IMG/VR virus record: IMGVR_UViG_3300022213_000237
Span: 1-64,000 of that record
DNA length: 64,000 nt
Source of the DNA: a virus
Direction: 5' to 3' (one strand)
Program-made: the position numbers and the translations under genes
In this document: positions 1 through 64,000 of the stretch, in pieces
Numbering within the stretch: the first letter of the stretch is position 1
How the letters are laid out: each line of letters opens with the position of its first letter
The notes under the pieces: model-generated
Told to the model about the DNA's origin: nothing
The model's database searches: none
The model's input: the letters and a program-made list of their open reading frames with translations, nothing else

Positions 1-43
1 TACTGGATGAGCCGGTTAAAAAACTACCGTTGTAAAGCGGCCT

Positions 44-49
44 AATCTT
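44..49 (+). promoter_or_regulatory. Putative late promoter element AATCTT (first of about 14 copies)
   Basis: YAATCT recurs immediately upstream of virion genes throughout the window; here 6 nt before ATG 56. Confidence 0.65.
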
Positions 50-55
50 GGTAGC

Positions 56-2512
56 ATGGAATCGCTACCTCCTGAAGATATTCAGCTGCATAAATCCTTA
101 AAAGGATACACCTTCGGTGAGCCACAACACGAGCCTGAGCTGGGCAGATACACAGTAAAGGCGTATTACGGAAATAATCGAGTAGGAGAGCTGTCATATG
201 CCGACAAGCCACACACTCTTGATTCCAAGCACCCACACGTAGGCTACCATTTAATTAAGGGCGCCGACGTACATCCATCGCATCGCGGCAATGGAGTGTA
301 TGGGCGATTGCTGCAAATCGCCGCCCTTCACGCCAAAAAGACTTTAAAATCTAAAGGTCTAGTTTCTCCCGGAAAATGGCGCTCGGAAGCCGCTGATGGT
401 GCCTGGGAGCGCTTGGCCAGTAAAGGTAAGGCTCGAGGAGTTGCTGGCTATGGTGACCCCGAGACCAAAGACTTTTTTATGTCCGAGGGACCTAGAGTCC
501 TTGGTTCAGGCGAGCTTAGACGCCTAGGTTATTACAACTCTCCTCATGGAGTCTTTCTGTCTGTGCCTATTAATCAGATTCATGGCTTAGATCCAGAACC
601 AAAGGATTGGGTAGACGATAAAGGCGCGGTGCAATCGTTTCAGGCCGGTAATGCTATTAAAACACCTATCGAGCTTCACGTACACCCTTCAGGTGGGTTC
701 ACCCTTTATGACGGCAACCATCGCTTAAAGCAGGCCCGTACTAATGGGCAGACCCATATCTCCGCCTTAGTGCATGACAAATCAAACAATTACGTCGCTT
801 TAAGCCAACAATATCAGCCGGCCCATCTTTTAAAGTCAGAAATGGCGAAGCATGATGGAACCGCCTTGGAACAGATGGGATATCAATTTAAGGTTTCCCA
901 CCTGAAAGATCGGACTGGAAATATTCACAATACTACTGTCAGCGTTACTCATCCCGATGCTTATAAGCTTCACGGCGATGATAAGGTAGGAGCAGTCGAT
1001 TTTGGTCATCATGGTGACAGTTTAGTAGCGGATCAAGTTTGGGTTCACGATGACCATCGAAACCAGGGCATTGCCAGACACATGTATCGTCTTGCGGCCC
1101 AAGCCACCGGTAAAGATATTAAGCCTTCGGAAACTCAAACACAAGCCGGATCTAATTTTTGGCTTCATAAAGGAGAAGAAACCTCTCCAGATAACATTCA
1201 ACACGAATGGGATATTGAGTTCAAACGCTGGCTGAAATCACGCCGTGAAGGTCGTAGCTATGTCCAATTTCATATGGACGTACATAAGGCTGAACAAGGT
1301 CTTAATAGCCTGCTGGGACGCGGCAATCTAAAAGATGCTCCATCGCCTAGTCACCACGATGTGGCTATGGCCATGAATGGATATGACCCCGAAAGCTCAC
1401 CCGAATTCGTGGCCGCCAGATTCCTGGCGGGTGGAAGTTTTGCGTCCGAAGAAGCAGTTCGCACCGCCATTATTCTCTATGACGATGATTTCGAGCTTGC
1501 GGCCCTCCGTACCTACGGCCTGCCCAGAAACGAGCACTATAGGGAATTGCTGCGTAATGCTATGGGACTCATGGGGCATTTGTCAAATGACGTCAAGAAA
1601 TCAGAAATCGACCCGGTAGCTATTCCGAGAGATATTCGAGCCGCTCTTCCTGAGGGGGAGAAACTTGCTGAAGTTGTGCGCAAAGCCCAGGTAGCTGGTA
1701 AAATACATGCGATCCAACTAGACCCCTCCGCTAAACACTCAAAAGGCACAGCCCTTGTTACCGACGTCGATACAGACGAAAAGTGGTTACTCAAGCCCGG
1801 AAGCGGGAAGTTAAGTCCTTCAGCTGGTGTTGCGGATGAGACTGCAGACCAATCGAATCGTGAAGTAGCTTTTACTAAAATTGCTGACGCCGTTGGGATG
1901 GGTCAATACTATCCAGAAGCGGAATTACTTATGATTGACGGCCAGCCCGTGGCATGTCTCAAATTGTTAGATACCGACTATAAAGGCATGGAGAAATTGC
2001 GTCAGGCTGACTCTGACTTCAAGGCCGCAGAATTTTTCAAGCCGTATCTTGAGAATGGAATCCTGTATCGTTGGGCACTTATTGACGGTGTATTAGGAAA
2101 CAGCGACCGACACGCCAACAATTTGATGGTCAATGAAGACGGCAACGACGTGAAGCTCATCGACCACGGCAGCGCCTTCGCGGGAATTCATTTTGACCCT
2201 GCTCACGACACCAAAAGCTTTATTCCGTTTTACTTGCGGGCCTGGAGTGAGGGTCAGCGTTGGAGCAAGATGTATCCTCAACAAAAAGAGGATGCGGTCC
2301 CACGGCTCAACGAGCAACAAGCTAAGGAGTTCGGTGAATGGGTTGATACCATCGACGAGAACCAACTCAAAGAAATCATGGTCAAGTATGGGTTGAATCC
2401 TAAGCCGGTTCTCGACCGTTTACAACGTATTAAAAGTGCTGATGTTTCTCGGCGCGCGGACGTGCTCATAGGCATGTGGGTTGGCGTCTACGATTGGTCC
2501 GCCTTGACCTAA
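56..2512 (+). CDS. Polyvalent protein: GNAT - ParB/Srx-like - GNAT - linker - PI3/4K/HipA-like kinase
   Basis: Acetyl-CoA motifs VHPSHRGNGV and VHDDHRNQGIA; ParB motif PIELH...LYDGNHRL; kinase motifs LLKP, NREVA, GNSDRHANN, LIDHG. Confidence 0.8.
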   Translation: MESLPPEDIQLHKSLKGYTFGEPQHEPELGRYTVKAYYGNNRVGELSYADKPHTLDSKHPHVGYHLIKGADVHPSHRGNGVYGRLLQIAALHAKKTLKSKGLVSPGKWRSEAADGAWERLASKGKARGVAGYGDPETKDFFMSEGPRVLGSGELRRLGYYNSPHGVFLSVPINQIHGLDPEPKDWVDDKGAVQSFQAGNAIKTPIELHVHPSGGFTLYDGNHRLKQARTNGQTHISALVHDKSNNYVALSQQYQPAHLLKSEMAKHDGTALEQMGYQFKVSHLKDRTGNIHNTTVSVTHPDAYKLHGDDKVGAVDFGHHGDSLVADQVWVHDDHRNQGIARHMYRLAAQATGKDIKPSETQTQAGSNFWLHKGEETSPDNIQHEWDIEFKRWLKSRREGRSYVQFHMDVHKAEQGLNSLLGRGNLKDAPSPSHHDVAMAMNGYDPESSPEFVAARFLAGGSFASEEAVRTAIILYDDDFELAALRTYGLPRNEHYRELLRNAMGLMGHLSNDVKKSEIDPVAIPRDIRAALPEGEKLAEVVRKAQVAGKIHAIQLDPSAKHSKGTALVTDVDTDEKWLLKPGSGKLSPSAGVADETADQSNREVAFTKIADAVGMGQYYPEAELLMIDGQPVACLKLLDTDYKGMEKLRQADSDFKAAEFFKPYLENGILYRWALIDGVLGNSDRHANNLMVNEDGNDVKLIDHGSAFAGIHFDPAHDTKSFIPFYLRAWSEGQRWSKMYPQQKEDAVPRLNEQQAKEFGEWVDTIDENQLKEIMVKYGLNPKPVLDRLQRIKSADVSRRADVLIGMWVGVYDWSALT

Positions 2513-2524
2513 TCTTAGGTGCAT

Positions 2525-2830
2525 ATGAATATTACGCCCGAACAAATCAAAGGGAAGCCTAAAAAAGTTGGAGACCTCGAAGACCGTCCGGTGGTTCAGG
2601 TGGAAACCAAAGGCGGCCTCTATCTACTTATGACCAAGAATGCGGCTGGGAAGCCAGTGACTCTTGGAGCGGGTAGCCATCCGGTGGTAGCCGCCCATAT
2701 CGCAGAACGTGACTTCCCGAAGCTGAACCTCACCGAACTTTCGAAGTCCGAACCTCTCGAACCTCAGGTTCTGCGTAATGAATTGGCTACGTGGGTGCCG
2801 TTCACGCGTCGCATGCAGTCGTTGGAGTAA
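2525..2830 (+). CDS. Hypothetical virion-associated protein
   Basis: ORF after AATCTT (2511); LSKSE motif; ATG 2525 preferred over GTG 2519. Confidence 0.55.
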   Translation: MNITPEQIKGKPKKVGDLEDRPVVQVETKGGLYLLMTKNAAGKPVTLGAGSHPVVAAHIAERDFPKLNLTELSKSEPLEPQVLRNELATWVPFTRRMQSLE

Positions 2831-2832
2831 AC

Positions 2833-3651
2833 GTGTCTAAGGGGCCATCAAATCCAATAAACATGACATTCAATCCGGATGTCGTGCACTTCGACCCCGA
2901 AGCCTTTGACCGGCTACTTTCCGGCAATGGTGTGGTGTTGGTGCATTGGAAGGCGATTAAGTGTCCTATCGGCATAATTGATCGTTTTGATGCCCGTAAT
3001 CACTCCGACCATGACTGCTCCAACGGATTTATTTACCGTGTGGCTGGTGAAGTCACGGCATTCTTTTCATCCAATAGTAGTAACACAAAATTAGATGAAA
3101 TGGGGTTTGTCACCGGGTCCACGAGTATGGTTTCGTTGCCCCGTACATACGATAACTCCGAAGAAGAGATAGCGGTCCAGCATTTCGACAGATTTTATTT
3201 AAAAGAGTTTAAGGGGTTTTCTGTCAATTCACAGCTTATCGAAGCAAGTATCACCGGCCTCGACCGCCTCACTTACCAGGCGACTAAAATCGAACACATT
3301 GTGGACCGAAACAATATCTGGTACTCGGCCAACGACTACGTTATTGAAAACGGTGGGGTACGGTGGACGGGCTCGCGTCGTCCACAATACGATCCGGCAA
3401 CAAATACTGGGACCGTGTATTCGATTCGATATCGTTATGTTCCGTTCTGGTACGTAGACAATATCGTCCACGAAGTGAGAGTCGCTAGAGTCTATAATCA
3501 CGCTAAAGAACAAGAAGAGGTTGTACGTCTTCCTTATGCTATTCTCTTACAGCGAGAATACATTTTCGAAAACGAAGAGCGTAAAATGGATGGCACTTCG
3601 GATCCTCGCGACGTACGCGCCCCCAGAACAGGTTCATTTGGTCCACGTTAA
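2833..3651 (+). CDS. Putative neck/head-tail connector protein
   Basis: HWKAIKCP...C..GFIY pattern resembling SPO1/Twort-like neck proteins; GGAG before GTG 2833; position upstream of sheath. Confidence 0.5.
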   Translation: MSKGPSNPINMTFNPDVVHFDPEAFDRLLSGNGVVLVHWKAIKCPIGIIDRFDARNHSDHDCSNGFIYRVAGEVTAFFSSNSSNTKLDEMGFVTGSTSMVSLPRTYDNSEEEIAVQHFDRFYLKEFKGFSVNSQLIEASITGLDRLTYQATKIEHIVDRNNIWYSANDYVIENGGVRWTGSRRPQYDPATNTGTVYSIRYRYVPFWYVDNIVHEVRVARVYNHAKEQEEVVRLPYAILLQREYIFENEERKMDGTSDPRDVRAPRTGSFGPR

Positions 3652-4436
3652 TGTCCTCTCCAGCTTCCATATCTTTTCTGAAGTATGTACTCGGTGACGA
3701 CGGCCACAAGGCTTTCGAGAACGCCAACCACCGATTACCTACTCTTGGCGCCGCGCTAGCACCTAGGACAGTAATTAGCTGGTTGAATACGGCTGTGATG
3801 TCCACTTATGAGGGCGAAATTCCCGGCCTGACCAATAGTTATATCACACTCAACAAGAGTGAGGACGGAACCTTTAGTGGGGCCATTACCGTTGATGATT
3901 CAGTACATTCTTTTACTTCGGCTGACCTGCTTCATGTAGCTGCCGCAGTGACTCTGTCTTTGGGTTTGGGTGATTTACAAATAGACCCGCAAGTTAAATC
4001 CACGGACATAAGCAAACTGGGCAAATCCATCGATATGCTCGTGAAGGCTCGCATCGTGGCCCGAACCGTATTTGAGACCCTTAAGAAGCCGATGGAAAAA
4101 GTCGAGACTCCAGGCTCTGCCGCAGCACCGAAAGAACCTAAGGGCTTTCAAGCTCCTCAGCCACCAACTTCGGTTACGCCCAATACGAATCAAACTGTAA
4201 AGCCACCGATGGTGAAGAAAGAATTGATTATCAAGAAGAGTGAGGCTCATCACGAGTGCCCCGAATGCGGGCTTCGTCAATTCAGAAACGATCGTTTTGT
4301 TGGGTGCCTGTGTTTGCGTTTTTTATCTAAAAATACTACCTCCATAGTGACTCCAGACGGCGACTACAGACTTAAATTGGGTCGTGAATGGGATCAAGAG
4401 TCGGTGGTAATACTAATGGATTCTCTGAGGAAATAA
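3651..4436 (+). CDS. Hypothetical virion protein with C-terminal Zn ribbon
   Basis: CPECG...CLC; Pro-rich linker; TAATG overlap with upstream gene. Confidence 0.55.
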   Translation: MSSPASISFLKYVLGDDGHKAFENANHRLPTLGAALAPRTVISWLNTAVMSTYEGEIPGLTNSYITLNKSEDGTFSGAITVDDSVHSFTSADLLHVAAAVTLSLGLGDLQIDPQVKSTDISKLGKSIDMLVKARIVARTVFETLKKPMEKVETPGSAAAPKEPKGFQAPQPPTSVTPNTNQTVKPPMVKKELIIKKSEAHHECPECGLRQFRNDRFVGCLCLRFLSKNTTSIVTPDGDYRLKLGREWDQESVVILMDSLRK

Positions 4437-4439
4437 ATC

Positions 4440-4826
4440 ATGGCTACGATGCACAAATGGCTAGGCCGCAACATACTCAAAGAAAGTGACGCCACCGGCT
4501 TGGAGAGAGATAGCTCCGCCCACGAGTTTGGTGCCGCACGCCTAGAACGAAAGGCCGCAGAAGAAGCTGCTTATAAAAATTATGAGCGCAAACATCACCG
4601 TGCCGCAGCTCAGCATCATCTTCAGTATATGCGGGCGGCTCGGAACTCCGGTTCTCATGATGTCGCCGAACAACACACCGCCTTGTTTGATTTACATATG
4701 AAGGCTTTGGGTGAACGCCCTGGTTCGACCGCAGTTAGTACGGAAAGTAGTGGCCCAGGAAAAGTCGACAAATTCCATTCACACCCCGCTGACCAACTTT
4801 TAGTCTCGCGTCAGAAGGGGGAGTAA
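4440..4826 (+). CDS. His/Ala-rich hypothetical protein
   Basis: GAGG RBS, operon context. Confidence 0.55.
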   Translation: MATMHKWLGRNILKESDATGLERDSSAHEFGAARLERKAAEEAAYKNYERKHHRAAAQHHLQYMRAARNSGSHDVAEQHTALFDLHMKALGERPGSTAVSTESSGPGKVDKFHSHPADQLLVSRQKGE

Positions 4827-5087
4827 GTGGAAGAGAAAGACGACAGCAATCAACGTTTTTCCGTAACCATAGAAGACTGTAAACGTTGGACCGAACGTTT
4901 ACAGCGAATGGCGAAGACGTTGGAAAAACGTCAAGACGAGAAAGATAGCGAAGAGTACGCGGATGGTATCAAGCTCTTCTACACAGCCAGCGTGTTGATG
5001 CAACGTCTACAGTATGAAATTCAGCAAGATGCTATGTTCTCGTCGGTGCCGCAACCATTCGGCCCTGTCACCGTTGGCGAGTCGTAA
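4827..5087 (+). CDS. Hypothetical protein
   Basis: GGGGAG RBS, abuts upstream stop. Confidence 0.5.
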   Translation: MEEKDDSNQRFSVTIEDCKRWTERLQRMAKTLEKRQDEKDSEEYADGIKLFYTASVLMQRLQYEIQQDAMFSSVPQPFGPVTVGES

Positions 5088-5146
5088 TTAAGGTCTTCCG
5101 ACCGCAATCTTGATGGAGATTTTATCTCTTTAAGAGGCTACCGCCA

Positions 5147-6988
5147 ATGAAAGTCTTTGTTTCCTGGAGTGTCGACCAAATCGAGGGCCTCATTGCCACG
5201 TCGTTGATGAGCGATAACGTTGAAGAACTTCGTCAATTATCGCAAGACCTTAAGCACGCCGCCGATAATCTAAAAGCTTGGTCCATGGCTGTTGGCGGAG
5301 CCCCCATTCTTGACCTTGGTACTTCGGGTGCTGTGGAGGTCCCAGCAGATAGAATGACAGAGTTGCCTGCAATTGCTGAGAAATTTGCTGCCGGCGCAGA
5401 TGCCACACTGTCTGTGGGTGTGGGCATGACGCTGTCCGAAAGTTATACGGCCATGCGTTTTAGTCACCTCAAGGGCGGTGACCAGATTTCTTTGTATCAA
5501 CAGGAAATGGAGCATTTTGTCTCTGGTGCAGATCAGCAATCTGAAGACCCACTCATGGAGTTGGGTAAGTCAGGAAAAGAAGGACAAGAACAACCAGTCG
5601 GTTTTGCTGACGGCCCCGAGGACGAAGCGCCAGGCGACGGTGGACCACAACACGGCGGCGCCAATCCGGCTGAAGGTAATTCCCCTGTCGGTTCTGTACC
5701 AGATGATTCCGCAGATCCAGGCAGCGTCTCCTTTGACCCCGGTTCGCAAGATGCTGCCAATGGCGGCGAAGAACAACCCGGCGAGCAATCCGGCGACCCG
5801 CGCGGCGCCGTGGTGCAGGCGTTACAACAAATCAAAGCCCAGGCCCCAGTTCTCGAGCAAATGCGACAAACTAATCCCGACGCTTTTGAGGCGGTAAAGG
5901 CTGTTGTGGATGCTATGATTGCCATGGCTCAGGGCATGGCGATGGAAGACAATTCTGACGAAGGCGAAGATACAGCTAAGTCGGAATCCATCGGTAAACT
6001 TCCACAAGACCTCGAAGACGATATGTCTCTTCTTGGTGACGAGAAAGCGTGGATGAAGGCGGTTACCACACCGGGAGCCAAGGTAAAGCATGAGCATCTT
6101 GGTTTCGTCGGAACTTTAGTTCGGCCCGCAAAGAATCCAATTAACGGAACCGGTGCAGACCACATGGGGCTAGTCGAGCACGATCTCGGTGGCCAGAAAG
6201 TCCAGCGCTGGTACCCTGCCACGCATTTGAGTCCGCATAGCGATTTAGAGGTTGCGAAGTCTGAAACCTATTATTCGGACGGCGGGCCTCCCGTAACTTT
6301 AGGTAAAACAGATTTACCGGGTGGAGCAGCAGCACCAAAAGCGGCGGCAATGCCAAGCGCTCCACAACCCAGCAAGGCTGCCGCACTTCCTAAAATGGGA
6401 GCCACGGGTGCGCCCCAACTTCACGACAGTGTCGAAGGTTTTATGGGCGGACTGAAGGCCATTCCAAAAGAAAATACGGCTGCACGCGGCAAGTTTTTGA
6501 CCGCACACGCCAACCACGCTCCGTTCCAGACAGCTTTAAGTGCACACCCTCAAGGCGCCCAGGTTCGTGGTATGATGGACAAATTTCTTAACTCCAAAGC
6601 CAATGCGGGCGTGAAGCCAGGAGCGACAGTAACTACGGCTAAAAGTGAATTTGCTAAGGATTTGATGCCAGGGGGAAAGGGAGATAATCTACCTGATTCT
6701 GATTTTGACCCTAAAGACCTTAAAACAGGTCAAGATAAAGAAGAATCTGAACACGGCTTAGACCCTAAAAGAGCTAAAGAAGTCGCTAAAGACCATCTTG
6801 TTGAAAAACCCGACACTTATAAGCAAGAGTGGGCTGTCGGTACACAAAAAGAAGGCAAGATTAAAGTCGAAACCCATGACCCAGTTACTGGCGCCAGCAC
6901 CGGAAAAAAATGGAGATCTGTTCGTGCCGGACAAATAATGGCTGAGGACGGCTCTGCTGTTTCTAGCCGAAATCCTGGGGTTAAATAA
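5147..6988 (+). CDS. Multidomain protein: degenerate mCpol-like domain, low-complexity linkers, DUF5661-like module
   Basis: N-terminus follows the mCpol pattern (S.NVEELRQLS...GG.PI...TLSVGVG.TLSESY.AM.F...KG..QI) without DGD/GGD; GG..D...FDP..L..G...E.EH.....AKEVAKDHL.E.PD.Y near the C-terminus. Confidence 0.65.
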   Translation: MKVFVSWSVDQIEGLIATSLMSDNVEELRQLSQDLKHAADNLKAWSMAVGGAPILDLGTSGAVEVPADRMTELPAIAEKFAAGADATLSVGVGMTLSESYTAMRFSHLKGGDQISLYQQEMEHFVSGADQQSEDPLMELGKSGKEGQEQPVGFADGPEDEAPGDGGPQHGGANPAEGNSPVGSVPDDSADPGSVSFDPGSQDAANGGEEQPGEQSGDPRGAVVQALQQIKAQAPVLEQMRQTNPDAFEAVKAVVDAMIAMAQGMAMEDNSDEGEDTAKSESIGKLPQDLEDDMSLLGDEKAWMKAVTTPGAKVKHEHLGFVGTLVRPAKNPINGTGADHMGLVEHDLGGQKVQRWYPATHLSPHSDLEVAKSETYYSDGGPPVTLGKTDLPGGAAAPKAAAMPSAPQPSKAAALPKMGATGAPQLHDSVEGFMGGLKAIPKENTAARGKFLTAHANHAPFQTALSAHPQGAQVRGMMDKFLNSKANAGVKPGATVTTAKSEFAKDLMPGGKGDNLPDSDFDPKDLKTGQDKEESEHGLDPKRAKEVAKDHLVEKPDTYKQEWAVGTQKEGKIKVETHDPVTGASTGKKWRSVRAGQIMAEDGSAVSSRNPGVK

Positions 6989-7866
6989 TGGCTGATGAAT
7001 TCAGCTTAGTGCTGGATCTCAAACCAATTATCCAGCTGTCGAAGGACATGACGCAAGAGCTTCAGAAGAAGCTTGAAGTCGCGGCTCGTAACCTATCTCT
7101 ACAAGCACACGCGCACGTGAAAGAACGAGCGGCAGCGACTCTTCATACACGTCTCGAGATGTTTAACGACAACCTCGAATACGAGCAAATTGATAAAAGC
7201 ACGTACGCTGTGGTAGTGAAACAGAAGGGACGCTGGATCGAAGATGGTATGGAGCCGCATGCCATGCTAGATGACCTGCTTTCAAGCCCTAAGGCAAAAC
7301 GCTCGAAAGACGGTGGTAAATATTTAGTTGTTCCCTTCAAACACAATAAGGGTCCCACCAAGACTACGCCCGCGCAGAAAAACCTTCTAGGTGCTCTTAA
7401 GAAAGAATTAAAAGCTCAGAAAATCCCTTACGGGCAGATTGAGCGCAACCCCGATGGTTCTCCAAAGACGGGGCTACTTCATAAATTTGACTTAAATGCA
7501 CCAAATCGCAATCGACCAGGCGCAGGCCAACAAGGAGCTGTAGGTCATGCTACGGCCACGCATTCGCCGCATGGCGTCGGTGAGCACGGACCCGAGGGCC
7601 GACCTTATCTTTGGGGTGTTCGCATTTACCAGCACCTCAAGAAGAATCCCGACGGCAGCGTAAAGACGGACAAAAAGGGTAATGCTCAAGCCAGCAGAGA
7701 GATTTTTACTTTCCGTGTAGCCTCATCTAAGCAACAGGGTAATAAGTGGTTTCATCCCGGCTTGGCCCCAGCTCATCTTCTCGACGAAGCCTATGAGTGG
7801 GCAAAACGAACCTGGGATGAACAAATAGCTCCAGAACTGCTTCTAGGCTTTGGCGAAAACAAGTAG
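6988..7866 (+). CDS. Putative neck/tail-completion virion protein
   Basis: YLVVPF...FRVAS...W.HPG pattern as in Twort/SPO1-like virion proteins; synteny. Confidence 0.5.
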   Translation: MADEFSLVLDLKPIIQLSKDMTQELQKKLEVAARNLSLQAHAHVKERAAATLHTRLEMFNDNLEYEQIDKSTYAVVVKQKGRWIEDGMEPHAMLDDLLSSPKAKRSKDGGKYLVVPFKHNKGPTKTTPAQKNLLGALKKELKAQKIPYGQIERNPDGSPKTGLLHKFDLNAPNRNRPGAGQQGAVGHATATHSPHGVGEHGPEGRPYLWGVRIYQHLKKNPDGSVKTDKKGNAQASREIFTFRVASSKQQGNKWFHPGLAPAHLLDEAYEWAKRTWDEQIAPELLLGFGENK

Positions 7867-7910
7867 AGAGCTTGACATCCTTGGATCTTATACGGTATAA
7901 GCTAAATGCT

Positions 7911-8228
7911 ATGTACGCGGCCACGATCTCAAGCTACACACTTAACATGCGGTACTGGTGGATTGCCATGTTTGCGGTCACGCTCCAAGCCTTTGATGCC
8001 TGGGCTACTTTGACCGAAATTGCGTGCGGAGCCGCCACCGAAGCCAACCCCATCATGGCCCACAGCTTGCCCACATTTTTTGCCATGAAAATACTGGCCA
8101 CGGGATGGATCGCTCTATTGGCTGTGAATAGCTGGCATAAATGGGCACGTGCAGGGCTCTGGATTGTAATGTTGGTTTACAGTCTAGTCGCTATATACCA
8201 CATCTGGGGACTTACCCACTGTTTATAG
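7911..8228 (+). CDS. DUF5658-like small membrane protein
   Basis: D..AT......A.EANPIM motif and hydrophobic helices; own TTGACA(7872)-18-TATAAG promoter. Confidence 0.6.
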   Translation: MYAATISSYTLNMRYWWIAMFAVTLQAFDAWATLTEIACGAATEANPIMAHSLPTFFAMKILATGWIALLAVNSWHKWARAGLWIVMLVYSLVAIYHIWGLTHCL

Positions 8229-8564
8229 CGGTACGATTCGTAGTTCGCCGTCTCCGACTTGCGCAAGCTGCATCCCGCCAGTATTCAGAAGCATGTTAAC
8301 GAGTGTGAGTGCAACATTAAGACAGTCGTTGGCCGAGGCCCTGTCTTGTGGATGTTGGGCGTCAAAAACTTCACACCGTTCCTGTAGTACGTTTACTAAG
8401 GCGAGAGCAGATTCCCTAGTCCATTCCGCTCTGTAGCCGGTGGGCTCGAGGCCCATGGCTAGTTGTTCTCGTAATCGGTCAATGTCCGATGCCGCCTTCT
8501 CCAAGCGATTCTTTTGTTCGTCGGCTGCGGCTGCAAAAGCATTACATAGTTCTTCTGGTGTCAT
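8223..8564 (-). CDS. Hypothetical protein
   Basis: GAGG RBS; GATC-class motif at 8598. Confidence 0.55.
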   Translation of the reverse strand: MTPEELCNAFAAAADEQKNRLEKAASDIDRLREQLAMGLEPTGYRAEWTRESALALVNVLQERCEVFDAQHPQDRASANDCLNVALTLVNMLLNTGGMQLAQVGDGELRIVPL

Positions 8565-8625
8565 TTATCAAGCCTCTAAGAAACTTAGTAGCTGCTCGAT
8601 CTTACAGCCTTAATCTTTTGGGAGT

Positions 8626-9621
8626 ATGATTCGAACGGGAACAAATGGCGTCTTCCAGAGTGATGTCCTCATTCGCGCCGCCATTATTGCCGGTATAGAC
8701 GAGATTAGACAGAAGCCGTGGCTGCTTGATTACGTCTTTTCTTGGTTACCGAACGATCCGTTAACATCAAAAACGTACGGGGCGAAAGAATTACAAGAAG
8801 CCAAAAATTGGTTCCTGTCGACCGAAGTAGCGGTTGTAATGGCCTATCGTACAGACCAACCTCAATTGCCGTGCATTGGAATCGAGCTAGTTGAGTCCAC
8901 AGAAGCTCATGCTACCATAGGCGACGTACATTACGAGACTTCAGAAGACGTTGCCGCGAACGAGGTAGCTATTGAGCCCGACAAAATCGTAGGCCCATTT
9001 ACCCCCAAAGCTTACGATATCGAAACGGGTATTGTAACTATGCCCGATAATCAGTCGACGGCCAAAGTTTTTGCCGGCATGTATATTTTTGATACGGTAG
9101 CAAATAGAGGGTATCAGATTTCGGAAGTTCTGTCCGACCAGACCTTTAAACTCGACGACGGGACTAAAGCCAATTTTACGAATTGCTATATAGCTGGGCG
9201 TGATGCGTTCTGGACCATACCTCTATACAGTATGGTTTTTCGCGAAAGCTACCGCATGCGGTGTTTCGTTACTGCTAGTCCCATACATTTGAGTTTTCTC
9301 TACTCCGTATTGTTGTTCGTGTTGATGCGCGGAAAGAAAGACCTCCTTGAAGCCAGAGGATTTGAAAACTTTACCATAGCTGGTTCTGGGTTTGCTGGCG
9401 CACAAATGCCCAATAATCCTGAGATGATCTTCACGAGAGACATTACGGTTACTGGCATTGTGCGTCAATATTGGCCAGGTAATCCGGGACGTAAGCTTGA
9501 TGGAATCCTGGTGGATTCGTCAATTATGGATAGTGGTAAATCGCCGAATGGTATAGCGGAATTCGTTTCCGAACAAGGTTGGGAATTGGAAGATGATCAA
9601 TTTGGAGCCCTTAGGGAATAA
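8626..9621 (+). CDS. Putative tail terminator/completion protein
   Basis: LPCIGI...E....IGD pattern, late motif at 8612, position two genes before the sheath. Confidence 0.5.
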   Translation: MIRTGTNGVFQSDVLIRAAIIAGIDEIRQKPWLLDYVFSWLPNDPLTSKTYGAKELQEAKNWFLSTEVAVVMAYRTDQPQLPCIGIELVESTEAHATIGDVHYETSEDVAANEVAIEPDKIVGPFTPKAYDIETGIVTMPDNQSTAKVFAGMYIFDTVANRGYQISEVLSDQTFKLDDGTKANFTNCYIAGRDAFWTIPLYSMVFRESYRMRCFVTASPIHLSFLYSVLLFVLMRGKKDLLEARGFENFTIAGSGFAGAQMPNNPEMIFTRDITVTGIVRQYWPGNPGRKLDGILVDSSIMDSGKSPNGIAEFVSEQGWELEDDQFGALRE

Positions 9622-9668
9622 GCGCGCCAGAGCCCCAATCTTGGAAAAGAGTTTTAGGAGAATACTTC

Positions 9669-11432
9669 ATGTCTGATATCAAGACCCCAGCCGATGTAGC
9701 CGCCGAGTTAACAAAAGCACTTGGCGAGAAGATCGACACCTTGAAGAAAATGGAACTTCCCCAGTCGCCCGAAAAGGCTGATGGCGGTCAAGAATCATCG
9801 GGTTCAATCCCCGCCATGCCTAAACAAGCAGGCGGAACCACTGATGCCGAAATGGCGAAAGATGAAGTCGTTTCTGTGAAAAGGGCAGAATGCCCTGGTT
9901 GTGGCAAGAAATCTGCCCAAGAGCATGAAGGTGTCTCTGGACGCAAGATGGTAGCCATTTGCGGTAATTGCAAGAAGCGAAACGTCGGCAACGTAAAAAA
10001 GATGGACCTTCCTGCGTCGCCAGAAGCGGCTACCGGCGGCGAGATCGCAAAGAAATCAGAACTCGACGCTCTAGATTTTGCCCAGGCGCTCAGCAAAGCC
10101 GTGGTGGAAAAAATCGCGGGCGTGCGCGAACAACTTGAGAAAATGGAGCGACTCGAAGCCGCAGGTAACGAGGATTTAGCTAAAGGTCTTAAGTCCAAGG
10201 GCGTCAAAAAGAATATTGGGTCACTGCCCAGCAATACGCCATCGAATAAGCAAATTGCGGATGGCGATCCTAACAAATCGCATCCAATGCCTAAGTCGGT
10301 ATTCGATATCATGAATAAGGGCGAAGGTAAATTCCTGCCCTGGGCTAAAGGCACTAAGAAGCCAAAAGTAGGAAAAGAAGTAGAAGCTGAAGGCAGTGGC
10401 GGAAGTGATACCACTAAGCCCGGACCTTCACTTCAAAAGGACGCCCTTCCTGTAGCCAAGCCACCGAAGATGCCAGCTCTTAAGCCCGCAGGTGTGCCTG
10501 GCGCCAAAGCTGGTGACGCACCCAAGGCTCCTAAGGCGCCAGGTGCCCCCGGACAGACTGGTAGTACGATGAAAATGGAACTTCCTCAGTCCCCTGAAAA
10601 GGCGGGTGGTGGTGACATGGCAAGTGGCTCTGTGCCCGCTATGCCCAAACAGGCCGGTGGAACCACCGACGCAGAGATGGAAAAAGAGGAGATGTCTCCG
10701 GAAGAAACCAACATCGCCGAAGAATCGTCTGCAGAAGAAACACATATGGGTAAGGATGAATTGCCCCAAACTCCTGAAAAAGCGATTGGCGGTCAAGAGT
10801 CTTCTGGATCTATTCCCGCTATGCCTAAACAAGCAGGAGGAGCTACTGACGCGGAGATGAAGAAGAACGCTTTGCCTCCCAATCACGCAAGTCCCGTATT
10901 TGCGGTCCATGCTTCTGTTTTCGGTAATAAAGCCGCACCTGGAGACCCTCACGGCGGCAAATCAGGATACTTAATCACCCAGGCTCTACCTAAACTTAAA
11001 CCTGCGGCTGCGGGTATGCATACCGTGGGTCAAGATGGACCTCCTACGCCGGCACCTGGCGATATGGGTGCTGGTAACAAGACAGTTAACCTTCGTTCGC
11101 CGGTCGGAAAATCCGAAGACATGGCTAAGGGCGTGTTTTCTCAGGCGGCACAACATTCAGACCCTTCTTTTGCGTCGCATGCGGCCAGCAAAGCTGCGGC
11201 AGCGCCAGCAGCAAAACCTGCACCCATGGGTGGGCCGAACGATGCCCGCGCAGCAGCGTTTTCAGCGGCATTAGCGGGAGAATTTCAACCCAAAGCTCCT
11301 ATTAAGACCGGACTCGAGCTGGCACATCCTAAAGCCGCCAACTTGCCGAAATTCGGCAAAGCTGAACTGGATAGCGTCAAGTGTCCAGGATGTAAGCAAG
11401 GCATGACCCTTTGTAAGTGTGGATCCAAGTAA
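9669..11432 (+). CDS. Low-complexity, repeat-containing protein (internal head/scaffold-like)
   Basis: K/A/P/G/E-rich; three 37-aa repeats; CxxC pairs; AGGAG RBS; late motif at 9637. Confidence 0.6.
   Translation: MSDIKTPADVAAELTKALGEKIDTLKKMELPQSPEKADGGQESSGSIPAMPKQAGGTTDAEMAKDEVVSVKRAECPGCGKKSAQEHEGVSGRKMVAICGNCKKRNVGNVKKMDLPASPEAATGGEIAKKSELDALDFAQALSKAVVEKIAGVREQLEKMERLEAAGNEDLAKGLKSKGVKKNIGSLPSNTPSNKQIADGDPNKSHPMPKSVFDIMNKGEGKFLPWAKGTKKPKVGKEVEAEGSGGSDTTKPGPSLQKDALPVAKPPKMPALKPAGVPGAKAGDAPKAPKAPGAPGQTGSTMKMELPQSPEKAGGGDMASGSVPAMPKQAGGTTDAEMEKEEMSPEETNIAEESSAEETHMGKDELPQTPEKAIGGQESSGSIPAMPKQAGGATDAEMKKNALPPNHASPVFAVHASVFGNKAAPGDPHGGKSGYLITQALPKLKPAAAGMHTVGQDGPPTPAPGDMGAGNKTVNLRSPVGKSEDMAKGVFSQAAQHSDPSFASHAASKAAAAPAAKPAPMGGPNDARAAAFSAALAGEFQPKAPIKTGLELAHPKAANLPKFGKAELDSVKCPGCKQGMTLCKCGSK
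9750..10865 (+). repeat. Three dispersed 111-nt coding repeats (9750-9860, 10575-10685, 10755-10865)
   Basis: (M/D)ELPQ(S/T)PEKAxGG..SGS(I/V)PAMPKQAGGxTDAEMxK. Confidence 0.9.
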
Positions 11433-11480
11433 ACACTTTTAAAACCTAATCTACCGCACAGGTAACAGGAGAATTTCCAA

Positions 11481-14366
11481 ATGGCACAGAGCTACCAAAC
11501 TGATTCCGCAACACTGTATCTTCCGGGAGCATACCCAGAAATTAAGGTGCAGCAGCAACAGAGCGGACTCCCTACGACAGGAATTATTTTCCTGGTAGGT
11601 GAAGCCGAAGCCGGCCCGTCATTCGACGAAGAGTCGGATCTCTCGTTGAATTTCTTCGCACCCACGGAAATGAGCGAAGTTATTGCCAAATACAAATCTG
11701 GTCGATTGGTTGATGCCTTCCGTGCCGCCGCTAATCCAGCCAAAGACGTCAACATCACTGGATCTCCTTCTTTTATCTACTGCATCAAAACCAATCAAGG
11801 GGCCAAAGCTTCTTTGGCCTTGTCTCGTTCTGGGTTAACCGATTACGGTACTCTGTACGATAAATCGTACGGCGCACTAGGTAACCTGCTTTATTCTCAG
11901 GTCTCTGCCTCACAAGCAGAAGTAGCTCCAGAGACGGGGTTGCTGACCTACATCCCCCTACCAAGCTTAGGTGGCAGCGATTCCGCAAACGTTGGCGTAC
12001 GTGTGAATGGTGGAGCAAAAAGCGCTATCACCGTTTCTGCACGCACCTCTCCAGCCAGCCTTGCGGCTCAATTCAATGCCGTTGACGGTCTTGAGTTAGT
12101 CGGTGGTGTAGATCGAGATATTTTAGACGGTGTAAGCGCGCCCGACACCCTCGGCCTCGTGGCTTCAGGTAATGCCGTCACTATTACCGTTAGCTCTGCT
12201 TGGGGTAATGCCCCGACCGTTGGCGATACGATGATTATCGCTCGTGACACCACGTATGGTAACACCGCAGATTCAGTTATCGACGGTGCCGGCGGTGAAA
12301 ACTTCGGAGCCTACATAGTAACTGCTGTTACCACAAATACTATTCAGGCAACCAAACTCCGAGACGACGATGCCTCGGGAGCGCCTACTGCGCCTGCAAC
12401 CGTTGCACCGGTTTCGCTCAGCGGCACCCCGGCCAACGACCTGAAGTGCTTTAGCCCGATTAACTTCAAAGTTATGACCGGCGTGGATCGAGGAATGTTG
12501 GATGTGAATACGGTCGGCAACGATGTCACCGGCACCGCTTCTGGATCATCCTTGACTGTGGTCCTCGAAACTGGTTTTGCTTGGGCAGCTCTTCCTCAGG
12601 TTGGCGACATTGTCAAAATTCCTTCTTCGGCTCCTGCCGGAATTAAAGGCGGCGGCTCGGAAAACGTAGGCAAATACGTTGTCACTGCCGCAACTACTGG
12701 GACTGGTGCCGGTGAGTCTAGCGTGACCATGACTCGCATCAGCAACGGCGACCCCGTTAGCTTCGGAGCCACGGCACTCGCTGCGGCCACGGATATCGTT
12801 TGTCTACGACCTGTAATGGATGGCGTTGGAAAGGTGTTGGAATTGACCGATAACGCCGGTTCTGTTGCAGCCGCTCAGCAATTCTTTGAAACCGATGGCA
12901 CCGCCGCCGATATTCTTTCTGCTTCTGGAGACGTGCTTCTCTGGACTTCAGCATCGGAACAAATCGTGCGCCTGAATGTCACGCGCCAATCTGACGGTAC
13001 GGCAGAAGCAATCACCGCTGGTGGCGATATCGTGCTGAAAATAGGGTACAAGGGAACCACGGCCACAATGACTTTTGATGGCACGGACCTCACCACCACT
13101 GTTGTGGGCGGGACCGGAGCTTCGTTGACCGGCGCGAGCGCGCTGAAGATTAGTCAATTCAAGACGCTGTCTGATTTGGCACAATTCATTAACTCCAAGA
13201 CCGGATATTCCTGTTCCGTGGGCAGCGCCCTGTATGGCCAACTGTCTCCCACGATTCTGGACTACGGCACTTTCTCGATTTGTTCTGACATTGCTGGTAG
13301 TCAGCCTGGAAGAATTAAGCGCGATGCTCAACGCTTCTTCGATCAAGTGTCGACCAATAGCGGAACCGTGCAGCTTGGCGATCCGGCAGAACGTGCGGAT
13401 GCAGGTCTTCCGGAAGCTCAGGCCATTTCTTATCTGGCCGGTGGAACCCTTGGAGCCACCACCGCGACTCAAGCGGCGGCGGCCATCGACGCCCTCAGCA
13501 AGTTGCGCGGCAACTTCGTAGTCACTCTCTTCTCGCGAGATGCGACAGACGATATTGCAGACGGTCTAACCGATTCTGCTTCTTCATACGAAATCGATGC
13601 CATCAACGCTGCGGTTTCGAGTCACGTTTTGGCCATGAGCAAGCTGAAAACTCGTCGTCATCGTCAAGGCTTCGTTTCCTTCCGTGGAAGCTTTGCTGAC
13701 GCCAAACTTGCGGCCCAGAATATCGCCAACTACCGCGTGTCGATGCAATTCCAAGATGTCAAAGCTTTGTCGTCTGACGGATCTATTGTTCAGTTCCAAC
13801 CTTGGATGGCTTCCGTATACGCGGCAGGCATGCAAGCGGCTGGATTCTACCGTTCACTTGTTTTCAAAGGTCTTGACGCTTCAGGCGCTCTGATGGCAGA
13901 TGGTTCGTTTACGGACCAAGACGATGCAGACTTAGAAGCTGCGGTCACCAACGGTCTCATGGCCATTGAGCGTCCAGTTACGGGCGGTATTCGCTGGAAC
14001 ACTGACCAGACCACTTACGCTGTTGACGGTAGCTTCGTCTTCAACTCGGTGCAGGCTATCTACGCTTCCGACACTATCGCGCTCACCGTTGCTCAACGAA
14101 TGGAAAATGCATTCGTAGGTCAGTCCGTGGCCGACGTTTCCGCCTCCGTGGCTCTTGCGTATCTGCAAGGAATCATGGCCGACATGAAACGACTCAAGTT
14201 GATCGCCGGCTCAGACGATGCCCCACTTGGATACCGAAATGCGCAGATTGTCATCTCCGGTAACGCCATGAAGGTACAGCTAGAAATCAAACTCGCGGGC
14301 GCAATCCTCTTTATCCCGATCACGTTCCTGGTAACCCAGGTTCAGCAGTCGGCTTCACAGCAATAA
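11481..14366 (+). CDS. Contractile tail sheath protein with inserted beta domains
   Basis: N-terminal YLPGAY...LVGEAEAGP; sheath-type C-terminal domain ending I.FIPITF; upstream of tube gene. Confidence 0.9.
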   Translation: MAQSYQTDSATLYLPGAYPEIKVQQQQSGLPTTGIIFLVGEAEAGPSFDEESDLSLNFFAPTEMSEVIAKYKSGRLVDAFRAAANPAKDVNITGSPSFIYCIKTNQGAKASLALSRSGLTDYGTLYDKSYGALGNLLYSQVSASQAEVAPETGLLTYIPLPSLGGSDSANVGVRVNGGAKSAITVSARTSPASLAAQFNAVDGLELVGGVDRDILDGVSAPDTLGLVASGNAVTITVSSAWGNAPTVGDTMIIARDTTYGNTADSVIDGAGGENFGAYIVTAVTTNTIQATKLRDDDASGAPTAPATVAPVSLSGTPANDLKCFSPINFKVMTGVDRGMLDVNTVGNDVTGTASGSSLTVVLETGFAWAALPQVGDIVKIPSSAPAGIKGGGSENVGKYVVTAATTGTGAGESSVTMTRISNGDPVSFGATALAAATDIVCLRPVMDGVGKVLELTDNAGSVAAAQQFFETDGTAADILSASGDVLLWTSASEQIVRLNVTRQSDGTAEAITAGGDIVLKIGYKGTTATMTFDGTDLTTTVVGGTGASLTGASALKISQFKTLSDLAQFINSKTGYSCSVGSALYGQLSPTILDYGTFSICSDIAGSQPGRIKRDAQRFFDQVSTNSGTVQLGDPAERADAGLPEAQAISYLAGGTLGATTATQAAAAIDALSKLRGNFVVTLFSRDATDDIADGLTDSASSYEIDAINAAVSSHVLAMSKLKTRRHRQGFVSFRGSFADAKLAAQNIANYRVSMQFQDVKALSSDGSIVQFQPWMASVYAAGMQAAGFYRSLVFKGLDASGALMADGSFTDQDDADLEAAVTNGLMAIERPVTGGIRWNTDQTTYAVDGSFVFNSVQAIYASDTIALTVAQRMENAFVGQSVADVSASVALAYLQGIMADMKRLKLIAGSDDAPLGYRNAQIVISGNAMKVQLEIKLAGAILFIPITFLVTQVQQSASQQ

Positions 14367-14379
14367 TCTCTAGGGTATA

Positions 14380-15012
14380 ATGATAGTGTATGGATTAACA
14401 GATCCACGTACGAATGAACTTCGATACGTGGGAAAGACGGATAAGGGGCTGGAGGTAAGGCTTCAGCAGCACTTACAGCCGGCATATCTGCGTCCAAATA
14501 CACACAAAAACGCTTGGATAAAATTACTTAAGCGGGAAGCCCTGAGACCAGATATTTTTGTAATTGAAGAAACGCAAGACCCAGAAGCTGAACAATTTTG
14601 GATCTCGTATTACAAATCTATTGGTTGTGATTTAACGAACGGTACAGTTGGTGGCGAAGGATGGAAGGTTGGCACCAAGCATTCGGAAGCCGCTAAGAAA
14701 AAGATTTCTGAGGCTCATATGGGTCGCAAGAAAGAATATGAGACTTGGAATAAGGGTAAGACTGGGATCTATTCTGAAGAAACATTGAAGAAAATGTCTG
14801 AATCTAAACTTCATCGAAGTTTTAGCGCAGAAACTAGAGAAAAGATCTCAAAAGCACATGGCGGTAAGTCAATCATCGATAGTAACGGTGTAGTTTATCC
14901 CACCATAGCCGAAGCTGCACGGCGCCTTAAGTTGCAGGAATCAAACATTAATGCAGTAATAAAGGGCCGCGCCCGCCAAACTGGCGGATATACGTTTAAG
15001 TACGCGGAATAA
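14380..15012 (+). mobile_element. Free-standing GIY-YIG homing endonuclease (NUMOD3 + NUMOD1/HTH)
   Basis: VYGL.DP...RYVGKT...RL.QH; HSEAAKKKISEAH repeats; YPTIAEAARRL...GGYTFKY. Confidence 0.85.
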
Positions 15013-15021
15013 GGTGACATT

Positions 15022-15483
15022 TTGGGGACCACGGCGAAAACAATGCACGGATCGCGTGCGCAGGTAATGATAGACGGTAAAATCATTGGTATTTTTACTA
15101 ACGTAAGCTACGGCGTACGTTACGATGCCAATCCCGTCCACATTCTCGGTCGCTTTTCGGCTGCAGAAATCGTGCTCTCGGGTATGGAGCCCGTCTCAGT
15201 TGATTGCACGGGCTTCCGTGTTGTCGACAATGGCCCTTATAAGGTGGCTTCGGTTCCGCGACTTCAGGACCTACTGAATCACGAGGACATCACCCTCGCT
15301 ATCTTCGATCGTCAATCGGGGGAGCAAATCATGACCGTAGTAGGTGTACGCCCCACCGGGTATAGCACCTCAGTCGCGTCTCGCGGTATACAGGACCTGA
15401 CTGTCAATTTCATGGGCTTGCGTCTCTCTGACGAGAATGACCCGAACGGTCAGGACGAAACTCCAGGGGCGACGGAATTCTAA
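15022..15483 (+). CDS. Tail tube protein
   Basis: 153 aa after the sheath; G.RAQV.IDG.IIG pattern typical of myophage tubes; TTG start uncertain. Confidence 0.8.
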   Translation: MGTTAKTMHGSRAQVMIDGKIIGIFTNVSYGVRYDANPVHILGRFSAAEIVLSGMEPVSVDCTGFRVVDNGPYKVASVPRLQDLLNHEDITLAIFDRQSGEQIMTVVGVRPTGYSTSVASRGIQDLTVNFMGLRLSDENDPNGQDETPGATEF

Positions 15484-15505
15484 GTTACTGAAATTCCTAC
15501 TCACA

Positions 15506-15545
15506 AACCCTGGTGACCTCAAAAGGTTCCCAGGGTTTTTTATTT
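15506..15545 (+). terminator. Intrinsic terminator
   Basis: AACCCTGG...CCAGGGTT hairpin followed by a T run. Confidence 0.75.
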
Positions 15546-15548
15546 CAA

Positions 15549-15565
15549 GATCTTACGGATACAAG
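15549..15565 (+). promoter_or_regulatory. GATC-N5-G-N-TA promoter-like motif (example of about 17 copies)
   Basis: GATC ttacgGa TACAAG, then 7 nt to ATG 15573. Confidence 0.6.
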
Positions 15566-15572
15566 GAACACC

Positions 15573-15806
15573 ATGGATATTAAATTCAATGCCGTCGAAG
15601 GACTGGAGACAATGGGAGTTCACGACATTTTAGTCGATGGGAACCATGCCGGACGTATGGTCATGTGGCGCAAAATGAATAAAGGTGTAGTCGAGATGGA
15701 AGGTTGGGCCGTTACGGTAGGAGTCGTGGGCAAAACCTTTACCAAAAACGATTGCGCCACCAAAGAAGAAGCAATGTCGTTTGTAAGGAAGATGCTCCAG
15801 CCTTAA
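15573..15806 (+). CDS. Hypothetical protein
   Basis: ATG after GATC-class motif, downstream of terminator. Confidence 0.55.
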   Translation: MDIKFNAVEGLETMGVHDILVDGNHAGRMVMWRKMNKGVVEMEGWAVTVGVVGKTFTKNDCATKEEAMSFVRKMLQP

Positions 15807-15821
15807 TCTTGCAGCAAATAC

Positions 15822-15906
15822 GGGTGAAACGTGGCCAATGGTGGCCCAGCGCGCTGTAAACGCGCCGCTCTTCGGGGCACGGTAGGTTCGATTCCTACTT
15901 CACCCA
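15822..15906 (+). tRNA. trnY: tRNA-Tyr(GTA)
   Basis: GGGTGAA/TTCACCC acceptor; GCGCG-CTGTAAA-CGCGC; long variable arm; TTCGATT. Confidence 0.85.
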
Positions 15907-15974
15907 ATTGTTCTCTGACATAGTCATGTAAATGACGTAGAATACTATGACCCCACGTTCCAACGTGGGTATTT

Positions 15975-16048
15975 TGGCGACTGGCGCAATGGTAGCGCAG
16001 CCGGTTCTGACCCGGAAGGTTTTCTAGGTTCGAGTCCTAGGTCGCCAG
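15975..16048 (+). tRNA. trnQ: tRNA-Gln(CTG)
   Basis: TGGCGAC/GTCGCCA; loop TTCTGAC; TTCGAGT. Confidence 0.85.
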
Positions 16049-16052
16049 CTAT

Positions 16053-16123
16053 TCCGAGATCGTTCAACGGTAGGACGGGCAGCTGTTTACCGCTTCATCT
16101 GGGTTCAAATCCTAGTCTCGGAG
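16053..16123 (+). tRNA. trnN: tRNA-Asn(GTT), atypical anticodon arm
   Basis: TCCGAGA/TCTCGGA; loop CTGTTTA. Confidence 0.75.
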
Positions 16124-16136
16124 CACAAATGTAATC

Positions 16137-16209
16137 GGGGCTGTAGCTCAATTGGGAGAGCAAGACCTTTGCAAGGTCGAGGTTGAGAGTTCGAGTCTCT
16201 CCAGCTCCA
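16137..16209 (+). tRNA. trnA: tRNA-Ala(TGC)
   Basis: GGGGCTG/CAGCTCC with G3.U70; loop TTTGCAA. Confidence 0.9.
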
Positions 16210-16213
16210 TCTC

Positions 16214-16285
16214 GCCGTCATAGCACAATTGGTAGTGCAAACGCCTGTAAGCGTGAGGTTGAGGGTTCGACTCCTTCTGACGGCA
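16214..16285 (+). tRNA. tRNA-Thr(TGT)-like with 6-nt anticodon loop
   Basis: GCCGTCA/TGACGGC; ACGC-CTGTAA-GCGT; normal D and T arms. Confidence 0.65.
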
Positions 16286-16554
16286 AACGATCAACACGTT
16301 ATAATTTGTACATATAAAGGACGTCTCATCAGCCTTTGTCTAGACAGCTTTCTTCGGTCTGTATACGGGCCGACGCGGGTCCGGCCCTCGATAATGAACC
16401 GGTGGAAGCGTAATTCGACTATTACGACACGTAAGCACTTCGTGAAAATATTGTGCATCCCTGGTATGTGAGGGGTAATCAGTCTACTACGAGCTTGGCC
16501 ATCGGGCCGGGAAACGGGTAGAACACATACAGCTCCGTAGACGTACGGAGTCTT

Positions 16555-16627
16555 GCGACTGTAACCATGATGGTTCAGGTGACGCTTTGAAACAGCGTAA
16601 ATCTTGGTTCGATTCCAAGCGGTCGCA
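16555..16627 (+). tRNA. trnF: tRNA-Phe(GAA)
   Basis: GCGACTG/CGGTCGC; ACGCT-TTGAAAC-AGCGT. Confidence 0.8.
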
Positions 16628-16631
16628 CTTT

Positions 16632-16706
16632 GGTCTCTTAGTGAAATTGGATTTATCACGTAAGTCTACGAAACTTAAATTCTGGGTTCAAGTCCCAGAG
16701 AGATCG
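16632..16706 (+). tRNA. trnR: tRNA-Arg(ACG)
   Basis: GGTCTCT/AGAGATC; TAAGT-CTACGAA-ACTTA. Confidence 0.85.
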
Positions 16707-16724
16707 TGTTGTAAGAAGGAATCC

Positions 16725-17089
16725 GGGGCTGAATTGGATTCGACGGAGGAGAGTGAAGAGTAGATGCGAGTCGTGGTTGGTCATCGGCCACGTAAAAAGA
16801 AGACCAAAAATAAACGCCAAGTCTAACGACGTGGTTCCTGCGTGGATGATTGCAGCTTCGGCTGCCGGCATCCAAGCCTTCGCCTAATAAGCGAAACAGG
16901 ATGTGGATGGAAGAGGATTCCGAGTATTCCATCTGCATAAACCACACGGAATGTAGTGGAGAATGACTGCCTGTCGACTCTCCACCAAATTTAGGCAGGC
17001 AAACGTCGTACCAGCCTCGGGTAGAGGAAACACTCGTAGTATCTATTTGTAGCATCTTGCGGACCCCGGTTCGATACCGGGCAGCTCCA
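16725..17089 (+). ncRNA. ssrA: tmRNA
   Basis: 5' GGGGCTGAATTGGATTCGAC; 3' GACCCCGGTTCGATACCGGGCAGCTCCA; ATAAAC-GCC resume at 16816; tag ends TAATAA. Confidence 0.92.
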
Positions 17090-17413
17090 CTTTTAGGTTC
17101 GCTCAGGGCTTGTCGAAGGGGCGATTAAATCGGACGATAACTCCCTTCCGAGCCATTTGTTTTTGCTGGCTTTGAAAACCAGCTGGTGGAGGCACCTTGA
17201 GTGCCCTTCGTCCCGGCGAAGTAAAATAGTCCTTTAGCCGGGAGCGTTCAGAGCCGGGTGTTCTCACCGGCCTGATGTGGAGATAGTCGGGCATCATGTT
17301 AAATCCATGGTGTGTCTGAATTATCCGCGCACGGTATAATACGGGCCGTGGGCGAACGCCTGATAAGCCACTACGGACGGCTGTGCACAGCTACTGTTCC
17401 TACCGCATTATTT

Positions 17414-17487
17414 GCCGGATTAGCATAATGGTAATGCAACCGCCTTTGAAGCGGTCTTTCATCTGGGTTCGACTCCTAGATCCGGTG
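17414..17487 (+). tRNA. trnQ: tRNA-Gln(TTG)
   Basis: ACCGC-CTTTGAA-GCGGT; TTCGACT. Confidence 0.85.
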
Positions 17488-17506
17488 CTATAGAGTAATG
17501 AAGTCA

Positions 17507-17577
17507 CGAGGAGTGAGGTAATGGTAGCCGCCCTGTTTTGGATACAGGTTGTTTGGGTTCGAGTCCCAACTCTTCGA
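17507..17577 (+). tRNA. trnP: tRNA-Pro(TGG)
   Basis: CGAGGAG/CTCTTCG; CCTGT-TTTGGAT-ACAGG. Confidence 0.85.
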
Positions 17578-17793
17578 CTTGCTATGGGCCCTTCGTAACC
17601 GGGTCGGCTGAGAGCTGCAAACTCTCAGCGTGTTTTTTGGTTGGTGCTGCCTCATTGAACTGGGTCGGTCCATTGACGGCGCCAAGGAGCTAGTACTCTT
17701 TGGCACCGTTTGTTTTTATAATTGTGCGAGGATCCGAGGCTAAATACTCGGGGCGTGGCGCGGGTTGATAGGTCCCGTAATCCTCAATTTTCT

Positions 17794-18081
17794 ATGAAAT
17801 TTAAACACAAATACGAACGGCTGCCTGTATCTTTTACCCCCCAAGAAAAAGAAGTCGAGAGCGGCTTAACGCAGACTGGTAGAATGTTTACCTGCTTTGC
17901 GTGTGAAGACGTTACCGGCTTTCGTGTCGAGATGCCAGATACCCCAGAAGTCCCATGTTGTTCTGATGAATGTAGGGACGTAATCAAATCCTGGAGTGTC
18001 ACGATAGATCTTCCAGCTACACCATTAGATGGGATTGAAGTTGCAGATAATGAGCGATCTCCATCTGGAGAGAATGGTTGA
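17794..18081 (+). CDS. Small Cys-rich hypothetical protein
   Basis: CFAC...CCSDEC; start chosen after the structured leader. Confidence 0.5.
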   Translation: MKFKHKYERLPVSFTPQEKEVESGLTQTGRMFTCFACEDVTGFRVEMPDTPEVPCCSDECRDVIKSWSVTIDLPATPLDGIEVADNERSPSGENG

Positions 18082-18775
18082 TGACGGATATAAATTCGTC
18101 AAGACCCTGCAGCCGGTTCCAGACAGCGTACTCGTTCTAGCTGGTGATATTTGGAGTGGCACACCCAGCACCCAAAAAGCAACCACCGCGAGATTAAGCG
18201 AATTGTGCGGAATGTGGAGCGATATCGTCTATGTGGCAGGAAACCATGAATTCTACGGCACCGGAATTGAAGCCCAATTATTCTTCAAAGAACTACAATC
18301 CAAGTACCCCTCCTTCGTTTATCTCGATGGCTCTGAACCCAGAACGGTTCGTAGCCAAAGGTTTATCGGAGACACGATGTGGTTTCCGAAACTGTCCCGA
18401 TGCGCAAAGTACGAATCCCATTTTTCTGATTTTAAGCGAATCGAGAATCTCGCAGACTGGTGTTATGACCACAACGCCAGATTCCGAAAGCTCCTCGAGA
18501 CCGAACTTCTTTCCTCTGACGTGGTCTTGACTCACCATCTGCCATCTTATGGTTCAATCTCTACTCGTTTTATGGGTTCCGCCCAAAATATATTCTACAT
18601 ATCGAACATGGAAGACATCATTGTTTCAAAACAACCAAAGCTATGGGTCCATGGCCATACTCACGATCAATTTGATTATAAGTTAGGAGAAACCAGAATC
18701 GTGGCCAATCCTAGAGGCTACGAGTTTGAGTTCTCGCAGAAAAATTGGGACCCCGCAAAGGTGATTGAGGTATGA
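18029..18775 (+). CDS. Calcineurin-like metallophosphoesterase
   Basis: SDLHLE, LAGDI, GNHE, THH.P, HGHTH, NPRGY. Confidence 0.9.
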   Translation: MGLKLQIMSDLHLERMVDDGYKFVKTLQPVPDSVLVLAGDIWSGTPSTQKATTARLSELCGMWSDIVYVAGNHEFYGTGIEAQLFFKELQSKYPSFVYLDGSEPRTVRSQRFIGDTMWFPKLSRCAKYESHFSDFKRIENLADWCYDHNARFRKLLETELLSSDVVLTHHLPSYGSISTRFMGSAQNIFYISNMEDIIVSKQPKLWVHGHTHDQFDYKLGETRIVANPRGYEFEFSQKNWDPAKVIEV

Positions 18776-18990
18776 GCCAAAAATCATTAGTGTACCGACT
18801 TCGCAAAAGGGCTGAGATTCGACGTCAAATAAGTACACGCAAAAGCGTGCAAGAGGGCGAGCCCGACCGCATTGCCGACCTTCTTGAAGAAGCGGCAGCT
18901 AGAATAGAAGCGCTTGAGGACGATGTATGTCATCACGAAGACGAAGAAGACTGTGTGATGTACAGATCTGACGATACAACCGATAGATGA
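18772..18990 (+). CDS. Hypothetical protein
   Basis: ATGA overlaps in operon. Confidence 0.55.
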   Translation: MSQKSLVYRLRKRAEIRRQISTRKSVQEGEPDRIADLLEEAAARIEALEDDVCHHEDEEDCVMYRSDDTTDR

Positions 18991-19646
18991 GTGATGACAT
19001 CAAAAAGTCCTGGACGCAATCGTTTTCGGGACAACAGTTCTTTCCCTTCGATATGGAACGAAATAAGTTCCTGGTCGCCGACATTGCGCATTCATTAGCG
19101 CTTGTTAACCGATTCAATGGCCACACCAAAGTACCTTATTCCGTGGCTCAACACTCAGTGTACGTATCGTTGGAATGCGACCACAAAGACGCCTTCTGGG
19201 GCCTTGTACATGATTCAAGCGAGTCTGCGGTCGGAGATTTAATTTCTCCTATCAAAAAGTTCATGCCCGCTTATGTCGAAGTCGAAAACTCTGTTATGGC
19301 TTCCATTTGTAACCGCTTCAAACTTAGCCCCGATATGCCGGCTTCAGTTAAGAAGGCGGATTTGACCGTACTTGCTGCCGAATCACGGGACCTCTTCCCC
19401 GTTAAGCCCGCTGATTGGAATCTACCGTATCCGCCATCAACAGAGCTTATTGTCCCCATGTCTTGGCGGGAGGCGGAACAGCTGTGGCTTCAACGCTTTG
19501 TTGTTTTGTGGCCGGGGCACATGGCGTCTGTGGAAGAGCAATTGCTTGAAGAAGGCCTCAAGACCACGGTGCGAGCCAAAGTCATTCGCGAAACGCGGAC
19601 CATCGAGAAAGAAGCTGAAGTCGCGCTGCGGGAAGCCTTAAAGTAA
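18987..19646 (+). CDS. HD-domain 5'-deoxynucleotidase (YfbR/YfdR-like)
   Basis: DIAHSL..NRFNGH...YSVAQHS...LVHD..E..GD...P.K. Confidence 0.85.
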   Translation: MSDDIKKSWTQSFSGQQFFPFDMERNKFLVADIAHSLALVNRFNGHTKVPYSVAQHSVYVSLECDHKDAFWGLVHDSSESAVGDLISPIKKFMPAYVEVENSVMASICNRFKLSPDMPASVKKADLTVLAAESRDLFPVKPADWNLPYPPSTELIVPMSWREAEQLWLQRFVVLWPGHMASVEEQLLEEGLKTTVRAKVIRETRTIEKEAEVALREALK

Positions 19647-19670
19647 GAGATCCACTCGATTAATAGAGAT

Positions 19671-20090
19671 GTGATATTTCAACAATTTCTGGCCTATGGA
19701 TTTTTTGGACTAATAGTCGAGAATCTTTTCACCGGCATCTACAGCCTTCTCCACAAAGACAAAAGAGCAACCACAACATCCTACCTTTGGATGGTTGTGG
19801 TGTACGGTCTAGGTGGTCTGCAAATGCAGGCACTCCACGCTTTGAGATGGCACCCATTACTTCTTGCTCTGGTCTACGTGCCCGTCATTTACGCCAACGA
19901 ATTCTTATGGGGTTTGTTCCTCGATAAGGTCTTGGGTAAGTGTCCTTGGAATTACGGCAAGGGCCGACACACCATCATGGGTTACATCCGCCTCGATTAC
20001 GCCTTCTTTTGGTTCCTCCTCGCCCTTGGTTTTGAGCTTTGTGTTGACCGTATCGAGCGTGTACTCAACTACATCTCACTACATAATTGA
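19671..20090 (+). CDS. TMEM229/CmpB-like membrane protein
   Basis: YG..G...E..FTG, S.LWM..VYG, CPWNY...G.IRLDY..FW. Confidence 0.7.
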   Translation: MIFQQFLAYGFFGLIVENLFTGIYSLLHKDKRATTTSYLWMVVVYGLGGLQMQALHALRWHPLLLALVYVPVIYANEFLWGLFLDKVLGKCPWNYGKGRHTIMGYIRLDYAFFWFLLALGFELCVDRIERVLNYISLHN

Positions 20091-20111
20091 TCTTCTCGAT
20101 AGAGCCACAAC

Positions 20112-20300
20112 ATGACAAAGAAAAAGAAACAAGAAAAGTCGGAAACTCTTCTCGAACTGGTTGGCGGCATTTACGTTGTTGAGCGCTTTCCCGACGGCAG
20201 AGAATCTCGTTCTGAGATCGACGGCAAGTTAGTGCTTGAATTACTCATGATGCATTTAGAGAGTGCGCTCGAAATAGAATATTCAAAGCTTAAAAAGTAA
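20112..20300 (+). CDS. Hypothetical protein
   Basis: GATC-class motif at 20089. Confidence 0.5.
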   Translation: MTKKKKQEKSETLLELVGGIYVVERFPDGRESRSEIDGKLVLELLMMHLESALEIEYSKLKK

Positions 20301-20311
20301 GTTCGAAATAC

Positions 20312-20383
20312 ACGCCCATCGGTTAAAGGTGAAACCAGCAGGCTTATATCTTGCGACTCTTGGTTCGAATCCAAGTGGGCGTA
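20312..20383 (+). tRNA. trnI: tRNA-Ile(TAT)
   Basis: ACGCCCA/TGGGCGT; GCAGG-CTTATAT-CTTGC. Confidence 0.8.
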
Positions 20384-20387
20384 CTAA

Positions 20388-20461
20388 CGATCGATAGCAA
20401 TCGCGGTGAATGCGCCTGCTTTACACGCAGGACCAGAAGAGTTCGACTCTCTTTCGATCGA
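20388..20461 (+). tRNA. trnV: tRNA-Val(TAC)
   Basis: CGATCGA/TCGATCG; CCTGC-TTTACAC-GCAGG. Confidence 0.8.
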
Positions 20462-20467
20462 CAATAT

Positions 20468-20539
20468 TGCGGACTGGAGAAACGGCTATCTCGCGATCCT
20501 CATAAGTTCAAGAATCCGGTTCGACTCCGGAGTCCGCTA
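20468..20539 (+). tRNA. tRNA-Met(CAT), initiator-like with weak anticodon stem
   Basis: 1:72 mismatch; loop CTCATAA; TCCGG-TTCGACT-CCGGA. Confidence 0.7.
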
Positions 20540-20544
20540 TCTTA

Positions 20545-20630
20545 GGTCAGGTGATGTAACTGGGAGCCATGCCGGTCTTAGAAGCCGGTGCGAATAAAGT
20601 AGCGTGAGGGTTCGAATCCCTCCCTGACCA
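20545..20630 (+). tRNA. trnL: tRNA-Leu(TAG)
   Basis: GGTCAGG/CCTGACC; CCGGT-CTTAGAA-GCCGG; long variable region. Confidence 0.88.
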
Positions 20631-20706
20631 TTTAATGTCCAATATATAGAGCCTTATCTCGTTTTTTGGTACAATACATAGATCCTTAGGCTATAGACTT
20701 CCATAT

Positions 20707-20937
20707 ATGATTCTACAGTGGGAATACAATACTTTGAGTATCTGGCGTGAAGATAAAGACGTTGTCGAGGGTTCGAGACAACTCACTATTGCCGCCCAAG
20801 AACTCGGTAAAGAAGGCTGGGAGCTTGTTACCGTCCTTCATCTTCAAGGTGGGTTCCAGGCCTTCTTTAAGAGATCGAAGTTTTCAGAAATTTACTTGTC
20901 AGTTCCGGCTGACTCCCCAGCGAGTGGTGCGGCGTGA
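20707..20937 (+). CDS. DUF4177-like protein
   Basis: QWEY...LGKEGWELV...FKR. Confidence 0.7.
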   Translation: MILQWEYNTLSIWREDKDVVEGSRQLTIAAQELGKEGWELVTVLHLQGGFQAFFKRSKFSEIYLSVPADSPASGAA

Positions 20938-21008
20938 AACGCGCTTGACAGCATCACAACAAACCGGATCTATTCGATATTATCTTTAAATCCCTGGAGC
21001 AATTAAAA

Positions 21009-22358
21009 ATGACTGAAAATAAAGAAGTAGCAAAAGTAGCTTCGGAGCCAATGCAATTCACTAAGGAGGAGACGGCTTCCCCGGAATTGATGGCCGCCCA
21101 ACTTGAAAGCGAAGTCGCGAAATTGTCGGCACGACAAAAGAGAGCGCAGGTCGCACTCGATCGCCAATCTGTTAGAGCCCGTAAGGCTTTGAATCGGCAC
21201 GATTTGCGGACAAAATACATTAATGCAATGGCTCGTGGTTCGACGAAACGAATGACCGTTGACCAGTTGCACGAACTAGCGCTCCAAGTCAATGAAATCG
21301 ACTGGACCAGGAATCGATAAGTGTCAAACGTACCAGTTAAATTCTCGCTAGGCGCTCCAGCCGTGAGTTTAAAGTGGCCGGCTGACGCCATCATTTCACC
21401 ATATGTCAAATCACGAGAAGATGGACGTTGGGTCGCGATTGTGGCAGTAAACGGTGTCCCCGAATATTTGCCGGGCACTTTCCCTACGCATAAAGACGCT
21501 CTAGAAACCCTGGAACTGTACGTAGCTGAACGAAGATCAACTCAGTAAATAATACCATGAAAGCTCTCCGAAAGTTTCTTGATTATTTGTTTACCAATCG
21601 AGTCGACGCCTCTATCGAGTCGTGGCGCCGTGCCCGTGAGGATATGAAGAATCTGAAATGGCGTTCGTGGGAGAAGCGGTGGGAAAAATGAAAGCTCTTT
21701 TACTTGCTTTGGCGCTAGCTTCAGGTCGAGATCCGGCTGTTGGCGATGCTACTTACGACCCTGAAGTAGAAATTAATATGGTCGCAGACCACGACGAAAA
21801 TGGTCAATCAATGGCCGTTTGTGTCGCCTATACTGGTTCGTGGGTTGTGAGTGATATCGCGTTTAGTCCTTCACGAGGCAAAGTGGTGGTGAAGAGTTCT
21901 TATAAACGATTAGAGGCTTACCATGCTATTTTTGTTGTGTGGCCGTTTGATTGGAACGCTTATCATGCTTCTGACGGCGATACCCGGTATCTTGAGAAAG
22001 AATTTATAGAGTGCACGGAATATTTTGATTCAAATACAGGTGGAGCTGAATTCTGGTTAAATATGTGCGCCGACTTCACTAAATTCCCCGAACTGCTACC
22101 GAAAGTGTGTCGCTAATGGCAAGCCTAAAGGATTCTACCGAATACGACGGCAAAATCATGATGCCGGACGGCAAGACGCTAGCCCGTGCCTGGGAATTTT
22201 ATCGCGAAGGCCACGGCTGGGACATAGCATTTGAGGGGCGCGACCTCAAGCGTCTTGATTCTATTAATACCGAGCCCGGATTGCCACGAAATCGAGTCTT
22301 GCAGTTATTGGCAGCTGGAGCTAGTCAAGGTACATGGAAGCTCCTGAACGGAAATTGA
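21009..22358 (+). other. Operon of small hypothetical genes (21009-21320, 21321-21548, 21557-21691, 21688-22116 with signal-like N-terminus, 22116-22358)
   Basis: Abutting or overlapping start/stop codons. Confidence 0.55.
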
Positions 22359-22834
22359 CGGTCGCGTTTACCGGTCATCGGCCTGACAAATTGGGTGGGT
22401 ATGGTCGTGTGAATCCAATGCGAGACAACATAGTCAGAGCCATTCTCGCCAAGCTGCGGGGATTGCGGCCCACACACGCCATCAGCGGTATGTCATTGGG
22501 CGTAGACCAATGGGCTGCATCTGCATGTTTTTATCTTGGAATCCCATTCACTGCCGCCGTGCCTTTTGCTGGCCAAGAGAGTTTATGGGATGTATCTTCT
22601 CAAATAATTTATCACGGCATACTCAGTAAAGCCGCTGAGGTGGAAATAATTAATACTTCACAGGTTGATGTATCGGTAGCTCTGCAGCGCCGTAACGAGT
22701 GGATGGTCGATAATTCCGATCTTCTTATCGCGGTGTGGAATGGTTCGCCGGGTGGCACAGCCAATACAGTCAAGTACGCTAAGTTAATGGATAAGCCGGT
22801 ATTCTATATCGACCCACGTCAGTTCGAAGATTGA
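22334..22834 (+). CDS. SLOG-family protein (YspA/DUF1273-like)
   Basis: FTGHRP, ISGM.LGVDQWAA, RNEWMVD.SD, GGT.NTV.YA. Confidence 0.88.
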   Translation: MEAPERKLTVAFTGHRPDKLGGYGRVNPMRDNIVRAILAKLRGLRPTHAISGMSLGVDQWAASACFYLGIPFTAAVPFAGQESLWDVSSQIIYHGILSKAAEVEIINTSQVDVSVALQRRNEWMVDNSDLLIAVWNGSPGGTANTVKYAKLMDKPVFYIDPRQFED

Positions 22835-22856
22835 TCACACTGCTAAAGGCTGAGCC

Positions 22857-23108
22857 ATGACAACCCAAAATCGTAGGTTCAAGAAGCAGCAATCAAATCA
22901 ACCTCCCTCGTGTTCTGGCAACAAAGAAGTGGAAATGGACTTGAAGGAACGCTTTCAAATGGAAGTCGTTTGCTCCGAGTGCGGCGAACGCTTTCCCGTA
23001 GTTGAAGCCCGCAAAGACGATAAAGCGCCTCGCCAATTCTTCCAAATTCCAGCACACAAGGTACCTGAAGACGTTCACGAATATCGTAAGAAGCTAGGCG
23101 CTACTTAG
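22857..23108 (+). CDS. Small Zn-ribbon-like protein
   Basis: CSECG; GATC-class motif at 22833. Confidence 0.5.
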   Translation: MTTQNRRFKKQQSNQPPSCSGNKEVEMDLKERFQMEVVCSECGERFPVVEARKDDKAPRQFFQIPAHKVPEDVHEYRKKLGAT

Positions 23109-23137
23109 CGACTGAAGATCTACTGGATAATGATTAC

Positions 23138-23174
23138 GGGCCTGGCATCGAAAGGTGTCTGGCCCTTTCTTTTT
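23138..23174 (+). terminator. Terminator-like hairpin
   Basis: GGGCC.GGCATC-GAAA-GGTGTC.GGCCC followed by TTTCTTTTT. Confidence 0.6.
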
Positions 23175-23183
23175 GGAGAATCA

Positions 23184-23891
23184 ATGACTTTAGGTAAGAT
23201 GTTGGGTTCAAATATAAGAATTCACTTCACGTGGTGGATTATTTTCGCGTACATGGTGATTAGTCAATATTCTTACGGCTGGCGCTCAATGCTATTTAAC
23301 GCCATCTACTGCGTGGTGATGTTTGCGTGCGTACTGCTTCACGAGCTAGGCCATGCCATCGCAGCACGTCGCGTCGGGGTCAAGACCTCTGACATCACTC
23401 TCCATCTGTTTGGAGGCATGCTCCAAATGGAAGAACAGCCGACGAAACCGTTTCACGAATTTGTGATTGCCATAGCCGGTCCCGCCGTCAATCTCGTGTT
23501 AGCTATTATTTGTGGTGTAGTCGTACGTCTCACTCTAACGAAGGAGGATGCTTTAGCCTCTATTAATGGATTAGGTGGTGATAGCCCCGCCACGTGGCAA
23601 AATCTGTTGTTCCTTGCTTTCCTGACCAATGTGACGATGTTTGTATTCAACTTAATTCCAGCCTTTCCTCTTGATGGCGGACGCATTCTCAGAGCCTTCA
23701 CGTGGCGATTCTTGGGGTTCTATCTCGGTACCGTGGTTGCGGTGTGGGTGTCTAGGGTCATTGCCGTTGCCGGTATCGCCTGGGCTGTGACTCACTCACA
23801 ACCCTTTATCGCCGTCATTGCTCTTCTTCTTCTCGTAGGCGGTTATGCCGAACTTAAGAATCACGATCAACTGCTAAAGATTAAAGACTAA
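23184..23891 (+). CDS. Site-2 (M50) intramembrane metalloprotease
   Basis: HELGH, AGPAVN, FNLIPAFPLDGGR; multiple TM helices; GGAG RBS. Confidence 0.92.
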   Translation: MTLGKMLGSNIRIHFTWWIIFAYMVISQYSYGWRSMLFNAIYCVVMFACVLLHELGHAIAARRVGVKTSDITLHLFGGMLQMEEQPTKPFHEFVIAIAGPAVNLVLAIICGVVVRLTLTKEDALASINGLGGDSPATWQNLLFLAFLTNVTMFVFNLIPAFPLDGGRILRAFTWRFLGFYLGTVVAVWVSRVIAVAGIAWAVTHSQPFIAVIALLLLVGGYAELKNHDQLLKIKD

Positions 23892-23905
23892 CCTGGAGAA
23901 TGTAA

Positions 23906-24624
23906 ATGATTTCACCCGAAGATTTTATGGCGTTGTCACCCGAAGAACGAGCTAAGATAGACCCCATTGAGGGTTATGCTGGCGCTTTTGATTATTTGGC
24001 TAAGTACATTGAAAGAGCCGGTAAAGAAAAAGACAATGTGTCGTTAATGCGTGCAGCCGCGCTTTTGCTCGAGACCTCTCGTCAGTTTGCTAGCTACGTA
24101 ACTTCCAAAGTGCTTAAGAATGCTGCCGAAACAGGATTGATTGATCCCGCAGAAATCGGACTGACGCCCGAGACTACAGAAAAGACTCAAGAAGTCGAAG
24201 ACCTAGTTATTCCCGGTATGCCCAAAATCATTGGTAAAGCGTGATGAACAAAGAACTTAAGAGCTTGATGGACCGAAAAGCTAAAGCCGAGGCTACCATC
24301 AAGAAAGCGGTAGCTAAGACTCTCAAAGACGGAAAAGCTCCTAAAGCCAAGCTCAGAGAATCCTACTTAATCGATTTCATGATGGGTGGCTACAGCGGGT
24401 CACTAGAGAATCTAGATGTTCAGTGGTTTGACTCGATGAAGGCGCTGTCAGAAGGTTACGATATGGTGATTCTCCGCCTGGAGGAGAATCCCGGCTATCC
24501 GCTCTTTCTGTTGAGTAACGATTCTCCTGTTGCCTCCGAATTCGAGAAGATTCTTAAAATCTATCTGAAGCCTTATGCCATAGTTAAAGACAAGATTCTT
24601 AAAGATATTTGGTTTATGAAGTAA
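23906..24624 (+). other. Two hypothetical genes (23906-24244, 24241-24624)
   Basis: GGAG RBS and overlapping stop/start. Confidence 0.55.
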
Positions 24625-24631
24625 GCAGTTT

Positions 24632-24686
24632 GCTGGTGTACGGGGCGGACCCGTATCGATTCCCCGTTCGACTCGGGGCACCGGCA
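24632..24686 (+). ncRNA. Miniature tRNA-like element lacking one arm
   Basis: GCTGGTG/CACCGGC-A acceptor; TACGGG/CCCGTA hairpin; CCCCG-TTCGACT-CGGGG T arm. Confidence 0.6.
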
Positions 24687-25072
24687 TTAGGGCGCACGGG
24701 AAGGCCCGGCCCGTGGCTCTTGAAAGGTGGGCGAGTCAATGGGATTGATTCATCCCATGCCCGAGTGGCCCCGTCGGAAATACGGGGCATCTGGAGTTCA
24801 AAATGAAAGACCTTCATTGTGCGGTGCATACTACCATATTGCGATTGGCAATAGCCTTTCTGGACAAGGAAGGCAATCCGCTCGTGGGTCACGAATATCA
24901 AAAAACTTATGACCGCTGGGTTCGGCGTATACGTAGTTGTTCCTGTATTGGAGACGACCACGAAGTCACTGAGTATGAGCAGAGCCGTAATCTTGGAATC
25001 TGAATCCCGTTCCTGTGCAGATCCGCACGGTATAAAGTAATAGGGTTTTCTTCACACATCCAAAGGATTAAC

Positions 25073-25522
25073 ATGGCTCTCACGATACCCCCTAATGCGG
25101 CCCAATTTTCTATTCACCTAGTTGGTGATAACTCCGAAAAGACCTATAAGGCCGATTTTGTTACTACCAAAATTCTCAGTCATCGTCAGCGCTTGATGCG
25201 CGGTGAGTTGGAGCGCCAATATATTGGTACCACTTCTCCGCAAGCTGCTCATCCAGATGATGTTGAGCGGGCACGTGTTCTTGCCACCATCAATAGTTCT
25301 TTGCTTACTCCCGTCCCCCAGTTCTGGCGAGAAAACGGCATGGGTCTAGATTTGCTGGACGACAATATCATTGTTGAAATATACTCAAACGTAGTTCGCA
25401 TCCAGGCCGAAGCCGCTGAGAAGGTCATCAAGAAATCTGAAGCCGCGTCTGAACGTCTGAAGGCCGCCGTCGAGAAGGGTGTCGACGCACAACAAGAAGC
25501 TGAAGACAAGGCTACCGAGTAA
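25073..25522 (+). CDS. Putative tail assembly chaperone
   Basis: Position two genes before the tape measure; AAGGA RBS. Confidence 0.6.
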   Translation: MALTIPPNAAQFSIHLVGDNSEKTYKADFVTTKILSHRQRLMRGELERQYIGTTSPQAAHPDDVERARVLATINSSLLTPVPQFWRENGMGLDLLDDNIIVEIYSNVVRIQAEAAEKVIKKSEAASERLKAAVEKGVDAQQEAEDKATE

Positions 25523-25525
25523 AAT

Positions 25526-26110
25526 GTGTCTAGTCTTGACTACTGGGACTCAATCCGGATACGCGCTCTCGCGAGCGTAGTAGATCCAGATACAGATGAT
25601 GTTCTAATTGAGATTTTCGAGTGGTACTCTAAAGAGTTTTCGACCCCACTTCACTTCGTCTACGAGTTACCCGTAGACGAAGTGTTGCATCACTATTTCC
25701 GCTGGATTTACAGGAACATGGACGGAATCGAGCGACACAATGCCGCCATATGGCTGCTTGAGACTCCCGAAGAAAGAGCTGCTCGCGCCGCCGCAGATAA
25801 GAAAGATGACGAAGACTTCATGGCGAAGGCTGCGGCTGTAAACGCAAAGAAGAAACAGCCGTCGGAAGCTCAAAAAGCATTCGACCGAATGCAGAAGAAA
25901 TTCCTAGACAACATCGACCAATTCAAAGCCAAAGCCGCTCCTTTGGAAAAGAAGCTTCTGAAGAAGGAAATGCCGGAGGCATCGCTACCGGCTTCGAAGC
26001 CGAAAGATGAGGAAGAAGTGGTGGTTACGTACATGTCCGAAGCCGATTTTGAAGCCGAGCTTGATAAGCCTTCTGGCCCCGCTCCCAAGCCTCGTAAGAC
26101 AAAGAAGTAG
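25526..26110 (+). CDS. Putative second tail assembly chaperone
   Basis: WYSKEFSTPLH.V..LP..EVL.HYF; immediately before the tape measure; same frame as upstream gene. Confidence 0.55.
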   Translation: MSSLDYWDSIRIRALASVVDPDTDDVLIEIFEWYSKEFSTPLHFVYELPVDEVLHHYFRWIYRNMDGIERHNAAIWLLETPEERAARAAADKKDDEDFMAKAAAVNAKKKQPSEAQKAFDRMQKKFLDNIDQFKAKAAPLEKKLLKKEMPEASLPASKPKDEEEVVVTYMSEADFEAELDKPSGPAPKPRKTKK

Positions 26111-26157
26111 CTGCAATCTTCAGTGATGGACAAGTAGATCCTCCTTGAGGTAGGACA

Positions 26158-28452
26158 ATGTCGGACAAGAAACTACAAATTTCCGCAGATCTAAAGATCA
26201 AGACCACTGAGGCGGAACGCACACTCCAAAAACTCCAAAAAGAAGGAGTGAAAATATCGAACATCCTGAAAGGATTAGATATTAGCACCTCCGGAGGACG
26301 TGCCGGATTTGCCAAATCCCTCCTCACCGCCAACAAAGAGATGGTGAAGTTGCGCGGCACCACGCACGACACCGCCAAAGTAATGGAGCACGTCTACGGA
26401 CGACAGCTTGAGAAACAGTCAAAGAATCTTGATGCCTACACCAAAAAAATAGAGCGTCTAAACAAGCAGTTTAAGGCTCAGCAATACAATGCGCAGTTTC
26501 AGTCCGAAGTCGGAAATGCCGCCTTGGGCTCGAAATATTCGGCGATGGCAAGTCGTACTGCGGACAAAATCGTTGTCGCCGAGGCCGCACGCCAGGCCAT
26601 TCAGACCTCTCTTAAGGATTTGAAAGATACGGGCAGCGGTTCCAAGCCAGGTGGCATTTCTGTTGATACCGCACGCCTAGGCGTAGCTATTGCTCAATCC
26701 GTGGTCGGGGCCATGGGTCAGTTTGCGGGCACGTTCCAAAGCGGCAAGACCATGTATGCTCAGAATCTGGCCGCCACCAGAGGTTACGAAAACAAGCTAT
26801 TGCGCAGCATGTATGGTGGTGATTTTAGCGACATGTATTTTGGGGTACGTGGTACCGGTGGGAAAAGCAATATCGAAATGGCTAAAGACCAAGCTGGTGG
26901 TACTGGCACTGGTACTTTTATGAATTTCGCTAACGGCGTTAGTGGTATTCTCGGCGCTACCGGTAGCGCTCTTACTTTAAAGTCTGGATCAGCTGGCGGC
27001 GGGATGGGCGGTAGAAGTGTAATGACCGGTGGAGATTATGCGGGCGCGAGTAGTGGTATCATGGGCAATATGAACCAAACGTTCGGGGCCATGCAGAATC
27101 AACTGAAGGGTGGGCCGCAAGCTATGGAAACCGCCGCCCAACAGGCACAAATTGAGGCAATGAAAGCCCAAGACCCTTTGTCTCAATTGATGTTACAAAA
27201 CTTGCAGGCGACAGCGGGCATGCGTGTTGGGGCCGCTAAGGGATTGCAAGGGCGTCATATGTTGGCTGCCGGCATCGGTAGCGGTTTTGGTGGTATAGAT
27301 ATGGGTGAGTCCTTCGGACTAGCTCAAGGTCTGACTCGTCAGTTTGGCATGGAGTCTATTTCTGGTGGCCGTAACTCGTTAATGGCTAATACTTTAGGCT
27401 TGGAGCGTAAGGGTATCGACCGATCAGTAGCGGGAAGCGCTTTAGGTAACATTATGGTGGCCGGAGGTGGTGGAGAAAAAGGAATGAACGCCGCCAACAA
27501 GGCTGTTGAGGACATCATGACGAAGGCTTTTTCTCGCGGAATCAAAGATGCTCGAATCGCTGAAGAATTCGTAAAAGCGTCAGGTGATCTGGCTTTTGGT
27601 ACTGGCGGTGCCACTAAAGACATTGCTCAATTGGGCATGATGTTCTCTACTAACGCTAATTCTGTTCGTCAAGCACAGATGAACGTAAGTGGTATGGAAG
27701 CTGCGAGTCAACTTCGTGACAGTAATCCTTATTTTAAAGCCGTTAGCGCCGAGGCGGCAAAAGGGGTGCTTGGGCCGAATGCTTCCGGCTTGCAGATGAT
27801 GGCTGTTTCTAAATCCTCACTCCCCCAACTTCTTGGCGGTAGCGATTTTCTCGAAAGTGCAGGCGTTAGCTTAGATCAAAGTCGAGGTATAGCCAAGCAA
27901 TCATTTAATAGTATGTTTGGCGACATTGGACGTAGCGACGATAAAGCCACCGCCCCCTTCAGAGAAGCACTTCTCGCCAATAAGGGTGATGTGGCAGCTA
28001 CACTGCAAGACCCACGCAACGCCTTTGGTGGCTTCAACAAGCAAGCCGCTACATTCCTACACGCTACAGGAAGAGGTGGTGGTAGTTTTGAAACTGCTTT
28101 GGGTCTAATGAACGATCTACAGGGCATCGACACTAAAGCTGAAGGAAAGGGTGCTAAAAATATGCCCAGCCATGGTGACGCAACTGCAGAAGCTCAGGTC
28201 CGGGCACAGCAACGCGTAGTTACGAATCTCATAAACGAAGAAGTGGCAGCACGAAAGCGGTTATTGACGGCTTTGGATACAACGAGCGTCGACAAAACAA
28301 TGGCCGCAACCAAAGGCGGTGCCAATGCCGACTTTAAGAGTGCTCAGATTTTCATGGAACAGCTTATTCAGATTCTCAAGGAAGCTTCGTTCCGAATGGA
28401 ACATAGGGACCAAAACGCAGCCGACACCTCTAATCAAGCAGGACCTAGATAA
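26158..28452 (+). CDS. Tape measure protein
   Basis: 764 aa, Ala/Gly/Gln/Met-rich and helical, between chaperones and hub. Confidence 0.75.
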   Translation: MSDKKLQISADLKIKTTEAERTLQKLQKEGVKISNILKGLDISTSGGRAGFAKSLLTANKEMVKLRGTTHDTAKVMEHVYGRQLEKQSKNLDAYTKKIERLNKQFKAQQYNAQFQSEVGNAALGSKYSAMASRTADKIVVAEAARQAIQTSLKDLKDTGSGSKPGGISVDTARLGVAIAQSVVGAMGQFAGTFQSGKTMYAQNLAATRGYENKLLRSMYGGDFSDMYFGVRGTGGKSNIEMAKDQAGGTGTGTFMNFANGVSGILGATGSALTLKSGSAGGGMGGRSVMTGGDYAGASSGIMGNMNQTFGAMQNQLKGGPQAMETAAQQAQIEAMKAQDPLSQLMLQNLQATAGMRVGAAKGLQGRHMLAAGIGSGFGGIDMGESFGLAQGLTRQFGMESISGGRNSLMANTLGLERKGIDRSVAGSALGNIMVAGGGGEKGMNAANKAVEDIMTKAFSRGIKDARIAEEFVKASGDLAFGTGGATKDIAQLGMMFSTNANSVRQAQMNVSGMEAASQLRDSNPYFKAVSAEAAKGVLGPNASGLQMMAVSKSSLPQLLGGSDFLESAGVSLDQSRGIAKQSFNSMFGDIGRSDDKATAPFREALLANKGDVAATLQDPRNAFGGFNKQAATFLHATGRGGGSFETALGLMNDLQGIDTKAEGKGAKNMPSHGDATAEAQVRAQQRVVTNLINEEVAARKRLLTALDTTSVDKTMAATKGGANADFKSAQIFMEQLIQILKEASFRMEHRDQNAADTSNQAGPR

Positions 28453-30380
28453 TGGCATTAGTTTATGACCTAAAGCCTACTGGTGGCGATATTCACGATG
28501 TGGCTCCTTATTGGTTTGCTGCGTTCGTGCGTTTTGAATACCGAGACACCTTCTCTCGCGCAAGAATGAATAGCACACCCCAAAACTCTAGTGCCGTGGA
28601 AGTAAGTGAGGGCGTAAAAGAACAAGATCTCTTAATCGCCGACAACGATGTCGTTGCGTGGTCGGTAACTACCTCCAAGTCGTCACACACCAGCGCTCTT
28701 AGCTGCACCCTTAGTGCCGGAAACATTGATTACACCAGCGCCTTAGCTTCCGGAGACTGGGTGGGGTTCTGGGCTTTTGATAATAAGCAAGATTATATAC
28801 GTGTAAGAGAAGAAGTCCGTAAAGCTAACCCCGCTAACGGATTTATGGACGGGCTTAAGTTTTTGGGGCGTGTTGATGCCATACGACGCAGAGAGGCGCG
28901 TGCGCCAACGGGACAAAAACAAATACAGTACACCCTTACTGGAACAGGATTTAGTGAGTTCGATGCTACCGTTTATTACAATTCCTTTTATAAAGCCAAA
29001 TACGGGCAAGATGCATTGCTTTGGATGCTTGATTTTGGAGACGGGGAAGATAATCTCATTCTTGGATCTACGTACGCCAAAGGTCTTATAGGTTCCCAAG
29101 AGGCTATTCCCAAATTACTTCGCATTTGTATGGGGTTGTCTCAGGATAGTAGCGGCAATGTAACTGCGCAGGGTCCTTCAGACGAGTCAGCTTGGTTATC
29201 GAAAGAATGGCAAACAAAACCACAAAATGCAGCTCTCCACGGCACATTAAATAAAGGTTATATGGTGCCACCAACGGTGGGCAAATGGTTTGGCGACAAG
29301 AAAGAGCAATCTCAAACAAACTTTAAGGGCCTACTTAGCTATCCAGACATTTTGCGATCTTATATTGGAGTGCAGTCGTATGATGGAGGCGCCACCATAA
29401 ACAGGGATCGCTCCTTTCCTGATGATTTAAAATCCTTTACTTCTCAAATCAGAAATTTCAATAAGAACACCTATTTTACCGATAAAGATCTTACGGGAGT
29501 GTATCGAGTATTGACCATGCACTTCGACAATCGTTCAGTCTGGGCCATTCTTCAGACCTACGTTAATGATCCCATAGACGAGATGTACAGCTGCCTACGT
29601 GTGGACCCAAACGGTAAAGTCCACCCCTCGTTGGTTGTGCGTCAGACTCCTCTGTCTAGTAACTGGTACGCTCAAAACGGTAAGTACGGCAATCAAGTAA
29701 CTCCCTTTCTTAGCCTGCCCCGTTGGCGCCCACACGGAGATATTGTCACTGAATTAGATGTGGGACGAAGTAATGTCTTACGTCATAACTACATTCAGTT
29801 GTTAGGTCAGGATATGTCTGGGACTAATACTCAAGATAACGAGACGCTTGGTTTTGTGCGCAATCTACCAGTTATAGATCCTACAGACGCGAACCGATGC
29901 GGATTGAGAATGTACGAGAAGCAGCTTTCCGCTAACGTCAATGAGGCTCTAGCCTCTAATTCCGACTCGCAAGGTAGCATGTGGACGCAGATTATGGCCG
30001 ACATTCTTTTCGGCAGTCATTTGAAGTACAGCGGAACCATGGTCTGTAAAGGTATACAAGAACCTATTTGTGAGGGGGACAACCTCGAATACGATAACGT
30101 CGTATATCAAATCGAAGGTATTTCTCATTCCGGTTCTATTAATGTGTTTGGGCAAAGAGATTTTGTAACCACGTTGCAAATTAGTAATGGCGTGTCGGCA
30201 TTTAATCTAGAGGGGACAGAAGTCATGTATCCGGATTTGCGTGAAAGATTCCAGCAGTCCCCCAGCTCTAGATTTTCTTCCAGTGATACTACTTTTGCCC
30301 AAGGTCGAAAAGAACAATTTAAAGCCAGTACAGTAGAACGCGAAGGACCTGACGTATCTAGCGAAGAGGATAAGCAATAA
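28452..30380 (+). CDS. Baseplate hub protein
   Basis: Synteny; C-terminal GTM..KG...I..GDN...Y.IEGISH typical of hub folds. Confidence 0.7.
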   Translation: MALVYDLKPTGGDIHDVAPYWFAAFVRFEYRDTFSRARMNSTPQNSSAVEVSEGVKEQDLLIADNDVVAWSVTTSKSSHTSALSCTLSAGNIDYTSALASGDWVGFWAFDNKQDYIRVREEVRKANPANGFMDGLKFLGRVDAIRRREARAPTGQKQIQYTLTGTGFSEFDATVYYNSFYKAKYGQDALLWMLDFGDGEDNLILGSTYAKGLIGSQEAIPKLLRICMGLSQDSSGNVTAQGPSDESAWLSKEWQTKPQNAALHGTLNKGYMVPPTVGKWFGDKKEQSQTNFKGLLSYPDILRSYIGVQSYDGGATINRDRSFPDDLKSFTSQIRNFNKNTYFTDKDLTGVYRVLTMHFDNRSVWAILQTYVNDPIDEMYSCLRVDPNGKVHPSLVVRQTPLSSNWYAQNGKYGNQVTPFLSLPRWRPHGDIVTELDVGRSNVLRHNYIQLLGQDMSGTNTQDNETLGFVRNLPVIDPTDANRCGLRMYEKQLSANVNEALASNSDSQGSMWTQIMADILFGSHLKYSGTMVCKGIQEPICEGDNLEYDNVVYQIEGISHSGSINVFGQRDFVTTLQISNGVSAFNLEGTEVMYPDLRERFQQSPSSRFSSSDTTFAQGRKEQFKASTVEREGPDVSSEEDKQ

Positions 30381-31357
30381 TGAGTAAGCTTAAAGACGGT
30401 ACAATAGTACCACACTTTTTGGGCGTATCTTCGGGTCCGGGTCCGTCTACTACAGCTCTGTCCATGAATGACTTGCGTCTGCGTATCGGACGTATAGTCG
30501 CCGTCTATCCTCCGGATTCAAACGCGAATAGCAATAAGAAATTTTTTGAGTACGATGTCGAAGTGGATGTCGGTGCCGGCTTGACTAAAGTTTATCCCCG
30601 AGCGGTAATGATGGATCCACTCGGTGGCATAGCCGACACTTTCAACTTCACGCCCCGCATTTCCCAAGGCGGACAGGGCCAGGTAGATGCGGGTACGCGC
30701 GTATTGTTGATGTGCATTAACGGACAAGGTGGACATGCCGTCATTATTGGCGGTGCCAAGCATTTTGGTCGTACTGAAAAAGAAGATAAGGCCGATGGCC
30801 ACAACATGGTGCTGGAGTTCAACGGCATCAACATAAGCATCAACAAGGATGGAGACCTCACCATCCTCCATAAAGGCGCTACCGACGCGAAAGGTAAAGT
30901 CACTGACGATTCCGAAGACACTAACGGCACCAAAATCGTATTGGATAAGAATGGTGACGTCCTCGTTTCTGCAGGCAAGAATGGTAACGCGTCTATCCAG
31001 TTAGACAGCAAGAATAAGCACGTGGTCGTAAAAGCGGACGCCACATTAATTGGTGACGCCACCGACCATATGATGCTGGGCGACACGTTTCGAAACGCAC
31101 AGAAGCAAATGCACCAGGAACTTAAGGCCCAGTTACAGCAAGCCTCCACGGCACTAGGAATTGCTAGTTCGCTTCTTACGACTGCCGGTGCCGCCATGGC
31201 GGTACCAATTTCTGGCGCTGTAGCTGCGGGCCCACAGATTACCAGCGCTTCTGTACAATTAAAGATGGCGAGTACAGCACTCGGCCAGATGAATAGCGCT
31301 ATATCTACATTTGAGTCGGGCGGGCCTTACTTGTCTGACTCCAACAAAAACGACTAG
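30380..31357 (+). CDS. Baseplate central spike (OB-fold + beta-helix)
   Basis: G.IV...EYDV..G.RVLL.C.NG..AVIIG, then I.I.KDG.L.I repeats. Confidence 0.75.
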   Translation: MSKLKDGTIVPHFLGVSSGPGPSTTALSMNDLRLRIGRIVAVYPPDSNANSNKKFFEYDVEVDVGAGLTKVYPRAVMMDPLGGIADTFNFTPRISQGGQGQVDAGTRVLLMCINGQGGHAVIIGGAKHFGRTEKEDKADGHNMVLEFNGINISINKDGDLTILHKGATDAKGKVTDDSEDTNGTKIVLDKNGDVLVSAGKNGNASIQLDSKNKHVVVKADATLIGDATDHMMLGDTFRNAQKQMHQELKAQLQQASTALGIASSLLTTAGAAMAVPISGAVAAGPQITSASVQLKMASTALGQMNSAISTFESGGPYLSDSNKND

Positions 31358-31359
31358 TT

Positions 31360-31701
31360 ATGCCTAAATTAACCATTACCACAAACCAAGAGGGCGTAAT
31401 TACTGACGTTGAGGGCGACCTCGAAGCCGCCTTTGCTAATGGCGTACAAGACACAGATTTTGCGTCCGTGGTAGATGCGATGAAGCTCTATAGTCATCCA
31501 TCAGTTCAGAGCGTAAAAACTGATGTAAAGGCGGCATTTAAGTCACTGTTGGCTGCCATGATGGTGGCCTTCAATATCAAACGAGCATTTCCGGTGGGTC
31601 TTACAACTACAGTTACTTTAGCTAAATTAACCGCTTTGGGCACCGAAGGATCATTGACCTTCACGGACGGTATCTTGACCGGAAAGATTGACCCAACATA
31701 A
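31360..31701 (+). CDS. Small virion protein, paralog of the C-terminal part of 36844-37491
   Basis: Shared AFA.G...TD and VTLAKLT...GSLTF.DGILT.K.DPT. Confidence 0.65.
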   Translation: MPKLTITTNQEGVITDVEGDLEAAFANGVQDTDFASVVDAMKLYSHPSVQSVKTDVKAAFKSLLAAMMVAFNIKRAFPVGLTTTVTLAKLTALGTEGSLTFTDGILTGKIDPT

Positions 31702-31726
31702 TCTATACGCTTGACCCTTCTTTTTC

Positions 31727-32140
31727 ATGGCCAACTCACTCTACATACTCGGCAAACAAGGCTTACTTCATGGTAGCTTCGCGCTTGACGTGGACACCAT
31801 GAAGTTGGCGTTGATTTCCTCTTCTTATGTTCCTGATCTATCGATACATCAATACTATAGTGATGTAAATGGATACTTAATTGGTGCTTCACAGACAATG
31901 ACGGGCGTTTCTGTTGCTAACGGTGTTTTTAACAGTTCTTCTGTTACATTTAACGCCGTTGCAGGCGGATCTGAGGTTCGATATTTTGTAATTTATAAAG
32001 ACACAGGGGTGGCAAGCACTAGTCCTTTGCTGGTACTTATTGACACCACCACGGGAGTAACGCTTCCGTTTAACACAAACGGTGGCGACATTGTCTGGGC
32101 GCCGGATTCAGGGGTAAATAAGATTTTTAGGTTAGTGTAG
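31727..32140 (+). CDS. Minor tail/virion protein
   Basis: MAN.LY..G...DTMKLAL...VIYKDTG..TSPL pattern common in phage tail genes. Confidence 0.65.
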   Translation: MANSLYILGKQGLLHGSFALDVDTMKLALISSSYVPDLSIHQYYSDVNGYLIGASQTMTGVSVANGVFNSSSVTFNAVAGGSEVRYFVIYKDTGVASTSPLLVLIDTTTGVTLPFNTNGGDIVWAPDSGVNKIFRLV

Positions 32141-32176
32141 GTAATTTAAAAGTTTCAACAAAAAGGGCGGTATAAG

Positions 32177-34291
32177 ATGGCTATTCAAGACGATTTTAGT
32201 ATTTCTGCAACTGGCGATATTCGCTATACTGGCTCTGGAGCCAACTATACGGTAATTGCACTCCATCGCTGGCTTGGCGACTTGATGGACGACGCTCAGG
32301 CATCGGGTAACGATATCCTTGACATTACCGACGCCACTGCTTCTGAACGCGCCACCGACAACCTAATTACTTTAAAATCTCCGTATAATATCGACGCCGT
32401 AGCTGCTCAGCATTTATATGACGGTTCTATTGTACAAAGCAATGGCGATGATATCTGGGACGGTTTGGTAGTTATCGCTCCTGCTGGCAGCTATTTATAT
32501 ATCCAACAAAACGGTAATAACGTAACGCCCAACTTCTGGACCACGGGACTAAACGCCGACTCAGCTAACGGTATTAGTCACCGTTTCATGATTAAAGTAC
32601 GGTCAGGTGGATCTGATATCGACGGACGACGTCTAGTTGGTATTACCCGTGAACACGGTAAAGTGTATTCAGAATTTAGAATTAACGGTACCTCTCGCGG
32701 CAACAACGTTCTGGCTCTCAGTGCTGGAGACGACCTAAACTTTACTACTTCAGCCGCTACAATCAAGGGTTGGAATACCATCTCAAATACTGAAGGGTAT
32801 CGCCTATTAGACGTAGACAACAATACCGTCAACGAAGCTTACTACAGCGAATGGAATAGAGCTACTTTTTCGATTAATCAGTTGTATGAACGAACCAAAT
32901 GGCTCTCAAGACGGGCTACGGTTGAGGATTCCAATTCAGATACCGGCACGGATTATGCTATCGGCAATGGCACTATTACTGGCCAGGCTCAGTCATTTGC
33001 AAACGGTAGCGTAGCACAATACGTTACCAGAGTTCATGCCAGATTGCGCAAAACCGGCTCTCCTACTGGCAACCTTACGGCCAAAATTTATGCCCATAGC
33101 GGATCTTTTGGATCTTCGTCGGTTCCTACTGGCGGAGCGCTGGCGACTAGCGTGAACATCGACGTCTCAAAGCTAACCACCACTTACGCTGAAACTGAAA
33201 TTGGATTCACTACCCAATATTTAATGACTGCTTCCACCAACTACGTAGTATCATTTGAATATAGTGGTGGAGATGGGTCTAATTATGTAGAAGTAGAAGG
33301 CGCAGCGTCTGGCACGCACGCCGGAAATCGCTCAGAAAACACTGGATCTTGGGGAGCGTCTGCTGGTTCTGATTTGTGGTTTGCGGTTTACGACTCACCT
33401 CAACTTTATGGTTTGTCAGGCGAAGTGTTCCGTGGCATCACACACGAAGTTGCAATAGGATCACCTTCAGGCACATTCAATGCAGTAGAATTAGTCACTT
33501 GGTCTGGTGGTAGCGGCCAAATGTTTGCTATTGACTCGCCTACTGCTGGAACTAAGATGTGGATCCAGCTCTTGACTGGTGTAGCGCCAACCAACACTCA
33601 AACTATCACTGGATTTAGTAGTTCTGCAACGGCGGTAGCTAGTGGTACTGCGACTGAACGTTCTTTATCGTTCCCGTTCCTGGGCGTTTCCACCGGCTCC
33701 GCGCTTATTGGTGGATACGGAGTTGGTGTCGAAACGGCAGACTTGACTGCTTCTGACAAGCTATTCGATCTGACTAACACTCAGCGCACTCCGCCAAACA
33801 ACGTGACGTTTACGGTCCAAGGGCTTGTTGCTTCTGAAGATCGTGTTCTAGTAGGTCCAGAATCAGGCGGTACTCTAGACGAAGCTCAGTTCGCCCTCAA
33901 TACTACGCTCAGTGGAGCGACCGAGACTTCTGTGGTTATTACCACTACCATTCCGTCTGACACTCCGTCATCTGGAACTATTCGCATAGAGCTTGATAGC
34001 GGGATTTATCGACGAGTGCCTTATACTTCATTCTCTGGATCTACATTCACCATCGCCAGCACTGATTTTAGTTCAGACAACGCAACTGCTCCAGCTAATG
34101 TGTATATTTCTTACATTGACAAGCTTGCGGGTTCGTCCAGCGAGACCTTCACCGTAGTTTATTCTTCGAATCGTTCATTGTTTGTACGTGTACGCGACGG
34201 TGGCGGCACTCCGATCAAGACCTTCGAAACTACCGGTACTTTGGGGTCGGCAGGCGGTTCATCTACAGTAATTCGTACTAGCGATACATAA
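32177..34291 (+). CDS. Tail fibre/baseplate-associated beta-rich protein
   Basis: S/T/G-rich 704 aa in the tail module. Confidence 0.6.
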   Translation: MAIQDDFSISATGDIRYTGSGANYTVIALHRWLGDLMDDAQASGNDILDITDATASERATDNLITLKSPYNIDAVAAQHLYDGSIVQSNGDDIWDGLVVIAPAGSYLYIQQNGNNVTPNFWTTGLNADSANGISHRFMIKVRSGGSDIDGRRLVGITREHGKVYSEFRINGTSRGNNVLALSAGDDLNFTTSAATIKGWNTISNTEGYRLLDVDNNTVNEAYYSEWNRATFSINQLYERTKWLSRRATVEDSNSDTGTDYAIGNGTITGQAQSFANGSVAQYVTRVHARLRKTGSPTGNLTAKIYAHSGSFGSSSVPTGGALATSVNIDVSKLTTTYAETEIGFTTQYLMTASTNYVVSFEYSGGDGSNYVEVEGAASGTHAGNRSENTGSWGASAGSDLWFAVYDSPQLYGLSGEVFRGITHEVAIGSPSGTFNAVELVTWSGGSGQMFAIDSPTAGTKMWIQLLTGVAPTNTQTITGFSSSATAVASGTATERSLSFPFLGVSTGSALIGGYGVGVETADLTASDKLFDLTNTQRTPPNNVTFTVQGLVASEDRVLVGPESGGTLDEAQFALNTTLSGATETSVVITTTIPSDTPSSGTIRIELDSGIYRRVPYTSFSGSTFTIASTDFSSDNATAPANVYISYIDKLAGSSSETFTVVYSSNRSLFVRVRDGGGTPIKTFETTGTLGSAGGSSTVIRTSDT

Positions 34292-34306
34292 TATTTATGG
34301 TGGTGA

Positions 34307-36130
34307 ATGGCTTCTGTAACCAACAATATGACCCGCATCCACGATGCGGAAGGCACACTCACCGCCGGTAATATCCCTTCCGGTGGTGCTGGTGCTACTG
34401 CTAATACAGACATTTTCTTACAAGGAAGTCAATCGTTAGGTAAACGTATTACTGTAACGGCAAGCACCGAAGGGTTTGCGTTAGTTGACGCCGCAGACAA
34501 CGATTGTTCGGCCTCTGGTACACATGTTGGTATGTGGATTTGGATTACACACTACTCAATCATGGACGATTTGCGTGTATCGCTATCTACTGGCACTACT
34601 CCATCCACGAACTACGATTATCACACAGTCCCTCTTTCAGAGTTCCCCGCCCTTGGTGGTTGGAAACGCGTGTGGGTACACGTAAACCGCACACCTAGCG
34701 GTACGGCGGGCTCGGGGTTAACCGAATCTCAGGTTCGATGTTATGGCGTACAAGTATCTTTTAGCTCCGGTCCTGGCGGTAGCGCTGCCAATTTGATGTT
34801 AGATGCAGCAGATTACGTTACTGGTCCTGCTTTGACCTTAACTGGAACGAGCGGGGTCTGGACTGATTTTACTACTTCAGATGAAAACTCTACCAATCAA
34901 TATGGTGTAATGCGTAATGTAGGCGGGGTCTATAACTTATTCGCTAGAGTTAAATTGGGCACCAGCGGCTCCTCTCTCGCATTCACGGATTCGAATTTTG
35001 CAGTCGTATACCCAGTTCAGTCACTCGTTCAGTCAACTTGGATGGGAATAGACGTTAGCCTGGAGCATGCTAGTACTGCAATTTCTTGGACAAACGGCGT
35101 TATAAAATCTGTATCAACCTCTGGTAATCAAGGTGATCTTTCGGTTGTTGGAACTTCCGGAACGCTTACTGCTACCGGAATGACAATGGCGTCGCTGCGT
35201 GCGGTCACTTTAACTTCGGTTTGTTCTTTTACGAACTCTTCGTTTATTAGCTGTGGTCAAATTACGGCTCCTGGTAGCACTTTGACCGGTAATAAATATT
35301 CAGGATACGAAGGAACTACCGACAGTGCTTATTTAGTATGGGATGTCAATACCGATACAGACGGCAAGCTAGATAGCTCGAGTTTTACTAAAGGTACTGC
35401 CGCCACCCATGCGATTGAATTGGGTACTTCTAGTCCAACGAGCGTGACGTTACGAAATATCGCCTTTTCTGGATACAATGCAAGCAATGCCCAGAACGAT
35501 TCTACAATTTTGGTCAGTAGAACCACAGGCACAGTAACTATCAGCTTAGTTGGATGTAGTGGAAACATTAGCTATAAGTCGGCTGGAGCTACCGTTACGT
35601 TGGTTGTAGATCCTGTAACGACTCAAGTCACCGTCAGGGACGTAGACACCGGGTCAGTTATACAAAATGCTCGAGTTTTACTAAAAACAGCAGACGGTAC
35701 GGGGCCGATGCCGTATCAAAAATCTACGACCATAACTAGGTCTGGTGCCACGGCCACGGCTTCATGTACCGGCCACGGATTAGTGACTAACGATTACGTT
35801 GTCATCAAAGGCGCTACCCAACAAGAATATAATGGTGTCTTTCAAGTAACAGTTTCGGACGCCAATACATTTACGTACACAGTTACTGGCACACCAGCCA
35901 CACCAGCCACTGGCACCATCACTACCACAGGCGCTCCGTTATACGGCCTAACCAACGCTTTTGGTATACTGTCTGCAACTAGGTCATTTACGACCAGCCA
36001 GCCAATTACAGGATGGGTTAGAAAGTCAAGTAGTGCCGATAACCCTAAATATAAAACCAGTACAGTCGGCGGAACCATTAGTAATACTACGGGGTTCTCT
36101 ACTACTATACAAATGATACCGGACCAATAA
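34307..36130 (+). CDS. Tail fibre-like protein with beta-helix and beta-sandwich segments
   Basis: T/S/G-rich; ATA.C..HGL...D.V.I.GA...YNG.F.VT...TFTY module. Confidence 0.6.
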   Translation: MASVTNNMTRIHDAEGTLTAGNIPSGGAGATANTDIFLQGSQSLGKRITVTASTEGFALVDAADNDCSASGTHVGMWIWITHYSIMDDLRVSLSTGTTPSTNYDYHTVPLSEFPALGGWKRVWVHVNRTPSGTAGSGLTESQVRCYGVQVSFSSGPGGSAANLMLDAADYVTGPALTLTGTSGVWTDFTTSDENSTNQYGVMRNVGGVYNLFARVKLGTSGSSLAFTDSNFAVVYPVQSLVQSTWMGIDVSLEHASTAISWTNGVIKSVSTSGNQGDLSVVGTSGTLTATGMTMASLRAVTLTSVCSFTNSSFISCGQITAPGSTLTGNKYSGYEGTTDSAYLVWDVNTDTDGKLDSSSFTKGTAATHAIELGTSSPTSVTLRNIAFSGYNASNAQNDSTILVSRTTGTVTISLVGCSGNISYKSAGATVTLVVDPVTTQVTVRDVDTGSVIQNARVLLKTADGTGPMPYQKSTTITRSGATATASCTGHGLVTNDYVVIKGATQQEYNGVFQVTVSDANTFTYTVTGTPATPATGTITTTGAPLYGLTNAFGILSATRSFTTSQPITGWVRKSSSADNPKYKTSTVGGTISNTTGFSTTIQMIPDQ

Positions 36131-36331
36131 ATGAGTGAACTAGATAAGAAAAATGCTGCAGCAGTATTTTTAGCCATTAGGAATATGGAAGAAAAAATGT
36201 TGGCCCAAGATGCAAAAATTCAGACATTGCATACTTTAGTACTTGATTTAATTAATCGTGTAGATAGTGTTGATCAAAAATGGGCACTACAAAAAATTGC
36301 AAGTATGGGAACAGGAGCGACTGTTAAATAA
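36131..36331 (+). CDS. Small coiled-coil protein
   Basis: Abuts neighbours; AT-rich. Confidence 0.55.
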   Translation: MSELDKKNAAAVFLAIRNMEEKMLAQDAKIQTLHTLVLDLINRVDSVDQKWALQKIASMGTGATVK

Positions 36332-36835
36332 ATGATATCTATAAATTGGGGCACACGAGTTATTTCGATACCGAAAGCCGACACGACACTTATACAGCTT
36401 ACGCCGTTTGAAATTAGGGAACTAGATTTAAATGCTTTTAGGTTAGCATTAAAAGATCTTGAGGACAGCGAAAATGGAATGGCTTTCCCTTACACACACA
36501 ATCACAATCCACCGGTATCTGTAGGTGGAGTTACGTTGGCTCGAGTTATTGAATTAGTTAACGACTACACTGTAACTTTTGAGAATGGCAACTATGCCGT
36601 GAATCTAGTCGGCGGCAATAGTAATGTAGCCGACAAGGTTAACTTGAATACAGTATCTGTGCGTGCCGCCAATTCCGCTGGCTTGGTACATTCCAGAGAG
36701 ATCGAAGAGCTTCATAAGCTACAAGGATTGAAGTCTGGATCCCCTATGACTGTCACCCCTACGTCTAGGACCGTAGACACCATCACCCAGACCATTTCGA
36801 CCTCAGGCAGCGACGTCACCGTAACCAGAAGCTAA
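36332..36835 (+). CDS. Virion/tail-associated protein
   Basis: Operon context; beta-rich. Confidence 0.55.
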   Translation: MISINWGTRVISIPKADTTLIQLTPFEIRELDLNAFRLALKDLEDSENGMAFPYTHNHNPPVSVGGVTLARVIELVNDYTVTFENGNYAVNLVGGNSNVADKVNLNTVSVRAANSAGLVHSREIEELHKLQGLKSGSPMTVTPTSRTVDTITQTISTSGSDVTVTRS

Positions 36836-36843
36836 AGGCGTTT

Positions 36844-37491
36844 ATGGCAATTAGCCCTCTATCCGTTGCTACAGATGGACTTCAACCGGTTCCTATTGCT
36901 ACATTAAGTGTAGCGACTGCTGGGTATCAATCAAGCAGTGCTCCAACCATTTATGTAAATGGTGTTGGAATTGTTCAAACAATACTATTGGGAAATAGTG
37001 AACTTAACCTACTTACTTCAACAATATCTGCCGGCATTCAACAATCAATTGCTTTAAGTGAGTCTACTGTTGGACTATCGGCGTCCCCGGCTTCTGTAGG
37101 AATTTTAGAGGAGGTACTGGTTGGACGACCAAACATCAATGCCGACGGCTCACCCCTATCGGTCTCCTCCGCTCAAGCCGCAGCCTTGCGAAGTCTTAGT
37201 TTGTTACTTCACGACGCCTTTGCTGATGGTATTGAGAATACTGATTCCGAACATGTAGCAGATCGAATCAAAGTATTCGTGAATTTGTCCGCGCTTCAAC
37301 AAGAACAAGTTGAAAACATATTCAATGAAGCCGCAGCCGCATTTACCAGGGCTCTGAACATTCCAGGAGAGCTGCCTACCACCAGTAATGATAGTTCTGT
37401 TACATTGGCCAAATTGACGACCACACCAGGCAGCACGGGTTCATTGACGTTCGTGGACGGTATTTTAACGGTTAAGGTAGATCCTACTTAG
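36844..37491 (+). CDS. Virion protein with C-terminal paralog of 31360-31701
   Basis: See paralog motifs above. Confidence 0.6.
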   Translation: MAISPLSVATDGLQPVPIATLSVATAGYQSSSAPTIYVNGVGIVQTILLGNSELNLLTSTISAGIQQSIALSESTVGLSASPASVGILEEVLVGRPNINADGSPLSVSSAQAAALRSLSLLLHDAFADGIENTDSEHVADRIKVFVNLSALQQEQVENIFNEAAAAFTRALNIPGELPTTSNDSSVTLAKLTTTPGSTGSLTFVDGILTVKVDPT

Positions 37492-38215
37492 CTTTCAGAA
37501 CCCGTAATCACTCCAATCTTCGTTCCAATCTTCGCTCCACTCTTCGAAAGGATCTTGTCTTTCGGAAATGAACCCGCTCTCGAGATCTTCAACGTAATCA
37601 CCCCTAGCATTACAGGCCAGACAAATAGGAGCCATTAGCGGTTCCTTTTCCCACTCCCATTCGTGGGGAGAATCGAAGTGAGTAGAGGTCCCATCAGGCA
37701 GTTTAGAAGTACCAGGAGTATTTGCGTACATCTTATACAGAGCCTGTACTCGTTCTTCAGTCCACGGCTTAAAAGTGGATTGAACTTTATTTGGCGGCTG
37801 CGAAGGCGGACTAGGCTTCTTCTTTACTGCTTTCTTGGTTTTCTTTACTTTAACCTTTTTCATGTCCAATCCGCTTCCTTAAGAGTTTTGAGGAATTCTT
37901 CGTCCAAATCTTCGGCCTCTTCATCGCTGCCCGAACAAGTAGACGTGATTCGATTCCTGAAGAACCATTGATAGTCCCCATCTGGGGATATTTCTAAGTC
38001 GGCGTAGGAGTTATTTCTGCTCCACATGAGGACTAGATTTTTGTCTTCGTTGAGATAAATGGCTGGAGCAGGCACTGCCTCAAATCCTTTATCTATTAGA
38101 TTCAAAAATTATGAAAAGCAATACATTGGAACCCGGTAACGGCGGCCTCAAAGGCTTTAACGGCTTCAATCCATTCTTTAGATCGCTTATAGTCTGACAT
38201 GATTGCTCCAAAAGA

Positions 38216-38254
38216 AAAACACTCTAGCACATGGAGAGGATGCTAGAGTGTTTT
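38216..38254. terminator. Bidirectional terminator-like hairpin
   Basis: AAAACACTCTAGCA...TGCTAGAGTGTTTT. Confidence 0.7.
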
Positions 38255-38269
38255 GACTACTACTTCAGG

Positions 38270-38527
38270 TTAGAAAGCTGCGAATACGGTGGCACCGTTA
38301 CGGCGTACGGGGCCACGTGGATCGAAAACGACTTTGATGTCGCCTGCGGCCTCGAGTTCATAGGTACGGGCTCGAACAGAAGCAGGCCGAACACCGGTTC
38401 CGTCGTCGTTAACAAAGCGTTTGTTAATTGATTCGTAGGCCTCGCGCACGGTGACGCCATTGCGGCGACGCTTTGCCATTTGGAGAATGAGTTGCTTGAG
38501 AGTTACGTTTTTGGTTGTAGTTGTCAT
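38270..38527 (-). CDS. Small basic winged-helix-like DNA-binding protein
   Basis: TLKQLIL...GVTVREAY...ASVRARTYEL; AAGGA RBS. Confidence 0.5.
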   Translation of the reverse strand: MTTTTKNVTLKQLILQMAKRRRNGVTVREAYESINKRFVNDDGTGVRPASVRARTYELEAAGDIKVVFDPRGPVRRNGATVFAAF

Positions 38528-39690
38528 TGCTTAAAATTCCTTGTGAGTTTGAGTCGGTGCTCGGTCTATTTGTAACGGGAAGATCTATTTGCATTCACAC
38601 GTGGTCGTGCCGTAAGGACCGGCGTAGCCGCAGGAGCGAACCCCGTTGGAACACACCTCCTTACATTCTTCACACACAGACTTCTTGGGCAGCTTACATG
38701 CGGGCGTACCTCCATCAGGCGCAGTCGACGGCTCCGTCGTAGACAGAAGAGACATAAGCAAAAAGATTTTCATGAGTTTTCCTCTTTGGGGAGTACTGAT
38801 TTTTGTAGCGTCGCGATCTTATCCGCTAACACCCAATTCCCTTTTTCAGATATTCGACTTGGCGTCGAAGCTCCGCGTTCTCGCCCCTAGCGGCTCTACG
38901 GTCTTTTTCGGCTTTGAGCTTTGCCGCCGCCCACCTTTCGTTGGCAGCAATCAGCGCGTTCCGTAACCTCTCAATTTCTTTGAGTGCCTCATCAAGAGTG
39001 AGGGGCATGGGGGCTTGTTCTCTCACTTTAAGGCTCCGTAAGGAGTAAAGACAGGGCAATAGTCCGTGTGCGTGGGTCCATAGCCGGTGGCGTCGTAATA
39101 ACACCAAAGACAGTGGCCGTTAGAGTCAGGGTGAGCATCCACAGCCTTTGCGGTAGCGGTAACTCCTAAGTCGTAGGCCTCGAGTAAGAGCTGTCTATAC
39201 TTCTTCACTTCGCCTCTCAGCCTTTTAACCTCATTCACCAACATCATCGAATCTTCGCCAGTACATATTTCACAGCGCTCCCAGGGATCGCGCCCATGAA
39301 CGCATTGTAGAGGGGCGGCGTCGTAAGGAATCTCGAAAGCTTCGTTGGCCCGGTCCTGGATTTCTTGTAATTGATCTTCAGTCATTTTTTAACCACCTGA
39401 CATATCCGTCTTCAATCCAAGTAACCATGTTGTTGCATCCGGGGCATGGCTCAGCAGCATACCCCGTCTTCGTATACCCCGTCTTCGTATACAAAGGCGA
39501 CTTAGGTAATGGATATCCGCACGGCTCCCAAGGGCATCTTGGGGTTCTTTTGCGCTTCTCGCCCAGGACGTGCTCGGCTAGCGCGTATCCAGCACAAAAG
39601 AAGAAAAATGCGAGAATAGGGCCGATAATGATTAGAGGTTCCAAAAATAACTCCTTGACAATTACAGTGTTTTATGGTTTAGTTGTGAAC

Positions 39691-39966
39691 ATGAAAACTT
39701 ACTTACTGTTGTTTACCGCCTTGATCTCTGCCTGTACCTCCAAGACGCCACGCGTCAAGGAGGTCTGCGACCATCTGGGCGGTAACAAAGAAACCCACGA
39801 TTTCTGTATCAATAAGCTTGGATACATGAAGGAATACGCGCTTTTGCCCACGACTCCAGTAGAGCAAAAAGAGTATTACGACAAATTCATGCGATGCCTC
39901 ATGAAGCAAGACAATTGGGACGAGGCAGGTGAAGTGTGCTCTTCACTTAAGGTCGAAGAACCTTAA
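39691..39966 (+). CDS. Putative lipoprotein
   Basis: MKTYLLLFTALISA-C lipobox; TTGACA(39655)-17-TTTAGT promoter fixes the start. Confidence 0.65.
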   Translation: MKTYLLLFTALISACTSKTPRVKEVCDHLGGNKETHDFCINKLGYMKEYALLPTTPVEQKEYYDKFMRCLMKQDNWDEAGEVCSSLKVEEP

Positions 39967-40183
39967 GTGATGCCGTGTTTAGTGTCGTAGTAATTCCACC
40001 AAAGGGTCAGAATGAACGAGTTCAGCCAGACCGATGGTGCGCCCAGTGTTACGCCGTAGATGTGAAAAGGAAACGTATTACAGGCGTGTCCCACAAGAGC
40101 CAGGACCATGAATCGACCCAAAGTTTTTATAGTTTTGTCCATAAGAGCAATATACCTACAGATCAATTCGGTATGAAGGAGAC

Positions 40184-41548
40184 ATGTATGGAATAGCTAA
40201 CAACCTTCCGGTACCATTGCTGCTTGCTATTGAGGATGTGCACGGGGAGCGCGTTTTCACCATAGACGGCAACGGAGCCACGACCTTCGGTCCGCATTAT
40301 GACGAAGACGAAGCCCTGCGCATACTGCGTTCTGTCTTCGGGTTTACATCATCTGATCAATATGTTGATTTTGCTTTTCGAGATGCCGCAAACAATACTT
40401 TAATTGAGTCAAAAACTAGGGGCGAAGTGAGCTTCAGCCCTAAAATCACCGACAGAAGAGTTATTAGTTTATTCCGGCGCATGGCTCACTATGTAGGTAA
40501 GTGTACGTGCGGCGCCGATTCCTGTGGACATCCTAACCATTCGTCTTGGTGCGATAAGGTATAAACATGGAAGACTTGACTTACGATGATTGGAAAGAAG
40601 ACGGAGTCGCGTGCAGACGCTGTGGCAAGCCCGTTGAAGGCTTAATTTTAAAAACAAATGGTGCGAGCAGCACTCATTTGAGCTTGACCGGCTGCTGCGG
40701 TCCCACAAATGTATTTTACGCCTGGAAAGAAAAATCGAGTCTCCCATCGTTTGATGAGAGCAAAGAACTTGCTTGGATTAATCAGTTGTATTGCCGGCGT
40801 ACAGAGTCTGTGAGTAACGCGCTACCGATGCAGCCAACTACACGTCTTTGTAACTGCCCAATATCGTCGCTAATGGTTTCGGGTTGCCGCTGCGGCGGGA
40901 AGTAGATCCTACAGTAGAAGAGTGAAGAGCCACCTCGTGGTTGGGGTTGTTGACGGTGTGGGTTCCGAGCCGTGGCTAATTCGGGGCCGTCGATCCACCG
41001 GCTTTATTCAATTTAATGGATAAAGAAAAAGAAATTGAATTAGAATATTTGCGGAGCATTACCCGCTGCAAATATTTATTTATTAATCCGAATTATCCTG
41101 AATTAAATTTAACCATGTGGTGCCCATGCTCCAAGGTCACTGGCCATAAAGATAGATGTGGGTAAAGGTGGTGCAAATGAATATAGAAGAAGCTACATAT
41201 TTGGACGAAGTGCTGGAAGCCCTCATGCCCTTGCTTACGCCGAGTGAAATACTGGAGTTGCTTGGGAGCGATAACGTGCATCATGTGAGCGCCATGTGTA
41301 GGGGCATGTCGTTTTTAGATCGCTACGAACTCTCATTCCATTGGGCCGAGTTCGAGGCAGCTGTAAGGGCTCTGCTACTGCACCCAAATTGGGGCGTGGT
41401 GATTACGGCCCTGGACACACTGCGAGCCATTAAAGCCTACGATTCTATTACGTTTAAAATGGTTTGCGAACTCGCGAAGTCACCCATTCCCATAGTTGCC
41501 CAAAACGCTGACTATTGGCTTGTGGAAGCACTCGATGACGAGATGTGA
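40184..41548 (+). other. Small plus-strand genes (40184-40564, 40567-40905, 41016-41165, about 41177-41548)
   Basis: RBSs; Cys-rich C-termini. Confidence 0.5.
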
Positions 41549-42066
41549 ATCACTTCTTGAAGTATTTGGAATGACAAGCGGTTCCCACAGGCCAACCGCC
41601 CATATATCCAGGGTCTTCTTCGGGGCTCGACTCGTCTCCCCAGTCTGAACCACCGTTGATGACCACTGCGAAGTGAGGCCACTCCCAAGGTCCGCCCTTC
41701 ACGCCCTTGCCGCAAATAGCGCATGGAGTCTCTCCGTCGACACATTTCCTGCTGTTTTCTCGGTACTTTGGCCCGCTAAAGGGCGGTATCGTGTAGCTCA
41801 TGTTACCTCCCCTAACACTCTCGATCAAGGATTTTTGATTCAGCCAATCGATTCGCGGCTTCACCCTCGGACTCTCCGACACGGGCTCTAACTTCTCGGG
41901 AGTCTGCACACACGATAGCAAGCATCAGGTAGGAGTTTGAGCCATTGGATCGCCGTACTTGGCGTTGGAGTTTTTCCTCAGCTTGTTCCGCAGCCTCAAG
42001 AGAGCGATGACGAGAGATGACTCGGATGCAGGGGAGAGAAGTCTTATTGAGCAGGTAGTAAGTATT

Positions 42067-42105
42067 CATAGTGGTCTTTATACAGGATCTTTTATCGGGA
42101 GTCAA
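42067..42105 (-). promoter_or_regulatory. sigma70-type early promoter, ATG 7 nt downstream of -10
   Basis: TTGACT-17-TATAAA-gaccact-ATG. Confidence 0.85.
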
Positions 42106-42139
42106 GAGTGTCTTGTGTGTGGTTTTTGAATACATGTAC

Positions 42140-42193
42140 GTTACCAAAAGGTAACGTTTTGGAGGATTGGATGTTACCAAAAGGTAACGTTTT
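42140..42193. repeat. Tandem palindromes GTTACC-AAAA-GGTAAC (x2, 33-bp period)
   Basis: Identical 21-mers at 42140-42160 and 42173-42193. Confidence 0.9.
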
Positions 42194-42509
42194 ATCCGTA
42201 CAAAGGGAATCTCTTTGATTAGAAGATCTATTTGTGTCCGGAACGCGGTCGAGGTCGACCTAGCCCCTCAATTCGCGTCTCGGGCATGCGTATGTCCTAC
42301 GCAGCCCGCAGGTTAGCTACATCCCATCCACCGTACCAAGCTTCCATGAGCTTAAGCGCTTGGCTTCTTTCCAGACCGTCGGCCTCAAGTCCTTGAACGA
42401 AGGCAACAAACTCGACATCCAGGGCAATGATACGCCTTGCACCGGCCACGAAGGCGTCATGTCCGAATTGAGCTGCTTTTGCTGCGCGAGCATTTCGTTC
42501 GTTGTTGTT

Positions 42510-42548
42510 CATGAGTGTCTTTATATAGAATCCTTTATTCGTTGTCAA
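42510..42548 (-). promoter_or_regulatory. sigma70-type early promoter
   Basis: TTGACAacgaataaaggattctaTATAAAgacactcATG. Confidence 0.85.
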
Positions 42549-42728
42549 CATCCTTTTCTTACAAATCTTCGTTCTCATGAACATATTGAGTAAAATCTTC
42601 TGTCGAGCGTCTGGTTTCACCTGCTAACGATTGCGCAAGGCCACGACGTACCGATGAAAGCATATCCGGATATCGCCACCATAACAATAATTCATATAGC
42701 CATATTTTAAGCCGTAGTTTCATTTATT

Positions 42729-43103
42729 TCACCTCCAGACGTGCACTTCCGCATCAGGATAGTTCTTACACGCTTGCAGATACCGTTTAACGAATTCTAC
42801 AAGATTTTCGTAAGTTCCCCAGCCATTTGCCGCATTTAGCTTTTTAAAACGCTCCGGATCCTCTTGAAGCTTTTGAAGCCCCGCAGTCAAAGGCACAATC
42901 AACCGCCTTGCGAACTTCGAATCGTGCTCATTGGGTTGCCACAATATCTCGTAAATACCAGCCTCTTTGGCCATGGGGGCTAGGTTGTGTGTGATGTTGG
43001 CCGAATAGTGTTCGGGACGAGTTTTGGCGGTATGCTTGTGTCCACAGTCGCATACACACTCGACCTCAACTTCCGGTCCTTCAAGGTAGATATCAAGGCT
43101 CAT
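42729..43103 (-). CDS. Conserved phage hypothetical protein
   Basis: MSLDIYL...NITHNL..MA..AG.Y...NGWG.Y pattern. Confidence 0.6.
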   Translation of the reverse strand: MSLDIYLEGPEVEVECVCDCGHKHTAKTRPEHYSANITHNLAPMAKEAGIYEILWQPNEHDSKFARRLIVPLTAGLQKLQEDPERFKKLNAANGWGTYENLVEFVKRYLQACKNYPDAEVHVWR

Positions 43104-43831
43104 AAATTATATCTCAATTCCAAGGGCTGCACAACTCTCTTTCATTTCCCGCAGAGACCACTCGTCAATGAGCCTGCTCACCTCAGATTGCAAACCCAAG
43201 GTGTCCGCAAGTTCCCATAAGGCCTTGTTCCTTTCGCGATGAAGGCGGAGATCTCCTCCTCTTAAAGTCTCTTCCGTGAGACTCCGTAGTTGTAGAGCAA
43301 TACCCAATGCTGACTGACGCTTTACCAATAGGGCCTGCCTTTCGAATTCGGAGTAGTCGGTATCGGCTTGACCTCTTCATGCCCGCATTTTTTTAGAAGT
43401 CTTCTTGGGCGGCTTTTCTTTGTCGGCAACACCTAGGTTAACCCTCGACGCAAGATCTTCGTACTTGTTCTTCCAGTAGTGGACGTCGCACAGGTCACCC
43501 TGGTCAATGTACTCCTTGTGGAGATTGAAGGCGAACGAACCGCAACAGGTAGCAAAGAGGTTCCCATTGGCGTCAATATCTGTTTTTCTTTGTTTGCAGG
43601 TTTTCATGGGAATTATCCAATGGCGACAATGTGAACAGACCAGACACCTGTAATGCAGCCCAGCATAAAACACCAGTCTTCGGCGGCCTCGCGGGTGGAG
43701 AACATCTTAATTCCGGCGCTTGAAAGAGTATCGACGTTCTTGCGTCGGCCCACGTACTTGCCGTCTGCCAGGAGGATGACGTATCGAGCGTAGTTCCCGT
43801 TCTCTTCGTTTGTATGGAGTTCAGTTCGTTT

Positions 43832-43870
43832 CATGGGTACCTTTATACAGAATCCTTTATTCGTTGTCAA
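43832..43870 (-). promoter_or_regulatory. sigma70-type early promoter
   Basis: TTGACAacgaataaaggattctgTATAAAggtacccATG. Confidence 0.85.
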
Positions 43871-44686
43871 GGGCCTACTTAGTTACGGTTGCGATAAAAG
43901 CTCTAGGGTCTTTAACTTCCCCCGTGTTTCCCCACCTGTTCTTGATGACCTCTGTTCGGCCAGACCGCAGGTGGACACAAACTACAAGATTTGCCATCTG
44001 GACAGTCTCATATTCTGAGAGCCAGTAGAACGGAGTGTCAGAGCGGTCTTGCTTCCATGTGCAGTTCTTCTCGATCACGGTCCCGTCATGCATCACGGCG
44101 AGCACCCTGTAGTCGTTCTCTTCGTTTGTGTGTCGTTTCATGGTTGCTTTTTATTCGTTGTCAAGCATGTTCCCTTTTAATCGTCGTGTGCGAAATCGTT
44201 AGCCGCTCTTTCTCCGGCGGAGTCGTCGAGTTCACCTTGTAGGCGTTTGATTTCGTTCTGTAGCGCTTCAATAAAAGCTCTAAGGGCTTGGACCTCGGAC
44301 TCCAGGTCCGTGAAGCGATTTTCTAAGACGGTAACGGGTGACGCCACCGGTTCCTGCCTTCTTTGTAAGTATTGGTCAATATTGAATTTGTAAGTATTGT
44401 ACGCGGTCTGTGTGACAAAACGGGGATTCATGGTACCGTTGTAGACGTGACCGATTTGGGTCACGCCAATACCACGGAAGGTACGGGTGTAGCCGTCGAT
44501 TTCTTTCAAGGTGTAAGAAACTGAATTGTTGGATGTAGTGTCTACGCTACTCACTTTAAACCAGCCGGAAGCGTTAGTCATGTCGCCCGTGTAGTAGATC
44601 TTGTCGTTGATTGCGATTTTGTTGTCGTTCATGGGTACCTTTATACGGTATCGCGTAGATCTTTGGCAAGCCCCAATCTTTACGGC

Positions 44687-46312
44687 ATGAATTCTGATCA
44701 AAGAAGCGCCCTAAATGAGGCCTTTAATCGCCTACTTGTTGAATCGGGTCTTCCAAATATACCGGAATTTGATCTCGCCGCCTCTATTGAGAGCGTAGAC
44801 GACATTCAAGCGCTTCAAGCCGCTGTCGTGCCCCTGCAATCTGCTACCGACACTCTAGCTGCGGGTCCGGTCACCGGCCTGGAAATTTCAGGATTTACGG
44901 GCGATGCGACTCAGAAGGTATTCGGGGCCACGGCACTCGATACGGGTTTGGCCACGGGTGTAAATGCCGGCACTGCGGGTGCCGCTACCACGGCCACCGC
45001 GCTTAAAAAGCCTGGCGCTGCCGCTAACTGGACGGCTTCTGACCTTAAAGGCCGTTGGCTTCTGATTACTGGCGGTGGCGGTTACGTCGCGGGCGAACTC
45101 ACGTTAAGACCCATTGTCGCCAATACCACGGACACCATCACCCTGGCTTCTGTACCTGGAATGGATAACACCACCACATTCCAGATAGTTACGCTCGCGT
45201 CTTCACTCCAAGTGATTGGGGGCGATGATGTGGCGTTGAGAATTCTTAATAATCAGGCCCCGATAGAGATAGTGGGTGTCAACTTCGCAGACGATTCCGG
45301 CGACTACTTCGTGGAACTGCTCGACAACGCGAAGGTAACCTTCATAGGCTGCCATTTCGATGGCATTCCCACGCTAGATGGTTTTTCTGCTGCACGTAAT
45401 GCCACCGTAGCTCTTCGTCATTGTCAATTCTCTGGTGGTGCGGGCGCCACCGTTTCAAAAGGTTCTTATCTCGAGCTTACTGACGTTCTGTGTCTAGCTG
45501 GAGGTCAAATCGAAGCCAACGCCGTTGCTGCCGTGGATGTACGCACACTCGTAGCCGCTGACGCCACAGGCAACGCTCTTCGTCTAATTGGTGTAGGTGT
45601 GGCCACCGCCGAGGTTTCGGCCTCTGATGGTGGCGCCACAGCCGTTTACCTCGAATCCGTGGCTCAATTCACGGCAGTAGGTACTCTGCTAGTGGGCACG
45701 GGTAACACCGGCTACGGAATCGAAATGGCTGGTGGTTCGGGTGATGCCGAAATCACCGGCTGTACGATTACGGGAACCACCGGAGACATCAACTTCTTTG
45801 GTAACAACTTATCTTACGCCACACTCACTAACCCCGCATACGGCGTAGTGAAGGGCTATGGCTCTAGAGCCACGGCTTCGGTGGCGCCCACTAAGGCTCT
45901 CACTTACGGTAACTACACATTCGTAGGCTCTATCGACATTTCTGGTCGATTACTGCTCTACGGGTACATGAACATTTCCGCGAATCTCGTCGTGCCCACC
46001 CTCACTGGCACCCAGGTGCTTGACATGGAAGCGGGTACCATTGACGATGTGTGGGCTAACTTCGGTCAAATTCGCGGCATGCTCGAAGTGGAGTGTAACT
46101 CCGCTACGGCAGTCATTCGATTGCCTTCTGGGGCTGCGATCGCGGGCGTGATTGTAGTCGTCGCCAATACCGGCTCTCAGACCGCGCTCATCGAACCTCC
46201 AACAGGTGGTGTTCTAAATGGCGGCGCAAATGCCACCGTGGCTGCGGGTACGGCGAAAAAATTCATTTCGTTGAACGGTAACGGCGGCAAGAACTACTAC
46301 ACGATTTCGTAA
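44687..46312 (+). CDS. Tailspike/fibre-like protein with right-handed beta-helix
   Basis: Late motif at 44675; G/A/T-rich pectate-lyase-like repeats; shared N-terminal helix. Confidence 0.65.
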   Translation: MNSDQRSALNEAFNRLLVESGLPNIPEFDLAASIESVDDIQALQAAVVPLQSATDTLAAGPVTGLEISGFTGDATQKVFGATALDTGLATGVNAGTAGAATTATALKKPGAAANWTASDLKGRWLLITGGGGYVAGELTLRPIVANTTDTITLASVPGMDNTTTFQIVTLASSLQVIGGDDVALRILNNQAPIEIVGVNFADDSGDYFVELLDNAKVTFIGCHFDGIPTLDGFSAARNATVALRHCQFSGGAGATVSKGSYLELTDVLCLAGGQIEANAVAAVDVRTLVAADATGNALRLIGVGVATAEVSASDGGATAVYLESVAQFTAVGTLLVGTGNTGYGIEMAGGSGDAEITGCTITGTTGDINFFGNNLSYATLTNPAYGVVKGYGSRATASVAPTKALTYGNYTFVGSIDISGRLLLYGYMNISANLVVPTLTGTQVLDMEAGTIDDVWANFGQIRGMLEVECNSATAVIRLPSGAAIAGVIVVVANTGSQTALIEPPTGGVLNGGANATVAAGTAKKFISLNGNGGKNYYTIS

Positions 46313-46322
46313 GGAGTTCCCA

Positions 46323-47363
46323 GTGGTTATGAAACGCGGATGCGCCCACGTAAAGGGTCTTTACACCGTACCTGGCGGCAGTGGCACCCAGCTGGCCGAT
46401 GGTGCGGCTAAAATCAAACAGCTTGGTCTCAAGGTTTTGAAGATTTACTTGACCTCCGACTACCTCACCGACTACCCGCTCCAAAGCTCTTGGTCTGCGG
46501 TTCCCACGACTCTTACGGAATTGGTACAAACCACTCAGTATCAAGACATTCTCGCCGATTCTTGGTGGGAGACGATTATCTTCACGGGATTCACCTTCGC
46601 CAACGGTTCTACTAATTGGTGGCGCGTCAACCCCTCGAATGCAAAATTTCAGGCCGAATACGATGAGCTGTACGACCTCGGAGTGTACCTGCTTGGTTCG
46701 CCACATCCGGCGAGGAGATACGTGATTCAGAACTGGGAAGGCGACTGGGCACTGATGGATGTTGCTGGTGTGCCTGCAACCGTTGTTGATTACACCATGA
46801 TCCCACGTTATGCCGCGTTTCTGGCGCACAGACAACTTGCTGTCGCCGATGCCCGCAAAGACACTGCCTCAGCCAGCAGCCTTGCCATGGCTGTGGAATT
46901 GAATCGTGTCGTAGATGCTTTTCAATTCCCGGCGCGCCGCCGCATCATCAAAGACATTGCGAAACGTCTTCAGCCGGACATCATTTCCTATTCTGCTTAT
47001 GACAGCACAATCGTGGACCAAGGTGGTTGGGGCGCTTCCACCGCCGCGTGGATAGCCGCGACCACACCCGTCTTCACGAAGGCCATCAGACAGATTAAAG
47101 CCGCATTTCCGGGTGTACCCATTCAAATAGGTGAGTATGGATTTCCGGAGAATGAGGCACCGGTAGGCCACGACCTCTACGCCATGAACCAGCTTGTAAA
47201 CGACATCTGTGAAGCCGAAGGAATCAAGACGCTGGTCTACTGGGAAGTGTTTGATAACGAGCAAGGACAAGGTGGACCCGGTACTTACCGTGGTTACTGG
47301 TTCTTTGAGCCCGACGGGACGAAGACCATTGCGGGCCAGTTCTTCGAAGACATGGGACCTTAG
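46323..47363 (+). CDS. Putative glycoside hydrolase (clan GH-A-like TIM barrel)
   Basis: QNWEGDW (acid/base-like), ISYSAY, IGEYG (nucleophile-like), YWE.FDNE. Confidence 0.6.
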   Translation: MVMKRGCAHVKGLYTVPGGSGTQLADGAAKIKQLGLKVLKIYLTSDYLTDYPLQSSWSAVPTTLTELVQTTQYQDILADSWWETIIFTGFTFANGSTNWWRVNPSNAKFQAEYDELYDLGVYLLGSPHPARRYVIQNWEGDWALMDVAGVPATVVDYTMIPRYAAFLAHRQLAVADARKDTASASSLAMAVELNRVVDAFQFPARRRIIKDIAKRLQPDIISYSAYDSTIVDQGGWGASTAAWIAATTPVFTKAIRQIKAAFPGVPIQIGEYGFPENEAPVGHDLYAMNQLVNDICEAEGIKTLVYWEVFDNEQGQGGPGTYRGYWFFEPDGTKTIAGQFFEDMGP

Positions 47364-47728
47364 TCTTCCGGGACTTCGAGGTTTTCTTTACGCGCGAACT
47401 CTTTGAGGTTGTATTCCATGGCCTCGACACTAAAGGCTGTGTCGTGACACTCCTGCAACCTTCTTAGGAAGGCTTCTTCTCCATCGGTGGGAATCAAGTC
47501 CGGGTAGACGTTATCGACTAGCTCGATTACGCCCTTACCCTCGATGTTGGGCGAGTACCGTTCATCAGGAATCAGAAAGCCGATGGCACACTTTCTGCCG
47601 CCATCACCGCGATAGGCGCACGTAATATTTTGTGGCACCAAAGGGTCTAGGCCCCTGACTTCGGACCCCTTAAACCCCTGAGACTTCAGACCCCTGTAAG
47701 CGATGTTAAAAATTTCTTGTCGCGTCAT
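47360..47728 (-). CDS. Conserved phage hypothetical protein
   Basis: CAYRG..GRKCAIG.LIPD..Y...LQ.CHD; GATC-class motif at 47747. Confidence 0.6.
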   Translation of the reverse strand: MTRQEIFNIAYRGLKSQGFKGSEVRGLDPLVPQNITCAYRGDGGRKCAIGFLIPDERYSPNIEGKGVIELVDNVYPDLIPTDGEEAFLRRLQECHDTAFSVEAMEYNLKEFARKENLEVPED

Positions 47729-47773
47729 AAAGTCACTATACCATGAGATCTACGCGACCACAATCTTGACGTC

Positions 47774-49306
47774 ATGGCGATGACAAATGATCAGAAGAAG
47801 GCGTTTAATGACGCGTTTAAGCGGTTGCTCCTAGATGCAGAGCTACCTAACCCCCCGGATTTAGACGTAGCTTCGATTCTCAATAGCGCCGTGTATGCTA
47901 CCACGGGCGACTTCGTTCTGTATGTTGACCCCCTTGGTAATGACGCGAACGCAGGCACCTTACCGGGTGTTGGCGCGTGTCTTACTGTTAGAGGCGCACT
48001 TGCCAAGGTCCCGAAGGTTATCCGCCACGCGGTCACAATCAATGTTGCTGCGGGTACTTACGAGGGCTTTAACGTCCAGGGATTCACCATTGAGTTGCCT
48101 GAGGATGGCTCTCGCGCCGTCTACTTAGATATCGTTGGTACGTTAAGTGCTGCAACGGTAGCAACTGGCACCAATTCAGGGACGTCCACTGCAGGTTCTG
48201 CAGGTAGCGGAAGCACGTACGGGACATTGACCGATTCTGGCCAAGCTTGGACCGTGAACGATCTCGTAGGAAAGTACGTTGAAGTAACGGTATCAGGCAT
48301 TACACGCGCATACGCGATTGACTCTAACACGGCAACTGCGATTACTATCGTAGGAACGTGGTCTTCTCCTGGTGCTGGCACAGCATACACGATCAAACAA
48401 CACGCATCCATAGTCAACACCATGGTCCCTGTTGTCGAGTTCCCCACAGCTAAATTCGAAGCCAGTCCCGGTGCCGGAAACTTTGTCGCTCACGGCATTG
48501 TCTCGGTGCAGAATAACATGACAGCGCCTAACACGAGTACATTAACCGCTGCATCTAGAATCACGCTGCGTAACCTGCACCTAGACGGTACTACACTACC
48601 TTCCCCCTCAGGGTTTACCGCACTTAGTACTTTGTATGTTGCGGATAATAACCTCGTCTCGTTGTACAATTGTACGATCAGTTCTACTACAGGTGCGACT
48701 CCGAACATCAACACTTCTGGCTCGTTGGCCGTGACCCGATGTTATCTAACGTGTCTGGCGTCTAAACGCGGGATCCATGCCACAGGAGTAGACGGCATAG
48801 CCCCTTCAATAACCGTGACCGGTTCTAGGTTTTCTGGCGGCGCAATTGGCTTTTTGATCTCGGCCCCAACGAAACTCTGCAACGTGACGTCCTCAAGTTT
48901 TACTGGCCAAACGACAGCCGGGATTCAGCAAGCCGCAATGTCACAGATGAGTGTCGTTTCTGGTCTGGTCATGACCGGCGGCGGTGGGTCGACCGTTGGG
49001 ATTTTGATCAACGGTACAGGCGGCGGTGTGTTCGGGAGTTCCATTAGTGCGGGGAGCGTTAGCGGTTTCGGTACGGGTATAAAGGTCGATAATCCTAACG
49101 TGGCGCACCTAGGCACGTGGACGGGTACCGGAAATACTACCGGTATTTCTTTGTCATTAGGCGCGGCGGTTCGCATAGGGTCAGGCACTACTTTGACCGG
49201 AACCACCGAAGTATCAATAGATGGGGTGACATCCGATTTGGCAACGATGCGTGCGGCCTCGCCGAAGTTGATTGTCAACACCTACACCACAAGATTTTAC
49301 GAATAA
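47774..49306 (+). CDS. Tailspike/fibre-like protein with beta-helix
   Basis: LYVDP.GNDAN.G...VTINVAAGTY typical of beta-helix spikes; late motif at 47762. Confidence 0.7.
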   Translation: MAMTNDQKKAFNDAFKRLLLDAELPNPPDLDVASILNSAVYATTGDFVLYVDPLGNDANAGTLPGVGACLTVRGALAKVPKVIRHAVTINVAAGTYEGFNVQGFTIELPEDGSRAVYLDIVGTLSAATVATGTNSGTSTAGSAGSGSTYGTLTDSGQAWTVNDLVGKYVEVTVSGITRAYAIDSNTATAITIVGTWSSPGAGTAYTIKQHASIVNTMVPVVEFPTAKFEASPGAGNFVAHGIVSVQNNMTAPNTSTLTAASRITLRNLHLDGTTLPSPSGFTALSTLYVADNNLVSLYNCTISSTTGATPNINTSGSLAVTRCYLTCLASKRGIHATGVDGIAPSITVTGSRFSGGAIGFLISAPTKLCNVTSSSFTGQTTAGIQQAAMSQMSVVSGLVMTGGGGSTVGILINGTGGGVFGSSISAGSVSGFGTGIKVDNPNVAHLGTWTGTGNTTGISLSLGAAVRIGSGTTLTGTTEVSIDGVTSDLATMRAASPKLIVNTYTTRFYE

Positions 49307-49381
49307 TTAGGTGCTGTTTTCCACGGACACCCAAAGAAGTAATCTTGGATACTGAATACCTTTCAAAAGGAGTTTACTTAA

Positions 49382-49816
49382 ATGGCAGCAGAAATGAATC
49401 CTGAACTTAAGCACGCCCTCAATGAGGCATGGCAACGGCTACAACGCGAAGTCGGAATCACCGTTGATTTTCCTTTTGATTTTGCAGACGCTCTGTGTCC
49501 TACGGTTCTCGTCTTGACCGCTGATGGAGCCCCTCTTGAAGGTACTGTCACCGACGCGGGTACGACTTTGGTCAAAATGGATACCACGGACGATGACGTG
49601 ACCGTGAACCTGCCTCCCGCCGCAGACATGAAAGGTCGAGCCATTACCATCATGAGAATTGCCGCCGGCAACGTTGCTACCATTGTGCCCGATGGCGCAG
49701 AAGAGATCAACGGCGAAGTCACCCACGCTCTTGTCGAAGACGCTGAAAGTGTGACCCTAATGTCCGATGGCAGCAATTGGTTCATTGTTGGCTCATTCGC
49801 TGGTAATGCTCCTTAA
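49382..49816 (+). CDS. Short fibre/tail protein
   Basis: VTVNLP.A...G..I.I...TI.P...E.ING...SVTL.SDG.NW module; shared N-terminal helix. Confidence 0.65.
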   Translation: MAAEMNPELKHALNEAWQRLQREVGITVDFPFDFADALCPTVLVLTADGAPLEGTVTDAGTTLVKMDTTDDDVTVNLPPAADMKGRAITIMRIAAGNVATIVPDGAEEINGEVTHALVEDAESVTLMSDGSNWFIVGSFAGNAP

Positions 49817-50463
49817 TGGCTACTGATTTACAAATGCCGTATGTGGCGCAAGCTCTTACCGCCGACGGAGGTTCGGATGGTCGACTTACCGTCGCCTCCA
49901 CCGCGAATCTACGTAAAGGCGCTAGAGTGTTGTTGCGTGATAATACTAACGATGCCGTGGAGTTAGAAATCACGAAAATCGTGGACGCCACACACGTGGA
50001 AGTAAAAGATCCTTCGAAGATCGGCTCTTTCCTGTACGATTGTTCAGCATACGTCATCACCGGCATGTCTCCGCCCGTAAACGACACCTTCACGACCGCA
50101 GGTACGGGTGGAACCCTGCCTGACGGCGATTATTACTACCGAGTTACGGCTGTTAATTACTTAGGTAATGAGACTCTGCCCTCGGTGGAGACCAACTTAG
50201 TTATTTCCGCAGGTACGGCAACGCAAATAGTTACGGTGAAATGGGCTGCTGTGGCCGGCGCCGTGAAGTACAAGATTTACGGCAGAACCACTGGCGCAGA
50301 GCTATACATGGCTACAGTTTCGGCTGGTACGCTTGAGTGGGTTGATGATGGTAGCGTCACACCCGCAGGCGCATTACCTGTGTCCAATGGGACCGTAAAC
50401 AGCGCCATCCTCACCCAGAACAAGCAAACGGACATGTACGCTCGTACGTGGACTTGGTTCTAA
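49816..50463 (+). CDS. Virion protein with FN3-like domain
   Basis: YYYRVTAVN..G.ET.PS...W.AV.GA..YKIY. Confidence 0.65.
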   Translation: MATDLQMPYVAQALTADGGSDGRLTVASTANLRKGARVLLRDNTNDAVELEITKIVDATHVEVKDPSKIGSFLYDCSAYVITGMSPPVNDTFTTAGTGGTLPDGDYYYRVTAVNYLGNETLPSVETNLVISAGTATQIVTVKWAAVAGAVKYKIYGRTTGAELYMATVSAGTLEWVDDGSVTPAGALPVSNGTVNSAILTQNKQTDMYARTWTWF

Positions 50464-50487
50464 GGCTTTAGTACGCTCTAAAACGCC

Positions 50488-50772
50488 ATGGATCTCGACG
50501 TCTTCATTAAAAGCTTGCAAAACACGACCGAGAACATCAGCGCTTTGCTGGAAAAATGGGACCAGCTAAATCCAGACCTCACCGCCCACTACGTGGACGA
50601 GCTTGTGATGCTTATTGCTCGGATTCCCACAGCACTCATGATAGCCACTTCAAAGAATGTCGCCCTCACCTACGAGGTTGTTCGTTTTGAGAAAGAACTT
50701 CAGCTCAACAAATTCGCGCTTCAAAAGCTTGGTGTGGACGTCGATGCGATTTTGAATTTCAGCACCGAGTAA
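50488..50772 (+). CDS. Hypothetical protein
   Basis: ORF only. Confidence 0.45.
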   Translation: MDLDVFIKSLQNTTENISALLEKWDQLNPDLTAHYVDELVMLIARIPTALMIATSKNVALTYEVVRFEKELQLNKFALQKLGVDVDAILNFSTE

Positions 50773-51070
50773 CGGTACAAGCTTCTCGTCTGTTGTCAAC
50801 TGATATCGCCGCCTCTATCAGCTTCCAGTTGGGTGAAGCTGTACCGTCCTTGAGCATTGGAATACCTTCGGGTGTGAGTATGAACACATAATAGAGACCG
50901 TATGGGTCCTTTACGTCGTAAGCCCAGGCGATATGGCGAGAGCATTCTCCTCCGGGAGGAAAGTAATAGACCACCTTCCAACCCCTCTTCTTGTCTGTCT
51001 TGGGGTCGGTGTAGCCCCAGATTTCGCCCGGCTTCATGTCGTAGCCTCAGAAGCCATAATCGGGGTCTTG

Positions 51071-52063
51071 TTAATCATCCTCTGGAATATCCTTCGTGAG
51101 TGCGGTGAAGATTTGTGTCTGTGCGGGCGCTGGGGTCTTAGACACTAGGCGCTTAAACCGCCTACCTGCTTCGGAGCTAATGGCTTTGATTGCTTCCTTT
51201 GAGGCAACGATTTCGTCCCGCCCTTCGACGAGCACGTCTTCGACCATTAGGGTAATAAACTCTTGGGTATCCTTAATACTTACATCACGGCCCAGTTTGG
51301 CTTTCAGCTTGTCGACCACGTGTTCCGCACGACCTTCCGTAACCCACTCCTCCGCGATGTCTTGAGCCTTAGTTAGGAGTTCTAACTTCTCTGGCGAGGC
51401 GTTTGTATCTCGTTTGGAGCGTCGTTCCGAGAACTCGGGGCGTTTGTGTTTGGCAATAAGCCGTTCACCATTATTTGTTCTCACCTCAATGGGCGGCCTG
51501 ATGACAATGCCCTCAGAGATTTTGGGTTCTAGAATACCGTTACGTGCTGCCTGTCTGCTCGGCAGGTCCCGCTCTCGATCGAGAGTGGGTATGTCCGCGT
51601 CCACTAGATTCCAGGCCACGAATTGTAGTCCTAACTTGGACACAAGGAATTCAGCTTGCTCCACGCCCAACCATTTCTTGGTGGTGTCTAAGTCGTCAGA
51701 CATCAAGACATCGAAGGCCACGAACTTCAACTTGTCGCCATAGGTGTCTTTCATGCCCTGCCACTTACCACCATAGGCCTCACCGAAGACCACCATTTTC
51801 TCCACGCCCAACTCAAGGAATCGGCGTTTCAGGTCTTCGACGTCGAAGACGGCCACGAAGTTATCGTGTTTCTCTCCACCGGAAAAGAAGGTGATTTCCG
51901 CTTCCACTTGTTGGGGGCCATCGTCGGTAAGTGGCGGCCCAACTACTTTACGCCTCAAACTAATATGGGCGGAAGTGCCGTGAATTTTTTCGAGGGCGTA
52001 AACTTGCTTGAATGCAAGGACTTTATTGTTCTTGTATAGGTTGTCAATTTTGAGGTAGCCCAT
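51071..52063 (-). CDS. RNA ligase, Rnl2 family
   Basis: EKIHGTS (motif I), FGEAYGG, AFDV, EGIVIRP, K.K..EFSE; C-terminal WVTEGR...V domain. Confidence 0.88.
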   Translation of the reverse strand: MGYLKIDNLYKNNKVLAFKQVYALEKIHGTSAHISLRRKVVGPPLTDDGPQQVEAEITFFSGGEKHDNFVAVFDVEDLKRRFLELGVEKMVVFGEAYGGKWQGMKDTYGDKLKFVAFDVLMSDDLDTTKKWLGVEQAEFLVSKLGLQFVAWNLVDADIPTLDRERDLPSRQAARNGILEPKISEGIVIRPPIEVRTNNGERLIAKHKRPEFSERRSKRDTNASPEKLELLTKAQDIAEEWVTEGRAEHVVDKLKAKLGRDVSIKDTQEFITLMVEDVLVEGRDEIVASKEAIKAISSEAGRRFKRLVSKTPAPAQTQIFTALTKDIPEDD

Positions 52064-52064
52064 A

Positions 52065-53906
52065 TTACATTACCTCTGCGCGTGTGGTCGCGGTCTGAAT
52101 CCATGAGGTTTTGACAATGTTTACTACGCCATCGTCGAAACGCACGGGCGTGTAGCTGTCGCAGTCGGGTCCAACTACTTGGAACGTAAGGCCGGAGCCC
52201 CGTACACGGCGACGCTCTCCGGGTGAGAAAGATGCAGGACCTCCAAAGAGTTTGGCCACCAACAACGAAATTAGCCCCACGATTGCCATGAATCCGCCCC
52301 AGACCGCACTTGCTACCAGGAACTTGGTATCGCCGTCTAAGGTATTGAAGTTCTCAAAAATTGTGTCCATGGACACTTCTTAGCGGGAGATCGTAGGCCC
52401 AATCCAGGTTAGGGTGTCGTTCTTTAGCTCCACTAGCTTGGTGTTTTGGAGCATGCCGATAATTCGGTTGTAGGATTGAATGTCGAGAGTATTCATCATT
52501 CTCGCGTACAGGTGTCCATTCGGAATCGAACCCAGGGATTGAATTGCTTCCCCTACTGCCGCCACTAATTGGAGTGCCGCGTTTTGTTGTTTAGTCATGA
52601 TTTCTTTCTATCAAAGAATTGGGGATCTTGTCAAGGGAAATAAAGAACGGGTTTATCTTCATTGGGATCTTTTATACGATTCAGCTCTTGAACCCATTCA
52701 TTTAGCGTCTTATCTGCTTGGATAACGTTGATGTCGATTAACTCCGGAGCATCTACATCCAGCGCTTTGCGTTGTTCGACCAATTGTTGGATGTCGTAGC
52801 TCAGACCCTCTCGGTCATCGGCATCGAGGTTTTTCCATTGGAGCATTCCCGCCGCGATTCGCGCCACTGCCATCGGGTAGTTCGTAACGAACGTTAAGGT
52901 ATTCAAGGGTAATAACCCTTTAAACCTGGCGGGCGCTCAAGGCCCTCAAAGCGGACGGCGCGAACAAGCTTTAAATCCTCAAGACCTGTCACAATAACGG
53001 TTTCTAATACTTGGCCGGTTTCATCGAGCGGGAAGAATTCATTGTGATTGGTCATGAGCAGGAATTTCATGTACTCGCTTTCGACCTCGTACACAGAGTA
53101 GACCCCGTCGTTGACGAGACACTTGACTTCGTACGGCAGCTTGTACAGACCCTCGTTCATGGTTCCTTGCCCAGTGCTTCTTCAGCGGCATCACTCAAGA
53201 TAGAATCAACACTCTCTATTGCGTCTTCAAGGGAGGTGAATCCGTCAATAACGTTCATTACCGTGATGGCGTACTGTCTCATCATTTCTTTCTGGGTTTT
53301 GGTAAGGTTTTCGGTCATGCGAAGAAGATGTTCGTTCAGTAGCGTACGCGCTGCGGCTAGGCGTTGTTCTATGTAGTAGTATTTTCGGGGCATTAGAGAC
53401 CTTTCAAGACCGGTACAGGATCTTCACCGCGCATGGCTATAGCCACAGACGCATAGGCCCGTACAATCTCTCGATTCTTAAGCTTACTCTTAACAGGTAG
53501 GGTCGCGGTCAGTACGGCAATAAGGAATTCAGCCGATGCACGCTCTAGGCGAAAATCATTAAGAAGAACATCAACCCCCTCAAATTCTCCGTTCCTTAAC
53601 AGAGGATCGATGAGATTGTAGACTTCTTGAATAGCTTCGTCAGTTTTACCGTCTCTATCCAACCCCAGGGCAGGAACCCACGACACACAATGTTCTAGCT
53701 TATCCACCGTTAATCTCCGTATTTAGAATTTCTTCCAAATCTCGTAAATCCTTGGTCACAGTTTCTAGTTCCAGCACTTCTCGAGCAACTTCGAGTGGCA
53801 TAGTTTGTTTTTCAATCCACGCAGCAAAATTGCTTCCAATTACTAAGTTCTGAACCATAAGGCGAGCCCTTTGGACCGTCTCATACCAACCATCTATTTT
53901 AGCCAC
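52065..53906 (-). other. Cluster of small hypothetical genes
   Basis: Overlapping ORFs in operon. Confidence 0.5.
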
Positions 53907-54525
53907 GGACGCACCCCATGTTCTTTAAAGTGAGAGGATCGTGCCAAGCGTAGATGAGCGGCTCCCAGGAATTAGCTTGGGCATCACGTACTTTCTGAAC
54001 TACCTCGGCGATGGTGTCCACGCGCGTTGAAGGCCATCCGTAGTCCATATAGGCCCACGTGCCGTCGCGGAACTTAATCAGATTGACGTTGTGGCCACCG
54101 TAGCCAGCGTGGTCGGTCGAGCCAGGTTCTCCTTTGTTCTTCCACATGACCGTGAGAAGATACGTGGTCTCGATTCCGAGAGCTGACCGGGTGTTGTTTT
54201 GCAACTCGTTACGCATCACCGCTGCAGAATAGCGTCCGAATTCGTCGCAATCACCAATGAACTTCTCCGGCTCATTATCGGCCCGCCACTGAATGTGACC
54301 GATTGAACTAGTGGCATCCCACAGTTCCCGCCATGAATCCGCACGCCATTTAAGTGTGCGAATATAGCTAACCAAATCGCTTAGCGATTCGAAGCGTTTA
54401 AGCGGGGTGTTACGGGTTTTGCGTTGCCAGATCAGGGCATAAAGGTTCGACCAAAACCGCATTACGCCCGCGCGGAAGTAAAACCACAACAATGCCGATA
54501 ACAGGAAGTCTTTTGCTTTGCTCAT
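53899..54525 (-). CDS. Transglutaminase-like (papain-fold) protein
   Basis: GDCDEF...GHNV...MDY Cys-His-Asp arrangement. Confidence 0.6.
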   Translation of the reverse strand: MSKAKDFLLSALLWFYFRAGVMRFWSNLYALIWQRKTRNTPLKRFESLSDLVSYIRTLKWRADSWRELWDATSSIGHIQWRADNEPEKFIGDCDEFGRYSAAVMRNELQNNTRSALGIETTYLLTVMWKNKGEPGSTDHAGYGGHNVNLIKFRDGTWAYMDYGWPSTRVDTIAEVVQKVRDAQANSWEPLIYAWHDPLTLKNMGCVRG

Positions 54526-54550
54526 GCTTCCTGTTATTGCGGGTAGATCT

Positions 54551-55177
54551 TTAAGAATCGAAGCCGAAAATCATACGCACGTTTTCGCCGCCGTATTTGG
54601 TAGCAAGCTCTTTAACTGCGGCAATAAAGTCATCAAGGCCATCGGGTGCGTCCCAAGAGGTACGCACGTGCGTGGCGTCGCTTCGTGTGGCGAATTCATC
54701 CTCTTCGACGACAACGACACCTGGCCCTGCGATGTCCCCGCTCCAACTCGTGGGCATGATTCCAGCACGCAATGCCCTGTAGGCGGGGACATCCAGCACT
54801 CCATACTGGGTTCGGCGCGGTCGCGGGTGCGCGAGGATTTCTGCGAAAGTAGCATACCCTTGGCTATGGTCACCTAGGTCGTGACCATCGATTTGATCAC
54901 CTTCGTCGTCCCACTCCGGCTCCACATATTCAAAGTCTTCAGGAAAGCCGCGATCCGAGGTAAGTGGCGCAACTGGATCGAAGGTTTTAATTCCCGCAAA
55001 ACCATAGCCGTTACGAACGTCGGCCAGCCACGCAAACCAGTAGTAATTGCGGTCACGACCATATTTGAACTCCCCGCCCACATCTTTGTTTGTCTTGAAA
55101 TCGTACTTAGCGGTTTCGACATCAATCCATTTGTTGTCTTGCTTGCGTTGTACTATGTAGTGAATGTCTGTTCCCAT
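54551..55177 (-). CDS. Conserved phage hypothetical protein
   Basis: MGTDIH...RNY..FA.LADVRN...RG.P...VR.IFGFDS. Confidence 0.65.
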   Translation of the reverse strand: MGTDIHYIVQRKQDNKWIDVETAKYDFKTNKDVGGEFKYGRDRNYYWFAWLADVRNGYGFAGIKTFDPVAPLTSDRGFPEDFEYVEPEWDDEGDQIDGHDLGDHSQGYATFAEILAHPRPRRTQYGVLDVPAYRALRAGIMPTSWSGDIAGPGVVVVEEDEFATRSDATHVRTSWDAPDGLDDFIAAVKELATKYGGENVRMIFGFDS

Positions 55178-55198
55178 GATTTATCCTTTATCTGTAGA

Positions 55199-55894
55199 TC
55201 AAGAACCCGAACCCAATCGTCCCGCACCAGCACCCAGTTTGCCTTCGGTGCCGAGACTAATGGATTGACCTGCGGCACGACCCGCAGCACGTGCACCCGC
55301 ATCAAACCCACTACGAGCGACTCGTTTTCTGGTACGGAGATTGGAGGCAAACCAGCGTTCGACCGCCTCGTCGTTAGAGGCAATGCGTGCCAACGCCGTG
55401 CTCTTGCCGTCGGCGGCAGCCTTCGCCTTAAACTCTTCGCTGTCTTTCTTCAAGCGTTCGGCAAGGGCATCGACCACACCTAGCCGGAAGTTATTGCACC
55501 ACGTACGACCGTAGCTATTGTTGGCTAATTTGAGTAGCCGGTCTGTCTCGTTGATGAGCCAGCGATACATGTATCGCACCGTGTCCGCATCTGATTTGCG
55601 ACCCACGATTGAAAGCCCTTCAGTACCAAAGACGTAGACCTTACATCCGTTGGCTCTAGCCAGTACGGTCGCGAGCCTCGACTTCCAGGTCGAAGTAGAG
55701 TTATCAAGCAGGTCGTTTCTGAAGTCTTGGATTTGCTCCTCTTGGGTGCCGACTTCCAGAGTAGCGGCATCAAGACGGTATTCGTCCATGATACGCTGGG
55801 CGAGGGACATGGCGGCCGCCGCCTCGTGAACGTTGTCGGACTTGGAGAGGCGTAGTAGCTTCTGGACTCGGTCAACGGCTTCGGCTAAGTTCAT
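55199..55894 (-). CDS. DUF2786-domain protein
   Basis: RVQKLLRLS.S.N.HEA.AA...AQ.IM; own sigma70 promoter (TTGACA at 55930). Confidence 0.8.
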   Translation of the reverse strand: MNLAEAVDRVQKLLRLSKSDNVHEAAAAMSLAQRIMDEYRLDAATLEVGTQEEQIQDFRNDLLDNSTSTWKSRLATVLARANGCKVYVFGTEGLSIVGRKSDADTVRYMYRWLINETDRLLKLANNSYGRTWCNNFRLGVVDALAERLKKDSEEFKAKAAADGKSTALARIASNDEAVERWFASNLRTRKRVARSGFDAGARAAGRAAGQSISLGTEGKLGAGAGRLGSGS

Positions 55895-57045
55895 GGCTCA
55901 CTTATACCATTAAAGAGAATCGCTTGTCAAGTTCTTAAGCGGCTCATTTCTTCACCACACACCAGTCGGCGTGAATCGACTTAGCTTTCTCGGCTCCGCA
56001 AACGCACTTAGGCTTGAATTCGTAGCGAAGCATACGCGCCTCTTTCCATGTTTGTGATTCGTTCCCCGGCTCCCACAACCACTCGGCGAAAGCTTGTAAC
56101 TCTTCGGGGGTTACTTCTGACATCATGGATGCGGCTCCGTTTTAAAGTTATCCCGATTTAGAGCGTCATGATCTCTAGATTTTGTCGTACCGGAACATAT
56201 CCTCTTCAGCACAGTCTTTCTCTGCCGCCGCAACATAAGCACGGAAGGCTTTGACCATGTGGGCGTATATTTGGTCATACTCTACGTCATCCACTTGATA
56301 CTCGTGAATAGAGTTAGTGAGTATATCCATTAGCTCGCGAACTACGGTGTTCTCCATGCCACTAAAATGGTCGCGTGGAGTCACGATAACTGTGTGGCCG
56401 GAATCGATTATTTCCTTCGCTACGGCAGCCGCTTCTTCGTAAGTTTTGTGCAAAGAGCCGTATTCTTGGCTTCCTACGCGCACTTCGTATATGGTTTTGA
56501 TTTTCTTGGTCATAATTCACCGTATTTTCTTCGCGTAGTCCCAATCAGGGCAGATCCTGTAGCGAGCGAAAGGGTCGTTTTGGAGCCGCAGCTGGCCCAC
56601 AGTCACGGTCCCATTAGCCAACGCTTTCGCGTCGGCGGCACGGGATGCGGCTTTCTCTTCAGAACGCTTAGTGGGTTTGAAGTGCTTTGGTTTCCGTTTC
56701 ATGGATAGTCTATATGGAGTGGATCAATTTTTACGAAATAGTTCGGAGTACAAATAAATTCTCAGCTCGTTTGTGTCCATATTAGCCAATTCGCTTGTTT
56801 CTTTAACGGTTAGCGATCTTTTGAACTTACGTTCTAATTCAGCCGTCAGCCAATTAAGAATCGCAGACCTGTGGCCACGGCGCTCGTATCGCTGGTTCTC
56901 TAAATCTTCGGTGTGGCGCCTTCTGAATTCTTCTAGCTCTAATACAATCCAAATCCCGTAAAAGCCTATCACACATACAAGCTGTTTTACCGGCTCAACA
57001 TCTGAATTAATGAGAGCGATAGTCGCAACGATGGCGATGAACGGC

Positions 57046-59373
57046 TTAAGCAGCATTTTGGACCCCCTCGTCAGACTTCACATATTCGAAGGTATAGCCG
57101 CCAGCGGTTTTATTTTTACCAGTCAATACCTGAGAGATCGAAGTTCTGTGGATGCCCAGAGCGAGCGAAGCTTTCTTTACGCTATTGTATATTGTTTTGT
57201 TTTGGTGACAATATATCTTCACACTTTTAGATTGACTAAGAGTCTGACCTCGGCATTGTGGGCATGTCGTATTGTTACGGGATCTTTTATTAACGTTTCT
57301 AAAACTATTTTCAAATTCGTGCCCAGTCGGACACCTCATCTTAAATGCTGTTGTAGTGTCTGTATAGACCCCAATCCTTTGAATATTCTTTTGTTGTAAT
57401 ACCAAATCTACTTCTTGTTCGGATAACGGGGCATTAGGAATAAAATACAATTCTTTTATCAAATCAGGATACTTTCTATTAGCGATATGATAAACAGCTT
57501 TGTCGTTAGACGATAGTAAGTCTTTGACCGATCTATATTTTTTAAGAATAGAATAGACCTCATCTTGTGTTCTTTGACGAATACGGTTTGGAAAGACTTC
57601 ATTTACCAAGCCTTCATGGTATTTGCAGGCTGCAACATAGGCACCTGGTGACAGCGCTTTTGCTTCTTTAAGAGTGGGGTGCTTCTGTAATTCTTCTTTA
57701 CAGTTTTCTCGATTATTTCTCCAATGTCCCGGCTCAACAGACAACTTGCTCCAGTTAGGTAGAATGGTATACAGTTTTTTTAAAAAATCATTACATGAAG
57801 CGTTCTTGGACCATCGGTACCATCTAACGCTTTCTTGAAGACCCTCAGGAAAATCACTCTTAGTTGCTTTATAATCTTCAAACTTACCCGCCTCTTCTTT
57901 CTCCTTCCTCAATTTTCGTGCAAACACCAAAATCTTCTCTTTAGTCTCCTCAACCCGCGCAAACTCCTCAGACATCCATCGCTTAGTCTCAGTAAACGTG
58001 CTCCAGGCATAGGGTTCAAATTCACCGTGGTCGACATGCTTAAGGTCTTGGAACGTATAAAACCGAGGTAGATTGACTTTAGGTGGTGTTTTAGGTCGTT
58101 CGTTCTTTTCTCCGTTACCGCGTTGCTCACGAACAACCCGCTCGATGTCACCAGCAACCGGAATAGCTCTATGCTTCCATGAACCATCGTAAGCTTCAAA
58201 TACCTTCCGCGTACCCATGGCCATCACAAAGGACATAACGTGGTGAGTTAAAGGCGCTGTTGCCGTGGGAGTGACTTTGATGAAGAGTTTTTCTTCTTTG
58301 GGTTTCTTCTCGGAGACGCGAACCAACCTACATAGAGCCTGGAAGTTCTTGTCAGGATTCATGGTGCAGCTAATGTCTACGATATTAAACAGTTCAGTGT
58401 AGTCAAAACCCAAAGTTGCTCGATTCACAACAATCAAAACCGGTTCGGGGCCGGTTTTAAACTGCGTGACATTAGCGCTGTCTTTGTCTGAATCTGACGT
58501 CGACACCAATGCATCGATACCAAAGCTTTTGAGCACCCTCTTGGCTGCATACGCCTGACTTTGTCGGTTACAAATGACCAGAGTCTTTTGCAAATGTCGT
58601 TCAAAGAACGCCTTGGCGGCATTACCCAATACACCCTTATTCCAGTTCGGAGTCTTGACGGGATGTTTAAGCCGTTTTACAAACAAATCACATAGTTTAG
58701 CAAAGCTATCAGTGAGTGCTAACCTAACCTGCTCGTCGGTCATCTCGACTTCTTGTCGTAGATCCTCGTCGCCGTTGTAATCGTCCATCGTAAACGGTAG
58801 CGCCGTCTGTACTAATTCAATGTAAGGGTCCTTCAATACTTCATAATCAAGCAATTCGCATGCCGTTACACAGCGCATGGGGAAGTTCTTAGCCTTAATG
58901 AAGGGGCTGGGAGTACCGGTAAGACAAAGAACCTTGGCGCGTGGATTCTTCTTAATGAATCTCTGTACCATTCCGTCTTCTTTGTCCGTGTCTTTGGCAA
59001 AGAAAAAGTGGTGCGCTTCGTCTACTACGATAAGTCCGTAATCGGTCGGAATCTTCCTCATTTTGAAGAAGTGTGGAATTGCGACCTGGATTTGTGCGTC
59101 TACTGGCGCACACGTCAATTCCGCAAAAGAATATTTCACTTCCAGGCGCTCAAGACGTTCGTAGAACTGCTCTCGCAGTACGGTTTGGCCGTGGGCAAAC
59201 ACCAACACTTTGGATGTGGGATTATCGCGCAAGAAGCGTTTAATAATCTCAATTGCCATGTTGGTCTTGCCGGCACCGGGCGTGGCAGCAAGTACGGCAC
59301 CACCAGAGGGGTCAGTTTTTATAAGTTCGTAGACTTCACCAACTAGCTTATCTTGGTAACTGTAATCAGTCAT
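57046..59373 (-). CDS. SF2 (DEAH) helicase fused to homing-endonuclease-type DNA-binding modules
   Basis: ATPGAGKT, DEAHH, LTGTP, Q..CR..R; C-terminal CP.GH...CPQC and NUMOD1-like HTH; TTGACT-17-TATAAA promoter. Confidence 0.8.
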   Translation of the reverse strand: MTDYSYQDKLVGEVYELIKTDPSGGAVLAATPGAGKTNMAIEIIKRFLRDNPTSKVLVFAHGQTVLREQFYERLERLEVKYSFAELTCAPVDAQIQVAIPHFFKMRKIPTDYGLIVVDEAHHFFFAKDTDKEDGMVQRFIKKNPRAKVLCLTGTPSPFIKAKNFPMRCVTACELLDYEVLKDPYIELVQTALPFTMDDYNGDEDLRQEVEMTDEQVRLALTDSFAKLCDLFVKRLKHPVKTPNWNKGVLGNAAKAFFERHLQKTLVICNRQSQAYAAKRVLKSFGIDALVSTSDSDKDSANVTQFKTGPEPVLIVVNRATLGFDYTELFNIVDISCTMNPDKNFQALCRLVRVSEKKPKEEKLFIKVTPTATAPLTHHVMSFVMAMGTRKVFEAYDGSWKHRAIPVAGDIERVVREQRGNGEKNERPKTPPKVNLPRFYTFQDLKHVDHGEFEPYAWSTFTETKRWMSEEFARVEETKEKILVFARKLRKEKEEAGKFEDYKATKSDFPEGLQESVRWYRWSKNASCNDFLKKLYTILPNWSKLSVEPGHWRNNRENCKEELQKHPTLKEAKALSPGAYVAACKYHEGLVNEVFPNRIRQRTQDEVYSILKKYRSVKDLLSSNDKAVYHIANRKYPDLIKELYFIPNAPLSEQEVDLVLQQKNIQRIGVYTDTTTAFKMRCPTGHEFENSFRNVNKRSRNNTTCPQCRGQTLSQSKSVKIYCHQNKTIYNSVKKASLALGIHRTSISQVLTGKNKTAGGYTFEYVKSDEGVQNAA

Positions 59374-59421
59374 AAGGTATTTATACCGTACCGACTGGAT
59401 CTAGTCAAGGATCTTCAACTT

Positions 59422-61800
59422 TCAACGAGAAGAGGTTCCCTTGCCATCACAGGTTTGGCATAAACGAGAACAACCATGTGAGCCATCGAACCATGTGCCC
59501 TCACCGCGACACTCCTTACAATACCGGCGGTGCTTCGCCGTATTGATTTGAATCTGGCCAACCACGTCTTCAATGCAGTCGTGCAATAGACGACGAACAT
59601 CGTGCATGTTGTCGCCAAACTCGGACGCCTTGTCGTGCGCCTTGTCGAGGAGCTTTAGAAGCGCGTCGAGGTTCTGGTTTTCTTCGACTTTAGTTTTCAT
59701 GTTTCCTCCGGTCTACGTGCGCCATCAAGGATTTCTAATCCGGTCTTAATGGCATCAATAAAGGTCCAACCCGCTGGCGTCTTGGCTTTCATACTCGCGG
59801 GACGATTAATATTCTCGTAGGCGCGATAGAAGCGGTCAAACTCTACGTCTCGGGCCATAAACTCTTTGACGTCTTCGGGTTTCACCCCGCCACCAGGAAG
59901 TAGGCAACTGCTGAATAGGAAAGAACCGCAAAGAGAACAGCAAGCACAGCTAAGTCGATAACGTTGCGTAGGTTCATACCTCTAAACTAGCCTGTGGATC
60001 TGTTTCGGACCATAAATCTCCAGACTCGAACTCACGATCAGCTACAGCCCACCACAAAACACCTTGTTCTTCGCCAACTAATTTTTGGGTAAGCCAATCC
60101 TTTTGCTGGGTGTTTACGAAATAAATCGTTTGTCCAATTGGAGGAATCTTATAAGGCATGTCTGACATATCGTACAATTTGGTGGTGAATTGTCCATTTT
60201 ATCGGACAATCAAGACAAACAGGCAATAGAGGTCGTCGTTCATTTGCTATCCCCGATCGCTTTGGCGATGGCGGTGGCAATGGCATCGTCCAACAGCGAA
60301 CTGCCGCCACGAGTCTCATCTAAAAGAGATGGACACTCTCCCTTGACGAGCGCCACCAACTCCTCAAGGCACGCAAGCAAATCCGGTGCGGCGGCAATGA
60401 GGCGCGCGTTGGCTTCGTCCGGGTCTCGAATCGCTGCGACGGTTCCGTAAGCCGAGACCACATCCCATCGAAGCATTCGATGAAGGTCTACAGCCACGGG
60501 CCCGCTTCCCAAAATCACCTTCGACACCGCTTTCCACGGCCCAGGCGTAAATTTTGCGCTCACAGCACACCGCCTCTCAACTTAGCCACGGCCACCACCT
60601 GCTGGGCGGCGCGTACCCAGTTCTCGGGCGTAAGGCTCCAGGCCTCGCACGCGATTCTCATCTTGCACAATTCATTGAATCGGGTGTTAGTGGCGTCGGC
60701 AGGCGCAAATTTTGCGCTCATGGCCTTCCATTCCTTGCGTAGTGAGGAGAACTCCGCGCGTTGCTCAAGCAGCAACACCATCTCGTTATAAGCGGTTTCG
60801 ATCGCGTTCTCGTGTTGGAACTGAAGGGCTTCTAGCTCTGCTGGATCGTTGTAATAAAGTGTCATGGTGTAGTTATACAGGATCTTGTGGGGTTGTGTCA
60901 AGCTCTTCTTCCCATGCGGGATTGATTATCTCCATGTCGAGAAAATCCTGTAGCATCGCAAAGGAACTGACCGTGTATCCAATCTTCATGTGAAATTCGG
61001 CATACTCTCGTTGGGTGAGAACCTTCTTCGTGTGGTAGTCGAGACGTAGCTTATTCAAGTCGATTACGCCACCGTCCACAAGCTTGGAGAGCAGTGGGTC
61101 GGGGACAAAACGCTGTTGACCCTTTTCGTCGAAATACGTCGTATAATGGTCTTTGCCGACCTTGACCATGACGTATACCGGCGATTCTGGTACTTCCGCT
61201 TTGGCCATCTTGTACAGAGCCATCACAAAGTTCACAAAATTGTCTTCATTGTAGAAGGGGTCGGCGTCAGTGCCACTGATCTTCTCGTACATCTCCGCAT
61301 CAAAGCCGTATAGCGCATTCATGAAAAACTGACCAGGCCGTTGACCGTTTAACGCCATTTCTAGCTGTGTCCATTTGTCTTGCGTGGCTTCAAACCAGGC
61401 TTTGACTTCGCTGAGAGTTTTCATTTGTTTCTCGTCCTGAATGCGTGTATGACTTCGGTCTCTAACTCGGTGCGGAAGGAGCAAAAGTCGCCGTCAATGG
61501 AGTATTCACGTTCCTGCTGTTTCCTCACAACGGAAAGCGTTTTGAGGAGAATGATGATTGGTATGAGGGTGAACACCACAATCACGATATCGACGAAGTT
61601 CATACTTCCTCTACTAGATCAATTACGAGTTCGTCGTCAAGTTCCTCGGCAATCATTTCTCCTAATGTGGCCGCACGTTTTGCGCGTTCATTTAATTCGA
61701 TCATGATCGCCATTGGAGACCAACCCATGGCGCCCAGCACTCTAACGGCTTCGTCGAAAGTAACTTTGTCCATGGTCAATGCATAGCTTGTGATCGTCAC
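59422..61800 (-). other. Cluster of small hypothetical genes, including an FTPGPW...ANARLIAAAPDL family gene (60240-60563)
   Basis: Packed ORFs; sigma70 promoter at 60896-60901 gives start 60865. Confidence 0.5.
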
Positions 61801-61836
61801 TTGACTTCCGATAAAATGTTTTGTATAAAGGTACCC

Positions 61837-62142
61837 ATGACCGCATATCTCACCGGAAATTCTCTTTCTCTCGGTATTAGTCGCATTTCAAGTGGTTTTC
61901 TCGTCGAGGACGTTAACTCGGAACGGGCACGCCCAAATCGCGGGTACCACGACTACAATCGCAGACTTACGGTCTGGGGCTTTGCTAAGATAAAAATTGA
62001 CGCCCTAGCTGCGGAACAGCTTGCGGACGTCACCAAGCCTTTGTATATGTGGCAACGTGAAGTGTCTCGTATAACCTACGTTGTTGGTGATGTAACCTTC
62101 ACCGAAATACTCATCAACTACGGTTACGATTCGGGGGATTAA
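61837..62142 (+). CDS. Hypothetical early protein
   Basis: TTGACT(61801)-17-TATAAA-ggtaccc-ATG. Confidence 0.6.
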   Translation: MTAYLTGNSLSLGISRISSGFLVEDVNSERARPNRGYHDYNRRLTVWGFAKIKIDALAAEQLADVTKPLYMWQREVSRITYVVGDVTFTEILINYGYDSGD

Positions 62143-62145
62143 TCG

Positions 62146-62937
62146 TTACGGTACCTTAATTAGGTTTTCTACGAACGACCGATCTTCTTTGAAGATGGGT
62201 GTGACGTTGGGCACGTACCATTCAGAACGCTCAATATATACGGGACCTTCTATTTTGGAAAGGAATTGACCGTTCACAGTAATTTCAGCCCGTGCGGCCA
62301 ATTCTTTTCGGACCTTGCGTTTAACCACGACTCGACCGTCTTTGGTATGGGAATCTAGCGCCGCCCAGTTAAACCCCTTTTGGAAACACATCTCGTGCTG
62401 CTCGGCACGACTTTTGCCGTGTAGCTCTTTGGGAGAATACAGAGATTGCGCAAGCATGGCAAGGCTGTTACGGTTCCAATCTTGTTGCCGCCAGATAAAA
62501 TAATTGTTGACTTCGTGTTCTGGTAGAACAAAAGCGCGGGCATCGAATACAGCTTCTTTAACCACTGGTCCGGGGAAGAGTCGAGGACTGAGAGTTGTCA
62601 TCTTGGCAGAAGCAGTGGCAGCGGCTACAGACACCATCTTTTGTAGGTTGTTATCAAACCAAGGCGAGGTATCAATATCTTTGTAATTGACCAATAACAA
62701 CGAGATTTCGTCACTTTGAGTGTACGCCAATACCGTATTCTGGACTTGATCGCAGAGATGTTTGGCGACGTCATTCATGACTGCCATTAAGTCTTTGGCG
62801 TATGGGCGCGCCAAGCCTTTTGTCCAAGTATGGAAGGCTTTGCCGTCCAATCGAATAATCACGGGCAACCGGTTGGGGAGATAATGGCGTGAGGCGCCTT
62901 CATACCGTTTCATCCGGTCCCCGAGAGTATCTTTCAT
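62146..62937 (-). CDS. thg1: tRNA-His guanylyltransferase Thg1-like 3'-5' polymerase
   Basis: RLDGKAFH, YTQSDEIS, FDAR, YF.WRQ.D..RN. Confidence 0.92.
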   Translation of the reverse strand: MKDTLGDRMKRYEGASRHYLPNRLPVIIRLDGKAFHTWTKGLARPYAKDLMAVMNDVAKHLCDQVQNTVLAYTQSDEISLLLVNYKDIDTSPWFDNNLQKMVSVAAATASAKMTTLSPRLFPGPVVKEAVFDARAFVLPEHEVNNYFIWRQQDWNRNSLAMLAQSLYSPKELHGKSRAEQHEMCFQKGFNWAALDSHTKDGRVVVKRKVRKELAARAEITVNGQFLSKIEGPVYIERSEWYVPNVTPIFKEDRSFVENLIKVP

Positions 62938-63075
62938 GATTTGTTCGTATCTGACTGATCATGCTTCCAATCACGACATTCACGCCGAGAACGCTCTTTA
63001 CGTTGATCCTTAGTAGTATTTGCCTTAGTGGCTCCGTTAATGAGCTTAACTAACAGAACGTCACGGGTTTTAAGC

Positions 63076-63539
63076 TTATTTGGATTTATCGTCTTTGGTT
63101 TCATTACGTAATCCCTTAACTCTCATAACTCGACGTTCTTCAGCCTTGCTAGCAAATTCGTATGTTTTGATTTCGCCATCACTATCTGCCACTAGAAAGG
63201 GATTTTGTTCAATACCGGTAAAAAACAATATTGACCCCTTTGACGGGATGAGAGCGGTGACTTCACCTATTTTATTACCTACGGCTACAAACATTCCTAT
63301 TTTAATGTCTTTAGCTTTCATAGGGATCTTGTATCAGATTGATTGCGTCTTGTCAAGATCTTATACTCGGAATATGTTAGCTTAATTTCGCATCTTACGC
63401 ACATATAATAACCGGCGACACGGATTGCGAACGGCAGATCTCTTGGATCTTCTGGTAATTTTCTGTCAGGAAACATTTGATTATAACGTTTAACGGAAAT
63501 ATCTCCACCAGGGATTATTAGCCATTCATGCTCGCACAT
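63076..63539 (-). other. Two small hypothetical genes (63076-63321, 63318-63539)
   Basis: ORFs; TTGACA promoter at 63351-63356. Confidence 0.5.
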
Positions 63540-64000
63540 TCACGGACCCACCTCATCCATCCAAGCGGTATCGCTCATAAGCTTATCGAGATAATCCCAC
63601 ATCTCAAGGTGTTCACCCGAAGAATACAGCTTGGCCGTAAACTCCTCATGCTCTTTACGGTACATTCTGAATAGAGGTGCGTTGCAGGTATGGATGGTAT
63701 GTTCGACGTTTGCAATGCGGTCGGCAAGCTTAAGTTGAGTCGCACCGGGCGTGGCTTTGATTTTAGGGTAAGTTTTAGCCTTACGTTCTTTCCTATTGAC
63801 CCCAGGTTCATCGGTAACTGCCGAAACCAGTTCGGCTACACGTGGACCAAAGAGATCGGCAATGGTCGCACTGGAAACGCCCGTGTCTTCGATAGAGTCA
63901 TGTAGGTATGCGGCACACAGCATGTCCTTATCAGAGACGTGGAACCGCAACGTGAGAGTGTCCACCACTTCGTAAAGATGATAGGAATAAGGGTGGTCAC
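63540..64000 (-). CDS. HD-domain (p)ppGpp hydrolase-like protein (SpoT/Mesh1-type), 5' end outside window
   Basis: PYSYHL.EV, AAYLHDSIEDT, V.AVTD, KLADRIAN; frame open to window edge. Confidence 0.85.
   Translation of the reverse strand, partial: DHPYSYHLYEVVDTLTLRFHVSDKDMLCAAYLHDSIEDTGVSSATIADLFGPRVAELVSAVTDEPGVNRKERKAKTYPKIKATPGATQLKLADRIANVEHTIHTCNAPLFRMYRKEHEEFTAKLYSSGEHLEMWDYLDKLMSDTAWMDEVGP

What the first reader, a model, noticed from the sequence alone, without database searches (positions are those of the whole stretch)
5147..5497. Catalytically degenerate mCpol (minimal CRISPR polymerase) domain in a late, probably virion, protein
Seen: residues 1-117 follow the mCpol pattern end to end, but the expected DGD is SVD and the palm GGD is LGT. 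Known: mCpol domains are Cas10/GGDEF-related nucleotide second-messenger synthases in bacterial anti-phage systems (for example Panoptes OptS). Inference: a phage-carried dead mCpol could bind or sequester the signal or poison host mCpol oligomers, which would be an undescribed counter-defence; an LGK|S site shortly after it could release the domain.
Basis: partly seen in the sequence, partly recalled or inferred. Interest (0 to 1): 0.8.

Follow-up and report, generated by a model that had tools for sequence, protein, structure and literature searches.

The report
Dead mCpol domain on phage head-cargo protein
A late gene of an uncultured relative of Myxococcus phage Mx1 starts with a true copy of the bacterial "minimal CRISPR polymerase" signalling enzyme that has lost its catalytic residues; it belongs to a large, undescribed phage family in which most members keep those residues.

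Summary
Residues 1-~124 of ORF 5147..6988 (613 aa) pass Pfam's mCpol threshold. They match Panoptes OptS directly by sequence, and the fold superposes on OptS crystal structures (TM 0.84-0.88, rmsd 1.6 A). Both catalytic aspartates of KpOptS (D6, D57) are replaced (S8; T59/S60), and about ten further active-site positions are lost.

New here: the gene belongs to a large phage family (1135 cluster representatives). The shared build is N-terminal mCpol, helical block, variable cargo domains and a conserved 55-aa C-terminus, placed just upstream of the neck and tail genes. About four in five of the best representatives keep DGD and GGDEG. The Mx1-like clade is a single, well-supported dead clade, and there are at least seven further changes of state.

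A hydrophobic-x-K-S/A(-E) motif is confined to structural-block proteins.

The dead domain stays under purifying selection and is predicted to homodimerise through the former active-site face. I read it as a non-catalytic self-association module. The sponge or poison idea is untested and disfavoured. Other notes of this scan on the same genome had already flagged the cleavage motif and the phage's intact GGDEF cyclase.

The parts
5147..6988 (+). Whole gene, 613 aa (P0001): dead mCpol, linker, helical block, variable modules, conserved C-terminus
   Evidence: ORF list and translation; family alignment A3; full-length model with folded modules 1-131, 216-268, 422-489, 508-555 and 556-608 separated by disordered linkers
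5147..5518 (+). Residues 1-124: mCpol-fold pseudo-cyclase domain
   Evidence: Pfam PF18182 above cut-off; OptS hits by sequence and by fold; 60-81% identity within the clade against 26-59% in the linker
5168..5176 (+). S8-V9-D10, in place of the DGD of strand beta1 (KpOptS catalytic D6 faces S8)
   Evidence: PMC12657218
5315..5326 (+). L57-G58-T59-S60, in place of GGDE on the beta-hairpin (KpOptS catalytic D57 faces T59 or S60)
5561..5572 (+). L139-G140-K141|S142: conserved candidate protease site just after the domain
   Evidence: L139 and K141 invariant; motif present after the domain in 145 of 155 representatives against about 40 expected; motif enriched in the structural block. Cleavage itself is inferred.
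5573..5782 (+). Residues 143-212: acidic, Pro/Gly-rich disordered linker
   Evidence: pLDDT below 50; low conservation
5783..5989 (+). Residues 213-281: conserved three-helix block, ending in T276-A-K278-S-E280
   Evidence: hmmsearch finds this block in 149 of 160 family proteins; K278, S279 and E280 invariant or nearly so
6257..6265 (+). K371-S-E373 (VAK|SE), candidate protease site
6410..6613 (+). Residues 422-489: small helical module also found in other phage proteins (P0020-P0022; precomputed Pfam T4_Y16D on P0020)
6641..6649 (+). K499-S-E501 (TAK|SE), candidate protease site
6668..6811 (+). Residues 508-555: DUF5661-like helical module (below the Pfam cut-off)
   Evidence: PF18905 E 0.02-0.06 here, E 3e-5 in homologue P0016; tblastn match to Virus Rctr197k
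6821..6985 (+). Residues 559-613: conserved beta-rich C-terminal block (W589, R593, G595, SSRNP)
   Evidence: Found in 134 of 160 family proteins; a single copy in this genome; no fold assignment
6988..7866 (+). Downstream gene (its start overlaps the stop codon), 292 aa, syntenic partner; HK97 gp10-like neck or tail-completion protein is a lead only
   Evidence: phrog_16819; same order in Mx1, L003 and L004; Atlas leads to HK97-gp10_like
56..2512 (+). Upstream cargo-like enzyme, 818 aa: GNAT acetyltransferase plus PI3/PI4-kinase-like region (the kinase match is 25.9 bits, just under the 27.1 cut-off); carries two KSE sites
   Evidence: Pfam; KSE list

Best explanation
ORF 5147..6988 encodes a modular late protein of an Mx1-like myovirus. 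Its first ~124 residues are a true mCpol (Cas10/GGDEF-type palm) domain that has lost the cyclase active site, so it is a pseudo-enzyme. The protein belongs to a large phage family with a fixed build: mCpol, a conserved L-x-K|S/A site, an acidic linker, a helical block ending in x-K|S-E, variable cargo modules, and a conserved 55-aa C-terminus. Most members look catalytically competent. Catalysis was lost once in the Mx1-like clade and several more times elsewhere. Inferred: the protein is packaged into the prohead and cut by the prohead protease at four hydrophobic-x-K|S sites (after K141, K278, K371 and K499). That would free the dead domain as a piece of about 15.6 kDa. Inferred: the retained function of that piece is self-association. 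It would form a homodimer through the face that was the active site, now lined by clade-specific L20, L28, L55 and L57 and a K36-D56 contact. This would serve assembly, packaging or a regulatory role rather than nucleotide synthesis. Cyclase capacity in this clade is supplied by a separate, intact GGDEF protein encoded in the head module. Firm: fold, family membership by profile, loss of catalytic residues, phage late-module context, and purifying selection. Inferred: packaging, cleavage, dimerisation and the non-catalytic role.
For: Fold and homology.
Loss of D8, D59/E60 and of G9, G13, G17, G38, N39, G57, Y80 and K107, which are conserved at 0.93 or more in 121 intact representatives.
Family size and shared build: 1135 representatives at E<=1e-3. 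Among the 160 proteins held, the helical block is in 149 and the C-terminal block in 134.
Intact members are phage genes in the same position, upstream of a ~290-aa gene, sheath and tube.
The dead clade of 22 representatives is monophyletic (SH-aLRT support 99), with at least 8 changes of state among 154 representatives.
Purifying selection: the domain is 60-81% identical in the clade, against 26-59% in the linker.
Motif: 18 of 19 KSE tripeptides of the proteome lie in the structural block (P 4e-10). Mx1 shows 17 of 18 (P 6e-5). Permuted tripeptides are not clustered. [LMF]xK[SA] is enriched (39 of 87 against 26% of residues, P 1e-4) and the controls are flat. The protein encoded directly upstream of the capsid gene (read as the scaffold from position only) carries four KSE, and the capsid protein has LRK|A at residues 12-15. 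This protein has exactly four such sites, all at borders of the AF2 modules. The site after the domain is present in 145 of 155 representatives.
Homodimer: ipSAE 0.46 against a best control of 0.00. That mark was reached by 20 of 30 proteins solved as pairs of one chain and by 1 of 23 solved as single chains. The runs agree in at least 97% of contacts and the partner's pLDDT is at least 88. The interface is residues 12-36, 53-64 and 95-100. It contains 4 of the 7 clade-specific conserved positions (hypergeometric P 0.03).
Intact GGDEF protein in the head module: RRGGDEF motif, PF00990 E 4.6e-11.
Against: There are no virion proteomics for this phage or for Mx1, so packaging and cleavage rest on motif statistics and gene order.
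The prohead-protease domain could not be confirmed with Pfam, PHROGs or PDB sequence searches. It rests on the Mx1 GenBank annotation.
The homodimer pass may reflect the model's memory of OptS structures, and my own alignment was used.
R29, S32 (KpOptS base-contact S30), D10 and E98 are still conserved, so some nucleotide contact is not excluded.
The GGDEF co-occurrence amounts to one clade, that is, one evolutionary event.
A purely structural role does not explain why most relatives keep an intact active site.
Confidence: 0.5

Rival explanations
1. Counter-defence pseudo-enzyme. The dead domain, freed in the capsid and ejected with the DNA, binds host cyclic nucleotides as a sponge. Alternatively it forms dead hetero-oligomers with host mCpol or other palm cyclases, which blocks or misfires nucleotide-based immunity.
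For: The domain is a true OptS homologue. OptS active sites are built from two protomers (PMC12657218), so a dead subunit could in principle poison an oligomer. The base-contact helix keeps R29 and S32. The protein is probably ejected cargo. The cultured relative Mx1 is not restricted by the M. xanthus CBASS/type III-B island that restricts Mx4 (PMC11506125).
Against: The phosphate- and metal-binding positions are all lost. The predicted interface uses clade-specific hydrophobic residues in place of the GGDE hairpin of active mCpols, which favours self-pairing over mixed pairing. A sponge for mCpol products would trigger Panoptes rather than defeat it (PMC12657218, PMC12657230). The host and its defence systems are unknown. 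No binding data exist.
Confidence: 0.13
2. Regulatory partner of the phage's own cargo. The dead palm domain pairs with, or tunes, the intact phage GGDEF cyclase (G000 156109..157335) or other packaged enzymes, as pseudo-enzyme and enzyme pairs do elsewhere.
For: Both lie in the structural block. The KSE/LxK[SA] processing-type motif was listed in the mCpol protein. Both are palm-fold domains that work as dimers.
Against: No test of the pairing was run. The homodimer prediction already satisfies the interface. The co-occurrence may be simple shared ancestry.
Confidence: 0.1
3. Non-functional relic. The domain is decaying after loss of catalysis and is kept only because it is the N-terminus of an otherwise needed protein.
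For: Catalytic residues were lost at least eight times in the family, so catalysis is dispensable.
Against: The domain is as conserved as, or more conserved than, the helical and C-terminal blocks across a clade that has diverged to about 45-66% overall identity. It has no indels, its model has pLDDT 93, and it has acquired its own invariant positions.
Confidence: 0.08
4. Still an enzyme. It would use non-canonical acidic residues (D10, D56, E64, D68) for nucleotidyl transfer or a related reaction.
For: D10, D56 and D68 are conserved at 0.87 or more in the clade.
Against: Both metal ligands proven essential in KpOptS are absent, and so is the conserved Lys107 (PMC12657218). D56 is predicted to contact K36 of the other copy at the interface.
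Confidence: 0.05

Closest known systems
Panoptes OptS / mCpol (KpOptS, PDB 9MNR, 9PD0; mCpol 9NWN)
   Same: Same Pfam family by profile, direct sequence match, same minimal palm fold (TM 0.84-0.88). The predicted dimer puts the base-contact helix of one copy against the hairpin of the other, as in the OptS active pair.
   Different: Phage-encoded. It is the N-terminus of a 613-aa modular late protein. Both catalytic Asp and most active-site positions are lost. No S-2TM-beta, CARF-TM or SAVED effector gene is next to it, so it is not part of a Panoptes operon.
Phage and plasmid 'polyvalent proteins' with GGDEF or RelA/SpoT domains (Iyer et al. 2017, PMC5512222)
   Same: Multi-domain phage proteins that string unrelated enzyme modules together. 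They are thought to be delivered with the DNA, and some carry a cyclic-nucleotide synthase domain. The variable modules here recur in annotated polyvalent proteins.
   Different: The synthase here is mCpol, not GGDEF. It always sits at the N-terminus of a fixed frame (helical block plus C-terminal block), next to neck genes rather than fused to MuF or portal. In this clade it is dead.
T4 Alt and internal proteins IPI-III (packaged, cut by the prohead protease gp21, injected)
   Same: Works like them by inference: enzymes encoded in the structural block that carry a short recurrent protease motif shared with the putative scaffold and the capsid protein.
   Different: No sequence relation. The motif is hydrophobic-x-K|S/A rather than L/I-x-E|. 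Neither packaging nor cleavage has been shown.
Degenerate GGDEF domains kept as non-catalytic modules (for example FimX and the GdpP GGDEF-like domain)
   Same: A palm-fold cyclase domain that lost its catalytic motif but stays conserved for binding, regulation or oligomerisation.
   Different: Those usually keep a nucleotide-binding function that has been shown by experiment. Here the nucleotide-binding positions are mostly gone and no ligand is known.

Membership tests
mCpol domain family (Pfam PF18182) | Profile match above the curated cut-off | tested here: met
   31.8 bits for residues 1-117 and 26.5 bits for the whole protein, against a cut-off of 26.4; 30.4 bits in the genome scan
mCpol domain family (Pfam PF18182) | Minimal RRM-like palm fold as in OptS | tested here: met
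   Model pLDDT 93.4; best PDB matches are OptS chains, TM 0.84-0.88, rmsd 1.6 A
Active mCpol cyclase (OptS-type enzyme) | Metal-binding Asp on strand beta1 (KpOptS D6; the first D of DGD) | tested here: not met
   S8 in this protein; S, T, C, Q, V or E across the clade
Active mCpol cyclase (OptS-type enzyme) | Acidic residue on the beta-hairpin (KpOptS D57; GGDE in phage relatives) | tested here: not met
   L57-G58-T59-S60; no acidic residue in either alignment register
Active mCpol cyclase (OptS-type enzyme) | Synthesis of cyclic oligonucleotides from NTPs | not testable with these tools
   Needs an enzyme assay
Panoptes defence system (optS-optE) | mCpol gene in an operon with a nucleotide-sensing membrane effector (S-2TM-beta, CARF-TM or SAVED-TM) | tested here: not met
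   The neighbours are phage virion, neck and tail genes. No such domains were found in ORFs 56..11432 by Pfam or PHROGs
Phage mCpol-headed late protein family (defined here) | N-terminal mCpol, then an L-x-K-S/A site, a helical block and a conserved 55-aa C-terminus, encoded upstream of neck and tail genes | tested here: met
Polyvalent proteins (Iyer et al. 2017) | Several unrelated effector domains in one phage polypeptide, delivered with the DNA | tested here: inconclusive
   The build is multi-module and the modules are shared with annotated polyvalent proteins. This copy has no recognisable active enzyme domain, and delivery has not been shown.

The most novel reading that the evidence does not exclude
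Large Mx1-like myoviruses package an mCpol cyclase into the head and inject it. It would flood the cell with the 'all is well' nucleotides that keep Panoptes-type guard effectors off, or otherwise rewrite host cyclic-nucleotide signalling. The dead clade, this window included, would have turned the same domain into a dominant-negative or decoy subunit that acts on host or phage palm cyclases. That would make it the first viral counter-measure built from the guard system's own synthase.
Probability: 0.12. Interest if true: 0.85.

Novelty: new variant of a known kind. Interest (0 to 1): 0.62.

Why it matters
mCpol has so far been described only as a host enzyme. It is the constitutive synthase of the Panoptes guard systems, and the 2025-2026 papers I could search and read do not mention viral copies. 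This work shows a large phage family that carries mCpol at the head of a probable capsid-cargo protein. Most members keep the catalytic motifs, and several lineages have lost them while keeping the fold.

This gives two testable questions. First, do phages inject a cyclase that feeds or jams inhibitory-signal defence? Second, what does a conserved dead copy do? The cultured relative Mx1 (WNM70340.1) and its host M. xanthus make both questions accessible at the bench.

The motif statistics also give a predicted cleavage code (hydrophobic-x-K|S/A) for a whole set of packaged enzymes: GNAT-kinase, GNAT-NUDIX, the protease polyprotein and this protein.

Tried and rejected
PHROGs gave nothing for the whole protein or for the domain.

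tblastn against 50,697 phage records found only Mx1, plus one short DUF5661-like match.

A scan of IMG/VR with the domain alignment returned one further locus (L009), so contig-level co-occurrence could not be done there.

The genome search could not reach the metagenome records behind L003 and L004. The presence or absence of GGDEF in phages with an intact mCpol was therefore judged only from contig lengths.

The C-terminal block has no informative Atlas neighbour; all TM scores were 0.50 or lower.

The N-terminus of the 1362-aa 'prohead protease' protein gave no Pfam, PHROG or PDB sequence match, so the protease family is unconfirmed.

The C-terminal block is not a general packaging tag, because it occurs once in this genome.

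I first took KSE alone as the motif and read LGK|S as outside it. After widening to hydrophobic-x-K-S/A and testing that, I dropped this view.

No literature hit for 'anti-Panoptes', and no proteomics paper for Mx1.
Full report
WHAT IS THERE

The window is the first 64 kb of a 169,567-bp virus record. It is collinear with Myxococcus phage Mx1 (OR576727.2), and the homologue of the gene in question is WNM70340.1, annotated 'hypothetical protein'. ORF 5147..6988 (+) encodes 613 residues.

Residues 10-116 match Pfam PF18182 (mCpol) almost end to end, covering profile positions 7-113 of 114. Residues 1-117 alone score E 2e-7 and 31.8 bits against a curated cut-off of 26.4. A plain phmmer search of PDB sequences finds the two mCpol/OptS sequences as the only significant hits (9nwn_B E 9e-5, 9mnr_A E 4e-4).

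An AlphaFold2 model of residues 1-124, built on 18 homologues, has mean pLDDT 93.4. Its six best Foldseek matches in the PDB are all OptS/mCpol chains (9mnr_A TM 0.84/0.88, rmsd 1.6 A). GGDEF domains and Cas10 palms follow.

IS THE DOMAIN DEAD?

The Panoptes paper shows that KpOptS needs Asp6 and Asp57, which hold the metals that bind the triphosphate (PMC12657218). In the HMMER alignment D6 faces S8 and D57 faces S60. In the family profile, DGD reads SVD and GGDE reads LGTS. The register at the hairpin differs by one residue between the two alignments, but neither gives an acidic residue.

I then compared 121 relatives with intact motifs against the 23 members of the dead clade, column by column. 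The intact set conserves D8, G9, D10, G13, G17, I35, G38, N39, G57, G58, D59, E60, Y80, L103 and K107 at 0.93 or more. K107 corresponds to the conserved Lys of the GGDEF 'AK..GRN' segment; that correspondence comes from my own knowledge. The dead clade has lost all of these except D10, and G58 only partly.

The dead clade has also gained its own conserved positions: L20, L28, K43, L55, L57, M70 and M121. Loss of cyclase activity is thus well supported by sequence, though it has not been assayed.

THE FAMILY

A profile search of 1.84 billion cluster representatives found 1135 proteins at E<=1e-3 (800 at 1e-10, 186 at 1e-30). In nearly all of the best 150, the domain occupies residues 1-123 of a protein of 200-1300 residues.

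The region between the two blocks varies in length and content. It includes GNAT, DUF3293, DUF5661, Zn-ribbon-like segments and a module also found in 'large polyvalent protein', lysin and NUDIX genes of cultured phages.

Two intact members were located on contigs. Both are phage genes followed by a ~290-aa gene, a ~325-aa gene, the sheath and the tube, as in the window and in Mx1. Among cultured phages in the collection, only Mx1 has the family.

I built a tree on the domain with the trait columns removed. The Mx1-like dead clade (22 representatives) is a single group with support 99, and a second dead clade of five also has support 99. At least eight changes of state are needed among 154 representatives. 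OptS, Cas10 and GGDEF all carry the acidic residues, so loss is the parsimonious direction; the tree itself is unrooted.

CONTEXT: LATE, AND PROBABLY HEAD CARGO

The gene order upstream is as follows, running across the ends of the linear record:
- terminase and portal;
- a 1362-aa protein annotated in Mx1 as prohead protease, carrying a PI3/4-kinase-like domain;
- an intact GGDEF protein (RRGGDEF);
- a 308-aa protein, read as the scaffold from its position directly upstream of the capsid gene;
- the major capsid protein (phrog_752);
- a GNAT-NUDIX protein (841 aa);
- a GNAT plus PI3/4-kinase-like protein (window 56..2512; the kinase match is just under the Pfam cut-off);
- a virion structural protein (phrog_1004);
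- three small ORFs, and then this gene.

Downstream, the next gene starts on the stop codon and resembles HK97 gp10-like neck proteins (a lead only). A terminator-like protein, the sheath (phrog_279) and the tube follow.

The tripeptide KSE, usually preceded by a hydrophobic residue two positions before the K, is almost confined to this block. In this genome 18 of 19 occurrences lie there, in 26% of the residues (P 4e-10). In the first 80 kb of Mx1 the figure is 17 of 18 (P 6e-5). Permuted tripeptides show no such bias.

The wider motif [LMF]-x-K-[SA] is also enriched (39 of 87, P 1e-4). Variants with R in place of K, with T/V or D/E after K, or in reversed order are not enriched. The putative scaffold has four KSE, and the capsid protein has LRK|A at residues 12-15.

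Other first-stage notes on this genome had proposed the same L-x-K|S/A code. I tested it as described and it holds statistically. Actual cleavage has not been shown, and I could not confirm the protease domain by profile search.

In this protein the motif occurs exactly four times: L139-G-K141|S, T276-A-K278|S-E, V369-A-K371|S-E and T497-A-K499|S-E. Each lies at a border between folded modules of the full-length model. The site just after the mCpol domain is present in 145 of 155 family representatives, dead and intact alike, against about 40 expected.

WHAT THE DEAD DOMAIN MOST LIKELY DOES

Within the clade the domain is 60-81% identical. That is as high as or higher than the other two conserved blocks, and far above the linker (26-59%) and the variable part. 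It is therefore under purifying selection and is not a relic.

A two-copy complex prediction passed. The ipSAE was 0.46, against 0.00 for the best of three controls. That mark was reached by 20 of 30 proteins solved as pairs of one chain and by 1 of 23 solved as single chains. The runs agree in at least 97% of contacts and the partner's pLDDT is at least 88. The pass may owe something to the solved OptS oligomers, so it shows likeness rather than proof.

The interface comprises residues 12-36, 53-64 and 95-100. The base-contact helix of one copy lies against the former catalytic hairpin of the other, which is the geometry described for the OptS active pair (PMC12657218). Here, however, the hairpins touch directly (58:58, 59:57). 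Four of the seven clade-specific conserved residues (L20, L28, L55, L57) are in the interface (P 0.03), and D56 pairs with K36.

My reading is that the active-site cleft has been converted into a permanent self-association surface. The domain would survive as an oligomerisation, assembly or regulatory module of a packaged protein.

The clade also carries an intact GGDEF cyclase in the head module. None of four long contigs with an intact mCpol appears in the GGDEF homologue list. This is compatible with functional replacement, but it is one clade and therefore one event.

THE COUNTER-DEFENCE IDEA

The idea cannot be tested here. Several points argue against a sponge. The metal- and phosphate-binding positions are gone. 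The cleft is predicted to be closed. Sequestering mCpol products is exactly what triggers Panoptes (PMC12657218, PMC12657230). Against poisoning host mCpol, the interface residues differ from those of active mCpols.

Some points remain in its favour. R29 and S32 (KpOptS S30) are still conserved. The protein is probably ejected. Mx1 is not restricted by the M. xanthus CBASS/type III-B island (PMC11506125). I give this reading about 0.13.

COMPARISON AND NOVELTY

By profile and fold this is a member of the mCpol domain family. It is not an active OptS-type enzyme, since two defining residues were tested and not met. It is not part of a Panoptes operon.

It works most like a degenerate GGDEF-type pseudo-enzyme set on a T4-Alt-like or polyvalent-protein-like cargo frame. 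GGDEF domains in phage polyvalent proteins were noted in 2017 (PMC5512222). I found no mention of phage mCpol, intact or dead, in the Panoptes literature or elsewhere in the library.

I class the finding as a new variant of a known kind. The dead copy alone is of moderate interest. The family behind it, which looks like packaged phage mCpol cyclases, is what deserves follow-up.

Noticed in passing
G000 143000-169567 plus window 1-15500 (for example window 56..2512, 2519..2830, 3651..4436, 9669..11432): Hydrophobic-x-K-S-E and L-x-K-S/A motifs are almost confined to structural-block proteins. KSE is 18 of 19 here (P 4e-10) and 17 of 18 in Mx1. This is probably the prohead-protease cleavage code, marking a set of packaged enzymes.
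   Followed up: yes
G000:C1:156109-157335 (L008:6110-7336), outside the window: A 408-aa protein with an intact GGDEF domain (RRGGDEF, DLNDF) fused to a DUF3293/S-AdoMet-lyase-like domain. It is encoded between the protease polyprotein and the capsid gene, and Mx1 annotates its homologue as 'nucleotide cyclase'.
   Followed up: partly
window 56-2512; G000:C1:166943-169468; G000:C1:151534-155622: Three large multi-enzyme proteins lie inside the structural block: GNAT plus a PI3/4-kinase-like region (that match is just under the Pfam cut-off), GNAT plus NUDIX, and a 1362-aa 'prohead protease' with a PI3/4-kinase-like domain. They look like polyvalent, ejected cargo.
   Followed up: partly
window 4440-4826: The 128-aa ORF upstream of the gene resembles, by eye (no alignment was run), the N-terminus of P0021 from another ~162-kb contig. 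There it is fused to the helical module found at residues 422-489 of the mCpol protein. This suggests module shuffling among these late proteins.
   Followed up: no
window 14380-15012: A homing endonuclease (NUMOD3 and I-HmuI-like domains, phrog_314) is inserted between the tail sheath gene and the tube-like gene.
   Followed up: no
window 7872-8228: A small DUF5658 protein whose sequence looks hydrophobic (membrane-like by eye; no prediction was run) is encoded between the gp10-like gene and the terminator-like gene. That is an odd place for a membrane protein.
   Followed up: no
G000:C1:160656-162416 (L008:10657-12417): A 586-aa protein with several HTH domains and a weak REase-like match lies directly after the capsid gene. 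It may be a mobile insertion.
   Followed up: no

Follow-up and report, generated by a model that had tools for sequence, protein, structure and literature searches.

A candidate promoter class, GATC-N4/5-G-N-TA, at a fixed distance from the start codons of non-structural genes in Mx1-like myxophages

An uncultivated phage genome of 169.6 kb (169,567 bp), the nearest named relative of which is Myxococcus phage Mx1, carries a recurrent element, GATC-N4/5-G-N-TA (here termed class M), about 22 bases ahead of the start codon in dozens of non-structural genes, and the same element is found in Mx1 and in four metagenomic relatives, orthologous genes included. Class M is probably (at roughly 0.6) a phage-specific promoter class of Mx1-like myxophages, which would serve non-structural and RNA genes, give rise to leaderless mRNAs and depend on a phage-made factor; its promoter activity, start point, timing and reading protein are what we infer from the observations below. 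A sequence-only reading of the first 64 kb of this genome (hereafter the window) had listed 19 such sites as a promoter class possibly gated by adenine methylation, and all 19 coordinates indeed hold GATC and the described element. What stands of that proposal, on indirect evidence, is a promoter class of sigma-70-family geometry, devoid of a -35 box and kept in Mx1 and the four relatives, but not its gating by Dam.

In the window, GATCNNNNNGNTA (GATC-N5-G-N-TA) was observed 19 times vs. 6.6 ± 2.7 expected from dinucleotide shuffles, a count attained by none of the 100 shuffles, while the tie to start codons is seen in the composite GATC-N4/5-GNTA-N9-11-ATG, found 14 times vs. 0.54 ± 0.77 expected. 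Over the whole genome, the spacings N5 and N4 yield 52 and 33 sites, respectively, vs. 12–22 for any other spacing between N0 and N30, and an ATG lies 22, 23 or 24 nt past the G of GATC in 23 of the 52 N5 sites and at +22 in 8 of the 33 N4 sites. GATC is the top enriched tetramer of intergenic DNA (2.25-fold) and is scarcer than expected overall (193 vs. 250 ± 12.6). In Mx1, N5 and N4 again dominate (40 and 20 sites vs. 1–11 at N2, N3 and N6–N9), N1 (23 sites) forming a separate class. With start codons taken from the independent GenBank annotation of Mx1, GATC stands 22 nt upstream of 22 starts and 23 nt upstream of 8 (30 genes, for a background of about 2.4 per offset), and all 34 genes with GATC at 21–24 nt begin with ATG. 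That the pattern might have no function and simply result from composition, stop codons or repeated cassettes, as the presence of some probably fortuitous matches in coding DNA could suggest, is hardly credible given the excess of the composite, the sharp N4/N5 peak in two genomes differing in G+C content and the fact that Mx1 homologues exist for only about 10 of 36 class-M genes, which implies that the element was not inherited together with the genes.

Relative to the A of the ATG, class M has its GATC at positions of about -23 to -20, its G at -14 and its TA at -12/-11 (or -11/-10). On average, the best match to a -35 box reaches 2.58/6 vs. 2.43/6 at random positions, in agreement with the claim that no -35 box is present. 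The G at -14 is invariant, whereas T is the rarest base at -15 (4/36 sites) and is not conserved at position 6 of the -10 hexamer, i.e., at -7 (8/36). Such a geometry, combined with the lack of a -35 box, suggests that transcription starts at the AUG or within a few bases of it: about half of the class-M sites would produce leaderless mRNAs, while transcription at the remaining sites would start just 5' of a short Shine-Dalgarno (SD) leader. SD-like 4-mers accompany 11 of the 36 high-confidence sites of this genome vs. 12% of random windows, and in Mx1 an SD 4-mer precedes 5/34 (15%) of the GATC-spaced genes vs. 146/216 (68%) of the others (Fisher p = 5e-9); some of the class-M genes endowed with an SD may perhaps also be translated from read-through transcripts. 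Leaderless mRNAs transcribed from promoters abutting the start codon are known from lambda cI (expressed from PRM), Actinobacteria and Deinococcus. Class M resembles these systems in that its -10 element ends 6–7 nt before the ATG, without SD and with ATG exclusively, but differs from them in that three promoter classes share this design within a single large phage family of virulent type.

On the plus strand of the window, N4 sites precede a 93-aa DUF5658 protein (7925–7949; ATG 7947) and a 219-aa protein with a weak YfbR-like/HD match (18965–18989; ATG 18987), and N5 sites are located at 15549–15575 (ATG 15573; 77-aa ORF, then a tRNA cluster), 18007–18031 (ATG 18029; calcineurin-like phosphoesterase, with the same element at its Mx1 orthologue, 50160), 20089–20114 (ATG 20112; 62-aa ORF, then four tRNAs), 22833–22859 (ATG 22857) and 40161–40186 (ATG 40184). 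The GATC of the latter is common to a divergent N4 site on the minus strand (40140–40164; ATG 40142), only 41 bp separating the two ATGs. Further minus-strand sites have an N4 spacer at 47726–47750 (ATG 47728; 122 aa), 52368–52392 (ATG 52370; 101 aa), 55175–55200 (ATG 55177; 208 aa) and 61771–61795 (ATG 61773; 57 aa) and an N5 spacer at 62935–62960 (ATG 62937; Thg1-like, 263 aa), to which can be added a variant without the G (56700–56725; ATG 56702, 23 nt past GATC).

Eleven of the 19 sites first listed have their ATG at +22 to +24. Six class-M-like sites have leaders of 26–58 nt, mostly with SD: on the plus strand, 20681–20709 (N5; ATG 20707, 26 nt past GATC), 20967–21011 (N5; 42 nt to ATG 21009; GGAG in the leader) and 25020–25075 (G-g-TATAAA; 53-nt leader with SD, after which the structural block begins at 25073); on the minus strand, all N5, 8562–8601 (site 8598; 37 nt to ATG 8564), 38525–38585 (site 38582; 58-nt leader with SD, ATG 38527) and 38771–38818 (site 38815; 45-nt leader with SD, ATG 38773). 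Two plus-strand sites are doubtful: at 23117–23132, the element overlaps an ATG and runs into a hairpin and T-run, and at 40905–40917, the G is immediately 5' of TA and no gene start lies at the class distance. Seven sites were absent from that first list (7925, 16289, 18007 and 18965 on the plus strand; 52389, 61792 and 59997 on the minus strand), the last being an uncertain pattern match before a mere 31-codon ORF (59975–60000). Matches within coding DNA, e.g., 39723 and 57136 (minus strand) or 147118 and 163107 (plus strand), are probably due to chance.

The claim that mainly non-structural genes are served holds, and must be extended to RNA genes. A G-t-TATAAT site (16289–16305, plus strand) lies within the tRNA/tmRNA cluster, upstream of tRNA-Phe, tRNA-Arg and the tmRNA, with no ORF after it; in Mx1, elements likewise lie ahead of tRNA or tmRNA genes without an ORF (43247, 43361, 59067 and 62910). 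Moreover, a hairpin resembling an intrinsic terminator (dG -19.9) and its T-run (15506–15545, plus strand) directly precede the GATC at 15549, and the same arrangement is found in Mx1 at 21168, 42766, 70196 and 96421. Judging from sequence context, the terminator-flanked sites, the 41-bp divergent pair and the tRNA/tmRNA sites would fit contexts that require a promoter. The element is retained by orthologous phosphoesterase, AAA ATPase, ThyA and Clp-like genes, and in six phages by the gene following the ribonucleotide reductase (RNR) gene, the leader of which is either missing or about 20 nt long with an SD; an element constant while the leader varies fits a signal acting at the DNA level. 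The fixed distance to the AUG, the depletion of SD words and the upstream stop codon that frequently overlaps GATC (as TAGATC or TGATC) might also be explained by an element acting on RNA, i.e., an SD-independent translation signal, the operator of a translational regulator or an endonuclease site trimming polycistronic RNA to leaderless mRNAs. Nevertheless, this is very unlikely in view of the tRNA and tmRNA genes, the sites located after terminators and the constancy at orthologous genes just described, and all the more so as the conserved bases coincide with sigma-70-type positions -14, -12 and -11 and as canonical TTGACA/TATAAA promoters have the same distance to the ATG.

The genome holds 17 of these near-consensus promoters (TTGACA-N16-18-TATAAn-N5-8-ATG), in which the leaderless design is thus seen independently of class M. 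The spacers of 10 of the 17, and of 34 of the 38 canonical early promoters of Mx1, contain a GATC, the position of which varies. Canonical or canonical-type promoters of the window include, all on the minus strand, TTGACT-N17-TATAAA-N6-ATG before a helicase-HNH gene (59371–59408) and TTGCCA-N18-TATAAA-N7-ATG (44630–44669), with GATC in the spacer, which account for the two sites listed at 59398 and 44658; leaderless TTGACT-N17-TATAAA-N7-ATG (42067–42105) and TTGACA-N17-TATAAC-N6-ATG (60864–60901), again with GATC in the spacer; leaderless TTGACA-N18-TAGAAA-N6-ATG (52596–52634), where GATC adjoins the -35 box; and the canonical-type TTGACG-N18-TAGTAG-N7-ATG (61601–61640), where it abuts the -10. 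It is from the coexistence of these canonical promoters that "middle" timing of class M would follow. GATC would act as an upstream recognition or regulatory box and, being shared with the early promoters, may take part in a switch from early to middle transcription.

According to the methylation hypothesis of the sequence-only reading, the GATC boxes would be Dam-type switches, the adenine-methylation state of which (e.g., hemimethylation after replication) sets promoter activity. GATC is the Dam target, it is found in or beside almost every early and class-M promoter and is scarce elsewhere. Moreover, methylation sites embedded in promoters can be read through a factor bound to sigma, as shown by the precedent of GcrA in Caulobacter (PMC7403470). 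Against this, a search of the phage genome for D12, N6_N4, T1-type Dam and C5 methyltransferase domains found none, nor is any such methyltransferase listed in the Mx1 annotation. Among more distant relatives, the core G-n-TA-N10-ATG is kept but the box upstream of it differs, GATT being as frequent as GATC at the same place. To our knowledge, no Dam is known in Myxococcota. Hence, methylation gating appears highly improbable, although a host enzyme might conceivably methylate the boxes.

Since both halves of class M depart from the host-type consensus, the core RNA polymerase of the host would need a phage-made factor to use it. The search for a phage sigma factor did return a divergent sigma-70-family protein (139647–140702 of the genome; 351 aa), which matches RpoD regions 2–3 (profile search, E = 5e-7) and has more than 350 homologues on contigs of 160–180 kb. 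Its AlphaFold model (mean pLDDT 82.7) aligns with residues ~90–566 of E. coli sigma-70 (Z ~12), which means that the protein ends before the helix-turn-helix (HTH) of region 4.2, regions 1.2 to 4.1 being retained. We know of no holoenzyme in which sigma region 4 is positioned at a box 7 bp from the -10 TA. A conserved 73-aa HTH protein (124198–124419 of the genome) shows a sub-threshold likeness to sigma region 4 (Pfam E = 0.04), and its predicted complex with the sigma scores 0.68 (best of three controls, 0.00; the mark used is attained by 58/80 solved complexes and 2/110 mismatched pairs), although this result could stem from likeness and not from binding, as region 4.1/4.2 packing is common in solved sigma structures. 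The prediction runs have at least 65% of contacts in common, with a partner pLDDT of at least 78, and place the interface on sigma residues 325–348, i.e., the C-terminal helices. The leading, if tentative, candidate for the reader of class M is this sigma, which might act with the 73-aa protein docked on these helices.

Alternatively, the host primary sigma holoenzyme could read class M with the help of a phage protein that either binds GATC as an activator or remodels sigma region 4, leaving the phage sigma to the late YAATCTT motif. This logic is that of T4 MotA/AsiA, P1 Lpa or P23-45 gp39, and the variable GATC positions in spacers are easier to reconcile with a dedicated protein binding GATC than with contact by a sigma. 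A class-M element with SD leader (137548) precedes the sigma operon itself, which is consistent with class M producing the sigma instead of being read by it, and the late genes own a conserved motif, YAATCT(T). Yet, T is scarce at -15 and not conserved at -7, so that class M, taken as an extended -10 promoter, is ill suited to a primary sigma, and the activator called for is hypothetical. Furthermore, the phage sigma has a His (H219) at the position that aligns with H455, the residue by which sigma-70 reads the extended -10, in keeping with the invariant G found at -14 in class M but not with the late motif. On balance, we regard reading by the host sigma as rather unlikely.

Known systems offer partial parallels to class M as a phage-specific promoter class. 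As in T4 middle promoters (MotA box at -30 and sigma-70 -10, through AsiA/MotA sigma appropriation), a phage-specific upstream box replaces the -35, next to canonical early promoters and ahead of non-structural genes, but the class-M box is a 4-bp palindrome centred near -21.5 instead of 9 bp at -30, its -10 half lacks the conserved last T and many of its transcripts would be leaderless. The Lpa-dependent late promoters of P1, with their repeat at -22, are like class M in that the -35 gives way to a short palindrome lying roughly one helical turn 5' of a -10; class M differs in sequence, length (4 vs. 9 bp) and genes (non-structural vs. late), and no Lpa homologue was identified here. G at -14, TA at -12/-11 and independence from a -35 are features that class M has in common with TGnTATAAT (extended -10) promoters and with those used by Thermus phage P23-45 for its middle and late genes, but in class M, T is the rarest base at -15 and is not conserved at -7, and there is the additional GATC box. 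In P23-45, -35-dependent promoters are shut off, whereas the -35-independent middle and late promoters of the extended -10 type continue to work after gp39 has displaced sigma region 4 (PMC7403470).

The divergent, family-wide conserved sigma of Mx1-like phages and their phage-specific promoters are reminiscent of systems of the T4, SPO1 and phiEco32 type. Phage-encoded sigma factors include T4 gp55 (TATAAATA), SPO1 gp28 with gp33/34 and phiEco32 gp36. Compared to these, the Mx1-like sigma keeps regions 1.2 to 4.1 without 4.2 and faces two candidate non-canonical classes, as YAATCTT could be an equally good target for it. This separate class precedes the structural genes and is more widely conserved in the family than class M; in Mx1, YAATCT(T) is found before 20/86 plus-strand genes vs. 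3/164 minus-strand genes.

The GATC-N4/5-G-N-TA element (class M), which stands about 22 nt before the ATG of non-structural genes, is present at all the sites where a sequence-only reading had placed some 17 middle promoters. The enrichment over background on which that proposal depended is also observed: the window contains 19 copies of GATCNNNNNGNTA versus 6.6 ± 2.7 expected, and 14 of the composite GATC-N4/5-GNTA-N9-11-ATG versus 0.54 ± 0.77, both expectations being computed from shuffles at the level of the window. Over the whole virus record (a single sequence of 169,567 bp with 48.5% G+C, whose first 64 kb make up the window), the spacing profile has a single sharp peak, with 52 sites at N5 and 33 at N4, all other spacings yielding 12–22. 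Of the 52 N5 sites, 23 have an ATG 22–24 nt past the G of GATC, and of the 33 N4 sites, 8 have one at 22 nt, which indicates that the distance from TA to ATG is constant and that the GATC shifts by one base. Relative to the A of the ATG, the G occupies -14, the TA -12/-11 (or -11/-10) and the GATC the stretch from about -23 to -20, and hardly any other base is conserved. GATC itself is under-represented overall (193 copies versus 250 expected), yet it is the tetramer with the strongest intergenic enrichment (2.25-fold). A high-confidence set, defined by a start codon 8–11 nt after TA and an ORF of 35 codons or more, comprises 36 sites here and 24 in Myxococcus phage Mx1, the nearest named relative. 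An additional spacing class with the GATC one helical turn farther away (GATC-N14-16-GNTA) had been hinted at by the promoters of the sigma factor operons of Mx1 and of two metagenomic relatives (L016 and L017); it was not retained, being unsupported genome-wide here and weakly supported in Mx1.

The whole genome of Mx1 (OR576727.2; 169,621 bp, 55.5% G+C), announced in PMC10720576, served as an independent comparison, since the start codons of its GenBank annotation were called without knowledge of the motif; the tail sheath proteins of the two phages are 59.7% identical. No near-identical record was found in the phage collection by megablast with a 4.2-kb structural-gene stretch of the window, and two IMG/VR scans, one with the sigma and one with a sheath alignment, yielded no relatives; metagenomic relatives (stretches L012 to L020) were therefore obtained by protein searches and contig look-ups, and conservation in them was assessed solely on stretches of about 20 kb. 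For Mx1-like phages, our literature search returned the genome announcement only, and nothing on transcription. In Mx1, the spacing again peaks at N5 (40 sites) and N4 (20), N2, N3 and N6–N9 giving 1–11, while N1 (23 sites) forms a separate class. GATC is located exactly 22 nt before 22 Mx1 genes and 23 nt before 8, other offsets giving about 2.4 each. Each of the 34 genes with a GATC 21–24 nt upstream starts with ATG, and a Shine-Dalgarno (SD) 4-mer is found in just 5 of them, versus 146 of the 216 other genes (Fisher p = 5e-9). Here, an SD-like 4-mer is found at 11 of the 36 class-M sites versus 12% of random windows; as this genome has no independent annotation, SD depletion is less cleanly measurable in it than in Mx1. 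Altogether, the fixed distance to TA, the ATG in 34/34 genes and the SD depletion lend indirect support to leaderless mRNAs.

A homologue exists in Mx1 for only about 10 of the 36 class-M genes, so that the element is not inherited together with the genes; it nevertheless persists at some orthologs, namely the phosphoesterase, AAA ATPase, ThyA and Clp-like genes. At orthologous replication genes, it is also found in the relatives reached via the sigma and a 73-aa protein (L016/L018, L017, L019 and L020). The relatives anchored on the AAA ATPase (L012–L015) are devoid of GATC-N5-GNTA; L012–L014 instead carry GATTCGCTATCA, GATTCGTTACAG or yCCGTTATAG, followed by N6-7 and ATG, and L015 (38% G+C) shows no recognisable motif. 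We initially considered these four as a case of non-conservation and dropped this reading, the upstream box varying by lineage. A core G-n-TA-N10-ATG is thus shared across the family, with an upstream box that is lineage-specific. For the Clp-protease-like gene of Mx1, the GATC-box geometry suggests a start at ATG 145240 in place of the annotated 145264, a shift of 24 nt downstream, and the element could serve to refine start calls in the Mx1-like phage family. Separately, clustered GATCC repeats occur between the divergent GroEL/RNR and sigma/terminase operons of L016 (7840–7900) and L017 (7569–7884), those of L016 being three copies of GATCC(A/G)CC with AAAT after the first two.

When compared with known promoter types, class M failed the tests for canonical and for extended -10 promoters. 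The best match to a -35 averages 2.58/6 at the 36 sites versus 2.43 at random (2.33 versus 2.37 in Mx1), and the bases upstream of the GATC carry no information content. Regarding the TAnnnT -10, in which TA and the G at -14 are fixed by the search pattern and hence present by construction, position 6 of the hexamer is a T in 8/36 sites (7/24 in Mx1), while a T precedes the G, as in an extended -10 (TGn-TATAAT), in 4/36 (2/24 in Mx1). Judged from sequence, the geometry is that of a putative sigma-70-family -10 element with the G of an extended -10, placed for transcription to start at the AUG. Its closest known counterparts are the T4 middle promoters, the Lpa-dependent late promoters of P1 and the extended -10 middle/late promoters of the Thermus phage P23-45. 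T4 middle promoters have a MotA box at about -30, whereas class M has no conserved bases between -35 and -24. The Lpa repeat of P1, a palindromic box roughly one helical turn before the -10, sits at position -22. Its geometry resembles that of class M, whose GATC has its centre about 10 bp before the TA, but the sequence and the length of the box differ. Eleven Lpa-dependent late promoters are known in P1, their Lpa site being a 9-bp inverted repeat (PMC10695390), and in P23-45 the extended -10 promoters escape the displacement of sigma-4 by gp39 (PMC7403470). Our literature search found no paper describing a promoter of the class-M type.

Four types of context require a start signal at the DNA level: elements following a terminator, a divergent gene pair, RNA genes and an ortholog with a changed leader. 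At 15549, the element comes directly after a strong hairpin (dG -19.9) and a T-run, an arrangement also seen in Mx1 at 21168, 42766, 70196 and 96421. Under a strict rule, a terminator directly upstream of GATC is found at 2/36 sites here and 2/24 in Mx1, compared with about 4.5% of random positions; this is a supporting anecdote, not a general feature. At 40161, a single GATC is common to the elements of two divergent genes, the ATGs of which are 41 bp apart. At 16289, a G-t-TATAAT element inside the tRNA/tmRNA cluster precedes RNA genes and no ORF; in Mx1, elements likewise precede tRNAs, without an ORF, at 43247, 43361, 59067 and 62910. Finally, GATC-N4/5-GnTA is kept in six phages at the ortholog that follows the gene for ribonucleotide reductase, while the leader is absent here (127542) and about 20 nt long with an SD in Mx1, L018, L019 and L020. 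Class M is a genuine, conserved and probably functional promoter class, a variation on the theme of an upstream box replacing the -35. As regards mechanism, we commit ourselves only to a phage-specific, -35-less promoter that requires a phage factor.

Canonical early promoters form a distinct class. Mx1 has 38 of them on its minus strand (TTGAC-N16-18-TAnnnT, with SD leaders), and 34 contain GATC in the spacer, at varying positions and sometimes in two copies; double GATC is also found in two canonical promoters of L013. In this genome, 17 near-consensus TTGACA-N16-18-TATAAn promoters have their hexamer ending 5–8 nt before an ORF-opening ATG, and 10 of the 17 carry GATC in the spacer. The 11 that fall in the window are near-consensus TTGACA-N17-TATAAA with the -10 ending 6–7 nt before an ATG, at 42067–42105, 42510–42548, 43832–43870, 44630–44669, 52596–52634, 55892–55930, 59371–59408, 60864–60901, 61601–61640, 61801–61839 and 63318–63356. 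They were recovered by the pattern of leaderless geometry and missed by a looser sigma-70 consensus scan, which gave 19 sites at 38–58 kb versus 18.5 expected and is too loose. A leaderless strategy is visible from canonical promoters as well, independently of the GATC motif. The sites at 44658 and 59398, proposed in the sequence-only reading as GATC elements nested in sigma-70 spacers, do have the GATC but belong to this canonical class. A perfect leaderless TTGACT/TATAAA promoter is the predicted source of expression of a helicase gene with a C-terminal HNH endonuclease domain (57046–59373, minus strand; PHROG 16 and 20162).

Structural (late) genes have a phage-specific signal of their own, YAATCT(T). 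In Mx1 it is found before 20/86 plus-strand genes and 3/164 minus-strand genes, and this genome, L014, L016 and L017 also show it ahead of structural genes. In the window, the sites are located approximately at 39–58, 2500–2521, 5105–5115, 8605–8628, 9625–9640, 11435–11445, 26105–26115 and 47755–47776, several copies reading CAATCTT-N6-ATG, a likewise leaderless arrangement. That class M mainly serves non-structural genes, as had been proposed, is borne out by this division.

The same proposal had the GATC boxes possibly acting as Dam-type methylation switches. The GATC does lie within promoters, as a Dam-regulated promoter would need, and its occurrence in nearly all early-promoter spacers suggests that the tetramer is recognised by some factor. 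This is explained by a DNA-binding protein at least as well as by methylation, and relatives have GATT in its place. A Dam-like methyltransferase was not found either: the phage genome has no match to PF02086, PF01555, PF05869 or PF00145, i.e., no detectable D12, N6_N4, T1-type Dam or C5 methyltransferase domain, and the Mx1 annotation contains none.

The expectation of a phage sigma factor proved right: the genome encodes a sigma-70-family protein of 351 aa (139647–140702), syntenic with the 'putative RNA polymerase sigma factor' of Mx1 (WNM70309). Its Pfam Sigma70_r2 score (17.6 bits) is under the 24-bit cut-off, while a two-sequence profile matches RpoD regions 2-3 (E = 5e-7) and the structure model (pLDDT 82.7) matches primary sigmas (Foldseek E = 1.7e-5; structural alignment Z ~12). 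Since the model aligns to E. coli sigma-70 from residue ~90 to ~566 (of 613), the protein would end after region 4.1, without the -35-reading helix-turn-helix (HTH) of region 4.2; as modelled, it has regions 2 and 3 and lacks region 4.2. More than 350 homologues of similar length occur on 160–180 kb contigs, and among 120 listed, lengths are 334–373 aa, save two of 605 and 612 aa. The ORF following the sigma was considered as the missing region 4 and rejected, having no Pfam family and not being helical-HTH-like, and weak region-4 matches at 141725 and 161010 fall inside long ORFs.

A candidate partner is a conserved 73-aa HTH protein encoded outside the window, directly upstream of dnaE (124198–124419, minus strand), which matches Pfam Sigma70_r4 weakly (E = 0.04, 13.9 bits against a 24.1-bit cut-off). 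It is present in 11 close metagenomic relatives and shares 57% identity with an unannotated ORF of Mx1 (157470–157685, minus strand) that partly overlaps the annotated CDS 157642–158070. Modelled alone, it reaches a pLDDT of 68.8, without a Foldseek match at E ≤ 0.001. In the predicted complex, it sits on sigma residues 325–348 with a score of 0.68 (best of 3 controls: 0.00), a mark reached by 58/80 solved complexes and 2/110 mismatched pairs; at least 65% of contacts recur between runs, with a partner pLDDT of at least 78. The prediction supports docking on the sigma, even though this pass may reflect likeness rather than binding, because region 4.1/4.2 packing is found in many solved sigma structures.

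We tentatively favour the sigma, with or without the 73-aa protein, as the reader of class M, at a probability of roughly 45%. Two points speak against it: a class-M element (at 137548) stands at the head of its own operon, and the late YAATCTT would be an equally good target. Somewhat less probable is that the host sigma reads class M with the help of a GATC-binding or sigma-4-displacing factor. A more elaborate version of the phage sigma reading seems unlikely: the 351-aa protein, cut after region 4.1, and the 73-aa protein, as a region-4-like DNA-binding subunit, would form a two-piece sigma. The small subunit would then target GATC, one helical turn nearer the -10 than a normal -35, and would also bind GATC in the spacers of canonical early promoters, turning them off, so that a single factor would carry out the early-to-middle switch.

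From sequence alone, we predict three promoter classes (canonical early with GATC in the spacer, -35-less with a GATC box, and YAATCTT late), leaderless mRNAs on a wide scale and a conserved sigma devoid of the domain that reads the -35. As Mx1 carries the same elements and grows on the model bacterium M. xanthus, these predictions are directly testable. If confirmed, they would reveal a new way to replace the -35 contact, provide compact, host-orthogonal promoters for myxobacterial genetics and lead to corrected start-codon calls in the Mx1-like family.

The window also contains a tmRNA (16725–17092, plus strand), identified by ARAGORN (tag peptide ending in AAGIQAFA) and Rfam RF00023 (120.6 bits), in a cluster of 13 tRNA genes (15822–17578 and 20312–20630). 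Between the tmRNA and tRNA-Gln lies a match to the Pistol self-cleaving ribozyme (17206–17282, plus strand; RF02679, 39.6 bits versus a gathering score of 34.5).
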